Assembly: GCA_018697295.1 (NCBI GenBank)
Contig: JABHTJ010000002.1
Coordinates: forward strand, 162,955-226,954
Direction: 5' to 3'
Source of the DNA: an archaeon
GTDB taxonomy: Archaea > Nanobdellota > Nanobdellia > Pacearchaeales > GW2011-AR1
Length of the DNA stretch: 64,000 nucleotides
The first letter of the stretch is position 1, and the number at the start of each line of letters is the position of its first letter. The position numbers were made by a program, and so were the translations under genes. Positions 1 through 64,000 of the stretch are shown here, in pieces. The notes under the pieces are model-generated. The model saw only the letters and a list, made by a program, of their open reading frames with translations. It was not told the DNA's origin and ran no database searches.

Positions 1-586
1 CTTGTTCCATTGGTAATTGTCCTGCGATATCAACTAAACGGTTGTTATCAAGAACAATGACTGTGTCTACTGATTCACGTAATTCTTGGAGTCCAAATTC
101 TGCTTTGTCAATTCTTGCTCTTTCGGCTTCAAAAGGCATCGTCACTACGGCGATTACTACGGCTCCTGCTTCTTTTGCGAGTTGAGCAACTACTGGAATA
201 GATCCAGTTCCTGATCCTCCTCCCATTCCTGCTAGGACAAAAACCATGTCCGAATTCGAAACGGCTTTTTTCAAGTCAGTAAGGGATTCTTTTGCTGCTT
301 CTCGACCTCTCTTGGGATATCCTCCGCATCCAAGTCCTCTTGTTAATTCTTTTCCAATAAGGAGCTTTTCGTCGGACTTTGTAATCGATAAATGAAGTGC
401 ATCTGTATTAAGTGCATAAATTGTAGCACCGTTGATACCTTTGTTAAATAACCATGTGGCCATATTACACCCACAACCTCCACATCCAAAAACTTTAATG
501 TTAGCCTTTCCGGCTTTTAGTTCATCAAAATTAATCGAGTTAGCTTCTGAGTTTTGTATAGCTTCTTTTGCAAAATCTAATGGCAT
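1..586 (-). CDS. ftsZ: Cell division protein FtsZ (N-terminal part; runs off the window edge)
   Basis: Manual translation MPLDFAKEAIQ...IKVFGCGGCGCNM...ALNTDALHL...TRGLGCGGYP...AGMGGGSGTG...VTMPFEAE...VIVLDNNRL; tubulin/FtsZ signature; GGAGG upstream at 603-607 on minus strand. Confidence 0.95.
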   Translation of the reverse strand, partial: MPLDFAKEAIQNSEANSINFDELKAGKANIKVFGCGGCGCNMATWLFNKGINGATIYALNTDALHLSITKSDEKLLIGKELTRGLGCGGYPKRGREAAKESLTDLKKAVSNSDMVFVLAGMGGGSGTGSIPVVAQLAKEAGAVVIAVVTMPFEAERARIDKAEFGLQELRESVDTVIVLDNNRLVDIAGQLPMEQ

Positions 587-717
587 TTTTCTTTTTTGTT
601 AACCTCCTTTCAAATTTTTGAGTTTAATGAAATTTGAGCGATAATCTTCTGATTAACCCCCAGATTGTTAGGGATAGAAGTAATTTTTTCTTTAAAAATT
701 TATATGTGGTTAGAAGG

Positions 718-1740
718 TTATTCTAGCGGGTTTTCTTTTAGAAATTCTCGAATATTTTCTTTGAATTGTTCTAAATCTTGTTTTCTGATTTTTCCGCCTG
801 ACGCATTATAATGTCCGCCGGCAGCACTTTCGAGCAAATCTTTTATTCCTGCATTGAGTAAGTCTGCCATATTTATTTTCCCAGATTGACTTCGTGCACT
901 AAACGTTATTTTTTTCTCATCTCTAGAACTTGCGAAGATAAATATTTTTTTGAAGTTTTCTTCTTCTAAACTAATGCTTGTGACAATTCCTTTGACAGAT
1001 AATTTTGGTTCGAAATAATAAAATAATACTCCTCCTAAATCTTCTGCATTTTTCTCAAAGTCGCCAATTATTTTATTTGCTTCCTCCATTATTGGTTTAG
1101 AATATTTTTCTATAGATGACATATTGTTCTGGTCCGGTAGATTTTGAACCATTGAGAATGCTTTTTGTGGTTCTTCATTTAGGTAGAGAATTGCATTTCC
1201 TATTGGGAAGGCGACTCTTTGTTTAAATTCTTTTAAGCTCATTTGGGCATTGTCGAGAGCAGTTTTTATGAATTCATCATTTTCTGGATATAAATATCCC
1301 ACATCCATTACCACACCGACGAGAGCTAACCACTCTTTTCCTTTTGTTAATTCATATGCTGAACGGGCCGAAGGAATATATCCCCTATACATTGTCCTAT
1401 ATTCGTAAACTGAATCTGGAAGTGTTGCGTCTTTTGGATGATGGTCCATGAAAAAAATATCTTTATCTTGATATTTTTTTAAGATCGGCTCTGTTAATTT
1501 TGCGTTGAGGTCTGTTGTGATTATTTTATTGAATTCTTCGAGTTTGAAATCTTCAATATCTGAATAACTTCTCTTGAATGTAAATTGAGTAACTTTTGCT
1601 CCTTTTGTAATACAGTAATCGAAGAATAATGTTCCGCTCGTGAATCCATCTGGATCGTGATCAGTTATTAGTGCTATGTTGTCGTTGGAATTGATTTTAT
1701 CTATCCAATCTTGTGCCTGTGCTTGTTTTATTTCTGGCAT
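718..1740 (-). CDS. DHH/DHHA1 family phosphoesterase (RecJ/GAN-like)
   Basis: Motifs DHDPDG, TTD, MDHH, SARSQ and AGGHYNASG. Confidence 0.88.
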   Translation of the reverse strand: MPEIKQAQAQDWIDKINSNDNIALITDHDPDGFTSGTLFFDYCITKGAKVTQFTFKRSYSDIEDFKLEEFNKIITTDLNAKLTEPILKKYQDKDIFFMDHHPKDATLPDSVYEYRTMYRGYIPSARSAYELTKGKEWLALVGVVMDVGYLYPENDEFIKTALDNAQMSLKEFKQRVAFPIGNAILYLNEEPQKAFSMVQNLPDQNNMSSIEKYSKPIMEEANKIIGDFEKNAEDLGGVLFYYFEPKLSVKGIVTSISLEEENFKKIFIFASSRDEKKITFSARSQSGKINMADLLNAGIKDLLESAAGGHYNASGGKIRKQDLEQFKENIREFLKENPLE

Positions 1741-1741
1741 T

Positions 1742-2155
1742 TTATTGTAGTTCTCCTTTTTCTATTAGAAATTGGAGATATGGCGAAACTTCACTTTTCC
1801 ATTCATTTATTTTTTCTAAATCTAACCATTTAATTTCTTCAGTTGGGCTTATGGGTTTTATTTCTTCTTTATTTTTTAATCTAGCAAGATAACTTACTAA
1901 TAATATCGCCATTCTTTCTTTCGTTGTCGGATTTTTCCAAAGAATTTTTGGAGACAGGGATTTAATAATTTCTATTTCTCCATTAATTTCCTCTTTTACT
2001 TTTCTATGGCAAGCTTCTTCTAGATCTTCTATTCCCTCCTTCACAGTTCCTCCAGGGATTTTATAAAAATCATCTTTGGAATCTTTATTTACTAATAATT
2101 TTCCATCTTCGATAATTACTGGTCCTGATGCGATGATAAATGTTCCTTTGTACAT
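1742..2155 (-). CDS. NUDIX hydrolase
   Basis: PGGTVKEG...ACHRKVKEEING, a slightly degenerate Nudix box. Confidence 0.82.
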   Translation of the reverse strand: MYKGTFIIASGPVIIEDGKLLVNKDSKDDFYKIPGGTVKEGIEDLEEACHRKVKEEINGEIEIIKSLSPKILWKNPTTKERMAILLVSYLARLKNKEEIKPISPTEEIKWLDLEKINEWKSEVSPYLQFLIEKGELQ

Positions 2156-2225
2156 AAAAAAAAAGAGTTTTGAGAGTATATATTATTAATGGATACCTTT
2201 ATATTTTGGTTAACTATGTTCTTAT

Positions 2226-2573
2226 ATGAAAAAAGAAATGTGTATTTTTTGCGAGATAATTTCTGGAAATGTTGAAGCAGAGAAGGTCTATGATGGAAAA
2301 AATTTTATTGTGATGAAAGATGCGAATCCTCAAACCACTGGACATAGCCTAGTTATTCCGAAAAAACATTGTAAAGATTTCTTGTGTCTTGACAAAAAAT
2401 TTTACGCCGAATTTTTAGAGACTGTTAAATTTATTACGCCGAGAATTTTGGAACAAGTTGGTGCGACCGATTTTAATTTATTGGTTAATGATGGGAAACA
2501 TGCAGGACAGGCAGTTAATCATTTACATATGCATATTATTCCTAGATTTGAGGGTGATGGATTTAAGTTTTGA
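2226..2573 (+). CDS. HIT family nucleotide hydrolase
   Basis: CIFC at N-terminus, GHSLVIPKKH, HLHMHIIPR histidine triad. Confidence 0.95.
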   Translation: MKKEMCIFCEIISGNVEAEKVYDGKNFIVMKDANPQTTGHSLVIPKKHCKDFLCLDKKFYAEFLETVKFITPRILEQVGATDFNLLVNDGKHAGQAVNHLHMHIIPRFEGDGFKF

Positions 2574-2614
2574 ATGTTGGAAATATTTATTAAGGAAATT
2601 AACTAAGGTTTTGT

Positions 2615-4765
2615 ATGGAACAAAAAAAGGTGATTAATTTTATTTTGATTACAATTTTGAGTGTTGCAGTTATTATTATTTTATTGGCAAATTTTGGCGT
2701 TGATGTTTTTAGTAGTCCGAGGATGGAAGAAAAATATCTAGAATCTTTTGCTGAAACTGAAAAAGGAGTTATCTTGAATGCAGAAGTTTCAGATCTTTCC
2801 TCGACACTTATTTATTCTACGAATATAGCTAAAGATGAAATTCATACCATTGGAGTTTATCTTAATGGGGAAAAACAAGATTTGAATTTGAAATTTCATG
2901 AAGATTTTAAACAGCTAGATACAGGTGTTTATCTTGATCCGAAGAAATTAATCGACGGAAATAATGATGTTTACTTAAAAATTCTTTTGAAGAATAGAAA
3001 GACTTTTGAAGATCGGCGGCTGTTGAGATTTGATTTAAGTGGTCCAGAAATTATTTCTATGGATACTGCAGATGATGCAAGTTATCAAATTATTGATGTT
3101 ATCGATGTCGCAGAGATTAGTGCGGTATATTATCTGGACGGTATTGGGACTTCAATTGATTCTTTAATAGACTTGGGAAGTGGAAGATATAAGCTCGTAG
3201 TAGGAGATATGGGTCTTGAAGACATTGTTTATTATTTAGCGGATGTGAATGGAAATAAAAATGCTTATTCTCCTCAGAGTCTGGTTGGCGGATTTGACCG
3301 AATTGAGAAATTAGTTCCTTCGATGAACCTTCCTCAAGAAATTAATCCACAATTGATTTCTTTTGAAGATATTATCCAAGTAACCAAATTTGGTGTAACT
3401 GAGGAAGGTGAAACTATTGATCTATCGTTGAGCCCTGCATCTTGTGAATATCGTGCAAAGTTTGTTTCGTTTTTCTTGTATGATGACTATTCTTTAGAAA
3501 CTGGATTTGCTCGAGCACATACCAATCTTAACATGATTTATGGGGGATATATTTTATCAATTAACCGTTTTAATCAACAATTAGTTCCTACCGATTATTC
3601 TCCCCTCAGTTCCCAATTGATTGTTCCCGGAGATTATTATTTGGTAGGTCTTGATAAAAATAACCTTGGTCCATTTGAAGGCATTGTAGAGGAAGATTAT
3701 GATGTGAGTTATTACACTGACGAGAATTTAGTTATTCATGAAATTCATATCCCTAATGGTGGTTTTAGGGTAACTGATAACCATTACTTCTTTGAGCGAA
3801 TTAAGGCATTTAATGATGGTTCTTTAACAACCTCTGTTGAAGGATTTGTTGAAGCTGTTACAAATCCTATTGATAGGGAATTGATTTTGATTGCAGATTC
3901 TCTTAGCGATGCGGCCGGATCTACGCGTCCACGGGAAGGGATGATGCTGTTGTCTAATACTAATTCTGTTGTCGTTGGTCATGAAATGGCACATAGTCTT
4001 GGACTTGGACATTGGAATGCAAATGGTCCTGGAGTATCTGCAGTAAATCTTATGGATACTAATCCTTATCCTAGCACTCGATTGGAATGGAATCAGCTTG
4101 AGCGAATTCATGCTGCTCTTTGTGGAGATCCTGCAAATAAAATTTCGTTAGAGGGAAGATATGGTGGTTTTGGAGTAAATCTTGATTATGAGGGATTTCT
4201 TGCAGGAGATGGTACCAATAAATGTGGTAATGGTATGATTGCTAAAAATGAGCAAGATGATTGGGAATGGTGTGAAGATAGTTTTGAGGAAGTTCCGGTT
4301 TGGGGAAGTGAAGTTTGTCCAGATATGTATTCTCGTCCTATTGTAAAATGGCCGAGCGTTTATAGTTGTAGTTCAAGTTGCCTTTGTTCTGGGGGTGGAA
4401 CTGGAAGTGAACCTCCTGCTCCTGGTACGGGAGACTCTGTTCCTCCAGGTGGTGGTGGTAATCCTGGTGGCGGGCCTAGCACTCCTCCTGGCGGGCCTCA
4501 AGGAAAAGATTGTGCAACTTGCAAGCCCGAGCCAGTTTTTGAACAAAATCCAGATAGTTTTTTAATGGAACCTACCGGAGAATACGAATGTCCTGATAAA
4601 GATTGTCCGAATGGTGCTGGGCCTAATGGAGAAATTGTTGAGATGGAATGTAAACCTGATATGAGTCAATTATCTCCCGGACAACCACCCTATTCATGTA
4701 AGTGTCAACCTGCCACTGGAAAGAAACCAAAAGAAGCTTCGGATAGATCTTTTGAAGAATTTTAA
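2615..4765 (+). CDS. Membrane-anchored metzincin-like zinc metalloprotease with Cys/Pro/Gly-rich C-terminus (paralog 1)
   Basis: N-terminal TM helix; HEMAHSLGLGH (HExxHxxGxxH) followed by NLM Met-turn; Cys-rich tail. Confidence 0.8.
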   Translation: MEQKKVINFILITILSVAVIIILLANFGVDVFSSPRMEEKYLESFAETEKGVILNAEVSDLSSTLIYSTNIAKDEIHTIGVYLNGEKQDLNLKFHEDFKQLDTGVYLDPKKLIDGNNDVYLKILLKNRKTFEDRRLLRFDLSGPEIISMDTADDASYQIIDVIDVAEISAVYYLDGIGTSIDSLIDLGSGRYKLVVGDMGLEDIVYYLADVNGNKNAYSPQSLVGGFDRIEKLVPSMNLPQEINPQLISFEDIIQVTKFGVTEEGETIDLSLSPASCEYRAKFVSFFLYDDYSLETGFARAHTNLNMIYGGYILSINRFNQQLVPTDYSPLSSQLIVPGDYYLVGLDKNNLGPFEGIVEEDYDVSYYTDENLVIHEIHIPNGGFRVTDNHYFFERIKAFNDGSLTTSVEGFVEAVTNPIDRELILIADSLSDAAGSTRPREGMMLLSNTNSVVVGHEMAHSLGLGHWNANGPGVSAVNLMDTNPYPSTRLEWNQLERIHAALCGDPANKISLEGRYGGFGVNLDYEGFLAGDGTNKCGNGMIAKNEQDDWEWCEDSFEEVPVWGSEVCPDMYSRPIVKWPSVYSCSSSCLCSGGGTGSEPPAPGTGDSVPPGGGGNPGGGPSTPPGGPQGKDCATCKPEPVFEQNPDSFLMEPTGEYECPDKDCPNGAGPNGEIVEMECKPDMSQLSPGQPPYSCKCQPATGKKPKEASDRSFEEF

Positions 4766-4848
4766 TGTCCTAATGCTGAAGAAAGTTACTATTTATTTAA
4801 TATTTGAATCTTAGAAATGTTTATTAATGTGCCTAGCTAGAATTTTTT

Positions 4849-6963
4849 ATGAGACAAAAAAAGGCGATTAATTTTATTTTGATTACAATTTTGATTGTTG
4901 CAGTTATTTTTATTTTGTTGGCAAATTTTGGCGTAGATGTTTTTAACAGTCCTCGAGGTGGAGAGATTTATATAAATTCTTTTAATGAAATTGAACCTGG
5001 CGTTATTTTAAATGGGGCGACCCCAGACATTATTTCTTCGATAGCTTATTCAACAAATCTTGTGGAGAGTGACGTAAAAAATATTGAATTTTATATTAAT
5101 GGTGAATTGCAAAATATTCGTCCAGAATTTTTTGAAGAAATTGAACAATTAGACACTGGTTTTTATCTCAATCCAAAAAATCTTTTAGATGGGAAAAATG
5201 AATTTTATTTGAAAATTTTTCTAAAAAATCGCAAAATTCTTGAAAATAAGGAAATTTATATTTATGATTTGCAAGGTCCAGAAATTATTTCTATGGAAAC
5301 TGCCAAAGATAAAAGTTATCAAATTATCGAGGTTTCGGATACGGAGGAAATAAAAATTCTTTATTATGAGAGTGGTGAGTCACTCGAGATAGAGACCTTA
5401 ATTGAACTAGGAAGTGGAAAATATAAAATTTTATTTGGCGGATTAAATCCAGATAATTTTGTTTATTATTTATTCGATGAACATGAGAATACGGGTATTT
5501 ATTCTACAAAAAGCTTGAATGGTGGCAGGTCAAATGTTAAAAATTTAGTTTCGGCAATGAATTTTCCAAAAGAACTAAACCAAGAATTGATTACTGCAGG
5601 GGATGTGGCTTCTGTTTCTGATGACGAAACTTTAAATCTTCTTTTGAGTCCGCCTTCTTGTGAATATCGTGCAAAGTTTGTTTCATTTTATCTTTATGAC
5701 GATTCTCCGGGAAACGAGGAATTTAATCGAGGACTTGCGAATCTTAATCAAGTTTATGGCCAATATCTCACTTCTATTAATCGATTTAATCAACAATTAC
5801 TTCCGACCGATTATGCCCCTATCACTCCCGCCCTCCTTAATTCAGGAGATTATTATCTTATTGGAATTGAACAAGATAATTTAGGTCATTTTGGTGGAGT
5901 TTTGGAAAGAGAACATTATTATGATGAGCAATATGATCCTGAGCATGTATTTCCAATTTATACTGGTGGTGTTCGGATTGTTAATTATGCGGCACTTTTT
6001 TCATTAATCGATTCTTTTAATGGGGGTTCTTTAACTCCTCCTACTGATGGGACTGTCGGAGGAATTGCTCAGGCAGTCGTTAATCCTGATGATAAGGAAT
6101 TAATTCTTATTGCGGATTCAATGGTTGGAGGAGATGGAATGACGGCTGCTAAAAGGGGTATGATGATACTTACAGATACTGTTCCTCGTGTTGTTGGGCA
6201 TGAAATGGGGCATAGTCTTGGACTTGGACATTGGGATGTTACTGGCGTAGATTCTTCAAATTATAATTTAATGGACGTTCCCACTATGACTGCTGGATTG
6301 GAATGGAATCAACTTGAAAGAATTTCTGCTGCCCTTTGTGGAGACCCTGCCAATAAAATTTCTCTGGAAGGAAGATATGGGAAATTCGGAGTGAATATGG
6401 CTTATGAAAATGGAAATCCTAATGATTGTGGAAATGGTTTGATTGCAAAAAACGGAAATAATGATTGGGAATGGTGTGAAGACAGTTTTTACGAGGTTCC
6501 TTCTATTTGGCAAAGTGATGAAATTTGTCCAGATATGTATTCTCGACCAATTGTGAAATATCCTAGTGTTTATGCATGTGATAATAGCTGTCTTTGTTCT
6601 GGTGGAGGGACTGGGAGTGAACCTCCTGCACCTGGGACTGGAGATTCTGTTCCTCCTGGTGGAGGAACTGGAGGCGGCGGAGGTCCGAGTACTCCTGGCC
6701 CTAAACCTAAAGTATGTGAAGATTGTAAACCTAAATTAACCATTGCAGGAAATGCTGGCGGTTTTGGAATTCATGCAGAGTTTACCTGTCCAGATAAAGA
6801 CTGTCCAAATCTTGTTGGGCCCAATGGCGGAATTATAGAGCAAGTATGTAAACCAGATACAAGTCAACTATCTCCTGGTCAAGCTCCTTACTCCTGTAAG
6901 TGTGAGGGAGTTGGGGAAGAGACGATAAAAGATGCTTCAGATACATCTTTTGAAGAATTGTAA
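4849..6963 (+). CDS. Membrane-anchored metzincin-like zinc metalloprotease (paralog 2, tandem duplicate)
   Basis: HEMGHSLGLGH plus NLM; collinear with 2615..4765. Confidence 0.8.
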   Translation: MRQKKAINFILITILIVAVIFILLANFGVDVFNSPRGGEIYINSFNEIEPGVILNGATPDIISSIAYSTNLVESDVKNIEFYINGELQNIRPEFFEEIEQLDTGFYLNPKNLLDGKNEFYLKIFLKNRKILENKEIYIYDLQGPEIISMETAKDKSYQIIEVSDTEEIKILYYESGESLEIETLIELGSGKYKILFGGLNPDNFVYYLFDEHENTGIYSTKSLNGGRSNVKNLVSAMNFPKELNQELITAGDVASVSDDETLNLLLSPPSCEYRAKFVSFYLYDDSPGNEEFNRGLANLNQVYGQYLTSINRFNQQLLPTDYAPITPALLNSGDYYLIGIEQDNLGHFGGVLEREHYYDEQYDPEHVFPIYTGGVRIVNYAALFSLIDSFNGGSLTPPTDGTVGGIAQAVVNPDDKELILIADSMVGGDGMTAAKRGMMILTDTVPRVVGHEMGHSLGLGHWDVTGVDSSNYNLMDVPTMTAGLEWNQLERISAALCGDPANKISLEGRYGKFGVNMAYENGNPNDCGNGLIAKNGNNDWEWCEDSFYEVPSIWQSDEICPDMYSRPIVKYPSVYACDNSCLCSGGGTGSEPPAPGTGDSVPPGGGTGGGGGPSTPGPKPKVCEDCKPKLTIAGNAGGFGIHAEFTCPDKDCPNLVGPNGGIIEQVCKPDTSQLSPGQAPYSCKCEGVGEETIKDASDTSFEEL

Positions 6964-6966
6964 TTC

Positions 6967-7230
6967 TTATCTTCTTTTTGAGTGGTCTAATCTTTGAGAA
7001 ACTTTGCCTGCGATAGTTTCTAATTCTGGTAAATGTCTTATAGATTCTTTTGCCTGAGAATTAAAATGGCCCCTATAATGTACTTCTAATGAATCTTCTG
7101 GATTTTCTCCACGTTTTAATAATGGTTTTATTGTTCCACTAAAGCGGTAAGGTATGACTTTAGCTCCACGTTCTAGGAGCTGGGGGCTCACTTCCAGTTC
7201 TGTAGAAATTGCGAGATATCTTTTTATCAT
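6967..7230 (-). CDS. Hypothetical protein
   Basis: 87-aa ORF filling the gap downstream of aspS; no motif recognised. Confidence 0.45.
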   Translation of the reverse strand: MIKRYLAISTELEVSPQLLERGAKVIPYRFSGTIKPLLKRGENPEDSLEVHYRGHFNSQAKESIRHLPELETIAGKVSQRLDHSKRR

Positions 7231-7282
7231 GCAGTTTTATATTTTTTTAATGTTTTTAAAATTAATCGTTCTCTAATATGTT

Positions 7283-8560
7283 TTATGGACTTAATCTATC
7301 TCTGTCTCTGGGGAAAAGGGTAACTTCTCGGATATTCTCAATTCCAAGCATAAGCATAGTTATTCGTTCTAGTCCGAGAGCCCATCCTGCGTGTGGTGGT
7401 GCACCATATTTGAAACTATTGATATATTCTTTGAAGTTTTTTGGGTCCATTCCGTTTGCTTTGAGTTGTTTTTTGAGAAGTTCTGGTTCATGAATTCTTT
7501 GTCCTCCTGAGGAAATTTCGAGTCCTTTCCAAATAGCATCGAAACCTTTTGAGTTTTCTCCATCAGGCATAATATAGAATGGTTTTCCTTTAATTGGCCA
7601 ATCAGTTACAAAAACTATTGTGTCAGGAAATAAATCTCCCAATTTTTTTTCTGCTTCTCCAGATAAATCATGTTCTGGAATTTTGATTTTTTCTTTTTTC
7701 ATTAACTTTGCAACTTCATCGAATGTCAGATATTTTGTTTTTGGAATTTTTAGATTAACTTTTAAAAATTCTAATTCTTCTGAATTTTGATCCAATACTC
7801 GTTGAATCATATATTTCATGCACTCTGCTAGAACTTTCATAACGTCTTTATCGTCGGCAAATGCCTCTTCATAATCTAGTTGTCTGGATTCGTTTAGATG
7901 TCTTAAGGTGTTGTGTTTTTCTGCTCTCCATGCAGTGAAAATTGCAAATACTTTTTCCATTGAACAGGCGAGCATTTGTTTATAGAGTTGGCAACTTTGA
8001 GATAAGTAAGCAGATTTTTCAAAATATTTAATTTCAAAAACATCTGTTCCACCTTCACTACTTGCTCCAATGATTGCCGGAAATATTGCTTCGATTGTTT
8101 CGTTTTTTGTCATGAATTCTCTAAATGCTTGAAGAATTGTTGATTGTACTCTGAAAATGCTTTGTGCTTTTTTAGAATGTAAATCTAAGAATCTATTGTC
8201 AATTCTGTTTGCAAGGTCTGACTTAGAATAATCTGATGCGTCTACTGGTAATGGTTCTTCTGCTTTGGCTATTATTGTAATCGATTCAGGTAATAATTCT
8301 TTTCCCGATTTTGCTTGTTTTGAATCTTGGATTGTTCCTACAACTTCTATTGCAGATTCTCTTGTGAATGACGTCATTTCATCGAAAACTGTTGAAGCAG
8401 TTTTTCCATTTATTCCAGTTATTTGAATTCTTCCAGTTCTATCCTTTAGCACTATGAATCTTACTTTTTTTAAATCTCGAGAATCGTGAATCCAGCCTTT
8501 TAGTAAAACTTTTGTATTTTCCTTTTTTTGAAGTGCATCTTTGATGAGTGTTCTTTCCAT
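7283..8560 (-). CDS. aspS: Aspartate--tRNA ligase, archaeal type
   Basis: OB-fold N-terminus, SEGGT, YLSQSCQLYKQ, WRAE, EISSGGQRIH, GAPPHAGWALGLER. Confidence 0.95.
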   Translation of the reverse strand: MERTLIKDALQKKENTKVLLKGWIHDSRDLKKVRFIVLKDRTGRIQITGINGKTASTVFDEMTSFTRESAIEVVGTIQDSKQAKSGKELLPESITIIAKAEEPLPVDASDYSKSDLANRIDNRFLDLHSKKAQSIFRVQSTILQAFREFMTKNETIEAIFPAIIGASSEGGTDVFEIKYFEKSAYLSQSCQLYKQMLACSMEKVFAIFTAWRAEKHNTLRHLNESRQLDYEEAFADDKDVMKVLAECMKYMIQRVLDQNSEELEFLKVNLKIPKTKYLTFDEVAKLMKKEKIKIPEHDLSGEAEKKLGDLFPDTIVFVTDWPIKGKPFYIMPDGENSKGFDAIWKGLEISSGGQRIHEPELLKKQLKANGMDPKNFKEYINSFKYGAPPHAGWALGLERITMLMLGIENIREVTLFPRDRDRLSP

Positions 8561-8642
8561 ATGATTTTATTGTTGAACTAGTTTATAAGTTTTGATATTT
8601 TATTATGTAAAGATTTATTAATGGAAAAAAAGTCAATTTAAT

Positions 8643-8876
8643 ATGGATACAAAAGATTTAGAAAATGCGATTGATTCTGCGAAGAATGTTGGCGAGCCTG
8701 CAAAAGAGGATGTTGCTCCAAAAATGTCTAAGGAAGAAGAAATCGGATTTCATAAGGGTTCTGTTAATACGCTCGTTGCTGAGAGAGGAGAACTTGTGAA
8801 GATGGTTTCAAACGTTGAAGTTCTCTTGAAGGCTCATGTTGATCGATTGAAGGAACTTGGAATTGAATTCAAGTAA
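8643..8876 (+). CDS. Small coiled-coil hypothetical protein
   Basis: 77 aa; TATA-like TTTATTAA about 22 nt upstream; heptad-like C-terminus. Confidence 0.7.
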   Translation: MDTKDLENAIDSAKNVGEPAKEDVAPKMSKEEEIGFHKGSVNTLVAERGELVKMVSNVEVLLKAHVDRLKELGIEFK

Positions 8877-8920
8877 TTTATTTTGAAAAGATTTTTATAG
8901 TCTTTTTTGTTTTAAACTCT

Positions 8921-9082
8921 ATGGATCAAAAAAATAGGAGATTTTTAATTTCTGGAACTTCTGCTGCGATTGGTGCTGCTCTTGGTGCCGTTAGTGGATC
9001 TTCTTCTTGGATTGTCGTTGCGATCGTAGCTGTGTTTTTTGCACTTTTTGCGACGTGGATTATTAATGGAATGGTTCAGTAA
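8921..9082 (+). CDS. Small 53-aa membrane protein (not in ORF track)
   Basis: MDQKNRRFLISGTSAAIGAALGAVSGSSSWIVVAIVAVFFALFATWIINGMVQ*; TTTATA box about 23 nt upstream; ends flush with gatE stop. Confidence 0.7.
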   Translation: MDQKNRRFLISGTSAAIGAALGAVSGSSSWIVVAIVAVFFALFATWIINGMVQ

Positions 9083-10510
9083 CTATTCTAAAACTTTTTT
9101 CAAAATACCCATTACTTCTTTTCCACTTACCTGGCCCTTGAATTTTCCCATAACAAGCCCCATGTAAGCTCCAGAACTCAAATTTGGTTTTTCCTTAATT
9201 ATTTTTCTTACTTCCGAATCTAAATCTATGTCGGACTTTTGTAATGCTTCATCTAAAGTTTTTCCTGAAGCAATATTTTTCATAACTACCTTAACATCAT
9301 TTGCTGCAATTGTTGAACCGACTTTTTCTAGAATGTCTTCTAATGTATGTGCGTTAAATATTTTGTTAAGTTCTTCTTTTGATAAATTTTGTTTCTTCGC
9401 AATTTCTTTTTGAAATAATGTTAGCATTTTTGCGATTAGTTCTGTGTTGTCAGAAGTTTTATTTAAGATTTTGAAATCTTCTACTTTCTTTTCTTTGAGA
9501 ACTGCCTTAACTAGTTCTTCGTTTAGTCCAAACTCTGCTAAAAATGATTTATGTTCTGATGATAACTTCGGCAAATTCTTTTTAGCCGTATCCATTTGTT
9601 CTCTTGAAATTTTGAGAAGTGGCGTATCTGTTTCTGGATACATTCGTGCACTTCCTGGCATTGGGCGCAAAAATTCACTTTTTCCGTTTGGAAGAGCTTT
9701 TCTTACTTCATTTTTACAAGAATTATTTTTTACACATTCAATTTGTCGCGAGACTTCTCCATCAATTATTTTTTCAAACATTTTTACATCTTGGAATCCC
9801 TTTATCTCAACTCGTTTGCTCTTTGCAATAGAAATATTTACATCTTGCCTGATTGTTCCAATTCCTCGTTTAACGTCGCATGCCCGTAAGATTTCTCCAA
9901 TTTTTAGTGCTGCTTCTTTTATTTGTTCTGCACTTTTTAGATCCGGATATGTTGTGATTTCGACCAATGGAATTCCTAGGCGGTCAAGTTTATACGTTTT
10001 TGTTTCTTCGCTTGTTTGTACTTTCCTTGCCGAATCTTCTTCTAGCGCGATTGATTCAATTCGAACACGGCCCTCTTTTGTTTCAATGTATCCGTCGTGA
10101 GCAATCATAACAGTTCTTTGAAATCCGGAAGTGTTTGAACCATCGATTACGGTTTTTCTCATGATCTGAGATACTGGGAAAATTTTTGCGTTAAGGAGCG
10201 TTGCTATTTGTAGTGCGATTTTTAATGCATTTTGATTTATTGGCCTTGGAGGTTCTTCATCTAATTCGACTAAACAATTTGTATCGAAGACTTGGTAGAT
10301 GAATTCTTTATTTTGTTCGTGTTCATGGAGTGCGGCAATGTCTACAACTCCTGTTTCTCCGATAACTGGGTTTAGAATTCTATTGATTTCATATTCTGGC
10401 TCGTCGCTTCTAAGTATTGAAGGACAAGAACAAAATAATTTATGAGTGTTTAATTGTTGATGAATTTCAAGACCGCTTTTGAGTCCGACTTTTTTGTAAT
10501 CATGTTCCAT
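9083..10510 (-). CDS. gatE: Glu-tRNA(Gln) amidotransferase subunit GatE (short form)
   Basis: GLEIHQQL, DEEPP, MRKTVIDGSNTSGFQRT, LDRLGIPLVEI, GTIRQDVNISI, RPMPGSARMYPETD. Confidence 0.95.
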   Translation of the reverse strand: MEHDYKKVGLKSGLEIHQQLNTHKLFCSCPSILRSDEPEYEINRILNPVIGETGVVDIAALHEHEQNKEFIYQVFDTNCLVELDEEPPRPINQNALKIALQIATLLNAKIFPVSQIMRKTVIDGSNTSGFQRTVMIAHDGYIETKEGRVRIESIALEEDSARKVQTSEETKTYKLDRLGIPLVEITTYPDLKSAEQIKEAALKIGEILRACDVKRGIGTIRQDVNISIAKSKRVEIKGFQDVKMFEKIIDGEVSRQIECVKNNSCKNEVRKALPNGKSEFLRPMPGSARMYPETDTPLLKISREQMDTAKKNLPKLSSEHKSFLAEFGLNEELVKAVLKEKKVEDFKILNKTSDNTELIAKMLTLFQKEIAKKQNLSKEELNKIFNAHTLEDILEKVGSTIAANDVKVVMKNIASGKTLDEALQKSDIDLDSEVRKIIKEKPNLSSGAYMGLVMGKFKGQVSGKEVMGILKKVLE

Positions 10511-10517
10511 TACTATC

Positions 10518-11183
10518 TTAATGAGTCAAGGATTTTAAAGATTGTTGTTTGATACTTTCGTAAAATTTTTTAGCTGAGATAAAATGTGGAAGTCTGAGTT
10601 TTCTTGCTATTTCTCTAGAATTTTTTCTATACCCATATAATGCAATTGGAGTTATTTTCACCGGATTATGAAAAATTACTTCATTATATTCTACAAGTCG
10701 ATATTTTTGTTTTGGTAAGAGTTTATAGCCATTTTTTACTCGGAATTTGTTTACTTCCTTCCATGCAGTTTCTGGCGAAGGAAATTTTTCGAGCATTTCT
10801 TTAGCCGTTTTACAGATGAATTTTTCAAAACCAGAGATTAGTTCCTGATTATAATATTGGTGAAGGTTATTTTTTATTCGATAGTATTGGACAATTATTT
10901 TATTAGTTTTAGTGAGGAGGATTAAATCGAATGGAGATACATAATCTGGCTTGTCTTTTGTTTTAAAAATTATTCCTTGTTGACGGTAAGTTTTTGTATA
11001 ATTTTTACTCAATGCCGTACATGCAAGTCTGCTTTTCTTTCCAAAACTTTTTGTATTTGGATTAATTTTTTTAGTCTTAATTATATCCTCGATTGATTGA
11101 AAATCTACTTTCTTTTTTGCCCTTAATGTTTTAGAAATAAAATCTTCTTCCAGGGATTTTACATAGAATACTTCTTTTTTCAT
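10518..11183 (-). CDS. Hypothetical basic protein
   Basis: 221-aa ORF with no firm motif. Confidence 0.65.
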   Translation of the reverse strand: MKKEVFYVKSLEEDFISKTLRAKKKVDFQSIEDIIKTKKINPNTKSFGKKSRLACTALSKNYTKTYRQQGIIFKTKDKPDYVSPFDLILLTKTNKIIVQYYRIKNNLHQYYNQELISGFEKFICKTAKEMLEKFPSPETAWKEVNKFRVKNGYKLLPKQKYRLVEYNEVIFHNPVKITPIALYGYRKNSREIARKLRLPHFISAKKFYESIKQQSLKSLTH

Positions 11184-11233
11184 AATTTGTTAAGTGGTTA
11201 GTTATCCTTAAAGGTTTCTAAAAGATTTTTTTA

Positions 11234-11310
11234 GATTCTCAATTGACGTCTCGTACGCCTATTTTGAATTGCGCCACGACGCTCCTCGTTCACGGTGGCG
11301 CTTGACAATC
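11234..11310 (-). repeat. Dispersed 77-nt structured element, copy 1 (ncRNA, REP or MITE-like)
   Basis: 59/77 ungapped identity to 38836..38912; terminal IR GATTSTC/GACAATC; internal GCGCCAC/GTGGCGC stem. Confidence 0.8.
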
Positions 11311-11375
11311 TAAGAAGTTTTAATTCGCAAAAACATTTATATAACCTTAATTCATTATAATGTTAAGGAGGTAAA

Positions 11376-11630
11376 GTGATGAAATTAGCAAATATCAAAT
11401 ATAAATCTGCAGTGTTCTTTGGAGTGTTCGTGTTTATTTCGGCAGTTCTTCAGACATTAGTTTCTCATCTTGCATATGGTTTAGCGAATGCGAGCATGCT
11501 CGATTTATATCTTTTGAATCCATTAAAAAGTGCGGCAATTATGTATATAACATTTTTTGTTGCAATTTATATCTATAATCTTTTAGCAAAGAAAGGATAT
11601 GGATTTTCTTGGGAGATGTCCAAGAAATAA
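11376..11630 (+). CDS. Small two-TM membrane protein
   Basis: AGGAGG RBS before the start; TATA box at about 11336; two hydrophobic segments. Confidence 0.75.
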   Translation: MMKLANIKYKSAVFFGVFVFISAVLQTLVSHLAYGLANASMLDLYLLNPLKSAAIMYITFFVAIYIYNLLAKKGYGFSWEMSKK

Positions 11631-11647
11631 ATTTTTTTATTTTTACT

Positions 11648-12931
11648 TTAATTTTTTAAATTGGGGTTAAATTCCCCTGAAATATTTTCTAGCATTTTTT
11701 CTTTAATGCTTTTTTTCCAATTTGGATGGGCGAGAACCCATGAAAGTTTTACGAAGGCTGTTTCTGAGAGCATATCATCTAAGAAGATTATTCCGGTTTT
11801 TTGTAATTGCCTTCCTGCGGAATAAACATTTGGGTTGAGGTTTCCAAATATTGTTTGAGCCGTTGCACAAATTATCATTCCTGAAGATATTGCTTTTTTT
11901 ATTTTTGGAATCCAATTATTTTTGGAATCTTTGCTTGGAACATGGCCAAGTCCTGTTGTTTCAAGAATTAATCCTTTGTACCCATTCTTCTGATACCATT
12001 CTATAATGCCTGGGTCTTGTCCAGGATAAATTTTTATGATTGCAACATCTGGAGAATACTTAATATCCATTTTTACTTTTTTTGTTTTGTCTTTTGCTTT
12101 AAACTCTTTTAAAATTTCAAGATTTATTTTTTCTTTTGATTTTGCTATTTTTGCAATTGGTGATGTATTGATTGCCTTGAATGCATCTCTTTTTGATGAA
12201 TGCATTTTTCTTGTTTTTGTGGGATTTATTGCAATGCATGAATTATCGTTTGAATCTGCATGACCTATAATTGCAATTTGGGCAATGTCTGATGTTGCAT
12301 ACTTTGCAGAACATAACAAATTAAGATATGCGTCGGTTGAGCCTCTGTCAATTGATCTTTGAGAATACGTGATTGCAATTGGTTTGTTTAGTTGTTTAAT
12401 AAAAAATGAGAGTGCAGTTCCGGTATATGAAATCGTGTCTGTTCCTTGGGCAATTATTATTCCGTCGATAGATTCATCATTTAATAATGGTTCAATTGTT
12501 TTTGCAATCTTTATCCAATGGAAACTACTCATATTCTCTGAAAGTGCGAGGAATGGTTTTTTGATAGTTGTTATGTTTGCTATATCTTTTATTTCTGGAA
12601 CAATATTTAGAATTGCTTGTCCGTCTGTAGGAATTACTGCCCCAGTTTTTGAATCAAGACGAGAAGAAATTGTTCCTCCAGTAATTATTAATGCGATATT
12701 TTTTTTATCTTTGTTTATCTCTGGTTTGAACTCTTTTTTTGGAAGTTCTTTAGATTTTTCTAATAATTTTGCATTTAGGATTTCGTTTTCTCTAATTCCA
12801 ATGTTATATCCTGATTGGAGCTTTAGGAGAATTATTTCTGGGTCGTGAGATTCTAAGACATAACCTTCCCATTCTCTTGTTTTTGTTTTGAACAAGACTT
12901 TATCTCCCGGAGCGTATACTTTAGTTTTCAT
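11648..12931 (-). CDS. gatD: Glu-tRNA(Gln) amidotransferase subunit GatD
   Basis: KLQSGYNIGI N-terminal domain, TGGTISS, QGTDT, SQRSIDRGSTD, RKMHSSKRDAF asparaginase motifs. Confidence 0.95.
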   Translation of the reverse strand: MKTKVYAPGDKVLFKTKTREWEGYVLESHDPEIILLKLQSGYNIGIRENEILNAKLLEKSKELPKKEFKPEINKDKKNIALIITGGTISSRLDSKTGAVIPTDGQAILNIVPEIKDIANITTIKKPFLALSENMSSFHWIKIAKTIEPLLNDESIDGIIIAQGTDTISYTGTALSFFIKQLNKPIAITYSQRSIDRGSTDAYLNLLCSAKYATSDIAQIAIIGHADSNDNSCIAINPTKTRKMHSSKRDAFKAINTSPIAKIAKSKEKINLEILKEFKAKDKTKKVKMDIKYSPDVAIIKIYPGQDPGIIEWYQKNGYKGLILETTGLGHVPSKDSKNNWIPKIKKAISSGMIICATAQTIFGNLNPNVYSAGRQLQKTGIIFLDDMLSETAFVKLSWVLAHPNWKKSIKEKMLENISGEFNPNLKN

Positions 12932-13009
12932 AATTATTCTAGGAAGATTTAGATTTTAAAGTTTACGGGATATACTCAGATTTATATATCTTTGAATAAT
13001 TTATTAGTT

Positions 13010-13267
13010 ATGGAAATTATGATGTATGTTAAACCTGGATGTCCTTTTTGTAATTCTGCTCAAAAATTTTTTGATGAAAAGAATTTGGAATACAAAACGA
13101 TTAATTATTTTGAAATTAATCGTGATGAAATGGATGGACTTATGAAAAAGACTAATAATTGGCCGACAGCTCCTATGATTTTTATTGATGGGAATTTTTA
13201 TGGCGGTTATCAAGATCTTTTGAAGTTAGATAATTCTGGGAAGCTCGACGAGATTTTAAAAAAATAA
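13010..13267 (+). CDS. Glutaredoxin
   Basis: CPFC, TAPMIFI, GGYQDL; ATG at 13010 fits TATA spacing. Confidence 0.92.
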   Translation: MEIMMYVKPGCPFCNSAQKFFDEKNLEYKTINYFEINRDEMDGLMKKTNNWPTAPMIFIDGNFYGGYQDLLKLDNSGKLDEILKK

Positions 13268-13319
13268 ATTAAGGAAAATCTTTAAATAGATGTTATCGAT
13301 TTATTATATTAGGTGATAT

Positions 13320-14696
13320 ATGGAAAAGGAAAAAGGTGTTTTATTTGTAGTTTTTGGAGCGACTGGAAATTTGACTAAGAAAAAGTTGATTCCAGGAATT
13401 TATAATTTGGTTAAACGCAAGGGAATTAAGAAATTTAAGATTCTTGGGATTGCTCGCAGACCCTCTAGTGGGCATAAAATTGCTATGTCTGGGAAAAAAC
13501 ATATTGATGGAAAAATAGACTCTTCCGCTTTTTCTAACGTTCTTGCGAATACTCATTACGTTCAAATGGATTTTAGCGAATCTATTGATTATGTTAAATT
13601 GCAACAGAGGATACAAAAATATGAATCTGATGGATTTGCCAATAAAGTTTTTTATTTAGCGACTGGCTCTGATAAGTTCGAAGTTATTTCTAGTAATTTG
13701 AAGAAAATTGGAGTAACTAAAGAGAAAAAATGTTGGACTCGCGTTGTCTATGAAAAACCTTTTGGAAAAAATTTGAAGAGTGCAAAGAAATTGAACGCGT
13801 GTATTCATAAAATTTTTGACGAGAAGCAAATTTATCGGATTGACCATTATCTTGGAAAAGAACTTGTTGAAAATGTTTTAGTTCTTCGTTTTACGAATCG
13901 TGTTTTGGAGCCTGTTTGGAATAAATATCATGTTGAAAGTATTAGTGTCGTTCTTGACGAGAATGTTGGAATTGGTGAACGAGGTGCCTATTATGATTCT
14001 TATGGAGCTGTTCTTGATATGGTTCAAAATCATATGTTGCAACTTTTATCTTTAGTTACTATGGAAATGCCAGAATCTTTTTCTGGAGATTTTATTCAAA
14101 ATAAAAAAGCAGAACTTTTAAAAAATGTTCGAATTACGAAAACTCTTGTTGGACAATATAAGGGTTATACTAGTGAAAGCGGTATACCTAAAAATTCAAA
14201 AACAGAAACCTTTGCTGCCCATCTCTTAAAAATTAAAAATCCGCGTTGGAATGGTGTTCCAATTTATTTTAGGACGGGTAAATTTTTGGGAAAAAAGGAA
14301 TCAAAGATTGTAATTAATTTTAAGCCGGTAAAATGTTTGTTTGATAAAACGTGTCCGTCGAATGGAAATTCTTTAGAGATAAGATTATTTCCAAATCCGG
14401 GAATTGAGCTTATTCTTAATTCAAAATCTCCCGGAAAGCAAGCTGCGAGAAATATTAAAATGGACTTTTGTTATGATTGCGAGTATGGCCCAAATACCCC
14501 TGAAGGATATGAAAATTTGTTTAAGGATATTCTTTTAGGGAATCAAACTACCTTTACTCGAGAAGATGAGCTTTTCAATTCTTGGAAAATTGTAGATAAG
14601 GTTTCTCGAGGTAAACTTCATAAGTATTCTAAGAAAAGTACGGGTCCTAAGGCTCTTGAGAAATTTAATAAAAATTCTGGAGTTAGATTGGCATGA
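13320..14696 (+). CDS. zwf: Glucose-6-phosphate 1-dehydrogenase (bacterial type)
   Basis: GATGNL, EKPFG, RIDHYLGKE, DMVQNH, RTGK. Confidence 0.96.
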   Translation: MEKEKGVLFVVFGATGNLTKKKLIPGIYNLVKRKGIKKFKILGIARRPSSGHKIAMSGKKHIDGKIDSSAFSNVLANTHYVQMDFSESIDYVKLQQRIQKYESDGFANKVFYLATGSDKFEVISSNLKKIGVTKEKKCWTRVVYEKPFGKNLKSAKKLNACIHKIFDEKQIYRIDHYLGKELVENVLVLRFTNRVLEPVWNKYHVESISVVLDENVGIGERGAYYDSYGAVLDMVQNHMLQLLSLVTMEMPESFSGDFIQNKKAELLKNVRITKTLVGQYKGYTSESGIPKNSKTETFAAHLLKIKNPRWNGVPIYFRTGKFLGKKESKIVINFKPVKCLFDKTCPSNGNSLEIRLFPNPGIELILNSKSPGKQAARNIKMDFCYDCEYGPNTPEGYENLFKDILLGNQTTFTREDELFNSWKIVDKVSRGKLHKYSKKSTGPKALEKFNKNSGVRLA

Positions 14697-15598
14697 AGAT
14701 TGGCTTTGTAGGGTTGGGGAGAATGGGATCTGCGATGGTTCAAAATTTGTCAGAGCATAAGCATTCAGTTGTCGTTTACAATCGCTCAAAAGGTCCTGCA
14801 AAAAAACTTAGTAATGGAAAAAATATTTTTGCGAGTGATTCTTTGGAAGATATGGTTTCTAAACTTCCAAGTAATGAGCGAAAAATTATTTGGTTAATGG
14901 TTACTGCAGGAAAAGTTGTCGACAAAATTATGTTTTCATTAATTCCATTATTAAATAAGGGAGATATTATTATCGATGGAGGAAATTCATTTTACAAAGA
15001 TTCTATTCGAAGAAATAAGACTTTGAAGAAAAAGGGAATTTATTTTTTTGATTGTGGCACGAGTGGCGGAATTGAGGGTGCTCGACATGGTGCTTGTATG
15101 ATGATTGGAGGAGAGAAGAAAATTTTTAGAACTATTGAGCCTTTGTTTAAATCAATGTGTGTGGAAAATGGTTCTGGTTATATGGGAAAAAGTGGTGGTG
15201 GACATTTTGTCAAGATGGTTCATAATGGAATTGAATATGGGATGATGGGATCTATTAATGAGGGATTTTTGGCGCTTGAAAAATATGAAAAGAAATTTGA
15301 TTTTGATTTGAAAGAAGTTTCTAAAGTGTATGCGAATGGGAGTATAGTTGAAGGTCGCCTAATGGGTTGGCTGTGGGATTCTTTTAGGAGAGAAAAATAT
15401 CTGCGTTCTATTAGTTGCGAGGTTCCTCGAGGAGAAACTGAAAAAGAAATGAGAAAATTGGAACGACTCTCTGAAATGAAGATTTTGCAAGAAGCTAGAT
15501 TGATGAGGAAACGAACTCGAAAGCTTGGACGATGTGGTAGATTAATTGCTGCTATGAGAAATCAATTTGGCGGTCATGCTGTTAAAACGCGAAGATAA
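14693..15598 (+). CDS. gnd: 6-phosphogluconate dehydrogenase, decarboxylating (short form)
   Basis: GLGRMG, IDGGNS, GTSGG, VKMVHNGIEYG, RNQFGGH; ATGA overlap with zwf. Confidence 0.95.
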   Translation: MKIGFVGLGRMGSAMVQNLSEHKHSVVVYNRSKGPAKKLSNGKNIFASDSLEDMVSKLPSNERKIIWLMVTAGKVVDKIMFSLIPLLNKGDIIIDGGNSFYKDSIRRNKTLKKKGIYFFDCGTSGGIEGARHGACMMIGGEKKIFRTIEPLFKSMCVENGSGYMGKSGGGHFVKMVHNGIEYGMMGSINEGFLALEKYEKKFDFDLKEVSKVYANGSIVEGRLMGWLWDSFRREKYLRSISCEVPRGETEKEMRKLERLSEMKILQEARLMRKRTRKLGRCGRLIAAMRNQFGGHAVKTRR

Positions 15599-15602
15599 TC
15601 TA

Positions 15603-17426
15603 ATGTTAATGATGGAAAAAAAATTACAACAAATTGCGAAGGTTCTTAGAAAAGATTCTCTTGAAATGACGACTTCAGCTGGAAGCGGGCATCCCTCTTC
15701 GTGTTTGTCTTGTGCAGATTTAATGAGCGTTTTGTTTTTTAATGAAATGAAATATGATGTTAAAAATTCTAAAAATCCTGATAATGACGAATTTATAATG
15801 AGTAAGGGTCATGCTGCACCAATTCTTTATTCTTCATTGTATCGTGCAGGATGCATTAAAGATAATCTGATGAAACTTAGAGATTTGAAGAGTAATCTTG
15901 AAGGCCATCCAGTTCCTTCTAGTCTTGATTGGATCAAAGTTGCTACAGGTTCGCTTGGACAAGGACTTGGTGTTGGAGTTGGAATGGCAATTGCTGCGAA
16001 ACTACAGAAAAGAAAAAATAAAATATTTGTTTTGATGGGAGATTCTGAAGTTGCTGAAGGTTCTGTTTTTGAAGCTATGGAACTTGCACAGCATTATAAA
16101 TTGAACAATCTTGTTGCAATTATTGATATTAATCGACTCGGACAGCGAGGAGAAACATTGCTTGGACACGATATTAGCGCGTATAAAAAAAGATATGCTG
16201 GATTTGGATTTGAAATTTTTTCAATTGATGGAAATTCAATTAAGGAAATTTTGAGAGTTTTCAAAAAAGCTCGTACTTCAAAAAAACCTGTTTTAATTTT
16301 AGCTAAAACTTTGAAAGGAAAAGAAGTATCTTTGCTTGAAAATAAAAATGGTTGGCATGGAAAAGCGTTAAAATCTGAGGAACTTGAACATGTTTTGGAA
16401 GATCTGGGAGAAGCAAAAATGCCCAAGGTAACTATTCGAAAACCAATAAAAAAACTTTATCCTTTTTCTAAAAAGAAGTTGAAATTAAAGAAATATTCTT
16501 CTGATGTTGCAATTGCTACTCGGAAAGTTTATGGAGAAACGCTTGCTTCTCTCGCTCTTGCAAATGGAAATGTTTTGGGAATTGATGCAGAAGTTTCGAA
16601 TTCTACTTTTTCTGCAGAATTGAAAAAGAAAACTTCAAAACAATTTATTGAAGCTTTTATCGCAGAACAAAATATGCTTAGTGTTTCGCTTGGCTTAAGT
16701 AAAAAGGGGTTTAGAGTTTTTGCGTCGACGTTTTCTGCCTTTTTATCTCGGGCACACGATCAAATTCGAATGGCTAGTTTAAGTGATGCTAACTTCGTTG
16801 TTTGCGGAAGTCATAGTGGGGTTTCAATTGGTGAAGATGGTTCGAGTCAAATGGGTCTTGAAGACATTTCACTTTTTCGTAGCTTGAATAATTCTCAGGT
16901 TTTCTATCCAAGCGATGCATTGAGCGCCCAAAAATTAACTGTTGCTGCTTCAAAACTCTCTGGAATTACTTATCTTCGTACGAGTCGACCCGCAACGTTT
17001 CCATTGTATTCTTCATCTGAAAAATTTAATGTTGGAGATTTTAAAATTTTAAAACAATCAAAAAAAGATGTGGCTGTTTTTGTTGGTTCTGGAATTACGG
17101 TTTATGAAGCACTCAAGGCACACGAAGCAATGGGGAAGAAAGGAATTAGTGTGGCAGTTGTTGATTTATATTCTATAAAACCCTTTAATCATGCAAAGTT
17201 TATTCGATTTGTGAAAAAACACGGAAATAAAATTGTCTTGGCCGAGGATCATCGTAGTGAGGGTGGAATTGGAGAGATGGTTGCCGAAGGTTTGGTTGGT
17301 AAAAATATTTCAATGAAACATTTGGCCGTTAGAAAATTATCCCATTCTGGAACTGTGGATGAACTTCTTGAGAGGCATAAGATAAATTCTAAAGCTTATT
17401 TGGAAGGATATAAAAAACTAAAATAG
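15603..17426 (+). CDS. tkt: Transketolase (single chain)
   Basis: SGHPSS, SKGHA, LEGHP, TGSLGQG, GDSE, IAEQNM, GEDGSSQ. Confidence 0.95.
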   Translation: MLMMEKKLQQIAKVLRKDSLEMTTSAGSGHPSSCLSCADLMSVLFFNEMKYDVKNSKNPDNDEFIMSKGHAAPILYSSLYRAGCIKDNLMKLRDLKSNLEGHPVPSSLDWIKVATGSLGQGLGVGVGMAIAAKLQKRKNKIFVLMGDSEVAEGSVFEAMELAQHYKLNNLVAIIDINRLGQRGETLLGHDISAYKKRYAGFGFEIFSIDGNSIKEILRVFKKARTSKKPVLILAKTLKGKEVSLLENKNGWHGKALKSEELEHVLEDLGEAKMPKVTIRKPIKKLYPFSKKKLKLKKYSSDVAIATRKVYGETLASLALANGNVLGIDAEVSNSTFSAELKKKTSKQFIEAFIAEQNMLSVSLGLSKKGFRVFASTFSAFLSRAHDQIRMASLSDANFVVCGSHSGVSIGEDGSSQMGLEDISLFRSLNNSQVFYPSDALSAQKLTVAASKLSGITYLRTSRPATFPLYSSSEKFNVGDFKILKQSKKDVAVFVGSGITVYEALKAHEAMGKKGISVAVVDLYSIKPFNHAKFIRFVKKHGNKIVLAEDHRSEGGIGEMVAEGLVGKNISMKHLAVRKLSHSGTVDELLERHKINSKAYLEGYKKLK

Positions 17427-17428
17427 AT

Positions 17429-18394
17429 TTACCAACACTCTTTTGAGATGTTTACTCTTTCATGTTTAATCTTCTTTAGAATTTGTTGGAGTGAGAGTAG
17501 CCCTGTATTTTTTTGCTGAGTGATTATTGATTGAGCACTTTTTATTGCGATTTTTATTGATTTTTCTATATCGTCATATTTTATCATTGAAGATACAAAT
17601 GAGATTGCAAATACATCTCCTGCTCCTGTTGATTTTTTCGCGGTTATTTTTTTCGGTTTAAATGTGTAGATATTTTTTCCGTTAGAAATTTTTCCTTTTT
17701 TATTTCCGTTAGTTATGCAAATAATTTTTGCTCCAAGTTTATGCAACTTTTTGAAAATTTCCTTTTCATTTTTTGCTTTTTTGACAAGGGTGTGTGCCTC
17801 TTCTTTATTCATTTGAAGAATATCTGCGTTTTTTATGATTTTTTTTATTTTTCCCAATCCTTGATTTATTTTTTTTATTCCGGGATTGTAAGATATTTTA
17901 ATATTATTTTTTATTGCAAAACTGATTAATTTTTTTTGTGTTTGAAATGATTCGTCATTCATCGATGTGAAATGAAACCATTTTGTGTTTAATTTTTTGA
18001 GATTGATTTCATTATAGGAAAGCATATCACTTGCTCCCTTGAATGTGAGGATTGTTCTCCTATTGTTTGTACTCTTGAGAATAATTGAATAGCCGGTGTG
18101 TTCTTTTGATGTTGTTCCTAGGAAATCTACATTTGATTTTTTTAGTTCTCTAAGAATTATTTGTGCGTTATAACCAGAGCCTATTTTTCCAAGAAATGCT
18201 GTTTTCATTCCAAGTTTTGATGCACATCTTGCAGTATTTGTTCCTCCACCTCCGCTTGAAAAAATTATCTTATCTAGGGGAATTTTTGTTCCGAGTGGAA
18301 TTTTTATAAAATGATTTTTTTCTTGAATATTTGTTTGAAGAGATGCATCGATTAAACCACTTCCAACTGTTATGATGTCGTATTTCTTCCCCAT
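17429..18394 (-). CDS. PfkB family carbohydrate kinase
   Basis: GGGGTNTA, NKEEA, STGAGDVF. Confidence 0.9.
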   Translation of the reverse strand: MGKKYDIITVGSGLIDASLQTNIQEKNHFIKIPLGTKIPLDKIIFSSGGGGTNTARCASKLGMKTAFLGKIGSGYNAQIILRELKKSNVDFLGTTSKEHTGYSIILKSTNNRRTILTFKGASDMLSYNEINLKKLNTKWFHFTSMNDESFQTQKKLISFAIKNNIKISYNPGIKKINQGLGKIKKIIKNADILQMNKEEAHTLVKKAKNEKEIFKKLHKLGAKIICITNGNKKGKISNGKNIYTFKPKKITAKKSTGAGDVFAISFVSSMIKYDDIEKSIKIAIKSAQSIITQQKNTGLLSLQQILKKIKHERVNISKECW

Positions 18395-18486
18395 CTTTTT
18401 TGTTTAAGGAAGTTGAGGTATTTATAGGTTTTTGTTTGAATTGTTTTAGAAACTATTAAATAACTTCTTCTCGATTAGTTTTTAAG

Positions 18487-19143
18487 ATGGTGAAAAAGAA
18501 GAATATTCTAATTTGTTTTGATCGCGATGGGACGATAATTTATGATGATAAATATCATTTAGGAAGTCAAAAAAATTGGAAAGATTTGATTCGCTTTAGA
18601 CGAGGGATTTTTGGCAGTTTGAAAATGTTGAATAAAAAACTTCCTGATGCTAAAATTTATATGATTTCTAATCAGTCTGGTGTTGCGATTAAAGATTTTC
18701 CCTTACTTACTGAAAAAAAATCCAGAGAAGTTTGTCGTTATATTGTAAACTTGATTAAGGAACGAGGTGTTGACTTGGAAAAATGTTTTGTTTGCCCTCA
18801 TACGACCAAAGCATATACAAAATCTCATCCACAATTTACCTTCGATAAAAAAATTCTTTGTAATTGTAAATGTAATAAACCTCTTCCTGGAATGGTTTTG
18901 GAGGCTCTTAGGGATGCTGGTTGGAAACGAGAAAATACTTCTATTTATATTGTTGGAGATAGGGCAAGCGATTTACAAACTGCTCATAATGCTCGCGGTT
19001 TTGGAATTTTAGTTCCTTTTGGAAATCGTCCTGGGGAGAAAAAGTTGGTTGGGAAATTGAAAGATAAGGAAAGGCATATTTCGAAGAATTTTGGAGATGC
19101 TGTAGAATTTATTGTTCATCGTGAAAATGGTTTGCGAGCTTAA
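18487..19143 (+). CDS. HAD-IIIA phosphatase (GmhB/HisB-like)
   Basis: FDRDGT, SNQSG, CPH...CKCNKP, VGDRASD. Confidence 0.9.
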   Translation: MVKKKNILICFDRDGTIIYDDKYHLGSQKNWKDLIRFRRGIFGSLKMLNKKLPDAKIYMISNQSGVAIKDFPLLTEKKSREVCRYIVNLIKERGVDLEKCFVCPHTTKAYTKSHPQFTFDKKILCNCKCNKPLPGMVLEALRDAGWKRENTSIYIVGDRASDLQTAHNARGFGILVPFGNRPGEKKLVGKLKDKERHISKNFGDAVEFIVHRENGLRA

Positions 19144-19781
19144 TTTACTTTATATTTTTTATAATTTAAACAAAAATTCTCGTTTCCGGTTAGAAATTTC
19201 TCATAAGAATTGTCAATAATCTTAATTGCTTCATTACATGTCTTTACAGCAATTATTGGATTTAAATCTGATTTTTTCATTCTCCCATTTTTTACAGGAT
19301 ATTTTTCTAACCATGAAATTAGTTCGGGCCACATATTGCCAATAAGAATTATTGGAACATTACACGTTTGTTTTACTTGCATTAGTTGTAATGCGTAGAA
19401 AAATTCTAAAATTGTTCCAATGCCTCCAGTTGCAACAACAAACGCATTTGAGAGATTCATGAAATTATCGAGCCTGTTTGAAAACCTGCTGAACTGTTTT
19501 TTGATATCTAAGAATTTTGATGCTTTTTGTTCTGTTGGCAATTTAATCAATAGACCGATTGAGTGAGATTTTTTACCAGATTTTTTTCTTCCAATTCTAT
19601 GACCTTCGCTTGCTGCCTGCATAAGTCCGGGACCACCACCAGTTACTATATCAATTCCTCTCTTTCCCAACATTTCTGCAAGATTTGAAGTTTGTTTGTA
19701 ATATTTGTCATCTTTCTTTATTCTTGCAGAACCAAATATTGTTACTCTGAAATCTTTTCTTTTCCTTTCTTTTCTCATCAT
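19140..19781 (-). CDS. LOG family nucleotide phosphoribohydrolase
   Basis: IFGSAR, TGGGPGLM, GGIGTILE. Confidence 0.92.
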   Translation of the reverse strand: MMRKERKRKDFRVTIFGSARIKKDDKYYKQTSNLAEMLGKRGIDIVTGGGPGLMQAASEGHRIGRKKSGKKSHSIGLLIKLPTEQKASKFLDIKKQFSRFSNRLDNFMNLSNAFVVATGGIGTILEFFYALQLMQVKQTCNVPIILIGNMWPELISWLEKYPVKNGRMKKSDLNPIIAVKTCNEAIKIIDNSYEKFLTGNENFCLNYKKYKVN

Positions 19782-20401
19782 TTTGTCTTGATTATTTCTT
19801 TTAAAAATTTAGTTGGGTTTTTTGATTTCATGATCCATGAACTTACTAATATCCCCTTGCATCCGAGTTTATATGCAGTTGCTACATCTTCTTTTGAATT
19901 AATTCCTGCTCCGCATAATGGGATGATCCTTGTTTTTTCAAGACTTTTTACGAATGAGATTATTGGTTTTGGAAAATTTGTTATCGAGGTTTTTGAAGCT
20001 ATGAATTTGGGATTTTCATAAGCTATTGCATGTGGCCCTAGTTTTTTGAATTTTTTTAGTTCGCCTAAATTTTTTGTGCAAAGAATTACTTTAATGTTAT
20101 TTTTTTTACATTCCCTTATAGTCTCTTTTATTTGTTTTAATGGAATTTGATGTTCTGAATGATTTAGAATTGTTAGCTGTATCCCAATAGCTCCTAGTGC
20201 TTTTGGCGTGACATATCCCGTATCTCTGGAACTTGTTTTATCATCTACGTGTTGTGCGCAAGGAATTAATCTTGTCTTTTTTGTAATATCTTGTAGGTTA
20301 ATGATTGGTGCTGCAGCGATAATTTTTTTGCTAGAAATCTTTTTTGCAAATGCTAGAACTTCTTTTCCAGTTTTGTAATTTTTAAAATTGAGAATTATCA
20401 T
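19778..20401 (-). CDS. tpiA: Triosephosphate isomerase, archaeal short type
   Basis: LNFKNY, AQHVD, LNHSEH, AYENP, CGAGI. Confidence 0.92.
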   Translation of the reverse strand: MIILNFKNYKTGKEVLAFAKKISSKKIIAAAPIINLQDITKKTRLIPCAQHVDDKTSSRDTGYVTPKALGAIGIQLTILNHSEHQIPLKQIKETIRECKKNNIKVILCTKNLGELKKFKKLGPHAIAYENPKFIASKTSITNFPKPIISFVKSLEKTRIIPLCGAGINSKEDVATAYKLGCKGILVSSWIMKSKNPTKFLKEIIKTK

Positions 20402-21168
20402 TTTGCAAATAATATTTTTTTTATTTTTTTTATTAACTCATAGGGATTTTCACTTTGCCAAATATTTCTTCCGTATGCAAGACCAGTTCCTTTTGCATCT
20501 TTCAAGTCTTTTATTTCTTGTAGAAGTTTTTTCTCAGATTTTTTCAAGCCACCTGAAAGTATTACTTTGGTTTTTCCTGCAGATTTAACTGCCCATTCTA
20601 AATCAGATTTCTTTCCCTCATATCTTACTTTAACAAAATCTGCATCTAGCTCTAATGCAACTCTTGTTGCGTATGCCATAAGTTTCGTTTTTGATTTTCC
20701 TTTTATTGATTTTCCTCGAGGATACATCCAAATCATTGTTACAAGTCCGAACTTTTTCGCTTCTTCTTCTATTTTTGAGAATTCTTGCAACATTTTACTT
20801 TCGTGAATACTTCCCAGATAAATTGTATATCCAACCCCTATTGCTCCCAGATTTTTCGCTTCTTCGACTGAACAAACTTGGCGAGAAATTGGATCTCCCT
20901 TGACTAAATTTGTTTTTCCATTTAACTTAATCATTAATGGAATTTTACTTTTTTTAATTTCAGAACTATATTTTTCTGCAATTCCTTTTTGGAGGACAAG
21001 TGCATTTAATTTCGCCTTTTTTGCAATTTCAATTATATATTTTGGATCGACATTTTTATCATTAAAATCTGTTGGCCCGTGTTCAAGACCTTGATCATAA
21101 GGTAAAAATATTGCATTCTCTTTTTTTAAGAATTTTTTTATATTTTTCTTCACCATCTTTTCAATCAA
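20398..21168 (-). CDS. Class I fructose-bisphosphate aldolase (DhnA/FbaB type)
   Basis: YDQGLEHGP, WMYPRG, ADFVK, LSGG, YGRNIWQ. Confidence 0.92.
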   Translation of the reverse strand: MIEKMVKKNIKKFLKKENAIFLPYDQGLEHGPTDFNDKNVDPKYIIEIAKKAKLNALVLQKGIAEKYSSEIKKSKIPLMIKLNGKTNLVKGDPISRQVCSVEEAKNLGAIGVGYTIYLGSIHESKMLQEFSKIEEEAKKFGLVTMIWMYPRGKSIKGKSKTKLMAYATRVALELDADFVKVRYEGKKSDLEWAVKSAGKTKVILSGGLKKSEKKLLQEIKDLKDAKGTGLAYGRNIWQSENPYELIKKIKKILFAK

Positions 21169-21201
21169 AAGGTTTTTAATTATATAAAGTTATTTATCTC
21201 C

Positions 21202-21543
21202 ATGGAAAAATATGAAGAAAAGAGACCGTGGGGAGGATTTGAACAATTTACTTTTAATGAAATCTCGACGGTGAAAATTTTAGAGATTAGTCCGGGCCAG
21301 AAATTTTCATTGCAGTATCATAATAAGCGAAAAGAGTTTTGGCGGTTTTTGGATAATTCGGCGAAGGTGACTATTGGGGGGGAAGTGCGAGAGATGGCTG
21401 GTGGCGACGAAGTGATTATTCCTCCAAAGACGAACCATCGAATTGAGGCGCTTGATAAAACTGTAAGGGTTTTGGAAATTTCTTTTGGAGAGTTTGATGA
21501 AGATGATATTGTGCGTATTGAAGATGCGTATGGGCGAAAATGA
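21202..21543 (+). CDS. Stand-alone cupin, type II mannose-6-phosphate isomerase domain
   Basis: RPWG, SLQYH..R.EFW, HRI, EDDIVRIEDAYGR. Confidence 0.88.
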   Translation: MEKYEEKRPWGGFEQFTFNEISTVKILEISPGQKFSLQYHNKRKEFWRFLDNSAKVTIGGEVREMAGGDEVIIPPKTNHRIEALDKTVRVLEISFGEFDEDDIVRIEDAYGRK

Positions 21544-21592
21544 ATGTGGTTGAATGGCTAACTTGGTAGATAAAAAATTTAGGTGAAATATA

Positions 21593-22354
21593 ATGGGGAA
21601 ACAAAAATTAATTCGTGAACTTACAAAAAAAGATTTGAAGAAAATAAAACTTATTGCTTTTGATGTTGACGGGGTTTTGGTCCCTCGGGGAACTAAGATT
21701 AAACAAACTGGGAATGTGACGCGTTTGGAGACAAAAAGAATTTTGCCTGAACAAGTTGAACAGATAAAGAATCTTCACTTTCTTGGATTTAAAATTACTA
21801 TTAATTCTGGGCGAGGACTTTATATGCTCCAAGATATGTTTAGGGAGGTTCTTCCATTTGTTAGTCTAACTTATGAAAATGGGAGTGCAACATGGTATCA
21901 AGGAAATATTCATCAGCACGTGAATTCATTTAAATCGCTTTATAGGGTCTATTCTGATTTAAAATCTGTTCGAAGTAAATATATTAAGGGATTTGAACAA
22001 AAAGAATTTATTATTACTATTCATTGCACTAATCGGGTTAAACGAATTGAGGAAATAGTTTCTAAACATAGAAATTTGTACACTATTTGGAATGGAGAGG
22101 CTTATGATATTGGGATGCGAAATATTCAGCAAAAATCTCGTGGGTTGCAATCTTTTATGAAAGTCTTGAAACTTAAGAAGAAAAATGTTCTCGCGATAGG
22201 AGATAATTATAATGATCGCGATTTGCTTAGTAGTGCTGGTATTCGGGTAAGTGCAGATAAGGCTCGTTTGAAAGGAGACTTTTACATTGAACTTAATAAA
22301 AAAAATCTTCCTGCAAAACAATTAATGGGTCAAATTATTGCTGTTTGTTCTTAA
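21593..22354 (+). CDS. HAD-IIB family phosphatase/mutase
   Basis: FDVDGVL, SGRG, ENG, IGDNYND. Confidence 0.85.
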   Translation: MGKQKLIRELTKKDLKKIKLIAFDVDGVLVPRGTKIKQTGNVTRLETKRILPEQVEQIKNLHFLGFKITINSGRGLYMLQDMFREVLPFVSLTYENGSATWYQGNIHQHVNSFKSLYRVYSDLKSVRSKYIKGFEQKEFIITIHCTNRVKRIEEIVSKHRNLYTIWNGEAYDIGMRNIQQKSRGLQSFMKVLKLKKKNVLAIGDNYNDRDLLSSAGIRVSADKARLKGDFYIELNKKNLPAKQLMGQIIAVCS

Positions 22355-22435
22355 GAGAGATTTTTTGGTGAAATTTTAAAAAAAGTTCTATTTTTTGGAT
22401 AAGGAAGGCTTAAATATGTTGGAATCATCCGGATT

Positions 22436-24658
22436 ATGTATACAATGGCGAGTCAAATTGGTTCTTCTTCAGGAAATTCCCATATTCTTTTTTTAGGAAC
22501 CTATCCTCCGCGCGAATGTGGAATTGCAACATTCACAAAAGATTTGACTACGGCAATTGAGAAGAAATTTTCCCCTTCTCTGAAAATAAAAATTGCTGCA
22601 GTTAATAAAAATGGCTCTAATATGTATAATTATCCGGAATCTGTAGTTTACAAGATAAGTGACAGTGAACGTGGAGATTATGTTCGGCTTGCACGTGAAG
22701 TAAATAGTGATGACTCGATTTCCTGCGTCTGTATTCAACACGAATATGGGATTTTTGGGGGAAACTATGGTTCTTATTTGCTTGATTTTTTACGAGAAGT
22801 TACTAAGCCAGTCATAGTTACTTTTCATTCTCTTCTTCCTCGTCCCAATCCTGAGATTCGAGAAGTTACTCGTCAAATTGCAGAATATGCTCAAGAGATA
22901 GTTATTATGAATCGAAAAGGAATTGAGATTTTGAAGAATGACTATGAGGTTACGGAGAATGTTACTGTTATTCCTCATGGGATTCCCAACGTTGCATTTA
23001 ATTCACAAAAAATTTCCAAGAAGCGACTTGGGCTAAAAGATCGAGTGATTATTTCTTCGTTTGGAATGGTTGGCCCAGGTAAAGGCTACGAAGAAGTAAT
23101 CAGGAGTTTACCTTCAGTTGTTGAAAAATTTCCAAATTTGACTTATTTAATTGTTGGCCAGACACATCCAGTTGTTCGAAAAAATGAGGGGGAAAATTAT
23201 AGGAATTTTTTAGAACAGACTGCAAAAGACTTGGGACTTACAAATAATGTTAAATTTTATAATAGGTACTTGAGTCTTGCTGAAATTATTAAGTTTTTGT
23301 CTGCGAGTGATGTATATATGATGAGTAATCAGAATCCCAATCAAATTACCAGTGGCCCTCTCGTATATTCTATGGGTGTTGGCCGTGCAATCATTTCGAC
23401 GCCATTTTTGCATGCACAAGAAGAAGTTACTCCTGGGAGGGGATTTTTGACCTCATTTGGGAGTTCGAAAGAATTTTCTGATTCACTTCTTACTATCTTA
23501 TCGGATGATGAGCTTCGTCACACTATGGAAAAAAATAATTATTTAGCTACTCGGCGTATGATTTGGTCCAATGTTGCCCTTTCCTATAAAATGCTTTTTG
23601 AAAAACATATCCTCATTTCCTCTGATCATGAACTTAATCTTCCAAAAATTAATACGCGACATTTACTTCGGTTGACGAATAAATTTGGGATGGTGCAATT
23701 TACGAAGCATTTGCGACCAGATATTAGCTCTGGATATACTCTTGATGATAATGCACGGGCACTGCATGCAAGTGCAATGCTTTATTCGAGAAATAGGGAT
23801 CCTGAAATGATTCCCCTCATTAAGATTTATTTAAATTATATTTCCTATGTTCAAAATGCTGAAGGGAAGTTGTTTAATGTTGTCGACAAACATCGGAACG
23901 TGATTTTTGATGAATATAGTGAGGAAGCTGAAGGGAGAGCGATTGAAGCACTCGGATATATTTGCTCTCTTGATTCGATTCCTCGAGATATTAGGGGGAT
24001 GGCTGAAATACTTCTCCTTAAAACTGTTGAAGCACCTCATAGCTATTCTTCTCCCCGTACGGTTGCTTCTACTGTTATTGGTCTTTGTAATTATAATCGG
24101 TACCGATATTCTGAATCAATGCTTGCACGGATTCGAATTATGTGTGATTTTTTAGTTTCGATTTATCGTGATCATGTGAGTGAAACGTGGAAATGGTTTG
24201 AACCTTATTTAACTTATGATAATTCAAAACTTAGTGGGGCGTTATTGCATGCATATATGCAGACTCAGGAAAGAGACTATTTGGATGTGGGAATTTCCTC
24301 TCTTGATTTTTTAATTGGAAAACAGTTTGAAAATGGGGTTTTTGTTCCAATTGGACAAAGAGAATGGTGTCATAAGGGGGCGGATGAGGCCCGAAGTTAT
24401 TTTGATCAGCAACCCGTCGAGGCTGCTTCAAAGATATTTTCCCTTCTTCTCGCACATCAGATTTTTCCTGATCGTGGATATAAGGAACGTGCAGTTGGAG
24501 TAATTCAATGGTTTTTTGGGAAGAACACGTTGTGTCAGAGCGTTTATAATGATACGACTGGTGGATGCCATGATGGGCTTGGCGAGCAGACAATTAATTT
24601 AAATCAGGGTGCTGAGTCCACACTCGCATATTTGATGTCTCGATTAAGTTTTGATTAA
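22436..24658 (+). CDS. GT4 glycosyltransferase fused to a C-terminal (alpha/alpha)-barrel-like domain
   Basis: TYPPRECGIATFT, QHEYGIFGG, IPHG, GQTHP, TSGPL; C-terminal YTLDDNARAL, FDQQPVEA, NQGAES. Confidence 0.88.
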   Translation: MYTMASQIGSSSGNSHILFLGTYPPRECGIATFTKDLTTAIEKKFSPSLKIKIAAVNKNGSNMYNYPESVVYKISDSERGDYVRLAREVNSDDSISCVCIQHEYGIFGGNYGSYLLDFLREVTKPVIVTFHSLLPRPNPEIREVTRQIAEYAQEIVIMNRKGIEILKNDYEVTENVTVIPHGIPNVAFNSQKISKKRLGLKDRVIISSFGMVGPGKGYEEVIRSLPSVVEKFPNLTYLIVGQTHPVVRKNEGENYRNFLEQTAKDLGLTNNVKFYNRYLSLAEIIKFLSASDVYMMSNQNPNQITSGPLVYSMGVGRAIISTPFLHAQEEVTPGRGFLTSFGSSKEFSDSLLTILSDDELRHTMEKNNYLATRRMIWSNVALSYKMLFEKHILISSDHELNLPKINTRHLLRLTNKFGMVQFTKHLRPDISSGYTLDDNARALHASAMLYSRNRDPEMIPLIKIYLNYISYVQNAEGKLFNVVDKHRNVIFDEYSEEAEGRAIEALGYICSLDSIPRDIRGMAEILLLKTVEAPHSYSSPRTVASTVIGLCNYNRYRYSESMLARIRIMCDFLVSIYRDHVSETWKWFEPYLTYDNSKLSGALLHAYMQTQERDYLDVGISSLDFLIGKQFENGVFVPIGQREWCHKGADEARSYFDQQPVEAASKIFSLLLAHQIFPDRGYKERAVGVIQWFFGKNTLCQSVYNDTTGGCHDGLGEQTINLNQGAESTLAYLMSRLSFD

Positions 24659-25788
24659 GTTTTGAGACGCTTATTATTTTTAGAAGTTGGAGTTTTACTT
24701 TCTATTTTCTCTTCTTTTGGTGCATGATATTCAAGGCTGTTTAGAATATCTTCTATTGTAATTTTTCTCATAGTAATTACTCTATCTGCACCTCCGGAAA
24801 ATATAAGGACGCTCTTGCCGTCAAGATCTGGTACCATCCCTGTTGGAAATGCTACTTGGTTGACGAAGCCATTTTTTTCAAAATCTTCTTCTGGACCAAA
24901 AAGTGGTTTATTTTTTGGAGATCTTGCAATTACTTTTTCAGGTGATTTTAAATCTAAAAGTACTGCTCCTGCAGAATATACTTTTTTATCTTTTTCTTTT
25001 TTTATCCCGTGATGGATAAGAAGCCAGCCTTTGGCAGTTTTTATAGGGGGGGGACCTGCCCCAATTCTTGCCTCATCCCAAGATTCCTTTCTTGGATGAA
25101 TTATGCTTGTTTCTTCGCCCCAATATTTTAAGTCCGGAGAATAAGATATCCAAATTGAAGGGTCTGAAAAATTAAGGGAACCTTCTGGTCGATGAAGGGC
25201 CACATATCTTCCTCCAATTTTTTCAGGAAATAGGACTACATTCTTATTTTGTTTGCAGAAAATAATTCCTTTTCGTTGCCATTTAGTTGCATCTGGAGAA
25301 GTTGCGAGAGAACCGCAGATTCCGGTGTCTTCTGAGACCGTTACGTACGTCATGAAGTAGGTTTTGTTGATTTTAACGATTCTTGGATCTTCGACTCCAA
25401 AATTTCCTTCAGTTTTATTTCCTGTAAATGATGGGACAGAAGCAATTTTTTCAACTTTAGTTCCTGTCTCATCAAGCGTTATTTTTCTTAAATGGGAAAT
25501 GTGAGTCATTAGACAAATTCCTTCTTTTAAAAACATGTATTCTTCAACTTCGGTTGCAATTTCTGATTTATCTACTAAAAGATTGTGGGTTTTTCCTTTT
25601 CCGGAAATATAGGGGCACATTTTTTGACCTTCATGTTCGTGTACTGCACTTTCTGCTACGCGTGCATAGAGAACTATTTTATTGTTTGGAAGTCTTATTG
25701 CTGCAGGATTTAGAACTCCCACTACTTCCCATTTAGGAAATGAAGGTTTTATGTCTTCGGGCTTTACTAAAAGTATCGGTTTTGTCAT
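24655..25788 (-). CDS. GH130-family glycosidase/phosphorylase
   Basis: LNPAA, GVEDPRI, KNVVLFPE, LHRP, IGAGPPPI, VAFPTG; start at 25788 overlaps the upstream stop (ATGA). Confidence 0.88.
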   Translation of the reverse strand: MTKPILLVKPEDIKPSFPKWEVVGVLNPAAIRLPNNKIVLYARVAESAVHEHEGQKMCPYISGKGKTHNLLVDKSEIATEVEEYMFLKEGICLMTHISHLRKITLDETGTKVEKIASVPSFTGNKTEGNFGVEDPRIVKINKTYFMTYVTVSEDTGICGSLATSPDATKWQRKGIIFCKQNKNVVLFPEKIGGRYVALHRPEGSLNFSDPSIWISYSPDLKYWGEETSIIHPRKESWDEARIGAGPPPIKTAKGWLLIHHGIKKEKDKKVYSAGAVLLDLKSPEKVIARSPKNKPLFGPEEDFEKNGFVNQVAFPTGMVPDLDGKSVLIFSGGADRVITMRKITIEDILNSLEYHAPKEEKIESKTPTSKNNKRLKT

Positions 25789-26738
25789 GCTTGATATAAT
25801 TGTGTTTCTGGATGAAATGCATACCATGCAAACCAAAAATCACGCTCCTTTACTATTTCTTCATCGCTATCGACCTTTATTATCTTTACTATTCCGCTTT
25901 CATCTCGAGTAATTTTTATTTTTATTTCAGCGACTGTGTCAGTAATTGGTTGGAGCGCAATTACATCCTCTTCTTTATACGCCTTATAGGTCCCATCAAT
26001 TTCGATTCCAAAGATTACTGTTTTTGGATGGACTGAATCGTCTTCATTTTCTACAGGAAATAGGGTAAATGAGTTTTCATAATAACTTCCATACGGGTCA
26101 TTTCCATAATTTCGATTAAATCCTGTTTCTTGACTAAGAACTTGAGAGTCTGAATGAGTTACTTTCCAATCCCTCCATACGACTGTGTCAATTGATATTT
26201 CTTTTAATTCTGTTCCAGTTAATTGTCCGGTTACTGCGATTCCATCTATTTGTGTCCAATATGATTCTGTTAATCTGTCATACATAATTAAATTTGAATT
26301 GTATAGTTTTCCTGAAGTTCCAAATTCTACAATCTCTCCATTAATTATTCTCTCGTATGCAATTCCAGAACCGCAGAGAGGACAGTAAGTAATTACTATT
26401 GGATCGCCTGCAATAAAATCATTTACGATTTCGTGCCAGACTAAAATCTGGAGTGGGTATACTCTCTTTTCTCCCTTGTAGATTATTGCTAAAACTAATT
26501 CATTATCTTCAATCCAATTGTCTGCTTCTCCCATACTTACGAATTTTGGGTCATCAATACTTGGGATCCCATCTTTTGGAGGCCCTCCTGAAACTATTTT
26601 TGAAATATCAAATTCATTACTATTTTGAGAATTTTTATCTTCTAATTTTTCACTTTCTTGACTTTTTGAAGTCATATCGAAAATAAATAATCCAAGTAAT
26701 AGAATTATTCCTATTGCTATTAGATATTTTTTATTCAT
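25785..26738 (-). CDS. DUF3179 family exported protein
   Basis: N-terminal TM; GGPPKDGIPSID, WHEIVND, TYCPLCGSG, FWFAW. Confidence 0.88.
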   Translation of the reverse strand: MNKKYLIAIGIILLLGLFIFDMTSKSQESEKLEDKNSQNSNEFDISKIVSGGPPKDGIPSIDDPKFVSMGEADNWIEDNELVLAIIYKGEKRVYPLQILVWHEIVNDFIAGDPIVITYCPLCGSGIAYERIINGEIVEFGTSGKLYNSNLIMYDRLTESYWTQIDGIAVTGQLTGTELKEISIDTVVWRDWKVTHSDSQVLSQETGFNRNYGNDPYGSYYENSFTLFPVENEDDSVHPKTVIFGIEIDGTYKAYKEEDVIALQPITDTVAEIKIKITRDESGIVKIIKVDSDEEIVKERDFWFAWYAFHPETQLYQA

Positions 26739-27442
26739 TAGAGAATTAATTCCTGAATTTTAAATACTGAGAAAAGATAGTATGATGCAATTGCAAGCAT
26801 AATTATTCCTGTGATTATATTAATTTTTCTTTTTTGATTTGTTAAAAATTTAATTATTTTTTGAGTTTTGTATTGTGACATGTAAGAGAAAAGAAGTAAT
26901 GGTGTTGCCATTCCGATTCCGAAGAGAACGAAATTAATGAGATTATTAATAAAGCTAATTGTTGAAGTGGATATTGCGAAGAGAATTACGAGGGAGGCTG
27001 GGTTGCAGGGGATTACGATTGCCCCGAAGAAAAGGCCGAAAAGAAAAGAAGTCTTCGTAGGGTTTGTTCCTGTTTTAATAGAATATTTGGGTAGAAATTT
27101 TGTAAAGTCTACATCGAATATAAGGAGGATACTTACAACTGCTAGAATTGCAAATGCTATTGGCGAGATTATTCCAATTACATTTGTAAGAGATTCTTTT
27201 AAGATGAATGAAAAAATTAATCCTAATGTGAACATCGAAGTAATTATTCCGGCAGTTATTATCCATGCGAATTTAATTATTTGTTTTCCCGTTTCTTTTG
27301 GATTTGGAGAAGTATTATTGCCTGTTGCAATTGACGCTAGATATGCTAGGAATCCTGGATATAGGGGAAGAACGCACACTGCTGCGAGCGGTGCGATAAT
27401 TCCTGCAAAAAATGACAACCAGTAATTTATGAGTATTTCCAT
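26738..27442 (-). CDS. ccdA: CcdA/DsbD-type transmembrane electron transporter
   Basis: About six TM helices; CVLPLYP and IPCN cysteine motifs. Confidence 0.85.
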   Translation of the reverse strand: MEILINYWLSFFAGIIAPLAAVCVLPLYPGFLAYLASIATGNNTSPNPKETGKQIIKFAWIITAGIITSMFTLGLIFSFILKESLTNVIGIISPIAFAILAVVSILLIFDVDFTKFLPKYSIKTGTNPTKTSFLFGLFFGAIVIPCNPASLVILFAISTSTISFINNLINFVLFGIGMATPLLLFSYMSQYKTQKIIKFLTNQKRKINIITGIIMLAIASYYLFSVFKIQELIL

Positions 27443-27459
27443 AGTTATTTTGATTTAAT

Positions 27460-28029
27460 TTAACAAGAGGCAATATGCTGAGCTAATTCTCCTGAATCTT
27501 TTACTCCGTTTTCGAGCAATTGGACATTTCCATCGGGGCAAATAATTATTGTTGGTGCTTGGGGGGCGTTTGCAACTGTTGGTCCAAATTCTTCAATGAG
27601 CTCTTTGGTTAGACTTACAGGAGAGACAGAGAAAAACCATTCAAACCCATTTTTTTCTGCATGGCCTTTTACTTTTTCTTCGTCTTCGTTTGGGTCGATG
27701 TCAAGGGAAATATGGATTGAGTTATCTCCTGAATCTATTAATTTTTTTATTTCTTGCTGTTGTTTTCTACACGTTGGGCACCAAACTGCAAATGTTTCTA
27801 AGATGATTACTTGGCCATCATAGTCACTTATTTTATATTCCTGGCTAGTTAGTGTGTCTTTTAGAGTTATATCTCTCCAAGAAATTTCTTCATTATTTCC
27901 TTGAGTTATGGGCTCGTCAAATTCTCCAGAATATACATCTTCGTAAACATTATTGGGGAGGCTTGTCCAGATAAAAATTGTTGCTGCCAATACTAGTACT
28001 GCAATGAATATTTTTCCTCTTGTTTTCAT
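27460..28029 (-). CDS. Membrane-anchored TlpA-like thioredoxin (redoxin)
   Basis: N-terminal TM; FAVWCPTC; APTIII. Confidence 0.88.
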   Translation of the reverse strand: MKTRGKIFIAVLVLAATIFIWTSLPNNVYEDVYSGEFDEPITQGNNEEISWRDITLKDTLTSQEYKISDYDGQVIILETFAVWCPTCRKQQQEIKKLIDSGDNSIHISLDIDPNEDEEKVKGHAEKNGFEWFFSVSPVSLTKELIEEFGPTVANAPQAPTIIICPDGNVQLLENGVKDSGELAQHIASC

Positions 28030-28092
28030 GGTGAATCTCTTGTTAACATACGTTAACGTTTATTTATAAGTTTTTGGCAGTCGGTGTTAACC

Positions 28093-28902
28093 TTACTTAA
28101 ACATTTTTTTATATTCGGGGACGATGTCTTTAGTAAACTTTTTCATGCCTTCAACTGTTTTGGAGTGTGAAATTAATTTTTCAATTATTTTGAATGTAAC
28201 TGTTGCAATATCTGCTCCTGCTGTTTCACATTCACGTAATTGTTTTTGGTTTCGAATACTTGCAGCTAGAACTTCAGTTTTTATTTTTGATCGTTTAAAG
28301 TTAGTGCTAATTTTTTCAATTAAATTAACTCCTGAAATAATTCCCTTATCTTCTAATCTTTTTTTGTGTTTTTTGAATCCTTCCTTTGGAAAGTAATCGT
28401 TTTTTTCAAATTTGATTCTTCCCATTTCCCTAATGTAATCGTCCTCTCTTCCTACAAAGGGACTTACATAATTTGCTCCAGCTTTTGCAGCGAGTGTTGC
28501 TTGCTCTGGTGTGAAAATTAGGGTGCAGTTTATCTTAATTTTTGATTTATGGAGTGTTTGAATTGCCTGTATGCCGTCAGACTTCATGCTACAAGATTTT
28601 TGCAAGCAAGGGTTGATAGGAATTTTAACATAGACATTTCTTGAAATTTTATTAAATTTTTTGTGGAGAATTTTTCCTTCTCGGACCATTTCTTCATAAT
28701 CTGTTCCAATAACTTCTAATGAAACGGGAATTGTTTTGCAAACTTTTAGAAGTTTTTTGATATATGTTTCAAGATTTTTTACTTTATATTTTTCAGCAGC
28801 TTTTTTTATGAGGGAAGGGTTAGTTGTAACACCCTCTAGAATTCCCCATGATTTCACTTTTTTGATTTCTTCAATATCTGCTGAGTCTAAGAATAATTTC
28901 AT
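28093..28902 (-). CDS. tal: Transaldolase / fructose-6-phosphate aldolase family
   Basis: LFLDSA, GVTTNPSL, VKIP, NCTLIF, YVSPFVGR, LAASIR. Confidence 0.92.
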   Translation of the reverse strand: MKLFLDSADIEEIKKVKSWGILEGVTTNPSLIKKAAEKYKVKNLETYIKKLLKVCKTIPVSLEVIGTDYEEMVREGKILHKKFNKISRNVYVKIPINPCLQKSCSMKSDGIQAIQTLHKSKIKINCTLIFTPEQATLAAKAGANYVSPFVGREDDYIREMGRIKFEKNDYFPKEGFKKHKKRLEDKGIISGVNLIEKISTNFKRSKIKTEVLAASIRNQKQLRECETAGADIATVTFKIIEKLISHSKTVEGMKKFTKDIVPEYKKMFK

Positions 28903-29015
28903 TAATTTCTTTCTTTTTGGCAAAAAGAAATTTCTCTTCCACCCAATTGGTGTGCCCCTGTTAGGGCAAAGTAGAAAAACTTATTCCAAAACTTTGTTTT
29001 GACATTTAATTCCAT
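28902..29015 (-). CDS. Putative 37-aa small protein between trxB and tal (not in ORF track)
   Basis: MELNVKTKFWNKFFYFALTGAHQLGGREISFCQKERN*; starts 1 nt after the trxB stop and its TAA overlaps the tal ATG (TAATG). Confidence 0.45.
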   Translation of the reverse strand: MELNVKTKFWNKFFYFALTGAHQLGGREISFCQKERN

Positions 29016-29016
29016 T

Positions 29017-29952
29017 TTATTCTCTTCTGATGTATTCGTATGCAGCGTAGCTTGCGGTACAGCCTTCTGCGACACCCGTGATTAATTGTTTGAATGCACC
29101 GTCTGAAACATCTCCTGCTGCGAATACTCCCTTAAGGCTTGTTTGCGATAACTTATCTGTTATAATTTCTCCCGCTTTGTTTGTTTTTACTTTCATTTCC
29201 TTTGCTAAGTCTGAGAGGATGATATGGCCAATTGCTACAAAAACTGCACTTACTTTAAGATTTTTCGATTTTTTATATATTTTATCGAGAGTTATTTCTT
29301 CAACGACTTGTTTTCCCTTAATCTCTAAAACATTAGTATTGTTGATTACTTCAATTTTTTTGTTATCTTCTACTCGTTTGAGATTAATTGGTTCTGGATG
29401 GATTTTTTCTCCTCGATAAATGATATAAACTTTTTCACAAGATTCTGCTAATACTAATGCATCTTTTGCTGCTGAATCTGAACCTCCTACAAGTGCAACT
29501 ACTTTTCCCTTGAACAATGGTCCGTCGCAGAGTGCACAATAATTGACACCTTTGTTCTCAAATTCTTTACTCCCTGGAATATCTAACTTTCTCCATTTTG
29601 TTCCTGTCGCAAAAATAACTGCCTTTGCATTATATTTTTTCTTTTCTGCAGTTACAATAAATTTCTTTTCAGATTTCTTTTCGACTTTTGAAACTGGTTC
29701 TTCTTTTATTGTTACTAGGTCGTATGAGCGTGCATGATCTTCAATTTTCTTTGCAAGTTCTGTTCCAGTTAATTTTTGAAATCCGGGATAATTTTCAACT
29801 AAATTTGTTGTGGTAATCACCCCTCCTATTGGAAGTTCACTTCCTTGATTCTTTCCAAAGACAAGAGTTTTTTGTCCGAGCCTTGCCGCATACATTGCAG
29901 CTGCTAAACCTGTTCCTCCTGCCCCAATTATTATTATATCGTAGTTTTCCAT
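29017..29952 (-). CDS. trxB: Thioredoxin-disulfide reductase
   Basis: GAGGTG, VENYPG, ATG, YCALCDG, GGSDSA, FAAGD. Confidence 0.93.
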   Translation of the reverse strand: MENYDIIIIGAGGTGLAAAMYAARLGQKTLVFGKNQGSELPIGGVITTTNLVENYPGFQKLTGTELAKKIEDHARSYDLVTIKEEPVSKVEKKSEKKFIVTAEKKKYNAKAVIFATGTKWRKLDIPGSKEFENKGVNYCALCDGPLFKGKVVALVGGSDSAAKDALVLAESCEKVYIIYRGEKIHPEPINLKRVEDNKKIEVINNTNVLEIKGKQVVEEITLDKIYKKSKNLKVSAVFVAIGHIILSDLAKEMKVKTNKAGEIITDKLSQTSLKGVFAAGDVSDGAFKQLITGVAEGCTASYAAYEYIRRE

Positions 29953-29977
29953 TTTAAAAAATTATTTTAAAGTTTTG

Positions 29978-30208
29978 TTAAAGCTTGAGAGCGCTTTTTA
30001 ATTTCGCCTCATCAAATCCTGTGACGATCGTTCCATTTGCATCAATTACTGGAACTCCCATTTGACCGGATTTATCCATCATTTCTTTTGCTTTCTTTTC
30101 GTCGCTACTTACATCTACATTCTTGAAAGAAACTTTGTTCTCTTTTAGAAATGCTTTCACTTTTTTGCACCAAGGACAAGTTGGTGTTGAATATACTGTT
30201 ACTGCCAT
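29978..30208 (-). CDS. Glutaredoxin-like protein (YruB/NrdH type)
   Basis: YSTPTCPWC, SGQMGVPVI, GFD; GGAGG RBS. Confidence 0.93.
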   Translation of the reverse strand: MAVTVYSTPTCPWCKKVKAFLKENKVSFKNVDVSSDEKKAKEMMDKSGQMGVPVIDANGTIVTGFDEAKLKSALKL

Positions 30209-30300
30209 TATTACCTCCTTTTGATTAGTTAAACTAATTAGTTACTCAAGTGTATCTTTGCTTTTATACTTTTTGGAAACTGTGTTGACAAAATTTAGAT

Positions 30301-30933
30301 TTATTTAATCAAACTTTTTAATTTTCTAATCCCTGATGAAATGCTTTTTTCTTTTTTTAGAAATGAGCCTGAGATAAAGTAGTTTGCTCCCGCTTCTTTT
30401 GCTTTTGAAATTGTCTTATCGTTTATTCCTCCGTCAACTTCAATTATTAGTTTTGGATATTTCTTGCGAAGCTGTGTTACTTTTTTTAGTGTCGATGGGA
30501 TGAATTTTGCTCCATACTTTCCTGGATGAACGCTCATTACAGTTATCATATCTATTTTAGGAATGTAACGAGAAATTTTTGCGATTGGTGTTAGTGGTTT
30601 TATTGCGATTCCAACTTTTTTCTTTTTTGAGCTGATAAGTTTGATTATTTCGTTAGGGTTTTTTGTTGACTCAATGTGAAAAATAATAGTGTTTACTTTT
30701 TTGTAATTACTCTCTATCCAGATTTTTGGACCTTTTACCATTAAATGTGCTTCAACTTTTTGTTTTAATTTTGGAAGTTTAAAATCAAAGTCAAGAGAAG
30801 AATTTTTTACGAACTTTTTGTCCATTACATCTAGCTGGATTCTATTAGATTTATTTTTTACTTTCTTTATTATTTTATCCAATGCTTTTTGGTTTTTTGC
30901 GATTACCGAAGGGATGATTTCTTGCTTCACCAT
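30301..30933 (-). CDS. rpe: Ribulose-phosphate 3-epimerase
   Basis: LDVMD..FV, EAHLMV, FHIE, MSVHPG, EVDGGIN, SGS. Confidence 0.9.
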   Translation of the reverse strand: MVKQEIIPSVIAKNQKALDKIIKKVKNKSNRIQLDVMDKKFVKNSSLDFDFKLPKLKQKVEAHLMVKGPKIWIESNYKKVNTIIFHIESTKNPNEIIKLISSKKKKVGIAIKPLTPIAKISRYIPKIDMITVMSVHPGKYGAKFIPSTLKKVTQLRKKYPKLIIEVDGGINDKTISKAKEAGANYFISGSFLKKEKSISSGIRKLKSLIK

Positions 30934-30934
30934 T

Positions 30935-31417
30935 TTATTTTTTCGAAGACAATTTTTCTATTTTTTTTAATCTTCTTTTGTGGCGAGTGTCGTTGCTGAA
31001 CGGGGTTTGTAACCAAACTGTAATCGCTCTTTTGACTAAATTTTCATCCATGAAGAATGCTCCGAGAGACAATACATTTGAATTATTGTGTTCTCTGGAT
31101 AATTTTAAGATTTTTTCTGGCGGTGAAGATCCATAGTAAAGTGCGGTTCTAATTTTTGGAACCCTATTTGCTGCGATTACTTCTCCTTGGCCTGAACCTG
31201 CAATGATTATTCCTCTGTTGTTAGGATTTTTAGCTACGAGTTTTGCCATAGGAATTACATAGTCTGGATAATCGTCATTTGGATCCGAATTAAATGGGCC
31301 TACGTCTTCTACTTTGAATCCTTTTTTTTCAAGCCATGGCTTTATCTTTTCTTTTATTTTGAAACCTGCGTGATCTCCTGAAAGATATATTTTCTTTATT
31401 TTAATTTTTTGTTTCAT
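30935..31417 (-). CDS. rpiB: Ribose-5-phosphate isomerase B
   Basis: GDHAG, DDYPD, GSGQG, REHNNSN, RHKRR. Confidence 0.93.
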   Translation of the reverse strand: MKQKIKIKKIYLSGDHAGFKIKEKIKPWLEKKGFKVEDVGPFNSDPNDDYPDYVIPMAKLVAKNPNNRGIIIAGSGQGEVIAANRVPKIRTALYYGSSPPEKILKLSREHNNSNVLSLGAFFMDENLVKRAITVWLQTPFSNDTRHKRRLKKIEKLSSKK

Positions 31418-31418
31418 T

Positions 31419-32366
31419 TTATTCTACTATTGGTTTAATCTCTGATTTAAATATTTTGGAAATATCTTGGGTATACCTTACAATATTTTCTTTGAAATAA
31501 GGTTTTTTTGCTTTTTGGATTTTTCCGATTATAAAATAGCTAACTGCCATCATTGTTGCGTAATCTGCACCTTTTGGAAGTGGAATATTGAGGCGATTTT
31601 TGCCGTAGGTTTTATTTTTTTCTCCGAAGCTGATGAACAATTCCTTTGATGGGACAAGTGTTGTTGCATGTTTTACGTATTCGAGTGTTTCAACATCTCT
31701 TGCGACAACTCGACCAAAGAGTTCAATGAATTTTACTTGGAGCATACGAACAATTCCAGAAAATTTTGTCGGTACTATGATATAGTATTTGTCATACTTT
31801 TTGAAGTTAGGTAGTTTTATCTTATTTGTATTATTTTGAATATAGTTTAGAATCTTTCTTGGACTTTCGTTGGTTTTTCCTAAAATCATCCCAATATAGG
31901 TTGAGGTATTGTAGGTATATGGTTCTCGTTGTTTTGGAAAAACATATTCGTCGTAAGGATGTTTTTTATCGAGGAATTTTTCTGCAGGTGCAGTTTTTTC
32001 ATTAGTAATAAGTGTTACGTGCTTTTTGTAATTCTTAGAAATCTTGGCAATTATTGGAGCGTGTTTTGCTCCTGAAGCTGAAATTAAAACTACTCCATCA
32101 ATTGATTTTATGTTTTTTAATTTTTCTTCAAAATTAGATTCGCTTGCAAAAATTGCATCTCTATTTTCGAAAATTATTCTTCCTGTCGCCTCCGCATTCC
32201 CTGAACCGACGACTAATGGTTTTTCGTAAGGGACGATTATCGACTGTAGCTTCTCCTTTGAGAAAAGTTCTAATGCTCCAAGTACACAAGTATCTAAGTC
32301 TGGAATATTTTTTAGAGAAAAACTTTGCATTATGTCGTAGTTAGGACTAAGATTTTTTTTCACCAT
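31419..32366 (-). CDS. SIS-domain sugar isomerase-like protein (possible PGI/PMI)
   Basis: VVGSGNA, VLISASG, LIT SIS-like strands; first gene of the rpiB-rpe operon. Confidence 0.55.
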   Translation of the reverse strand: MVKKNLSPNYDIMQSFSLKNIPDLDTCVLGALELFSKEKLQSIIVPYEKPLVVGSGNAEATGRIIFENRDAIFASESNFEEKLKNIKSIDGVVLISASGAKHAPIIAKISKNYKKHVTLITNEKTAPAEKFLDKKHPYDEYVFPKQREPYTYNTSTYIGMILGKTNESPRKILNYIQNNTNKIKLPNFKKYDKYYIIVPTKFSGIVRMLQVKFIELFGRVVARDVETLEYVKHATTLVPSKELFISFGEKNKTYGKNRLNIPLPKGADYATMMAVSYFIIGKIQKAKKPYFKENIVRYTQDISKIFKSEIKPIVE

Positions 32367-32466
32367 CTTTATTTTATTAACTGGAAGCAGTATTTAATAA
32401 TTTTGGTTTCTGAAGGAGAAAATTTGTAATAATAAAAAAATAAAAATTGAATAAATCTAAATAGAT

Positions 32467-32799
32467 TTATTCGTTTGATTGAGCGTCTTCGATAGCTTCT
32501 GCGTCTGCCATTGGAGCTTCTGATGATTCTCCTCTTGGAGCTCGGTCATCGTCTCGTGGAGTCATTGGACGAGCTTCGTTAACATTTAATGCTCTTCCTT
32601 CGATTTCCTTTTGATCCATATCGGCCATTGCCTTTTTAGCTGAGTCTTCATCGTTGATTGTTACAAATCCAAATCCTTTTGATCTTTTAGAAAATTTGTC
32701 TACAATTACGTTTGCTTCATCAACTCCGTAGCTTTCGAATAATGCCGCTAGTGCTTTATCATCAATACTCCAGGCTAAATTACCTACATATAATTTCAT
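32467..32799 (-). CDS. RRM RNA-binding protein
   Basis: KLYVGNL (RNP2), RSKGFGFV (RNP1), LNVNEAR; GGAGG RBS. Confidence 0.95.
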   Translation of the reverse strand: MKLYVGNLAWSIDDKALAALFESYGVDEANVIVDKFSKRSKGFGFVTINDEDSAKKAMADMDQKEIEGRALNVNEARPMTPRDDDRAPRGESSEAPMADAEAIEDAQSNE

Positions 32800-32906
32800 A
32801 TTTATTTATCCTCCCGTGATTTAATTGTAAATTGCATTCTTAGAAACATTCCTTATATCCTTGAATTTCTTACTGATTTTGATTATTTAAAGGTTTGTAA
32901 TTAGTT

Positions 32907-33612
32907 GGCTTTGTGTAAAAAGTCTAGTTAATGACTCACTTTATACACAAAAATCTCAAGAATATATAATTTAGGCATATAATTTTTTTAATTTTCCATT
33001 ATAATTAATTCTTATATGAAAATGTATCTGGTTACGATTATCTATCGCCTTCTCGGCAGTTTCTTCGTCCGGGAAGGTTAATTCAGCTTTTAATTTGAAG
33101 GACTCATAAGAGTTTAATTGGAAAGGTATTGAAAGAATATAAAGAAATGGATTTTTTGCATGAAAGAAGTGCAATGATAATAAAAAAGAGGCTAGCAGTG
33201 GTTGAATTTGTTCACGGGTTAGAATTAATTCTCAAAGCAATTCTAATAAGAAAAGGTTATTGTATCTATAAATTCAAGAACAATAAGATATTCAAGAATA
33301 ATGAAAAAATTGAAAGACTTGTATCCTCTGATAGGACTATAGAGCTAGAAGGTGTCATAAAATTCTTTAAGAAAGAATATCCAGAGCTTTCTTTTAATCT
33401 AGTTGATAAGTTGAGAGTTCTTAGAAATCAGATTACTCACAAAGGCACGGAAATAAGTGAAAAGAAAAGGGATTATTTTATTGGTGCCATAAATTGCTTA
33501 ATTGAGGTTTATGAAAAAGAAGATATAAGAAATAGAAAATTCCTTGGAATTATTAGGCAGGCAAAATTAGATATTTGACTTTATACACAGAAGCCACTTA
33601 ATCCACAAAGCC
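32907..33612. mobile_element. Non-autonomous mini-transposon / mobile insertion cassette (IS1595-ISPna2-like ends) carrying a HEPN gene
   Basis: Left end GGCTTTGTGTAAAAAGT; right end reverse complement GGCTTTGTGGATTAAGT; direct repeat TAATTAGTT at 32898-32906 and 33613-33621; no transposase inside. Confidence 0.8.
33129..33578 (+). CDS. HEPN-domain protein (putative RNase toxin/defence effector)
   Basis: N-terminal helix GLELILKAIL (ExxxK) and LRVLRNQITH (R-X4-H). Confidence 0.72.
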   Translation: MKEYKEMDFLHERSAMIIKKRLAVVEFVHGLELILKAILIRKGYCIYKFKNNKIFKNNEKIERLVSSDRTIELEGVIKFFKKEYPELSFNLVDKLRVLRNQITHKGTEISEKKRDYFIGAINCLIEVYEKEDIRNRKFLGIIRQAKLDI

Positions 33613-33615
33613 TAA

Positions 33616-34728
33616 TTAGTTAAATTGCAGTATGATTCCTATGATAAATGCAAGAGTTAATAGGATTATGATTGGTGTGTTGATGAAAACCTTTATTTCA
33701 GGTTTTCTTTGTCCTTTTTTCTCCTCTTTTGCTCCTTTATTGATTAGCAGAATTAAAACTCCAGTTATTCCTGTCGAAATCACTCCTGCGATTCCAAGAA
33801 TCGAAGAAAATCCTAACAAATTGAATTTTTGGATTATGATGTATAGAATTAGTGGCATTAAGGAGGTGAATATGAATGTTTTTCTCTTTGAGAAGTTAAG
33901 GTCGAAAAGACAGCTATCTCTTAGGGAAAATGAAAGTACGAAATAGGATGTGAGCATGGTGAATATTCCGAGAATTATTATGATTGGTCCAAAAGAGAGC
34001 GTTGCGACTTCGGTTACGCTTTTTCCAAGGACTCCGACAAAGGTTGCCGTGAATATTGTGTAGAGAATGACTGGAATTGATAGTCCGATGAAAATTGCTT
34101 TTTTGAAGTTTTTCTCTTGACCTTTTATTTCGAGACGTAGTTCTGGGATTGCCGTGAAGCCAAGTAATGCAAATAATATTACTCCTATTGGAAATGTGAA
34201 ATTATTTGGCGGGATTGTTGTAAGATTTGCTGGATTAATGTTTTGGAGGTGGTAAATAAATAATCCGAGAATGATTGCGATGATTGCGATGACGCCATAT
34301 GTTTCAACTTTTTTGAGGCTCTTTAATCCTTCTCGTAAGAGTAACGTCATGACAAGCCAGAATAAGAATCCAAGAAATAGTGGGTTGATGTTTCCTGGAA
34401 GAAGCTGGGAAAAACTTTGACCTTCTCCGATTAGGTATGCGATTAGTGCAGAATAAACTCCAAAGATTACTGTTAGAAACATTATTTTTTCTCCCCAAGG
34501 TCCTAGGTATATTTTTGCATAACCTGTGAGTTGGTGTTTTGATTTTGTTCTTAGAGTTACTTCTGCAAGAGAAAAATTAATGAAAAGCATGACAATGGAG
34601 AGAATGATGAGCCAGAAGATTCCGACGAGAAAACCTGATTTTGCGAAAACAAATGGAAGACCAAGAATTCCTGCACCGATAACTGCACCTGAGAGTGTGA
34701 ATGTTGTTGCCCAGAATTTTTTATTCAT
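33616..34728 (-). CDS. Aromatic amino acid permease family transporter
   Basis: GAVIGAGILGLP, about 11 TM helices, GFTAIPE. Confidence 0.88.
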   Translation of the reverse strand: MNKKFWATTFTLSGAVIGAGILGLPFVFAKSGFLVGIFWLIILSIVMLFINFSLAEVTLRTKSKHQLTGYAKIYLGPWGEKIMFLTVIFGVYSALIAYLIGEGQSFSQLLPGNINPLFLGFLFWLVMTLLLREGLKSLKKVETYGVIAIIAIILGLFIYHLQNINPANLTTIPPNNFTFPIGVILFALLGFTAIPELRLEIKGQEKNFKKAIFIGLSIPVILYTIFTATFVGVLGKSVTEVATLSFGPIIIILGIFTMLTSYFVLSFSLRDSCLFDLNFSKRKTFIFTSLMPLILYIIIQKFNLLGFSSILGIAGVISTGITGVLILLINKGAKEEKKGQRKPEIKVFINTPIIILLTLAFIIGIILQFN

Positions 34729-34838
34729 AGTATCACCTTTGTTTTGATGGTTGAGCGTGTTTATAAGATTTTATGATTGATTTAATCACACACAATTTTT
34801 TAAATGAATTTTTGCTTATTAAATTCCTTGGGTGAAAT

Positions 34839-36644
34839 ATGGTAGAAATTGTAGTAAATGATAACTTTAACGAAGCAGGTGAAGCTAACTTATTCGAAGA
34901 TATTGGTAATGGGAAATTTGAGTCTTCTGATTTATTTAAACTTAGAATGGATGTAGATGAACTAGTTGAGGATTCGGAAATTAATGAACTTTTATCTTAT
35001 GGGAGTTTTTCTAAAAACTTGGCGTACGATTTGCCTTATCAGAGGTCTGGTGCGATTAAACTTTTGCGAGATTTTAATATGAGTGCTCTTTTGGCTGATG
35101 AGGTTGGACTTGGGAAAACTATTACGACAGGAATGGCGATTAAGGAGGGAATTTATCGTGGGTTTTTGAAAAAGATTGTTATTTTAACTCCTCCAAGTTT
35201 GGTTGATCAATGGGTGATTGAACTTCGAGATAAATTTGGGTTAGAGTTTAATATTATTGAGTCTGCCGAGGATTGGAATAAATTTGATTTTGCTATTGCG
35301 TCAATTGATCGTGTGAAGATTTTTGACAAAGTTACTCGTGGATTCCGGCATAAAAGTGCACATTCTGTTTTGTGGGATTTGGTGATTGTTGATGAGGCTC
35401 ATAAATTAAAAGAAAAAAATACGGTTCGTTGGAAATTTGTAGATCGGCTGCAAAAAAAGCGGTTTTTGCTCTTGACAGCGACGCCATTTCAAAATGATTT
35501 GATTGAACTTTACAATCTTTTACATTTGCTTAAGCGTGGTCACTTGGGAACAATAAAGGAATTTCGGCAAAAATTCTTATACCGAGGAAATAGTCGTCAT
35601 CCTCTTAATCCCCTTGACTTGAAAAAAAAATTAGAAGAAGTTATGGTTCGGCGTCGACGTGATGAAACTGGAATTGATTACAAGGCTCGTGTTCCAAAAA
35701 TTGTTACTGTTGAACTTAGCAAAACTGAGAAGATGATTTATGATAATACTGTTCGATTGTTAAAGGAGAATTATTTTCGTGCAGATGGTCGGGAAATTAA
35801 TGCCCTCTTGATCGTGTTTGCAATTTTGCCAAAGATTACGAGTTCATCTGCTTCGGCTAAAGAGAGTTTGCAAAGAATTATTGATACTGAAACTTACCAT
35901 GAAATTACAAAGACGTTTGCGCAAGGTATACTTGATGATTATGCAACTGTTGAACGCGATTCGAAAATTGAAAAATTGGTTGAGTTGATTGAAGAAATTA
36001 TTTCTCGCAAAAATGAAGATGGAAGTAAATCAGACGAGAAGATTTTAATTTATACTCGGCATCCAACCACACTTCGCTATATTGTTGAAAAGCTCAAGCC
36101 ATTTAATTTGAAAATTATTGAATTTATGGGTGGGCTTGATAGAGAAGAAAAATCGCGAAGGATAGAATCATTTAAACGAGGTGAAGCAGATATTATGATC
36201 TCGACAGATACTGGGGCGGAAGGACTTAATTTTCAGTTTTGTCGGAATTTAATTAATTATGATTTGCCTTGGAATCCGATGTCAGTTGAACAGCGAATTG
36301 GTCGCCTTGATAGGATTGGTCAGAATAGGGATATGTACATTTATTCGTTTGCGACGAAGGGAACGATGGAAGAACATGTAGTTGACCTGATAATAAATAA
36401 GATGTGTTGTGTTGGGCTTGTGATTGGTGAGTTGCCGATTATTTTATTTAATCTTGGACTTGATGGCGAGGGAAAATCTGGAAGAAATAAAATTGAAGAG
36501 AAGTTGATGGCGTCGTTTATCGAAGGGAAAGGGAACTTAGAATTTTTTGCTCGAAACGTAAATGAAATTGCTGCAGAGATTAGTTTAGGCATGAAAGATT
36601 ATGAAAATGATAAAGTTAGCAATAAGAAATTTTTTGATGAATAA
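34839..36644 (+). CDS. SNF2-family helicase/ATPase (YqhH-like)
   Basis: LADEVGLGKT, VDEAH, LTATPFQN, GAEGLNFQ, YDLPWNP, EQRIGRLDRIGQ. Confidence 0.92.
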   Translation: MVEIVVNDNFNEAGEANLFEDIGNGKFESSDLFKLRMDVDELVEDSEINELLSYGSFSKNLAYDLPYQRSGAIKLLRDFNMSALLADEVGLGKTITTGMAIKEGIYRGFLKKIVILTPPSLVDQWVIELRDKFGLEFNIIESAEDWNKFDFAIASIDRVKIFDKVTRGFRHKSAHSVLWDLVIVDEAHKLKEKNTVRWKFVDRLQKKRFLLLTATPFQNDLIELYNLLHLLKRGHLGTIKEFRQKFLYRGNSRHPLNPLDLKKKLEEVMVRRRRDETGIDYKARVPKIVTVELSKTEKMIYDNTVRLLKENYFRADGREINALLIVFAILPKITSSSASAKESLQRIIDTETYHEITKTFAQGILDDYATVERDSKIEKLVELIEEIISRKNEDGSKSDEKILIYTRHPTTLRYIVEKLKPFNLKIIEFMGGLDREEKSRRIESFKRGEADIMISTDTGAEGLNFQFCRNLINYDLPWNPMSVEQRIGRLDRIGQNRDMYIYSFATKGTMEEHVVDLIINKMCCVGLVIGELPIILFNLGLDGEGKSGRNKIEEKLMASFIEGKGNLEFFARNVNEIAAEISLGMKDYENDKVSNKKFFDE

Positions 36645-36656
36645 AAATTAAAAAAA

Positions 36657-37133
36657 TTATTTTTTTTCTTTCCAGGCAACGAATCCGATAACTACGAAGT
36701 AGAGGGGCGTTCCGATTTTTGGGACTATTTGTGCGAGGCTAAACCATCCAGGATATTTTCTTGCTTCAAAAATTCTCCAGTGGGAGATTATTAATAATAT
36801 GAATAGTGCTACCCAGCCAAGAATTGGAATTAGTATTAAGAAAATCCATGCCCAATGGAAACCTCCAAGTTGTAATCTCATTGCACTTGATGCGAATGGA
36901 ATCCATGCAAGCCACGGGTTTTTATGTTTTGATTTTTTTGCAATTGTTTGCCATGCGAGTGCGTGATAGATATATAGTGCTGCTAATAATGTTATCGCGA
37001 ATAATATTCCAAATGCAAGTAGGATTCCGGCAATGCCTCCTGCAAAACCTCCTGCGAAATTTTGTGCGATTGGACAATTTGCTATAGCTGATTCATTTCC
37101 TGCGAAAAATTCTGTGCATGTGCTGAATACCAT
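36657..37133 (-). CDS. Membrane protein (DUF5684-like)
   Basis: WQTIAKK...WLAWIP, LIPILG; several TM helices. Confidence 0.75.
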   Translation of the reverse strand: MVFSTCTEFFAGNESAIANCPIAQNFAGGFAGGIAGILLAFGILFAITLLAALYIYHALAWQTIAKKSKHKNPWLAWIPFASSAMRLQLGGFHWAWIFLILIPILGWVALFILLIISHWRIFEARKYPGWFSLAQIVPKIGTPLYFVVIGFVAWKEKK

Positions 37134-37202
37134 CTTTTTATTACTTATAGTAAGTGGTTATTGTTTATAAAATTTGGGTTTTTTGTCGGTTTAGGATTTA
37201 TC

Positions 37203-37228
37203 GTTTTTGGCAACGTGTTACCAAAAAC
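37203..37228. promoter_or_regulatory. 26-bp near-perfect palindrome (candidate operator or hairpin)
   Basis: GTTTTTGGCAAC-GT-GTTACCAAAAAC, one mismatch. Confidence 0.45.
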
Positions 37229-37375
37229 TCGAGAGGGTGCAGTTTGTGAGTGCCTAGGTTTTGTGTTGTTGGTTGGTACTGGATTAATCCGATTAGGAAT
37301 AATCTAGTTGGGTTGGTTAGATTGGGTGCGGTTTAGTACAACAATTCCTTTAAACTCTAGTCTAATTCTAAAAAC

Positions 37376-38821
37376 ATGTCATCAAAAATAGAAACATTCA
37401 CGGAGGAATTTCTCAAGAATCTCAATGCAACAATAACCAAAAACTCGTCAACATGGAATGTCGAAAACATCCCGCAGAGTTTTCAGGATTTTGTTGGACT
37501 CTCTGCGCCATACACATTAAACTTCGCGGAATCAACTGACGACTCGCTTTTTGTTGGGCGGGGGAGTCGGTTCTTTTCTGCGATGACGCAATATCTTGAG
37601 AATGTGGGGAAGAATACTATTCTCAAGATTGACTTTGATGATTCGTTGCATAATCCTGTGGAGGAAATACGTAAGCGGATTTCTTTGAAGAACTGCGAGA
37701 TTGAAAATCTTGCGAAGACTTTTACGAATCATTTTTTTACGCGGTTTACGTTTCGAACTCAGTTTCGTTATTTGAATGAGTCGGAAACGGTGATGGGTGA
37801 AATTTATGTTCATGATGGTGAGGTAGTCTCGGGAGATTTATCTGGATATCGAGTTGTTGAGGGGACGCTGGACTCCTCTAGTTCTTCTGATTCTTCTCAG
37901 TCTTCTCATTCATTGAATGTTTCCCCGGATACTCTTCGTCCAGATCATGAAATTGCTATTGCGCGAGTTAAGGAATTGGTGATTAGTAAAACTCATGAAA
38001 TTAGTGAAGTTCTTGAAAAAAATTTGGGCGAAGAAGAATCTCGAATTCGGATTCACTATGAGAATTTGTTGGGGGAACTTGGAGGTGACTTGCAAAGTAG
38101 GATTAGTAAAATTAAGGAGCTTGAACTTGCTCTTCGAGTTGCAGATGGCGTGGAGGCAGATGAACTTCGAGTAAAGCATGAACGGCTTCAAAAAAATCTT
38201 GTTAAGATTGGAGATGACGATTCCCGTTCGAGAATTTTAAAAGAACAGTCGTTTACATTGCAGGATGCGAAGACAAAACATTCTTTGACTATTGATAATA
38301 AACTTATGAACACGACGATTATTTATTATCCTGTTTATTCTTGCAACTTATATTTGAAGGGATACGACTCGAAAAGATTTATTACACTTTCTTATGATCC
38401 ACTTTTACAAAAACTTGGAGCAATTAATTGCGAAGTATGTAAAAATTCTGTAGTCGATATTAATCTTTGTTCTAATGGACATATTACTTGTGAGGATTGT
38501 TTAGATAAATGTGGGGAGTGTGGAAAGATTCATTGTAAGACTTGCGTTTCTAAATCTTGTAGTGGTTGTGCGAAAAAACTTTGTAAGTCTTGTTCGTTTT
38601 TATGTTTTGGTTGTAGTAATTATGTTTGTATTAATCATTTGAGAAATGATGTTGTGACTGGCGAACAGCGTTGTGCAATGTGTCTTCGTGCGTGTCTGCG
38701 CTGTCATGGATTAACGGAAGCGAAATATTTTGGTGAAGCGATTGATGGTTCAAAAGTTTGTCAGAAATGTTTGGGTGGAGAAAGAAGAGGGGAAGTTTTG
38801 AAAGATGTTTTTCGAGAGTGA
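37376..38821 (+). CDS. YqhG-like coiled-coil protein with C-terminal multi-CxxC zinc-finger array
   Basis: FTEEFL...LNF...GSRFF N-terminus, central coiled coil, more than 10 CxxC/CxxH pairs; near SNF2 gene on same strand. Confidence 0.7.
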   Translation: MSSKIETFTEEFLKNLNATITKNSSTWNVENIPQSFQDFVGLSAPYTLNFAESTDDSLFVGRGSRFFSAMTQYLENVGKNTILKIDFDDSLHNPVEEIRKRISLKNCEIENLAKTFTNHFFTRFTFRTQFRYLNESETVMGEIYVHDGEVVSGDLSGYRVVEGTLDSSSSSDSSQSSHSLNVSPDTLRPDHEIAIARVKELVISKTHEISEVLEKNLGEEESRIRIHYENLLGELGGDLQSRISKIKELELALRVADGVEADELRVKHERLQKNLVKIGDDDSRSRILKEQSFTLQDAKTKHSLTIDNKLMNTTIIYYPVYSCNLYLKGYDSKRFITLSYDPLLQKLGAINCEVCKNSVVDINLCSNGHITCEDCLDKCGECGKIHCKTCVSKSCSGCAKKLCKSCSFLCFGCSNYVCINHLRNDVVTGEQRCAMCLRACLRCHGLTEAKYFGEAIDGSKVCQKCLGGERRGEVLKDVFRE

Positions 38822-38835
38822 TGGATTGACTTATC

Positions 38836-38912
38836 GATTGTCAATAGCGCTTTTGTAGCGCTATTTTGTATTGCGCCACGACGCTCTTTTGTCGCGGCGG
38901 CGCTGGACAATC
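38836..38912 (-). repeat. Dispersed 77-nt structured element, copy 2
   Basis: Same length as 11234..11310, 77% identical; TAGCGC/GCGCTA hairpin; perfect GATTGTC/GACAATC ends. Confidence 0.8.
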
Positions 38913-38958
38913 AACAAAATTGTTAAAAGATTTTTTTGAAAATATTTAGTGGAAATAT

Positions 38959-41900
38959 TTATCTTCTTGATTTGACTTCTGCTGTATTTGGCGAAGTTGA
39001 ACTTGACGTAGTTGTTGGCTCCGAATTTTTCCCTTCACTGTTCGCGTCGCTAGTTTCTTTGATGTCATTTCCTGTTGAACTGATTTGGCCAGTGAAACTT
39101 TTTATCTTATCGTAGATTTTTTGAATTACTGTTCTTGAATCTAGTTCTGGTGTTGGAGGCGATTGGGGTAGTGGCGCAGTTGCACAAACACAGCCCTGCG
39201 TTCCCGAAATTGTTGGCATAATACATGTTCCGCCGCTACAAGGATTATCTCCTCCCCAATTTGCTTCATCTAACAGGTTTATATTTACGTCACATTCTTC
39301 TGATTGTCCGTAAGCATTTGGTGTTTGAACTATTCCATCTCCACAAAATCCTGCTGGAAGAGAGGCTGCACTACAATATCCCCATGGGTCTCCATTTCCT
39401 GCCCAAGCACAAATTTGATCATCGCAACGTAACTTTCCATCACAATTATAATCTACATTTGGATTTACTGGATTTGCACAATTATTGTTCTCTGTCCACC
39501 ATTGCGGATGGACTAATGGGTCTGTATCATCACAATCTCCTGCACAATCAGTAAATCCATCATTATCATTATCTTCACAAGTGTTTGTTTGGATTCCATT
39601 AGGAATATTGCTTACAAAATTTAGTCCACAAGGAAGTTCTTCATTGAATTTTTCTAAATGAATTCCAACATTGTCAGTTTCAAAGAATCTATCTGGATTA
39701 ATATATGCTACCTTAAAAAGTTCTGTAAAAATAGCTTTATCTTCGCTAAATGAAGAGATACCCAAATCTTGAGACACTTTTAACCCACCACACCATCCAG
39801 TATACATTTGTGGATCTTCAATATTTTGGTATGTTGTATATGCTCGTAACTCTGAACCGGCTGGGTATGACCGATAAATTAATCTATTATATAATGCCAC
39901 GCCTCCCTCTCCCTCATAGAGAATTATTGAATCATCAGCGTCGGAAGGATCGCCATTTCGAACCTTGGAATAATCTTTATATACGAAAGTTCTAAGGTGC
40001 CAATAGTAATCTGTTATGATTTCTTCGATTAAATCTATATCATTTTGGTCTGTGATTGCATTATAAAATGCATTAGATATTCCTTGTATGGCTAGTAAGT
40101 CATGATAGTGTTGTATTTTACAGTAGCCTAAGCTCTCAAAGCATCCACCACCTGATGCCAAATATTTTACTGGTAATGGATCTCCAGTCATAGGACTATT
40201 TCCATTAATTCCATATTGGCTTACAGTATCTTTATTTCTATTCCAATCAATAATTCCTAGTGTCGAAGTTATGCTGTCTTGATAATAAGGGTCTCCGGTC
40301 ATTGAGAACATTTTTGTAGCAATACCTAACAGCCGGCCATTATCTCTGGACGATTGATAAAAGCCTGGGACCCATCCTTCATTAGCAATATAGGACGAAA
40401 CTATATTCTCTACCTGATTTTCAGCTAATTCAAATGCCATATAATCTCCAGCTAACATATATCTGTATGCTTCAGTTCCAATAGATGCATGAGATGCAAT
40501 TTTCCCTGACCAACCGTGCCATAATGAACGAGAACCAAAAAGAATATTATTGTATAATACTCCGTTTGCACTTCTCCTATATTCGTTATTAGTATTGACG
40601 TCATGATCGCAGAATCCAAGATAATCTGTTGCACTTCCAGTGTGTCTGCAATCTAAAATTCCTCCAACCGTAGTTTCATATAAAGGTGAATCAAATTGTG
40701 TAAATGTGCTTGCATCCAAATGTTCTAATGGTTCATATCCTATTCCGTGGTCAGTTAGATAGGGAGTTGCATAAAGGAGAAATCTCATTCCATCTAAATA
40801 TTCTCTATTACAGTCATCCTGACAAGACATGAAATATTTTATTGCCTCATCTGGGTCCTGTCTGAGATTTGGGGCCATCCCTGGAGTTCCTGCATTTTTG
40901 TAGCCATAGAAATATCTTCCAAAACGGTGACCTAAAAAACCACTCGATAATTCGCCCTTTTTTCCAGCAAAATCGGCCTGAGCCTCGGTATCCCAATTAA
41001 ATGTAGGATCGATTGCATCAGGATTTACCATGTCTTCGAAAAAATATTTACCTGCGGTATTCCACTTGTCCAATTTTTGCCCTCCATTAATTCCATTTTC
41101 TTCATAATAATCAAATTGTTTTGGGGTATTTGTGTCCAGAGATAGCGTCATTCTTGTTAAAATTCCCTGCCCTCCTGCAATGAAATTACTCGCAGAGTTT
41201 CCCTCATTATATGGTGCGCCGCTCAAAGTTTCTTGACCGTCGGTTGGCATAATCCAATATTTTCTATGTCTTGGTCCATTATTTTCTTTGTAAGATGGGT
41301 CTAGATAACTATCGTCTAAGATGTAAATATTTGATGGATCTACAGTTTTAGTCTCTAAAGAAATATTTTCATAAAACATAAATCCGTTTTGACCAGTTAT
41401 ATAATTATAGGGATCATTACCTACTCCTGGAGTCCAACTATCCTCTGCCAAGTTACCGAAGTTAGTTACTAAAACATCAATTTTGATATGTGGCTGATTA
41501 CTTACTATAGTTATAATAAATGTCGCACTAAACATGTAAGGAAGGCATGTTCCGCTTGAGTGTGTTGTACTACATCCTTCAATTGGTCGAAGATTTTTTT
41601 GTAGTTTATACACTTGTGAAACTGGCCCAGTTTCTAAGCGTTCTATTAATGTGTCGTGGAGGTCGAATGCTACTTCGTATTTTCCTCCAAGTAAATCTCC
41701 GGCGTATACTTTAATCGAATCATCTGTTAATGCAGTTAATACTTTTGGATGCATTACAAAGTTAGGGTTTGTTCCTTCTCCGACAGTATAATCTTTTCGT
41801 TCCCCAGCACTAAGTGAATGTAATACTTTTGCAACTCCAGTCCTTACCCATAATTCATCTGTTGCAGGATCTGTTATTTTATAATAAGAGGTTGGCATAA

Positions 41901-43536
41901 TTTGAGTTACTAAAGATTCTCCTGCATTTACATGGACTATTTTTATTTGACCAAGTTGTGATTTTACGTATTCTCCCTGTTCAAAAGAAATTGGAAAGAA
42001 AGCATAATCGTTATTTGCGTCGAATGAATTATCGTTTTCTAAAAATACATCGTTTGTTCCAGGCTCGGGAGGAATGACAGTACATTCGGAATCATCTCCA
42101 TCAGTATATCCATCACAATCATTATCATCTCCATCACTACACGTATCTCCCGTATCATCGTTTTCTAGTTCTTCTCCCGGGAGAATATGCCCTTCACAGT
42201 CTCCCCAAAATCCTTCCTGGTCACAAGTTACTGTTCCAGCATTACATACTCCAAATTCTCCTGTTTGACATGCCTCAGATGTTCCTGGAGTACATTCCGA
42301 ACCTGCTTGACATTCCGGTTCGTTGGCATCTTTTCTTCCATCACAATCATTGTCTCGACCATCATTACAATTTCCTGCAGCGATACTCTCCTCAGTCCCA
42401 TCTCTTACTTGATCGCACGTTCCCCACGCACTTGTACTTTGACAGATATGAATTCCTAAATTACAAATTCCAGGCTCTCCCGTTGAACAAAACTCGTCTT
42501 CTCCAGGTGTACATACTTGGCATCCCGTATCTGCTGCGTCGGTGTCTCCATCACAATCATTATCAAAAGTATCTAGACAGGTTCCTGCTAATTCACTTTC
42601 TTCATCTGGTTCATTATCTTGTTCACAATTTCCCCATTCATTGTTGGGTCCGCAAGTTCTTGTTCCAGCATCGCAGATTCCAAGAAGGTCCATATTACAA
42701 CTTTGTGTATCTCCTTCGAAACATAATCCTATGACACAATCACCATCTTGGGAATCAATTGCACCATCACAATCATTATCGAGTCCGTCTGTACATATTT
42801 CTACTCCGGGTGAGTTCGCAACGCAAGCTCCCCACGATTCTTCTGAACAAGTTTCTGTTCCAACACTACAAACTCCTTGTAAGTTGGTTGGGCAACTTCT
42901 AGTATCTCCATTAGTGCAATCTCCGCTTGAACCACTGCCGCCTCCACCGCCTCCGCCACCGCCTCCGCCAGAGCCTCCTGAACCTCCACTTCCCCCAGAA
43001 TCATCACTATTGTCGTTTTCATTTTCAAAATCGAATTCGTTAATAATTATTTTAAAACTTGTAGAATAATAGTTGTATACATCTTCTTCAATTGAAATTA
43101 CTGCGACGAGATAAGAAAGTTTTCCATTGTACTTTCCTATTAAATTTTCATTTAAGTTTAGTTTAATTTTATTTGGGTTTATGAATGTGAAATCTAGTTT
43201 TTCGAAATCTTCTAAACTTTCTATGAACTCAATTTCTGGCCCAATATATAATCTCATTGTCGGTTCGTTTCCATTATCTGAAGATTGTGGATAAAAATTT
43301 GCTCCGAGAATTTCATAGGTGCTTTCGTCAACGGCAGTGATTGATTCTGCGAGGATTGGGATTGAATAATCTTCTGAAGAATCTAATAAAAATTCTTTTT
43401 GCAATGGCCCTTCAAAATAAAATGTGAATAGGAGTATTGTTGGGATTCCGATGGCGATTAGTGCAATGAGAACCTTAGAAGTTGTTTTTAATCTCGGCTT
43501 ATTGTTCCTTCCCATTGCCCTCTCCCACTCTTTCAT
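38959..43536 (-). CDS. Giant membrane-anchored surface protein with Cys/Asp-rich (MopE-like) repeats and a central putative enzyme domain
   Basis: N-terminal TM, poly-Gly/Ser linker, four repeats of C.DG.DNDCDG..D, C-terminal DCDDTD..VHP and CGDGIVQ...EECD. Confidence 0.85.
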   Translation of the reverse strand: MKEWERAMGRNNKPRLKTTSKVLIALIAIGIPTILLFTFYFEGPLQKEFLLDSSEDYSIPILAESITAVDESTYEILGANFYPQSSDNGNEPTMRLYIGPEIEFIESLEDFEKLDFTFINPNKIKLNLNENLIGKYNGKLSYLVAVISIEEDVYNYYSTSFKIIINEFDFENENDNSDDSGGSGGSGGSGGGGGGGGGGGSGSSGDCTNGDTRSCPTNLQGVCSVGTETCSEESWGACVANSPGVEICTDGLDNDCDGAIDSQDGDCVIGLCFEGDTQSCNMDLLGICDAGTRTCGPNNEWGNCEQDNEPDEESELAGTCLDTFDNDCDGDTDAADTGCQVCTPGEDEFCSTGEPGICNLGIHICQSTSAWGTCDQVRDGTEESIAAGNCNDGRDNDCDGRKDANEPECQAGSECTPGTSEACQTGEFGVCNAGTVTCDQEGFWGDCEGHILPGEELENDDTGDTCSDGDDNDCDGYTDGDDSECTVIPPEPGTNDVFLENDNSFDANNDYAFFPISFEQGEYVKSQLGQIKIVHVNAGESLVTQIMPTSYYKITDPATDELWVRTGVAKVLHSLSAGERKDYTVGEGTNPNFVMHPKVLTALTDDSIKVYAGDLLGGKYEVAFDLHDTLIERLETGPVSQVYKLQKNLRPIEGCSTTHSSGTCLPYMFSATFIITIVSNQPHIKIDVLVTNFGNLAEDSWTPGVGNDPYNYITGQNGFMFYENISLETKTVDPSNIYILDDSYLDPSYKENNGPRHRKYWIMPTDGQETLSGAPYNEGNSASNFIAGGQGILTRMTLSLDTNTPKQFDYYEENGINGGQKLDKWNTAGKYFFEDMVNPDAIDPTFNWDTEAQADFAGKKGELSSGFLGHRFGRYFYGYKNAGTPGMAPNLRQDPDEAIKYFMSCQDDCNREYLDGMRFLLYATPYLTDHGIGYEPLEHLDASTFTQFDSPLYETTVGGILDCRHTGSATDYLGFCDHDVNTNNEYRRSANGVLYNNILFGSRSLWHGWSGKIASHASIGTEAYRYMLAGDYMAFELAENQVENIVSSYIANEGWVPGFYQSSRDNGRLLGIATKMFSMTGDPYYQDSITSTLGIIDWNRNKDTVSQYGINGNSPMTGDPLPVKYLASGGGCFESLGYCKIQHYHDLLAIQGISNAFYNAITDQNDIDLIEEIITDYYWHLRTFVYKDYSKVRNGDPSDADDSIILYEGEGGVALYNRLIYRSYPAGSELRAYTTYQNIEDPQMYTGWCGGLKVSQDLGISSFSEDKAIFTELFKVAYINPDRFFETDNVGIHLEKFNEELPCGLNFVSNIPNGIQTNTCEDNDNDGFTDCAGDCDDTDPLVHPQWWTENNNCANPVNPNVDYNCDGKLRCDDQICAWAGNGDPWGYCSAASLPAGFCGDGIVQTPNAYGQSEECDVNINLLDEANWGGDNPCSGGTCIMPTISGTQGCVCATAPLPQSPPTPELDSRTVIQKIYDKIKSFTGQISSTGNDIKETSDANSEGKNSEPTTTSSSTSPNTAEVKSRR

Positions 43537-43631
43537 TTATTTAGTAGATAATTCGCCTTTATATAATTGATGAAGATTTGGCAGATAGTTACTTTTATAA
43601 ATAATTTTTCGCTTTGATTTGTATTCCACGA

Positions 43632-43704
43632 GAGCCCGTAGTTTAACGGATTAGAATGTCAGGTTTCGGCCCTGAAGATGGGAGTTCGATTCTTCCCGGG
43701 CTCG
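43632..43704 (+). tRNA. tRNA-Arg (anticodon UCG), no intron, CCA not encoded
   Basis: Acceptor GAGCCCG/CGGGCTC, anticodon arm TCAGG-TTTCGGC-CCTGA, T arm GGGAG-TTCGATT-CTTCC, A20 Arg determinant. Confidence 0.92.
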
Positions 43705-43748
43705 TGGAATTTGGATAATTTTATAAAGTTTTAATTCTTTTATTTTTT

Positions 43749-45251
43749 ATGAAAAAGCGGGCGAAGAAAGGTTTAAATCGTAAACTTAACCAGCAAGAAA
43801 TTGTTTTTATTATCGTCGTCGCTATGTTAGTTTCATTTTTGACTATTTGGTTTATTTCTGCTAACTTTGGTGATGAGTTGAACTTGTCTCCTCGGTTATT
43901 TATTGGTCCCCCTAGCTCGAGTGTTCGAGTTCCTGGAGTTACTGGAATTGGAGCTTGTCCTATTGGTGGCTGTGCTCCTATTGGTGGCAGTGGGGCTTTG
44001 AGGTGGAGTTGGACTCCTCCTAGTGCAGTATCTTTTAATACTATTTCATTTGGAGATAGCGATTTAAAAATTTTTAGTGGTAGTGTAGGTCACTTACCAT
44101 CTCCTTTCATTTTTTCTGCAGATGATACAGACCCTGTCAATCCTCTTTTTTCTTATAGTGGCTCTATACTTTCTTCTAATAAAAAAACTGCTTCAGCAAA
44201 AAATGTTGCAAGTTATGTCGAATATCGTCAGCGTGGAACCTATCCAAATAAAATTGCTTCTGTTAGAAAATATTCTCCTGATTTGTCCTCTATTGAATGG
44301 GAGCGAGATTTTACTGGATTTTCTTCTTCTTTTCCTGGAGGAATTGCCGTAAGTGATGATGGAAATCGGATTGTTGCTTTCTCTTATGGAAATCCTTTTG
44401 GTCCTTTATTGATGAAAGTTCTTGACTCACAGGGAAATGGTTATGAAGTAGATTTAAGTGCTATGGATTCTCTTATGGGCCAACTTAATGGGCAGAACGG
44501 AGAAGGATATGCGCTTTCTGGAGATGGTTCAAGAGTTTTTGTTATGTCTAGTTTAAAATGGATGATTCTTGAACTTGGAGATACTTCTGTAAATCTTCTT
44601 GGGAGTTGCTATGCCCATAATAATATTTATTATCCTCGAGGAAGTGTTGCTATTAATTATGATGGTTCAAGAGCAGTTGCTCCTTATGCTCGAGGCGAAC
44701 CAGGTCATTCATATTCTTATCTAGGAGTTTTTGAAGAACCTTTTTCTTCAGGAGTTTGTTGGATGGGATATAATCATGAAATTCAGGTTCCTGGAGATCG
44801 TATTTCTTCTTCTTATGGTGTTGCCATAAGTGATGATGGAACTCATGCAGTCTACGGGGCTACAGGTTTTGGTGTTGGAGAAGATACTAATACTAATATT
44901 ATCTCATTGAGTCTTTCAGACATATCTAGTCCGCAATTTAGTTATCAATTACTTATGAATTATTTTTCTCCAGGAGATCAAGGAGAAAAGACAAATAGGG
45001 TTGTCAAGGTTTCGATGACTCCAGATGGAGAGCGATTTGTTGCGGGACTTTGGGGAGATTTAAGTCATTTTTCTCCAGAGATTATGGTTTTTGATAAAGG
45101 GCAATCAAGTCCTGCCGATATATTTTCTACTCCTGGTTCAATCGCGGATTTAGAAATATCTGATGACGGGACTCAATTTACAGCTAGTGTTTATCATCGC
45201 CATGCTTCTCAAGGTGTGCATACAGATAGTTTAAGGGTTTACGACATTTAA
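43749..45251 (+). CDS. Exported WD40-like beta-propeller protein (paralog A)
   Basis: Basic N-terminus plus TM; repeats IAVSDDG, ALSGDG, AINYDG, AISDDG, SMTPDG, EISDDG. Confidence 0.8.
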   Translation: MKKRAKKGLNRKLNQQEIVFIIVVAMLVSFLTIWFISANFGDELNLSPRLFIGPPSSSVRVPGVTGIGACPIGGCAPIGGSGALRWSWTPPSAVSFNTISFGDSDLKIFSGSVGHLPSPFIFSADDTDPVNPLFSYSGSILSSNKKTASAKNVASYVEYRQRGTYPNKIASVRKYSPDLSSIEWERDFTGFSSSFPGGIAVSDDGNRIVAFSYGNPFGPLLMKVLDSQGNGYEVDLSAMDSLMGQLNGQNGEGYALSGDGSRVFVMSSLKWMILELGDTSVNLLGSCYAHNNIYYPRGSVAINYDGSRAVAPYARGEPGHSYSYLGVFEEPFSSGVCWMGYNHEIQVPGDRISSSYGVAISDDGTHAVYGATGFGVGEDTNTNIISLSLSDISSPQFSYQLLMNYFSPGDQGEKTNRVVKVSMTPDGERFVAGLWGDLSHFSPEIMVFDKGQSSPADIFSTPGSIADLEISDDGTQFTASVYHRHASQGVHTDSLRVYDI

Positions 45252-45292
45252 TTTTCGAATAATTTTATAAAGTTCTTTTAATAGTTTACAAT

Positions 45293-46744
45293 ATGGGAAA
45301 AAGTAAAACAACATTTAATATTAGTAAAACGGAAAATTTTAGCGAGTGGTATAGTGAGATACTTGCTCGAGCTGAGGTGACTGATATTCGTTATGGTGTG
45401 AAAGGTTTTGTTGTGATTCGTCCTTGGGGTGCTCGAATTATTGAAAAGATGTATCGGATTTATGAGTCTGCACTTAGAAGAACTGGGCACGATCCTTCGT
45501 TTTTTCCGACAGTGATTCCTGAGGAGAATTTTACGAAAGAAGCAGGACATATTGAAGGGTTTACACCAGAAGTATTCTGGCTTGAGAACAAACAAGGTGA
45601 TGAAAAATTGGCACTTCGTCCGACTAGTGAAACTGCGATGTATCAAATGTACTCTATGTGGATTCGAAGTCACCGAGATTTGCCACTTAAGATGTATCAG
45701 CGAGCAAATGTATTTCGTTACGAGACTAAAGCTACTCGACCATTAATTCGTGGACGAGAATTTTATTGGATTGAAGCTCATAACTGTTTTGCGACTAAAA
45801 AAGAAGCTGAAGCTCAAGTTAAAGAAGATATTGCAATGACTGAAGCGGTTATGCATCGAGTTTTTGGTGTTTCATTTTTGGCAATGAAACGGCCGGAATG
45901 GGATAAATTTCCCGGAGCAGAATATACTGTGGGAAGTGATTGTATTTTGCCTGATGGAAAAATTATTCAGCAGCCGTCTACACATATGCTCGGTCAACAT
46001 TTTTCAAAAGCATTCGATGTAAAATATGTTGATGAAAAAGAGAAAGAAAAATTTGTATATCAGACTTGTTATGGTCCTGCGATTTCTCGAATTATGGCGT
46101 CTGTGATTGCGACCCATGGTGATGACAATGGTTTAGTGTTACCTTATACTCTTGCTCCGGTCCAAGTTGTTATTGTTCCAATGTATAGTAAAGATTCTGA
46201 ACAAAAAATTGGAAAAGTTGCAAATAGTTTGAATGAAGATTTTTTTGAGGAACAAATCGAAAGTTTGGTTGATGATTCAGATAAACGACCTGGGGAGAAA
46301 TTTTTTCATTGGGAAATGAAGGGTGTTCCTTTTAGAATTGAAATAGGGGAACGTGAATTGGATTCTGGAGAAGTTAACGTTTTTATTCGAGATATGAAGG
46401 AGAAGGTTTTAGTTAAACTTGAAAATCTTGTTGAAGAAATTAAGAATCTTGGTGTTGAATACGATGCGCGACTGATTGCCAAGGCTGGCGATTCTTTTAA
46501 TGGTCGAATTAGTGACTGTAAAGATAAGAAAGAAATTAAGAAAACTCTTGACTCTGGAAAAATCGCACGATTTAATTTTTGTTCTGTTGGTGCTGATGGG
46601 AAAAAGTGTGCTGAATTTATTGAAAAAGATTTATCTGCTCGCGTAATGGGAATTCGTGCTGATTTGAATGAGACAGCGTCGGGAAAATGCTTGTTTTGTG
46701 GCGAGAAAGCAAAAGAAGTTGTTTATGCGGGGAAGAGCTATTAG
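45293..46744 (+). CDS. proS: Proline--tRNA ligase, archaeal/eukaryotic type
   Basis: FSEWY, LRPTSET, FRYETKATRPLIRGREF, C-terminal GKSY. Confidence 0.96.
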   Translation: MGKSKTTFNISKTENFSEWYSEILARAEVTDIRYGVKGFVVIRPWGARIIEKMYRIYESALRRTGHDPSFFPTVIPEENFTKEAGHIEGFTPEVFWLENKQGDEKLALRPTSETAMYQMYSMWIRSHRDLPLKMYQRANVFRYETKATRPLIRGREFYWIEAHNCFATKKEAEAQVKEDIAMTEAVMHRVFGVSFLAMKRPEWDKFPGAEYTVGSDCILPDGKIIQQPSTHMLGQHFSKAFDVKYVDEKEKEKFVYQTCYGPAISRIMASVIATHGDDNGLVLPYTLAPVQVVIVPMYSKDSEQKIGKVANSLNEDFFEEQIESLVDDSDKRPGEKFFHWEMKGVPFRIEIGERELDSGEVNVFIRDMKEKVLVKLENLVEEIKNLGVEYDARLIAKAGDSFNGRISDCKDKKEIKKTLDSGKIARFNFCSVGADGKKCAEFIEKDLSARVMGIRADLNETASGKCLFCGEKAKEVVYAGKSY

Positions 46745-46827
46745 TTTTTTAAAGGTTAATTTTTTTTGAACTTAATTCATTTTTTTGCCAAAACATTTAT
46801 ATACCAATGGTAACCAATAGTATGTTT

Positions 46828-47007
46828 ATGGTAACCGCAATAAGAACAAGAAAAGATACTGCTGTTCGAGTGAGTAAATGGCTTGACAAGGAAATTGAGA
46901 ACTATCTTACTGATAAGAAGATTAAGATCGAATTTCCATCGAAGCGAAATTTTATTGATACAGCAGTTTTGCAGTTATTAGAAGAAAAAAAAGTAATAAA
47001 AAAATAA
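46828..47007 (+). CDS. Small ribbon-helix-helix-like DNA-binding protein
   Basis: TAVRVS strand, then helix, then FPSKRNFIDTAVLQLL; ATG at 46828 fits TATA spacing. Confidence 0.65.
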   Translation: MVTAIRTRKDTAVRVSKWLDKEIENYLTDKKIKIEFPSKRNFIDTAVLQLLEEKKVIKK

Positions 47008-47017
47008 GAGGTAAATA

Positions 47018-47146
47018 ATGGATAAAATTGAAAAGGCACGACAATTATTTCAACAACTTGAAGAGAATGATGTTTCCTATGCGCATGAACTCTCAAGAAG
47101 GAATTTTTGTATTCATGAGCGATTATTAGAGATTCGAAGTAATTAG
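47018..47146 (+). CDS. 42-aa small protein (not in ORF track)
   Basis: GAGGT RBS; MDKIEKARQLFQQLEENDVSYAHELSRRNFCIHERLLEIRSN*. Confidence 0.55.
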   Translation: MDKIEKARQLFQQLEENDVSYAHELSRRNFCIHERLLEIRSN

Positions 47147-47194
47147 TTTTTAGGCAATCCTAAAACTTATAAATTGTAAACTTGTTTATGTTGT

Positions 47195-47473
47195 ATGGTT
47201 ATTGAAGTTGAAAAACAATCAAAGGCGCTTGGTACCTTAAAGAAAGGAGATGCGTTTTTTATTAATGGGAAGGAAATGAAAGTTGATTCACATTATCTTT
47301 TTCAAAAACATAAAGATATGAAAGAAATGATTATTGAGGTTTTCAATCCTGCTAATGATAGAGAATATCAAGTTCGTTATTTTGATGATCAAATTGAATC
47401 AAGTATTGAAATTTATGAGTTGCAAGAAGATATACAGTATGTGAGACGTGAACCAAAGAATGTGGGATGGTAA
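47195..47473 (+). CDS. Hypothetical small beta-rich protein
   Basis: 92 aa; TTATAAA box about 22 nt upstream. Confidence 0.7.
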   Translation: MVIEVEKQSKALGTLKKGDAFFINGKEMKVDSHYLFQKHKDMKEMIIEVFNPANDREYQVRYFDDQIESSIEIYELQEDIQYVRREPKNVGW

Positions 47474-47476
47474 TGA

Positions 47477-47568
47477 AATTTTATTGGAGGATTTTGTCGT
47501 GATAATTTTTTTGTGTACGTGAAGTACGCAGCAAAAATTCTAACTTAAAAATCCTCTCACTAAAATTC
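47477..47568. repeat. Long imperfect hairpin between convergent genes (terminator or MITE-like)
   Basis: GAGGATTTT/AAAATCCTC, AATTTTT/AAAAATT, TGTGTAC-GTGAA-GTACGCA nested stems. Confidence 0.55.
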
Positions 47569-47596
47569 TATTATTTTGTTTTAATTAGATACAATT

Positions 47597-48028
47597 TTAT
47601 TCAACTTTAACTTCTTCTGCTGGAACTTCTGCCGGAGCAAATAAACTATCAAACTTTTTAGCACCTTCTTTGATAACTTTTGTATTAATTTGGACTGTGT
47701 CTAAAGAAATTTCTTTTCCTCTGACTGTTTTTCTTAATCGTAATCCTTTTGGTCGTGTGCTTTTCTTTTTCTCTCCTTTTGGCTTTCGTTTCATTCCCTT
47801 ACCATATCCAAGAAGTGCTCGTTTCATGTTTGGGCCGTCGATTTCTTCAAGTCCCGTGAATCCTGATTTATCTGACGTTCCAGTAATTTCGATTTCATAA
47901 TCTTTTAAGTCTTCTGAGATCTCGGCTCCATCGATTTTTTCTCCGATTGAATGTCCGACTAACTTTTCGTCTTCAGTTTCTACTTTGAATGTCTTCCCAT
48001 TATGAGACACATTAATTTTGAATGCCAT
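47597..48028 (-). CDS. rps6e: 30S ribosomal protein eS6
   Basis: FKINVS, EITGTSDKSGF, GLRLRKTVRG, QIN. Confidence 0.93.
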   Translation of the reverse strand: MAFKINVSHNGKTFKVETEDEKLVGHSIGEKIDGAEISEDLKDYEIEITGTSDKSGFTGLEEIDGPNMKRALLGYGKGMKRKPKGEKKKSTRPKGLRLRKTVRGKEISLDTVQINTKVIKEGAKKFDSLFAPAEVPAEEVKVE

Positions 48029-48172
48029 AGTAGGTTAGTGAAAATTTGGTTTATAAAACTTACTGCGTTCAATTTTTAACTTTATTTTTATTAAAATAAA
48101 TTGGTAAAAGTTTTTGCTGAATAGATAATAATCTTTAAATAAGGTGTTTTGTTTATATTTTTGGAGGTTAAC

Positions 48173-48364
48173 ATGGCAAAAAAGAAAGAGGCTTGTTGCA
48201 AGGGTGCTGCTGTCGGACACATATTTGCTCTTGTAGGATTTTATATTCTTACTTGGGGATTAATTGGTTCTGCTGGTTTTGGCGATGTTCTTAAAAGTCC
48301 AATATTTTGGGGACTTTTTTTAATTGGAATGTCTATTTGTAGCGCATCACAAAAACAGAAGTAA
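48173..48364 (+). CDS. Small two-TM membrane protein
   Basis: GGAGG RBS before MAKKKEACC; two hydrophobic segments. Confidence 0.7.
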   Translation: MAKKKEACCKGAAVGHIFALVGFYILTWGLIGSAGFGDVLKSPIFWGLFLIGMSICSASQKQK

Positions 48365-48437
48365 TCTTTTGTTTTATTTTTTATTTTTTATTTCGAAACT
48401 TTTATTATGGGTTGTTTGCTTTAGGTGTACTGTTATT

Positions 48438-48740
48438 ATGGTGAGAAAAAAATCTTGTGTTGAATCCAGAAATTCTTTTTCGATTACGCGGAAGAATCAG
48501 AGTTCTCACTCCAATTTTGTATATGTTGGCTTGATTGTTTTTATTGTAGCCTTTTTTACAATGATGGTTTTGGATGGTAATGGTCTTGGTTATATGACTT
48601 ATGAAGAACTTGTTTTTAATTCTCCAGGGGCAAGTCAATTTGAAGAGAAAACTATTGGGCCAGAGATTTTTTTTAGCGGTGGAGTTATTGCTGGGCTAGG
48701 ATTGCTTCTCCTGATTTATTTTTATCGGTTGAAAAAATAA
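48438..48740 (+). CDS. Small two-TM membrane protein
   Basis: MVRKK start fits TATA spacing; TM - VFNSP loop - TM - basic tail. Confidence 0.65.
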   Translation: MVRKKSCVESRNSFSITRKNQSSHSNFVYVGLIVFIVAFFTMMVLDGNGLGYMTYEELVFNSPGASQFEEKTIGPEIFFSGGVIAGLGLLLLIYFYRLKK

Positions 48741-48794
48741 TATTTTTGAAACTGTTTGAGGAATTTTTTCTTGAAAAGAATAAAAATAAAAAAT

Positions 48795-49001
48795 TTATTT
48801 TAGGTAGAATCTATAAAATGGTTTTGCTACCAAAATTATGAATGCTATTAAGAAGTGCCATGGATTAACTGAATGTACCCAAGTCATTAATGCAGGCCAG
48901 ATTGTTATAAGAAATAATGTTGCTGCTACAACAGACCCCTTGATTAATCCTAAATCCCACACATCTAATTTTTTTGTTTTTTTGTTTAGATATTTTATCA
49001 T
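48795..49001 (-). CDS. Small membrane protein (paralog of 49971..50186)
   Basis: KKLDVWDLGLIK...KPFYRFY; GGAGG RBS. Confidence 0.75.
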   Translation of the reverse strand: MIKYLNKKTKKLDVWDLGLIKGSVVAATLFLITIWPALMTWVHSVNPWHFLIAFIILVAKPFYRFYLK

Positions 49002-49093
49002 TTTAACCTCCTGCTGTTTATTTTGAGGATAAAGAAGTATTTATATTTTTTGGAATGCAGAGATATTTTTATTTTTTTAAATTATTTCTTTTT

Positions 49094-49891
49094 CTAGTAC
49101 TTTTTTTGCGAGATTTCTTTTCTTAAGATGCTGATGAGGTAGTAATCTATTGCACCTAGTCCAATTAGTGTTAGGATTACGATTGCCCATCGAAGAGTTT
49201 TATTTATTTTTTCTTCAATGGTTATGCTCCATGAACTTATAGTTGTTTCTTGTCCGTCGGTTGTTTCGAGAGTTATGGTGTACTCTCCTATTTCAAGATC
49301 ATTAAATGTATTTTTTGGCCCTTCTCCAGAGACTTGAACTCCGTCGACAAACCATGAATAGCTTAATAGATCTCCTTCGCTGTCAGTGGCCGTTACAGAT
49401 AAATTTAACTCTTCTCCGATTTTTTTTAAGATTGTGCTTTCATGATTTATTGTTACTGTTGGTGGATTATTGACTATAGTGTTATTTTCTTCTGTTGAAT
49501 TTTCTACAGTTGTGTTTGTTTCGTTAGAATTTCCATTTTCTTCCGGATTAATTGGAACAACATAAATAAATACATCATCTGTTTTTGAAACATTAGAATC
49601 GCTTACTTTTACAGACATGTTTGAACTTCCAAAAAAACCATCATCTGGAGTAATTTTTAATTCATCTATAGTTAGATTAATTCCAATTCCAATTCCTGGA
49701 GTGATTTCATATGTAATGTTATCTCCATCTGGATCAGTATAATATTCCGATAAATTAATTGTTAGGGATATTCCTTCTCTTAAGATAATTTCTTCGAATG
49801 TTTGGGTTAGCGTAGGGGCACTATTTGCCGAGATAACTATCGCTAAGAAAAAAATTATTGTACTGCTTATTAAGACCACTGACCTCTTCAT
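49094..49891 (-). CDS. Surface protein with Ig/PKD-like domains and C-terminal TM anchor
   Basis: Signal peptide; NSAP...DPDGD...; NNPP...DSEGD.LSYSW; C-terminal TM and basic tail. Confidence 0.82.
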   Translation of the reverse strand: MKRSVVLISSTIIFFLAIVISANSAPTLTQTFEEIILREGISLTINLSEYYTDPDGDNITYEITPGIGIGINLTIDELKITPDDGFFGSSNMSVKVSDSNVSKTDDVFIYVVPINPEENGNSNETNTTVENSTEENNTIVNNPPTVTINHESTILKKIGEELNLSVTATDSEGDLLSYSWFVDGVQVSGEGPKNTFNDLEIGEYTITLETTDGQETTISSWSITIEEKINKTLRWAIVILTLIGLGAIDYYLISILRKEISQKKY

Positions 49892-49970
49892 TTTGTTTTT
49901 AGTTAATTCAAATTATTAAATGTTTCTGATTTTGTATCATGTTTCGTTTCTGTTCTAAAATTTAAAAAAT

Positions 49971-50186
49971 TTATTGGAAATAGATCTTTCGAAATGGTCT
50001 TGTCACGAAAACAATAAATATTGCTAGAAAAACTATTGGGTTTGTTAATTGTACTAGCTTCATTGCAGGAGACCATACTTTTAAGAGGAATAATATTCCG
50101 GCAAAGGAAGAGAATTTAATGAAGACGATATCCAAAAATGTTAATCGTTTAATTCTTTGATCTAATCTATTCAAAAGTTGTTTCAT
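49971..50186 (-). CDS. Small membrane protein (paralog of 48795..49001)
   Basis: KRLTFLDIVFIK...RPFRKIY. Confidence 0.7.
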   Translation of the reverse strand: MKQLLNRLDQRIKRLTFLDIVFIKFSSFAGILFLLKVWSPAMKLVQLTNPIVFLAIFIVFVTRPFRKIYFQ

Positions 50187-50243
50187 TTTGTGATTAATAG
50201 GTTGTTTGGTCAAAGAGTATTTAATTGTTCTTATCAATTATTT

Positions 50244-50792
50244 TTATAGTTTTAACATTTTGTGATAGACTTCTGCTGTAATGTGGCAATCTGCTAGTGC
50301 GTCGTGAGCTTTTGTGTAATCGATGTCAAAATAAGTAGCGACAGTTTCTAAATTGCTTCGAAGATGTTGTGGGACTACACGCTCTTTTTGTAATTGTCTC
50401 CACAAGTACATTGTGTCAAGATGTTCGGTATGCAATTCAGATTTGCAGTTTGATTGATCAAATAATTCTCTTAAAAATCCTTTGTCGAAATGGAAATTAT
50501 GTCCGAGCAGCGTCGTTGTTTGTAAGTTGTTTTTTCCTATGAATGTGTTGATTGAATTACATGCATTAGCTGGAGAGATTGCAATTTTATTATGTTCTTC
50601 AATATTTATTTTATTTATTTTTAGTGCTGTAGGATTTACATTTCCCGATTCGTGTTTGATAAAAATATGGCCTTTGTCGAGGATTTGTAACTGTTTTTCG
50701 TTTGTCTGGATTAGTAAAAGTCCTACTGTTAGAGTCTTATTATAGCGGGGAGAAAGCCCCGTTGTTTCTGTATCTATCACTAATCTTTTCAT
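50244..50792 (-). CDS. DEDDh 3'-5' exonuclease (DnaQ-like)
   Basis: IDTETTG, GHNFHFD, LDTM, AHDALAD. Confidence 0.93.
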   Translation of the reverse strand: MKRLVIDTETTGLSPRYNKTLTVGLLLIQTNEKQLQILDKGHIFIKHESGNVNPTALKINKINIEEHNKIAISPANACNSINTFIGKNNLQTTTLLGHNFHFDKGFLRELFDQSNCKSELHTEHLDTMYLWRQLQKERVVPQHLRSNLETVATYFDIDYTKAHDALADCHITAEVYHKMLKL

Positions 50793-50895
50793 GGGAGAGA
50801 TTATTGAGTTGATTATTTAAGAATTGTTGTTTTTTGAGAATTAATTCGAGATTATTAATTGATTTTATCTTAATATTTTAATTGATTAAAAATTG

Positions 50896-52638
50896 TTAAA
50901 TTCCCCATGTGGGATTCAATCTTCTTTTGAGTGTTGCAATTTCTTGAAGAACTGTTTTTTCGTCTGAAGTTAAGAGATCTTTATTGTCTTTGAATTTTCT
51001 GAAATCTGTTTCTGAGAGGTTTGTGTATAAACTTTCTCCTACAGTTAGTTGCCTTTCAAAATTTACTCCTGGAATTGAAACTGCCACCTCTGAATTCTTT
51101 TCTGCTTTTCCAACACTTTTTTTATCTTCTTGAATTTCTTTTATTTGGCCGATTTTTACATCATCAGAATTTATGAATCTCTCTCTTGTTTGCACGGTTC
51201 CGCCATTCACGACTACTCCAAATACTGCCGGACTAGAATTTCTGAAGACAAAATCAAGAACTGTAATCTTTGCAATTTTTGGAAGTTCATCTAATTTTCT
51301 TTTTTCAATTTCTCTTGTTTTTTGTTCAGAATATTCTTCTAAATCTTCAATTAATTTGTAAACAACTTTGTTAGTGATTACTTTAATTTGAGTTAGTTCT
51401 TCAACATCTGTTTCATTTGCAATTTCTACATTGAATCCGAGAATTACTTTTTCTAGTTCGGGAAATGCGGCAGCCGTATAAATATCTTTTTTTGTGATTG
51501 GGCCAATTCCGGCTTTTAGGACTTGGATGTTGTGTTGTTTTAATAAGACTAAGAGTGCTTCGAGACTCCCGAGGGAATCTGCTTTTACGACGATTCCTGT
51601 TTCGTCAGTTTGAATTTCTTCCGAGATTTCATTTTCAAATTCTTCCTTAATTTCTTCTAAATTATTATTGATTGCTTGAAAAGGCATTCCAGGCATTATG
51701 TCTTCTTTTGAAATTATTTGTACTTTGAGTCCTGCCGCTGCATGAACTTCTTTTTTTGTAAGGTATCCTTTATTTAATGGGCGAGCTTCTTGCATTATTC
51801 TGGTTTTTGTTGTTAGGGTTTCTCCATCGAGACTTGCGATTGCGATTTCATCTTCTAATTTTAGTTCTCCGTCGTAGAGAATGCATTCAAGAAATGTTCC
51901 TGTGCGTTCTTTTTTCACTTCTAAGATTACTCCTTTTGCTGTTTTGCTTACAGTGATTTTTTCTGTTAGGAACTTTTGAGAGAGGGCTATAATCATTGCG
52001 AGGATTTCGGAAATTCCCTGTCCAGTTTGTGCAGAGCATGGGACGATTGCAACATTTTTTGTGAAATCAGAAATTTCTGAATACATTTCAGCGTTTATTC
52101 CGTGTGAATGGAGGGCTCCAATTAGTGTGAAATATTTTTCTTCAAAATTTTGTTTTACATTGATTGCTTGATTTCCTAGTGAATTTAGGAATTGTTTGTT
52201 TTCCGGAGTTTGCCATCCAGAAATATTATCAATCTTATTGAGTGCGATGATGAATGGCGTTTGATTTGCTTTTAAGATTTGTAAAACTTCTGCAGTTTGA
52301 GGTTTTATTCCGTCATTGATGTCGATTACCATGACTGCGATGTCTGCGAGACTTCCTCCTCGTTTTCGAAGATTGGTGAATGCTGCGTGACCTGGCGTGT
52401 CAATAAAAAGAAGTCCTGGAATTTCTAAGGGGATTTTAAATTTTTCCAGAATTTCTCCTGCCCTTTTTTGAATATTTTCTTTAGGAAGTGTCGTGAACGA
52501 GATTTTTTGAGTTATCCCTCCTGCTTCATCATCTTGAATTTTTGTTTCTCTTATCGCATCAAGAATTGAAGTTTTTCCGTGGTCGACATGCCCAGCTACA
52601 GTAACTATCGGTTGACGGATTTTTCTTTGAGTTGTCAT
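50896..52638 (-). CDS. infB: Translation initiation factor aIF5B (IF-2)
   Basis: GHVDHGKT, GGITQ, DTPGH, NKID, KADSLGSLEAL. Confidence 0.96.
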   Translation of the reverse strand: MTTQRKIRQPIVTVAGHVDHGKTSILDAIRETKIQDDEAGGITQKISFTTLPKENIQKRAGEILEKFKIPLEIPGLLFIDTPGHAAFTNLRKRGGSLADIAVMVIDINDGIKPQTAEVLQILKANQTPFIIALNKIDNISGWQTPENKQFLNSLGNQAINVKQNFEEKYFTLIGALHSHGINAEMYSEISDFTKNVAIVPCSAQTGQGISEILAMIIALSQKFLTEKITVSKTAKGVILEVKKERTGTFLECILYDGELKLEDEIAIASLDGETLTTKTRIMQEARPLNKGYLTKKEVHAAAGLKVQIISKEDIMPGMPFQAINNNLEEIKEEFENEISEEIQTDETGIVVKADSLGSLEALLVLLKQHNIQVLKAGIGPITKKDIYTAAAFPELEKVILGFNVEIANETDVEELTQIKVITNKVVYKLIEDLEEYSEQKTREIEKRKLDELPKIAKITVLDFVFRNSSPAVFGVVVNGGTVQTRERFINSDDVKIGQIKEIQEDKKSVGKAEKNSEVAVSIPGVNFERQLTVGESLYTNLSETDFRKFKDNKDLLTSDEKTVLQEIATLKRRLNPTWGI

Positions 52639-52711
52639 GAGAGATTTTAGAGAATTAAGATTAAAAGGTTTGTGGGGAAGGATTTTTTAATCATCTTATC
52701 TTTATTCTTGA

Positions 52712-53761
52712 ATGAAACAATATACTATTCTGAGCGATTCTGAAAAAATTTATGAACAAATGCTCTTGGATATAGAATCTGCTCGAGAAGAAATCTTTTT
52801 AGAGACTTATATTTTCGAGGATGATGCTATTGGAAGGAGCTTTCGAGACCTCCTTATAAAAAAAGTTCTTGATGGTGTTCGTGTTCGGTTGCTCATTGAT
52901 GCCTGGGGTTCTTCTATTCGGAAAAAATTCTTTAAGAAATTTATTGACGCTGGAGGAGAAGTTCGTTTTTTTAGGGAACTTCGTTATGCACTTCGATGGT
53001 TTAATGCGAATCATGAACGTAATCATAGGAAATTATTATTAATTGATAAGGAAATTTCTTATATTGGTTCAATAAATATTACGAAGAAATCCTTGAAGTG
53101 GAGAGAGCTTGTTTTGAGAATAGATAGTCCTTTAACTAAAGCTTTTCGACAACTTTTTTTAAAGACATGGAAATATTTTAATTTGTTTACGACGAAAAAA
53201 ATGAAGAAAATTTCTTATGAGGGTTTTGAAGTAATTCCAGATTTTCCTTCTCAAATTGATCGGCCGACTGAGAAAAGATATGGGCAGTTGATTCGACGAG
53301 CCAAAAAAGAAATTTTGATTGAAACACCTTATTTTATTCCCTCTCCTTTTATCCGAAAAGCTCTTCGAAAAGCAGTAAAGCGTGGAGTCAAGGTAAAGAT
53401 TGTTCTGCCTCATAATTCTGATTTGAGATTAGTTGATGTTCTTCGAGATAGGACTCTTGGGAAGTTATATCGGATGGGAGTTAAGATGTTTTATTATCCA
53501 AAAATTTTACATTCAAAACTATTAATTGTTGATAATGGATTATTTTTGCTTGGTTCATCTAACTTAGATTATCGAAGTTTTATCCATCAATATGAAGTTA
53601 ATCTTCTTGGACGTGATAAGGAAATTTTGAAAGATTTAAAAGATTATTTTGAGGAGAATTTGAAAATATCAAAACCTTTTGATTATTCTGTTTGGAAAAA
53701 GAGAACTTTAAAGAGTCGTTTTGTTGGAAGAATTTTGCATATTATTCGTGAATTGTTTTGA
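52712..53761 (+). CDS. Phospholipase D / cardiolipin synthase-like protein
   Basis: Two HKD motifs (NHRKLLLID, LHSKLLIVD), TPYFIP, GSSNLDYRS. Confidence 0.9.
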   Translation: MKQYTILSDSEKIYEQMLLDIESAREEIFLETYIFEDDAIGRSFRDLLIKKVLDGVRVRLLIDAWGSSIRKKFFKKFIDAGGEVRFFRELRYALRWFNANHERNHRKLLLIDKEISYIGSINITKKSLKWRELVLRIDSPLTKAFRQLFLKTWKYFNLFTTKKMKKISYEGFEVIPDFPSQIDRPTEKRYGQLIRRAKKEILIETPYFIPSPFIRKALRKAVKRGVKVKIVLPHNSDLRLVDVLRDRTLGKLYRMGVKMFYYPKILHSKLLIVDNGLFLLGSSNLDYRSFIHQYEVNLLGRDKEILKDLKDYFEENLKISKPFDYSVWKKRTLKSRFVGRILHIIRELF

Positions 53762-53797
53762 AGATAATTATATAAACTTCTTTTATTATATTGTTTA

Positions 53798-55342
53798 ATG
53801 AAGAATATTCCTTTTAGTAAAAAAGAGTTTGTGTTTGTAATGATTGTTGTTTTGTTGACGACGATTGTTTCAACAACGGCACTTTATTCTTATTATTCTA
53901 ATAATGTTAGCTTAGCACCTTCTTGGATTTCTTCTGGCTGGACTGCCACGAAAGCGCCAGGACCATATACGAAGGCTACTTTCGTTCCTTTTCCAACATG
54001 GAAACTTAAATGGGAATATTATCCTGAACAGATGAACCCATTAAGTGCAGGTGGATCTGCCCCTTGGTTAAATCCTTCTGGTAGGAATATAGCTCTTGGA
54101 AATAATGACGATAACATTTTTATTAAACGATCTTCTGGTTCAATAGTGGGGGTCCTTTCAACGCCAAGAATATTATTTGACGTTAATAGTCCTATTCCGT
54201 TGTGGGAATCTAATCCTGTTGTGCCAAATATGGTAACTGAATTTGAATTTCCTAGTCAGGAAGCATTATCTTCCGTTTCTGCTGCTGCAAAAAATTCAGA
54301 TATTTTTGCAGTGATTGTGGCACAAGAGATTCAGAGTCAATTTTTTAATGAATATTATTATAGGTTAGAAGTTTATGACTCAGCCGGGTTTTTATGGGAT
54401 TATGTTTTTAGTTCTTCTGCGCCTTCGGGAAATTCCCCTAAGAGAATTAGTTTAAAAATCTCTGATGATGGAAGCAAAATTATCGGTATCGTTGAAAAAA
54501 ATACTTTTTCTCCAGATAGATTTGATTTAGCGATTTTTGATGTAAATTCTCAAACTCCAAATATTCCAACATTTACTACTTCTCTCCAATCTTCAATTTT
54601 TGGGACAGAAATATCTCAAGATTTATCGAGCGTTATGGTCGGAGGTAGTTCTCCCCTATTTTCTCACGTTTATGATGTTTCTACAAATACTTATTCAAAC
54701 TATTTTGCGAGTCAGTTTAGTTTATCAGACAATTTTCAAGATATTGCTATTTCGGATGACGGAAGCAGGGTTGCATTGAGTAGTTCAGCAGGACCTTTAG
54801 GAAAGGTTTTAGTCTATGAAAAACAGGGAACAAATTATATTTTGATTCATAATTATCCATTGCCTGGGCATTTTTCCTCGGAGATGGCTCGGACAATGAA
54901 ATTTTCTACGAATGGAGATCTATTGGTTCTTGGAGTTAGTAAGGGACTAATAGGTGATGATTTTTATGTTGAAGCGATTGATCTGAGTTCCTCTGGGATT
55001 GGGAACATTTTATTTACAGATATTTATGTGGGTGCTGGAACAGGAAATAACTTTGTGAATGCTATTGATATTTCTTTAAATGGGAAGATTATTGCTGTAG
55101 GGAATTTGGGAGATACGCTTGGTTCAACTTCGGAAATACTGATTTATGATTTGAATAGTCTTCAAGCAAATAAATTAGTTTTTTCCTATGATGTCTCCTC
55201 AAGTTATGGAGCCGGATATGGTTCTATTGTTAATCTTGATTTGAATGATGCCGGAGATTTACTTGTTGCATCAAATTATTGGGGGAATCTTGTTTCTGGA
55301 ACTGGCCCTTCAACCGGTGTTGTAGCCTTTGAATATAATTAA
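53798..55342 (+). CDS. Exported WD40-like beta-propeller protein (paralog B)
   Basis: TM leader; KISDDG, AISDDG, FSTNG, DISLNG, DLNDAG repeats. Confidence 0.8.
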   Translation: MKNIPFSKKEFVFVMIVVLLTTIVSTTALYSYYSNNVSLAPSWISSGWTATKAPGPYTKATFVPFPTWKLKWEYYPEQMNPLSAGGSAPWLNPSGRNIALGNNDDNIFIKRSSGSIVGVLSTPRILFDVNSPIPLWESNPVVPNMVTEFEFPSQEALSSVSAAAKNSDIFAVIVAQEIQSQFFNEYYYRLEVYDSAGFLWDYVFSSSAPSGNSPKRISLKISDDGSKIIGIVEKNTFSPDRFDLAIFDVNSQTPNIPTFTTSLQSSIFGTEISQDLSSVMVGGSSPLFSHVYDVSTNTYSNYFASQFSLSDNFQDIAISDDGSRVALSSSAGPLGKVLVYEKQGTNYILIHNYPLPGHFSSEMARTMKFSTNGDLLVLGVSKGLIGDDFYVEAIDLSSSGIGNILFTDIYVGAGTGNNFVNAIDISLNGKIIAVGNLGDTLGSTSEILIYDLNSLQANKLVFSYDVSSSYGAGYGSIVNLDLNDAGDLLVASNYWGNLVSGTGPSTGVVAFEYN

Positions 55343-55427
55343 TTTTTAGGAGATTATTTTATTTGTGATTTGGACTTTTTTTGATAAAATTTAAATAGTT
55401 TGATATCCCTTAGTTTTGAGGTGATTT

Positions 55428-55817
55428 ATGGTTATAAAAAAAGTTGGTTCTGGAAAATTCTATCATGTGATTGTTCGGCCAAAATCACAATTTGTTATGT
55501 TTCGTAATCATGATGTTGGAAGAAAAGGTCATGTTGAGCGGTTGGCTGGAAAACGAAAAAATGGGAACTGGGCGACACACTCCTGGTTGATTGATAAGCG
55601 AGAAGCAGATATTATTCGAAACGTTCTTGTTGGAAAAAATGCTGCTGTTAGAAATGTTCTTTCGAGATTGAGAAGAAAACCTGTTTGGAAAAATGGGGAT
55701 GTTTTTACTGCAGGTCCTGAGATTAATATTCGAGAAGTTGATAAGCCGACTCCTGCTATGAAGAATGCGTGGAAGAAAAATATTGGGAAAGTGCAAAAGG
55801 TAAGGGTGAAGAAATAA
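55428..55817 (+). CDS. Hypothetical basic protein
   Basis: GAGGTG RBS; 129 aa, K/R rich. Confidence 0.75.
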   Translation: MVIKKVGSGKFYHVIVRPKSQFVMFRNHDVGRKGHVERLAGKRKNGNWATHSWLIDKREADIIRNVLVGKNAAVRNVLSRLRRKPVWKNGDVFTAGPEINIREVDKPTPAMKNAWKKNIGKVQKVRVKK

Positions 55818-55869
55818 TTCGCCTTAGTTTTTTGATAAAACTTAAATAATCTTTTTTCTTGTTCGTATT

Positions 55870-57396
55870 ATGAAAAAGAAGGCTAATGGGAAAAATCTTT
55901 TGAGGAAATTAACTCAACAAGAAATTGTTTTCATTATTGTCGTCTCTATGTTGTTTTCTTTTTTGACTATTTGGTTTATTTCTGCTAACCTTGATGAAGA
56001 ATTTGGTTTGTCTCCTTTTGTTTTGGGTGGTGGAACTGCGACGAGAGTTACAACTCCTCAGGCTGGAATTAGTAGGGTTCCTATTGGTGGGCCTAGTTCT
56101 CCCTGGTCGAAAAAATGGCAGTGGGAATATCCTGGTTATGTCTATCTTGACGGACCTGAAGGTCAGTTGGTTGCGATTGGAAATGGAGACTCGAAGGTTT
56201 TTTTAAAAATGGAATACGATCAATTTCCCGAAACATTATTTGATGTAGTTAATGGTGACCCTGCAACTCCCTTATTTAATTATGATTATATTCCTCCTTT
56301 CGGAGGAAGTGATGAGGGTTTAGCAGTTGATGCTTCTGAAATTAGCGATATTTTTGCAACAGTAGTTTATCGAAAAGATGGATTTTCTGGACCTTCAAAA
56401 TATATTTTACGAGTTTATGATTCTAGCGGTTTTTTATGGGAATATGATTCTTTTGGACCTCCTTCATTTGGGTCTTCTTATGGCGCTGATATTGCTGTTT
56501 CCGGAAATGGAAATAAAATAGTTGTTTCAACTGCTACTTCGAGCTCGATAGAGATTACTGTTTTTGATTTAACATTGCCTAATCCTCAATTGTCTCCTGA
56601 TATAAGAAATCCAAATGTTCTTGTTTCTAGTGGGAAATCAATTATTTCGAAGGATTTATCCACTATTCTTTTGATGTCTGGAATTTGGTATGACGTTTAT
56701 GATGTTTCAACAGATTCTTTGATATCAATTTTTTCAGCTTCCTCTTCCGAGTTTCAAAGTAACTTAATTGGTGGAATTTCTTCGGATGGAAATCTTATTG
56801 CAATTCAAACATTAAATGGGAGTTTTTCTACTGGAATTGATTATGGAATTAATTTTTATGAAAAGCAAGGGAATTCTTATATTCATTCTGGTTGGATTGG
56901 AGGTCCTATAAGTTCTGTTAATTTTGGTCCTTTAGTGATCTCAGATGATAAATCAACCTTTGCTACAGGATGGTCTGGAGTTGCTGGAGGAAATCCTTAT
57001 GATGGATTTATTGTTCAAGCAATTGATTTGACTCCGGGATCTTTTGGAACTATTCTTATGCAAGATTCCTTGGTTGGAGATCAAAATAGTGGCTCACTTA
57101 CGAATCTTGTTTCTGCAATGGATATTTCTGACGATGGACAAATCGTTGCTGTTGGCTCACTTGGGGATGTGGCAGAATTGTTTGGAGAAGTACTAGTCTA
57201 TAATTTGGGAAATGTGAATCCTAGTAATCCTGAATTTAATTATCGAGCTTTTGAGAATGAGGTAGATGGCACTGGTTCTGTCCATGATTTGGATTTATCT
57301 TCTGATGGAAAGAAGCTAGCCGTTGCAGTGAGTGCAGGACATCCATTCGTTGGAGGACAAGATGGTGGTGGAGTATTCTATTTTGAAAGGGTTTAG
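55870..57396 (+). CDS. Exported WD40-like beta-propeller protein (paralog C)
   Basis: Leader nearly identical to that of 43749; body shares LRVYDSSGFLWEY-type blocks with 53798. Confidence 0.8.
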   Translation: MKKKANGKNLLRKLTQQEIVFIIVVSMLFSFLTIWFISANLDEEFGLSPFVLGGGTATRVTTPQAGISRVPIGGPSSPWSKKWQWEYPGYVYLDGPEGQLVAIGNGDSKVFLKMEYDQFPETLFDVVNGDPATPLFNYDYIPPFGGSDEGLAVDASEISDIFATVVYRKDGFSGPSKYILRVYDSSGFLWEYDSFGPPSFGSSYGADIAVSGNGNKIVVSTATSSSIEITVFDLTLPNPQLSPDIRNPNVLVSSGKSIISKDLSTILLMSGIWYDVYDVSTDSLISIFSASSSEFQSNLIGGISSDGNLIAIQTLNGSFSTGIDYGINFYEKQGNSYIHSGWIGGPISSVNFGPLVISDDKSTFATGWSGVAGGNPYDGFIVQAIDLTPGSFGTILMQDSLVGDQNSGSLTNLVSAMDISDDGQIVAVGSLGDVAELFGEVLVYNLGNVNPSNPEFNYRAFENEVDGTGSVHDLDLSSDGKKLAVAVSAGHPFVGGQDGGGVFYFERV

Positions 57397-57451
57397 ATTA
57401 ACAGTATTAAATCCCAATAATCCTTAAATATTGTCTCGGCGAATATTTTTT

Positions 57452-64000: not shown

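Follow-up and report, generated by a model that had tools for sequence, protein, structure and literature searches.

Two copies of a 77-nt element lie in intergenic regions of the window, the 64,000-nucleotide stretch of contig C6 analyzed here, which belongs to the 0.73-Mb genome of a Pacearchaeales archaeon (G000). Copy 1 is located between divergent open reading frames (10518-11183, minus strand, and 11376-11630, plus strand), and copy 2 is located between convergent ones (37376-38821, plus strand, and 38959-43536, minus strand). The original prediction, made from the sequence of these two copies, had described this gene context correctly, along with their extents (11234-11310 and 38836-38912, 77 nt each), their 18 mismatches (positions 5, 11, 13, 14, 15, 17, 19, 23, 24, 25, 34, 52, 54, 55, 56, 59, 63, and 70), and their GC richness (0.52 in both copies versus 0.344 in the whole window). 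An nhmmer search of the genome recovered six copies at E ≤ 6e-8, with the next match at an E value of 1.1, and the similarity between copies is far above chance level. All six copies are on C6 in one orientation. Strands in the following list are given as the sense of the covariance model (CM-sense), which is the minus strand for both window copies.

11234..11310, minus strand (CM-sense, C-rich strand): copy 1; covariance model 91.3 bits, E 3e-22; equals G000:C6:174188-174264
11234..11240: copy 1, arm of closing stem P1; pairs with 11304-11310, with one G.G mismatch
11241..11263: copy 1, hairpin P3 (originally hairpin A); from fold prediction and alignment
11271..11301: copy 1, hairpin P2 (originally hairpin B); from fold prediction and alignment
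11304..11310: copy 1, second arm of P1; pairs with 11234-11240
38836..38912, minus strand (CM-sense): copy 2; covariance model 98.9 bits, E 2e-24; equals G000:C6:201790-201866
38836..38842: copy 2, arm of P1; pairs with 38906-38912, all 7 P1 pairs changing on both sides across the family
38843..38865: copy 2, hairpin P3 (hairpin A); stem variable, 5-nt loop kept (ACGAA/ACAAA in CM-sense)
38866..38872: copy 2, P2/P3 junction; A-rich in CM-sense, conserved
38873..38903: copy 2, hairpin P2 (hairpin B); 7-bp stem, 2- to 3-nt bulge, 2- to 3-bp stem, conserved apex
38906..38912: copy 2, second arm of P1; from fold prediction and family covariation

As a single strand, each copy forms a three-way junction made of the closing stem P1 and hairpins P2 and P3. 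RNAfold returned this originally proposed fold on either strand of copy 2 (plus, z −3.68; minus, z −6.55) but only on the minus strand of copy 1 (z −2.33; the plus-strand z of −0.79 was no better than shuffles). The structure is under selection. The proposed compensatory pairs in hairpin A, 14-24 (C-G to G-C) and 15-23 (G-C to C-G), are visible directly in both sequences, and covariation in further copies, on which the original prediction had staked itself in advance, was strong over 31 copies (30 distinct). For example, pairing cells in this alignment reached 88.0%, compared to 21.6 to 39.5% when the partners were slid. Changes on both sides occurred in 19 of 26 pairs, including all 7 pairs of P1, whereas shuffles averaged 11.9 (SD 1.6). 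None of 500 shuffles reached the observed value on any of five covariation measures. The dispersed element with covarying stems is real.

Element length ranges from 57 to 143 nt and is typically 77 nt, and the 108-, 101-, and 143-nt variants have helix expansions at fixed places. End arms vary (GATTGTC, TCTCGAC, AGTTTGC, GATCGTG, GGCGC) while the P2/P3 core stays common. The P2 apex reads GC-GA-N5-GA-GC in CM-sense, a tandem G.A arrangement resembling a K-loop, and is nearly invariant in about 30 copies. The proposal that G-U wobbles mark the minus strand as the functional one holds for the two window copies, but the family as a whole shows the opposite: read in the minus (CM) sense, 33 distinct copies give 20 G-U versus 39 A-C.

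A covariance model, built and searched against this genome and other MAGs as had been suggested, identified about 30 copies outside the source genome. One of 48 congeners carries the element (G016, with six or seven copies, five of them at E ≤ 0.01 and seven at E ≤ 1), a distant MAG titled Pacearchaeota (G073) has eight or nine copies, and metagenome contigs contributed 20 further rows representing 13 unique loci. Carriers within the genus thus number 2 of 49 genomes, and no copy was detected in other genomes sampled at the order level (0/150) or from the order of G073 (0/150). The ArgRS of G073 is only 34% identical to that of G000, and these carriers are therefore far apart. The element is an undescribed family of small, folded, multi-copy non-coding repeats with an extremely patchy distribution among a few marine DPANN-type archaea. 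Because copies within a genome are only 76 to 86% identical, recent bursts are not indicated, a point against a mobile reading. Copies in G000 are 4 to 45 kb apart with housekeeping genes (encoding ArgRS, DnaG, and a HerA-like protein) between them, and some copies of the family lie a few bases past stop codons. At one locus, L161, a small ORF lies between two co-oriented copies.

Synteny between G016 and G000 revealed a single G016 copy (L012) that shares its locus with a G000 copy. The variant is 108 nt in G000 and 77 nt with a different P3 in G016, and since each matches other copies of its own genome, this looks like conversion or replacement. Where a second G016 copy (L014) is compared with an empty G000 site, the gap ends within one base of the element ends, and the filled site has a 6-T run on each side; the empty site could reflect precise deletion rather than insertion. 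In a TatD gene, a copy lies antisense in CM-sense inside a 210-nt in-frame insertion (query residues 161 to 230) that the orthologues in G000 and G016 lack. On the G-rich strand, sequences flanking the copies are rich in T, without a fixed motif. No target-site duplication or target motif was consistent among copies and no population polymorphism was seen, both of which count against a mobile reading.

The orientation of copies is locked to replication-type skew. GC skew is positive throughout C6, and CM-sense falls on the C-rich (lagging-sequence) strand in 18 of 20 copies from three genomes and in all 13 unique metagenome loci, for a pooled 31 of 33 unique copies (two-sided binomial, 1.3e-7). 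The sign of the skew is equal in plus-strand and minus-strand genes, and copy orientation is independent of the direction of neighboring genes. The six G000 copies are found at C6:74-202 kb, upstream of the point at ~245 kb where skew drops to zero. The G-rich strand was assumed to be leading, as in other prokaryotes, and assignment to the lagging-strand template rests on that polarity. Such near-uniform orientation, the most informative property of the family and one that the original prediction could not have seen, is easier to reconcile with a selfish mobile element than with a conserved RNA gene.

Comparison to known classes agreed with the original statement that the element belongs to no known family. 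Neither copy matched an Rfam 15 family at the gathering threshold, and the sole match in the window was a tRNA (43632-43704). Relaxing the search of 11150-11400 to E ≤ 10 produced three matches of 10.5 to 19 bits versus thresholds of 42 to 70, which left the structured core untouched. Self-cleaving ribozymes (hammerhead, twister, and others) gave no Rfam match even at E ≤ 10. The element is not a simple riboswitch or terminator, as first argued, because gene context is inconsistent among copies.

The linked HUH or RAYT gene that had been proposed as a check was not found in the three carrier genomes, which are incomplete MAGs (85% and 70%, with no completeness figure for G073): Y1 transposase (PF01797) was present in 0 of 3 (its control matched in 6 of 14 known genomes), and TnpB (PF07282) was present in 0 of 3 above cutoff. 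Searches of the same genomes for Y2, Viral_Rep, and Rep_1 also gave 0 of 3, zeros that are uninformative because the control genomes gave no match either. Only one of the three carriers has a reverse transcriptase, and no element-linked recombinase was detected in any of them. The failure to find a mobilizing enzyme counts against a mobile reading. Tyrosine recombinases (PF00589) occur in 47 of 49 congeners, at 1 to 6 each, without a link to the element, and in G000 these recombinase genes are on contigs other than that of the element.

Three options had originally been offered, and a REP-like element came nearest to the evidence, while an attC-like site did not hold up and a conserved ncRNA or ribozyme was weakened. 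The interpretation we favor, with about even confidence, is a new mobile repeat, non-autonomous and structure-dependent, with its spread or copy survival coupled to replication. At the replication fork the element would fold as single-stranded DNA, either its propagation or the persistence of existing copies would depend on that fold, and a trans-acting enzyme would move it, as with IS200/IS605-derived PATEs and REP elements. In those systems the enzyme acts on hairpins of one strand, and copies therefore share an orientation relative to replication. Single-stranded DNA as the acting form, a trans-acting enzyme as the mover, and the active strand are what we infer from these patterns.

The two ends of IS200/IS605 elements do not pair with each other, whereas the ends of this element form a 7-bp inverted repeat that pairs as a covarying stem. 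Further differences from PATEs, which have no terminal inverted repeats and insert 3' of a fixed short target, are the lack of a conserved tetra- or pentanucleotide target, the lack of a Y1 transposase in the three carriers, and carriers that are DPANN-type archaea. Similarities to PATEs include a short, non-coding sequence with a hairpin toward each end, a structure that matters beyond sequence, no clear target duplication, and an orientation strongly biased relative to replication (31/33 here). IS608 and ISDra2 are reported to use the lagging-strand template for both excision and insertion, and the orientation bias of the family matches (PMC5027513). The conserved tandem G.A and A-rich junction of the element are on the leading-strand template, unlike the lagging-strand template of IS608-type enzymes, and this counts against the mobile reading.

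A REP is a single, imperfectly palindromic hairpin of ~20 to 40 nt that carries a conserved 5' tetranucleotide, and its copies number in the tens to hundreds. The element is instead a 77-nt three-way junction with 6 to 9 copies and no RAYT gene (PF01797), and membership in REP/RAYT systems was rejected on these grounds. What it has in common with REP/BIME and RAYT systems is GC-rich intergenic palindromes, often just past genes and putatively handled as single-stranded hairpins, and Y1 enzymes are reported to act on REP hairpins (PMC6006769). The TatD gene, with its open 210-nt insertion holding a copy, resembles genes with Rickettsia palindromic elements (RPE), but there is no sequence relation and only one in-gene case here. 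RPEs are structured repeats that can lie in frame within protein genes and keep the frame open; like the element here, they have no known mobilizing enzyme, and they are not known to be locked in orientation to replication.

A bolder version, tentative and rather doubtful, is that the family represents a novel type of DPANN element, mobile or chromosomal, that is defined by its structure. A folded single strand at the fork would be used by an enzyme outside Y1 HUH and TnpB (reverse transcriptase being absent in two of three carriers), with a recognition unit made of the paired ends and two hairpins with the same 5-nt loop, or else the fold would be an L7Ae-type RNP module carried between genomes. 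The genomes of DPANN archaea are tiny and contain few recognizable mobile elements. Since this DPANN repeat family combines clear covariation, a near-absolute orientation lock, and no identifiable transposase, it offers a clean natural system for studying the spread of structured single-stranded DNA (or RNA) elements among archaea and for asking which strand archaeal forks expose. It could also be used as a marker of replication direction for fragmented MAGs.

A distinctly unlikely alternative to a replication-coupled mobile repeat is a classical MITE that a DDE-type transposase mobilizes as double-stranded DNA, with P1 as the terminal inverted repeat and the hairpins incidental or acting on host transcripts. 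The element is short, non-coding, multi-copy, and intergenic with 7-bp inverted-repeat ends, the T-runs at the filled/empty site are a possible target duplication, and MITEs are reported to be widespread in prokaryotes (PMC11602168). However, the inverted repeat is variable in sequence and differs between subfamilies while the interior is conserved, the reverse of typical MITE families, and internal helices covary. The T-runs are at one site only, remaining copies have no consistent target duplication, and replication-strand bias is unexpected from simple double-stranded cut-and-paste; DDE-type MITE membership was rejected. The skew-locked orientation, the low copy number (6 to 9 per genome), the conserved loops, and the clustering of G000 copies upstream of the skew zero would suit a host cis-acting single-stranded DNA signal at the fork (priming or single-strand initiation, polar fork pausing, or repair) for which oriented copies are selected on each replichore. 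Such a signal should be widespread, yet 47 of 49 congeners and 300 order-sample genomes lack it, positions differ between G000 and G016, and one copy interrupts a gene, and we assign it a low probability.

It is highly improbable that the copies are attC-like sites, which a tyrosine recombinase of an integron-like system would recombine in the form of folded single strands. As reported for attC sites (PMC5371416), fold prevails over sequence, sites are co-oriented, one folded strand is active, and replication orientation matters, and in this family structure is kept while sequence varies and the ends pair. The copies just after stop codons and the ORF flanked at L161 also agree with this reading. 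Against it, the wide spacing of G000 copies across housekeeping genes does not form arrays beside an integrase, no recombinase gene adjoins the copies, and PF00589 is found in congeners with or without the element. The fold is a three-way junction on a 7-bp stem rather than an R/L-box hairpin with extrahelical bases, neither an Rfam match nor the consensus end motifs (R''/R') were found, and integron attC membership was rejected.

Small structured RNA genes or transcript modules, expressed in CM-sense with the P2 apex as a K-loop bound by L7Ae and the three-way junction yielding a stable RNP, are an unlikely explanation that nonetheless accounts for several features. Besides the nearly invariant apex, unpaired regions are A-rich, helix expansions occur at fixed places, covariation is strong, and CM-sense RNA is predicted to fold better (z −6.55 versus −3.68 and −2.33 versus −0.79). 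Strong covariation by itself does not prove a host RNA gene, a caution that applies to ncRNA discovery in general. The original ncRNA or ribozyme option is weakened by the extreme patchiness, the filled/empty site, the copy antisense within a coding sequence, and the lack, for both strands, of a TATA-like promoter at a consistent fixed distance (none lies within 40 nt of several G073 copies, whose flanks are GC-rich). In addition, orientation ignores neighboring genes, the RNA of 31 of 33 copies would run head-on to replication, the CM-sense strand is not favored by the wobble count, and the alignments contain no visible C/D boxes or H/ACA pseudouridylation pocket. Of the features of C/D or H/ACA guide sRNAs, the element has a K-loop-like apex; it also differs from archaeal K-loop RNAs (L7Ae; C'/D' motifs, H/ACA upper stems) in ACA placement. 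The P2 apex would be a candidate L7Ae-binding K-loop, its tandem G.A closing a terminal loop beside G-C pairs. This agrees with the description of K-loops in PMC7991803, in which tandem G-A pairs are combined with a terminal loop that replaces the 3-nt bulge; the loop is 5 nt in the element and 7 nt in the H/ACA K-loop cited there.

The two dispersed elements predicted in the window (copy 1, 11234-11310; copy 2, 38836-38912) are both 77 nt long and differ at 18 positions, as originally described, and each has a GC content of 0.52 against 0.344 for the whole window. Compensatory exchanges claimed for the hairpin here called P3 (14-24, C-G to G-C; 15-23, G-C to C-G) are present in the sequences of both copies. 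Flanking ORFs are indeed divergent at copy 1 and convergent at copy 2, and because gene context is inconsistent, a riboswitch or terminator was ruled out. The predicted architecture, a closing stem with two hairpins, was recovered by RNAfold on both strands of copy 2 (z = −3.68 plus, −6.55 minus), but in copy 1 it stood only on the minus strand (z = −2.33), the plus strand folding no better than shuffled sequence (z = −0.79).

No family in Rfam 15 matches the element, in agreement with the original prediction. At gathering thresholds, the entire window gave a single match, a tRNA, and at E ≤ 10 the surroundings of copy 1 gave three sub-threshold noise matches only. A tRNA or tRNA-like gene was also rejected, as ARAGORN calls none at any copy; the source genome has 35 ordinary tRNAs, and the sole tRNA gene in the 64-kb window is Arg-TCG (43632-43704). 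Two other GC-rich islands in this genome (C9:9840-9928 and C9:55291-55372) carry T-arm-like sequence, are uncalled by ARAGORN, and may represent tRNA genes that are split or contain an intron.

The source genome (G000; 0.73 Mb in 9 contigs, 85% complete), in which the window spans C6:162955-226954, contains six copies. The same six were found by BLAST, nhmmer, and a covariance model, all on contig C6 and in one orientation, the model strand corresponding to the minus strand of the window. The next nhmmer match had an E value of 1.1, and a scan of GC-rich intergenic islands on the other contigs revealed no hidden copies.

Copies of the element in the source genome, each in the same orientation as the other five and each found by BLAST, nhmmer, and covariance model
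C6:74582-74659, minus strand, copy
C6:97807-97883, minus strand, copy
C6:125194-125301, minus strand, 108-nt variant
C6:129401-129478, minus strand, copy
C6:174188-174264, minus strand, copy 1 of the window
C6:201790-201866, minus strand, copy 2 of the window

Further searching extended the family to a congener (G016), a distant metagenome-assembled genome (G073), and metagenome contigs. Read on the model strand, a 7-bp stem (P1) joins the two ends of the element. After a 1- to 2-nt linker comes P2, with a 7-bp stem, a 2- to 3-nt bulge on the 3′ side, 2 to 3 G-C pairs, and an almost invariant GA-N5-GA apex. A conserved A-rich junction leads to P3, in which the stem is variable and the 5-nt loop is ACGAA, ACAAA, or ACGAG. 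Across 31 copies (30 distinct), 88.0% of paired cells could pair, compared to 21.6 to 39.5% when partners were slid. The covarying stems of the original prediction thus held as copies were added: both sides had changed in 19 of 26 pairs (11.9 ± 1.6 in shuffled alignments), including 7/7 P1 pairs, and on no measure did any of 500 shuffles attain the value seen. This trend was already apparent in the first 11 copies. The structure is real and under selection. Length variants also exist, with the 108-nt source-genome copy and a 101-nt congener copy (L144:1501-1601), at non-orthologous loci, sharing an additional conserved module within the P2 bulge, a 143-nt variant in G073 carrying three extra hairpins, and a 57-nt variant lacking the P2 apex.

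Distribution of the element is patchy. Only G000 and G016 carry it among 49 genomes of the genus, the latter with 5 copies at a cutoff of E ≤ 0.01 or 7 when this is relaxed to E ≤ 1, and it was found in none of 150 other genomes sampled from the order of G000. Scanning species genomes with a loose pattern returned at least 120 stretches, mostly chance matches in GC-rich bacteria; the family model R1, applied to all 80 loci listed, left one true member (L040), and the scan yielded one true carrier, G073, with 8 to 9 copies. None of 150 other genomes sampled from the order of G073 had the element. Because their arginyl-tRNA synthetases (ArgRS) are only 34% identical, G000 and G073 are distant hosts. 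With a stricter pattern, 23 stretches of metagenome sequence were recovered, in which a second family model (R2) scored 29 places, and 20 of these, representing 13 unique loci, were accepted. The nine excluded rows (L162, L168, two in L171, L160, two in L178, L177, and L159) have a GC content of 0.63 to 0.75, match by a P2-like part alone, and are probably chance matches; accepted copies lie on contigs with a GC content of 0.42 to 0.50, often several per contig. Three pattern scans of viral contigs gave 0, 4, and 2 stretches, none of the six matching R2. Genes flanking the source-genome copies are archaeal (DnaG-type primase, archease, ArgRS, and a HerA-like ATPase), and the sequencing runs containing this genome's sequence are marine.

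Positions of the element shift between genomes. Copies lie 2 to 15 nt past stop codons, on either strand, or between divergent or convergent genes. The sole G016 copy syntenic with a G000 copy (L012) adjoins the HerA-like gene, where G000 has a long variant and G016 a short variant with a different P3. Each resembles the other copies of its own genome, which suggests conversion or replacement. At the site of another G016 copy (L014), the G000 counterpart is empty, with the gap ending within 1 base of the element ends and a run of 6 T's on either side. No synteny with G000 was found downstream of ArgRS in G016, and neither G016 nor G073 yielded orthologues of the genes on either side of the two window copies. 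One metagenome copy lies inside a gene: a 210-nt in-frame insertion in a TatD-family gene (L165:5023-5232; 70 codons, no stop), which is missing from the TatD genes of G000 and G016, contains one antisense copy and another perfect 7-bp hairpin. Folding the larger insertion gave nothing significant. Four DNA runs have contigs that span copy 2 without any change, and none of their joints skips it.

Orientation follows the strand-wide GC skew. GC skew of C6 is positive across all 255 kb, reaching zero only beyond ~245 kb, and in G073 the skew (0.27 to 0.36) keeps its sign whichever way genes run and is therefore strand-wide, not transcriptional. Of 20 copies from the three genomes, 18 have the model strand on the C-rich strand; the other two are the 57-nt deletion variant and a hairpin consisting of P2 alone, which scores on either strand (27.3 versus 26.0 bits). 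All 13 unique metagenome loci agree, leaving aside duplicate-locus rows (L164, L170, L175:8116, L166, L176, and L180) and L173, which was set aside because its skew was near zero (−0.016 over 1,045 nt). Combined agreement is 31/33 (two-sided binomial P = 1.3 × 10⁻⁷). Although copies from the same contig belong to one replichore, the orientation of each is an event of its own. The direction of neighboring genes does not predict orientation, which is tied to replication rather than transcription.

Within the window (1-64000), skew is strongly positive whatever the gene direction. At the contig end (C6:244000-255147) it falls to about zero amid many GC-rich islands; this region may be a terminus/origin switch or a foreign island.

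Given evidence from several independent sides, namely patchy carriage by distant hosts, shifting positions, a clean filled/empty site, a copy within a gene, copies that resemble others in their genome more than their orthologues, and replication-tied orientation, the element might, at about even confidence, be a selfish repeat whose handling takes place on single-stranded DNA. Such handling is known for IS200/IS605 elements (PMC5027513) and is proposed for REPs (PMC6006769). The element differs from both in having paired, covarying ends, no fixed target, and carriers without a Y1 match. The linked HUH/RAYT transposase envisaged originally did not materialize, as the Y1 family (PF01797) was not found in the three carrier genomes while controls were positive. 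TnpB (PF07282) gave nothing over cutoff in the carriers. Y2 (PF04986), Viral_Rep (PF02407), and Rep_1 (PF01446) were not found either, negatives that are uninformative because their controls were silent too. Tyrosine recombinases (PF00589), the other proposed partner, occur in 47 of 49 congeners and are thus unrelated to carriage, and 10 flanking proteins belong to housekeeping Pfam families only. Reverse transcriptase (PF00078) was present only in G016 among the carriers; one RVT_1 match there (C17:7557-8191) is in two pieces and contains an in-frame TGA. The bias in orientation may arise because insertion or excision at the fork is strand specific, or it may reflect poorer survival of copies that have their better-folding strand on the lagging-strand template.

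That the model-strand fold acts as a small RNA or RNP is improbable, though such a role and mobility could coexist. As RNA, the model strand folds better than its opposite, and it holds tandem G·A pairs and A-rich loops that fit the K-loop as described in PMC7991803; with DNA parameters, the strands are about equally good (~1 kcal/mol apart). TATA-like sequences upstream are irregular, several copies having none on either strand, and the 20 listed runs containing the sequence include no RNA datasets. The argument that wobble pairs mark the minus strand as functional, which rests on two wobbles, failed in the family. Counts do not discriminate, with 9 G-U against 14 A-C in 11 copies and 20 against 39 in 33 distinct copies. 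The A-C excess on the model strand equals G-T on the G-rich strand, where C-to-T pressure would give the same excess, so no strand call was drawn. The literature searched on MITEs of DPANN archaea, repeats in Pacearchaeota, and K-loop sRNAs gave no description of the element; the finding is real and new in its details, and its general kind is already known.

Beside copy 2, a 481-aa ORF (37376-38821, plus strand) ends in a dense, zinc-ribbon-like cysteine cluster and is probably accessory, because searches of G016 and G073 did not find it. A 1,525-aa ORF (38959-43536, minus strand), in which a glycine/serine run is accompanied by numerous cysteine-rich C..G.DNDCDG-type repeats, probably encodes a large surface protein, and contigs from other runs vary in length inside it, with joints skipping ~3 kb. 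On metagenome contig L161 (410-868), two co-oriented copies ~300 nt apart lie on either side of a 55-codon ORF with its own promoter-like and RBS-like sequences, and the first copy is followed by a partial third end that repeats its last ~14 nt plus flank.

Follow-up and report, generated by a model that had tools for sequence, protein, structure and literature searches.

The transposase-less 706-bp insert described here belongs, judging by its ends and by the transposases encoded between like ends elsewhere, to a family of IS903-like (IS5-family) DDE transposons in DPANN and other archaea. It is probably an immobile deletion relic of that family (we put this reading at about 0.78), carrying the remnant of a HEPN gene whose product would be inactive or impaired. 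Within the window, by which we mean the whole stretch of 64,000 nucleotides analysed, the element and its surroundings comprise the following features:

32467..32799, minus strand: host gene for an RRM-domain protein (PF00076, E 2.9e-17)
32884..32891, minus strand: TATA-like box TTTAAATA belonging to the RRM gene, at a distance of 6 nt from the duplication
32898..32906: left target-site duplication (9 bp, TAATTAGTT), read in the sequence
32907..33612, plus strand: whole non-autonomous element, 706 bp, with ends matching elements in relatives
32907..32949, plus strand: A-end (distal to the transposase in autonomous relatives), made of GGCTT plus motif at 32912-32923, a 14-nt spacer and an inverted motif at 32938-32949
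32950..33128: internal segment of unassigned origin, bearing most of a 67-aa minus-strand ORF
32971-33174, minus strand: the 67-aa ORF, candidate for the 3' part of a cargo gene now lost
33129..33578, plus strand: DUF3644/HEPN gene without its 5' end, starting at TTG 33129 or ATG 33147, its stop codon (33576-33578) overlapping the B-end inner motif
33423..33440, plus strand: RNQITH, the HEPN R-X4-H motif
33577..33612, minus strand: B-end (transposase-proximal in autonomous relatives), made of GGCTT plus motif at 33596-33607, a 6-nt spacer and a direct motif at 33578-33589
33613..33621: right target-site duplication (TAATTAGTT), in which the last codon and the stop codon (33616-33618) of the permease gene lie
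33616..34728, minus strand: host gene for an amino-acid permease (PF03222, E 3.8e-27)

The boundaries of the element could be read directly. The terminal inverted ends, GGCTTTGTGTAAAAAGT at 32907-32923 and GGCTTTGTGGATTAAGT (reverse strand) at 33596-33612, are alike at 14 of 17 positions and are bordered on both sides by TAATTAGTT; the 17-bp imperfect terminal inverted repeat (TIR) and the exact 9-bp direct repeat of the original prediction were thus confirmed, as was its placing of the permease stop codon inside the right repeat (TTA on the plus strand). The degenerate end pattern of the original prediction, allowing up to two mismatches, matched three times in the window, at the two ends and at one site with two mismatches, compared with 0.52 matches expected, and three or more were reached in 3 of 100 shuffles. 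That the insert is beyond chance follows from the recurrence in relatives of like ends with different 9-bp duplications. GC content is 0.293 in the element and 0.345 in its flanks. When the 179-bp left internal segment was compared with the DNA of two related metagenomic elements, L036 and L040, scores fell inside the shuffled-control range. The 67-aa ORF, which may be the 3' end of a lost cargo gene, had no protein homologue in a search among lengths of 36-118 aa and gave a weak RRM_1 match (E 0.12) in a profile search.

The insertion lies at the upstream edge of the RRM-protein gene's promoter and exactly at the permease stop codon, a position that leaves both genes undisrupted. The 6-nt spacing between duplication and TATA-like box recurs at 14 of 15 family insertions. 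Counting the element's own genome, a permease orthologue was found in 43 of the 49 genomes examined for the genus. In 11 of 19 congener loci the RRM gene lies next to the permease, with 96-151 bp between its start and the end of the permease gene. The TIR was present in none of these 19 loci. The empty site anticipated by the original prediction was therefore seen, in that congeners have the RRM and permease genes some 100 bp from each other and no element between them, and the pattern it had named as contrary evidence, HEPN-less relatives retaining both repeats, was not; neither repeat is present at this site in congeners. Contigs from four sequencing runs, besides the three possible source runs, showed no differences from the element over the parts covered, an identity compatible with selection or a young insertion alike, and over those parts contained no trustworthy empty-site joint. 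One candidate joint, 32532-33856, was disregarded, as it came from one contig with a 21-letter side. The sequencing runs listed for this stretch included none of RNA.

A whole-element DNA search of 60 relatives found the same ends at four places in one genome (G031) and in two others (G008 and G054). The match was limited to the terminal ~45 bp, the remaining matches being short AT-rich stretches. Among 17 family elements, 12 had an exact 9-bp target duplication, one a duplication matching at 8 of 9 positions, one an 8-bp duplication and one a degenerate one, while two had none; L016 and L020, which have family ends without a duplication, were excluded from the target-site count. Autonomous members are 5.5-7.9 kb long and each encodes one ~412-aa transposase, composed of an N-terminal ~100-aa SWIM zinc finger and a DDE_Tnp_1 domain, together with 4-6 kb of mostly defence-type cargo that includes restriction-modification (R-M) genes, GmrSD, TOTE-primase/NurA/HerA and others. 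The transposases of L011, L012, L015, L021, L036 and L040 matched PF01609 with E values of 1e-20 to 1e-23. The SWIM cut-off (19.6 bits) was passed in L036 alone (28.2), with L012 (17.7) and L040 (18.9) slightly under it. IS5_2 (NF033579) was the best of 10-11 NCBIfam transposase models, at scores of 130.0 and 126.1 bits that are below its threshold of 140.

The family also includes small elements. Two of 48 and 66 bp are coding-free and have target duplications, which implies that mobilisation in trans occurs in the family. Two others without a transposase are L018 (588 bp), with an HNH_3 gene (E 7e-11), and L019 (1028 bp, with a perfect 9-bp duplication), with a 294-aa ORF that contains an RSEIKSH motif and a sub-threshold HEPN match (PF05168, E 0.0019, 18.8 vs 22 bits). 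The small toxin slot holds a HEPN gene in the 706-bp element as well as in L036 and L040; in L011 it holds a PemK-like ORF (sub-threshold, E 0.0023) adjoining the transposition module.

The ends of family elements have a common anatomy, with a 12-bp motif, TGTGTATAAAGT, in two copies per end, and these copies are presumably transposase binding sites. The inverted outer/inner pair of the A-end, at an offset of 26, also occurs in L011, L012, L015, L016, L018, L019, L021, L022, L033 and L034, and the direct pair of the B-end, at an offset of 18, in L011, L012, L013, L015, L016, L019-L022, L031, L032, L036 and L040; the outer B-end motif of the window element has two mismatches to the consensus. 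Within its own genome, paired-motif ends were found only at the 706-bp element. The internal end-like repeats noticed earlier, ACTTTATACACA at 32938 and 33578, are indeed there, the second overlapping the HEPN stop codon. Their reading as nested ends for capturing or swapping cargo had to be given up: they represent a second copy of the motif that is a constant feature of the family, seen at either end in 9 of 10 larger elements. In wider searches with the 17-mer, paired-motif ends were seen in only 29 of 80 loci listed from genome contigs, and single bacterial matches were disregarded, given ~140 chance matches expected by our own arithmetic in 596 Gb of such contigs. Eight exact matches in viral contigs were taken as chance or unrelated, none having a second motif copy and six being one sequence.

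The predicted cargo, an R-X4-H HEPN protein in an ORF rich in ATA and AGA codons, was borne out on both counts. R, Q and H of RNQITH are invariant in 43 sequences and N is at least 90% conserved; ATA accounts for 9 of 19 isoleucine codons and AGA for 7 of 11 arginine codons, compared with 328 of 1456 and 200 of 599 in 40 long ORFs of the window. The protein has 45 homologues, mostly of 171-173 aa, and for most of them a PF12358 match is precomputed; the window protein itself matched this profile at E 1.2e-5 and 25.4 bits, under the gathering score of 27.6. A search of 400 other genomes from the order returned no HEPN homologue, which, with the shifted GC and codon usage, suggests that the gene is foreign.

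The window copy is truncated. Its homology starts at residue 21-23 of full-length relatives, residues 1 to about 22-28 being absent, and the N-terminal helix thus missing is at least 90% conserved in 43 homologues. No trace of the missing N-terminus was found in any reading frame. In the AF2 model of a full-length homologue (pLDDT 87.6), helix 1 comprises residues 4-27. The best structural matches of this model were 2hsb_A (Z 10.0, rmsd 2.6, 119 aligned), 5yep_B (9.8), 8xdj_A (9.6) and 7ae2_A (9.0), scores that for helical bundles are weak alone (under ~13, according to the tool), and HEPN entries dominate the top 15. Since the matched range of the model begins at residues 1-5 in 12 of these 15, helix 1 would lie inside the aligned HEPN core. 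Foldseek placed Csm6 HEPN domains on top (E 6e-3), and a sequence-profile search of the PDB returned chance-level matches only (E of at least 0.33). No defence system was assigned, because PADLOC gave merely weak CARF-HEPN/Csx1/DUF3644 matches (E 1e-3 or weaker). As for a HEPN-MNT module, neither a minimal nucleotidyltransferase antitoxin nor a second conserved ORF was present in the element, and none lies between transposase and HEPN in L040. From these alignments and the model, the HEPN remnant is most likely inactive or impaired. Some activity is possible because 143-149 codons are open, ATG 33147 is available and the invariant catalytic-motif residues are all kept.

The likely origin of the element is indicated by the two metagenomic relatives. 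L040 encodes an MTase, a transposase and a HEPN protein whose stop codon overlaps the inner motif in precisely the way seen in the 706-bp element, and L036 has a transposase and a full-length HEPN gene 175 bp from the same end. As both full-length copies share the slot, orientation and adjoining end of the window copy, the most fitting reading of the latter is a derivative formed by internal deletion. One deletion within an L040- or L036-like element most likely removed the transposase, the main cargo and at least the first 20 HEPN codons, and would have left both ends and the gene in the small slot beside the transposase-proximal end. To move again, the element would then need a related transposase to enter the cell. 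The suggestion to look for further TIR copies with other cargo and an autonomous transposase was rewarded in relatives and not in the element's own genome, where it is single-copy and where we found no SWIM-DDE homologue up to E 10 and no PF01609 match over the cut-off; this genome is 85% complete, and an autonomous copy could be unassembled. Given a HEPN protein short of helix 1 and a genome in which no cognate transposase was found, we take the element to be, most likely, a relic that no longer moves.

The original prediction had proposed a mobile toxin cassette. Its transposase-less element with HEPN cargo stands, whereas a working, 'delivered' cassette does not fit the missing helix 1, the single copy and the lack of a transposase. 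The best-placed alternative, which we consider unlikely, is a minimal trans-mobilised cassette that makes a working HEPN protein from ATG 33147 and serves as an abortive-infection-type defence or an addiction toxin. The coding-free mini-elements attest to trans-mobilisation in the family, L018 and L019 offer examples of small transposase-less elements with a single nuclease-type gene (HNH_3 and, at a sub-threshold score, HEPN-like), and the window ORF is open with RNQITH intact. Several observations argue against it. First, the absent helix is strongly conserved and part of the aligned HEPN core. Second, the element is known as one copy at one site, and the genome search yielded no transposase. 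Third, it contains no partner or antitoxin gene. Lastly, the slot and orientation match those of full-length copies in autonomous elements, as expected of a deletion product. A broader possibility, in our view quite unlikely, is that the family regularly yields one-gene mini-transposons (with HEPN, HEPN-like L019 or HNH L018 cargo) that full-size relatives mobilise in trans and that are dropped precisely at the upstream edges of archaeal promoters, the short HEPN being still active as a helix-1-less variant; if true, this would be a transposon-based gene-cassette system by which nuclease or RNase genes spread singly among DPANN archaea.

An immobile deletion relic thus remains our preferred reading, and the family to which it is assigned differs from the one first proposed. 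The element had been attributed, as a passenger-carrying derivative, to the ISPna2 group of IS1595, which the original prediction characterised by GGCnnTG ends and AT-rich duplications of ~8 bp. Ends starting with GGCnnTG and an AT-rich target fit that group, but we regard the attribution as very improbable: all six transposases between such ends match PF01609 and not PF12762 (DDE_Tnp_IS1595), their best NCBIfam model is IS5_2, and the expected ~8-bp duplication gives way to one of 9 bp, with 8 bp in one element. PF12762 had no match in the element's own genome, in a search whose control was positive in 1 of 14 genomes (Haloferax). Chance repeats, or an integron-type (attC) or recombinase-borne cassette, are in our view highly improbable despite the superficially attC-hairpin-like palindrome of the A-end and the HEPN genes known in integron cassettes (available text of PMC3710099), because inverted-repeat ends, target duplications (12 different exact 9-bp ones in the 17 related elements) and a DDE transposase occur in relatives (L011, L012, L015 and L021 of the 17, plus L036 and L040), no integrase was seen in the related elements, and congeners lack both repeats.

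On its own, the window element is a modest find: a deletion derivative left stranded, its passenger gene damaged. Its value is as an independent view of a widespread IS903-like archaeal family that carries R-M and further conflict systems from one very small genome to another. To that view it adds ends with two motifs in a conserved but unequal arrangement, minimal elements of 48 and 66 bp as what suffices for trans-mobilisation, and a recurrent HEPN/RNase-toxin slot by the transposase-proximal end. The correction from IS1595 to IS5/IS903-like also removes an assignment that would mislead annotation. Our full-text literature searches found no paper on this family, and the available part of one candidate, PMC6563490, does not describe it.

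By sequence comparison, the family transposase is a distant relative of IS903 in the IS5 family. Like IS903B, the family has a DDE_Tnp_1 transposase (23% identity over 309 aa, E 1e-11, BLASTP), and the IS903B TIR, GGCTTTGTTGAATAAATC, is identical to the family's inverted repeat in its first 8 bases, GGCTTTGT. IS903B likewise makes a 9-bp duplication (CCATTAACC in the plasmid record examined). The family thus has the PF01609 transposase, GGC-starting inverted repeats and 9-bp duplication of the IS903 group, and departs from it in falling below the IS5_2 cut-off and in not having the compact ~1-kb form without passengers. Whereas IS903 is a 1057-bp one-gene IS of enterobacterial plasmids, the archaeal family has an added ~100-aa SWIM N-terminus, a second subterminal motif per end in an unequal arrangement and 4-6 kb of cargo, and inserts beside TATA-like boxes.

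The element resembles MITEs and other non-autonomous DDE derivatives in having the ends and duplication of an autonomous family, no transposase and a dependence on one acting in trans, and its coding-free relatives share this MITE-like trait. Unlike typical MITEs, it is single-copy, keeps a gene fragment and has no autonomous partner found in its genome. Its gene resembles the DUF3644/EC042_2821-type HEPN covered in the available text of PMC3710099 in its PF12358 match, its R-X4-H motif and the HEPN fold of the model, and also in being associated with R-M genes and mobile elements, a tie listed for that type in the table of Anantharaman et al. 2013 (PMC3710099). Compared with the forms in that text, this protein family is a stand-alone ~171-aa archaeal form that has no wHTH, REase or zinc-ribbon domain fused to it, and in the window copy the N-terminus is cut short. 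Finally, whereas the family has no evident antitoxin beside HEPN, a putative toxin role and a transposase of another family, it resembles the toxin-antitoxin modules of the Tn3 family, as presented in the available part of PMC7157771, in having an RNase-type toxin gene in a fixed slot beside the transposition module.

A 706-bp segment of the window is bracketed by two copies of a 9-bp sequence, and its inverted ends, GGCTTTGTGTAAAAAGT on the left and GGCTTTGTGGATTAAGT on the right (reverse strand), are identical at 14 of 17 positions. The features of this region are as follows:

32467-32799, minus strand: gene for a protein of 110 aa with an RRM domain (PF00076, E 2.9e-17) and an acidic tail
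32884-32891: TATA-like box TTTAAATA, upstream of the RRM gene and intact after the insertion
32898-32906 and 33613-33621: target duplication TAATTAGTT, two exact copies, read directly
32907-33612: the 706-bp element
32907-32949: A-end, the end far from the transposase in autonomous relatives
33129 or 33147 to 33578: HEPN ORF, carrying RNQITH
33577-33612: B-end, the transposase-proximal end in autonomous relatives
33616-34728, minus strand: permease gene (PF03222, E 3.8e-27)
34839-36644: 601-aa ORF just past the permease gene, SNF2-type helicase-like as judged by eye from its translation

The last codon and stop of the permease gene sit inside the right duplication copy, so the insertion restored the end of that gene. 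The repeat ACTTTATACACA occurs at 32938 and 33578, where it overlaps the stop of the sole sizeable ORF. In this ORF, ATA encodes 9/19 isoleucines and AGA 7/11 arginines, compared with 328/1456 and 200/599 in the surroundings, and GC content is 0.293 versus 0.345. The inverted ends, the exact repeat holding the permease stop, the end-like internal repeats and the ATA/AGA-rich HEPN ORF with its R-X4-H motif were thus all found as the original prediction had described them. The insertion is genuine, as are its ends and duplication; the element, present in one copy in its own genome (732 kb, 85% complete), has no transposase.

The ORF scored 25.4 bits against DUF3644, just under the threshold of 27.6; DUF3644 is counted among the HEPN families in a passage of PMC3710099. 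Its 45 homologues are nearly all 166-179 aa long, most with a precomputed PF12358 assignment. A model of one full-length homologue (pLDDT 87.6) gave its best structural matches to HEPN proteins, which made up most of the top 15 and were led by 2hsb_A (Z 10.0, rmsd 2.6, 119 aligned), while Foldseek placed Csm6 HEPN domains on top (E 6e-3). Because Z values of this size are, by the tool's own warning, weak evidence for helical bundles, the HEPN call rests on fold, profile and motif jointly. Homology of the window ORF starts at residue 21-23 of its relatives. The conserved segment EMFKLGQAVFLEGIKKL (positions at least 90% conserved), which is helix 1 of the model (residues 4-27) and falls within the stretch that aligns with the best-matching HEPN structures, has no counterpart upstream of the window ORF in any frame. 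Judged from its sequence, the HEPN copy in the window is incomplete, having been truncated at the N-terminus.

A DNA search of 60 relatives matched the element through its terminal ~45 bp only: a single contig of the congener G031 held four such matches, and genomes G008 and G054 had them as well. Read out, these places showed two transposons, 7.9 kb and 6.4 kb long, which share these ends and are each flanked by an exact 9-bp duplication of their own, GAGCAGGAA and GGTTTCTTA. Of 401 genomes in the order, 118 matched a consensus-end pattern with up to two mismatches; since a reversed-pattern control likewise scattered single matches across genomes, only exact matches and pairs were taken further, and twenty further end-bearing places were read. 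Among 17 bounded elements, the duplication was an exact 9-bp repeat in 12, matched at 8/9 positions in one, was 8 bp long in one, degenerate in one and absent in two. Two loci were irregular: L016 (G402:C14) has family ends 3.8 kb apart, no duplication and a third, solo outer end inside, and in L017 (G172:C17) two outer ends, 1 kb apart, face the same way. Both loci may be nested or rearranged insertions.

Six elements, four from relatives (L011, L012, L015, L021) and two from metagenomes (L036, L040), each encode one transposase of ~410-420 aa. The two metagenomic contigs also carry a full-length HEPN gene in the same slot and orientation as the window copy. L040 reads methyltransferase, transposase, HEPN and B-end in that order, with its HEPN stop overlapping the inner motif just as it does in the window; the HEPN of L036, 171 aa long and sharing 79-83% identity with the window copy, is found past the transposase and three small ORFs, at 175 bp from the B-end. 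No HEPN homologue was found in the 400 other genomes of the order, and so the gene travels with the element rather than with the host lineage. The simplest history would be an internal deletion that began within the 5' end of the HEPN gene and ended ~180 bp from the A-end, taking out the transposase and main cargo. The remaining 179-bp segment (32950-33128) matched neither protein homologues nor the parts of the L036 and L040 contigs that were compared. The original prediction saw here a mobile transposase-less HEPN cassette: the insertion, ends and duplication bear this out, as does mobilisation in trans within the family, but a working single-gene toxin cassette is the less likely, if possible, reading given that the HEPN gene is truncated. 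The best account of this copy is that of a stranded deletion derivative with a truncated HEPN passenger.

Mobilisation in trans does occur in this family, as seen from eight elements without any coding capacity (L014, L023-L029). Six are 65-66 bp long, their two ends overlapping on one shared inner motif (e.g., L023:563-628), and two are a bare palindromic A-end of 48 bp (e.g., L026:536-583). All seven examined for a duplication (L014 was left out) had one, exact and 9-bp in five, matching at 8/9 in one and 8-bp in one. Mini-elements of these sizes define what suffices for mobilisation in trans. Each end contains two copies of the 12-bp motif TGTGTATAAAGT, arranged in a constant manner that differs between the ends: at the A-end an inverted copy comes 14 nt after the outer motif, and at the B-end, which lies upstream of the transposase gene in 6/6 transposase-bearing elements, a direct copy comes 6 nt after it. 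In the window, the inner copies are precisely the repeats at 32938 and 33578. Both arrangements are present in 9/10 larger elements (L020 has no detectable inner A copy); the inner copies are a family constant rather than nested ends serving cargo exchange, and are most simply read as putative second transposase-binding sites.

The larger elements carry N6-methyltransferase and specificity subunits with PD-(D/E)XK nucleases (L011, L012), an Eco57I-like 846-aa enzyme with an Hjc-like endonuclease (L022), GmrSD with a D12 methylase (L021) or DUF3800 with GmrSD (L016). L015:1094-4831 encodes a TOTE-type archaeo-eukaryotic primase domain (E 2.8e-27) and, after it, holds NurA-like and HerA/FtsK-like ATPase genes, a conflict system other than restriction-modification carried by a transposon. 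Of the small elements without a transposase, L018 (588 bp) carries an HNH endonuclease and L019 (1028 bp) a 294-aa ORF that shows a sub-threshold HEPN match and an RSEIKSH motif. In the 7.9-kb element, a PemK/MazF-like ORF (L011:1996-2439, minus strand; sub-threshold E 0.0023) occupies the slot adjoining the B-end, its stop abutting the inner motif, in the position and orientation of the HEPN gene in the window, L036 and L040. A DarG-like ORF (PADLOC, E 2e-8) lies two genes away.

A permease orthologue is present in 43/49 genomes of the genus, own genome counted. The RRM gene adjoins it in 11 of 19 other congener loci examined, starting 96-151 bp past the permease end; the window spacing is ~105 bp after subtracting 715 bp. 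The remaining eight have different neighbours or reach the contig end. RRM proteins are uncommon in archaea. At up to three mismatches, the end sequence was found at none of these 19 loci; the outcome named as refuting the original prediction, relatives that lack the HEPN gene yet retain the repeats, was not observed. Contigs of four sequencing runs, none of them among the three possible source runs, span parts of the region with zero differences, and those of run X6 bridge both element junctions; at their low coverage, no reliable empty-site joint was seen in them.

With L016 and L020 excluded, 14 of the 15 elements that have a duplication show, on one flank, a TATA-like hexamer beginning 5-7 nt beyond it; this figure needs an independent set, the hexamer list being our own and picked after viewing the flanks. 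Offsets peak sharply at 6-7, and the background at the same loci is 6.3% of random and 8.0% of intergenic positions. The boxes point away from the element, and insertion seems to take place where archaeal promoters have their upstream edge. Among the matches listed, 29 of 80 exact-end loci in genome contigs have the paired-motif end, by record title 28 archaeal (Pacearchaeota, Woesearchaeota, Aenigmatarchaeota, Micrarchaeota, Nanoarchaeia, Bathyarchaeota, Methanosarcinaceae and Methanoperedens) and one a bacterial MAG.

All six transposases match DDE_Tnp_1 (PF01609, E 1e-20 to 1e-23) and have an N-terminal SWIM zinc finger, which passes the Pfam cut-off of 19.6 bits in L036 alone (28.2), with L040 (18.9) and L012 (17.7) just under. 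The sole DDE_Tnp_1-like signal in the own genome (G000:C2:24550-24711; 14.5 bits, E 0.008, sub-cut-off, in a 132-aa open frame) may be what is left of a decayed transposase, or a chance match. The predicted ISPna2/IS1595 membership fails, since the IS1595 domain PF12762 was seen neither in the examined family transposases nor in the own genome. The top NCBIfam model is IS5_2 (130 bits, below the cut-off of 140), and the closest plasmid matches are IS5-like, such as ISAha2 and IS903B (21-26% identity). Full-text literature searches found no published description of this archaeal family. The element belongs to an IS903-like archaeal cargo-transposon family; among known elements, the IS903 group within the IS5 family comes closest to it. 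IS903B, with ends GGCTTTGTTGAATAAATC in its plasmid record, likewise has a 9-bp duplication, and its transposase is alignable with the archaeal one over 309 residues at 23% identity (E 1e-11); the archaeal family differs from IS903 by its SWIM domain, cargo, end anatomy and target choice.
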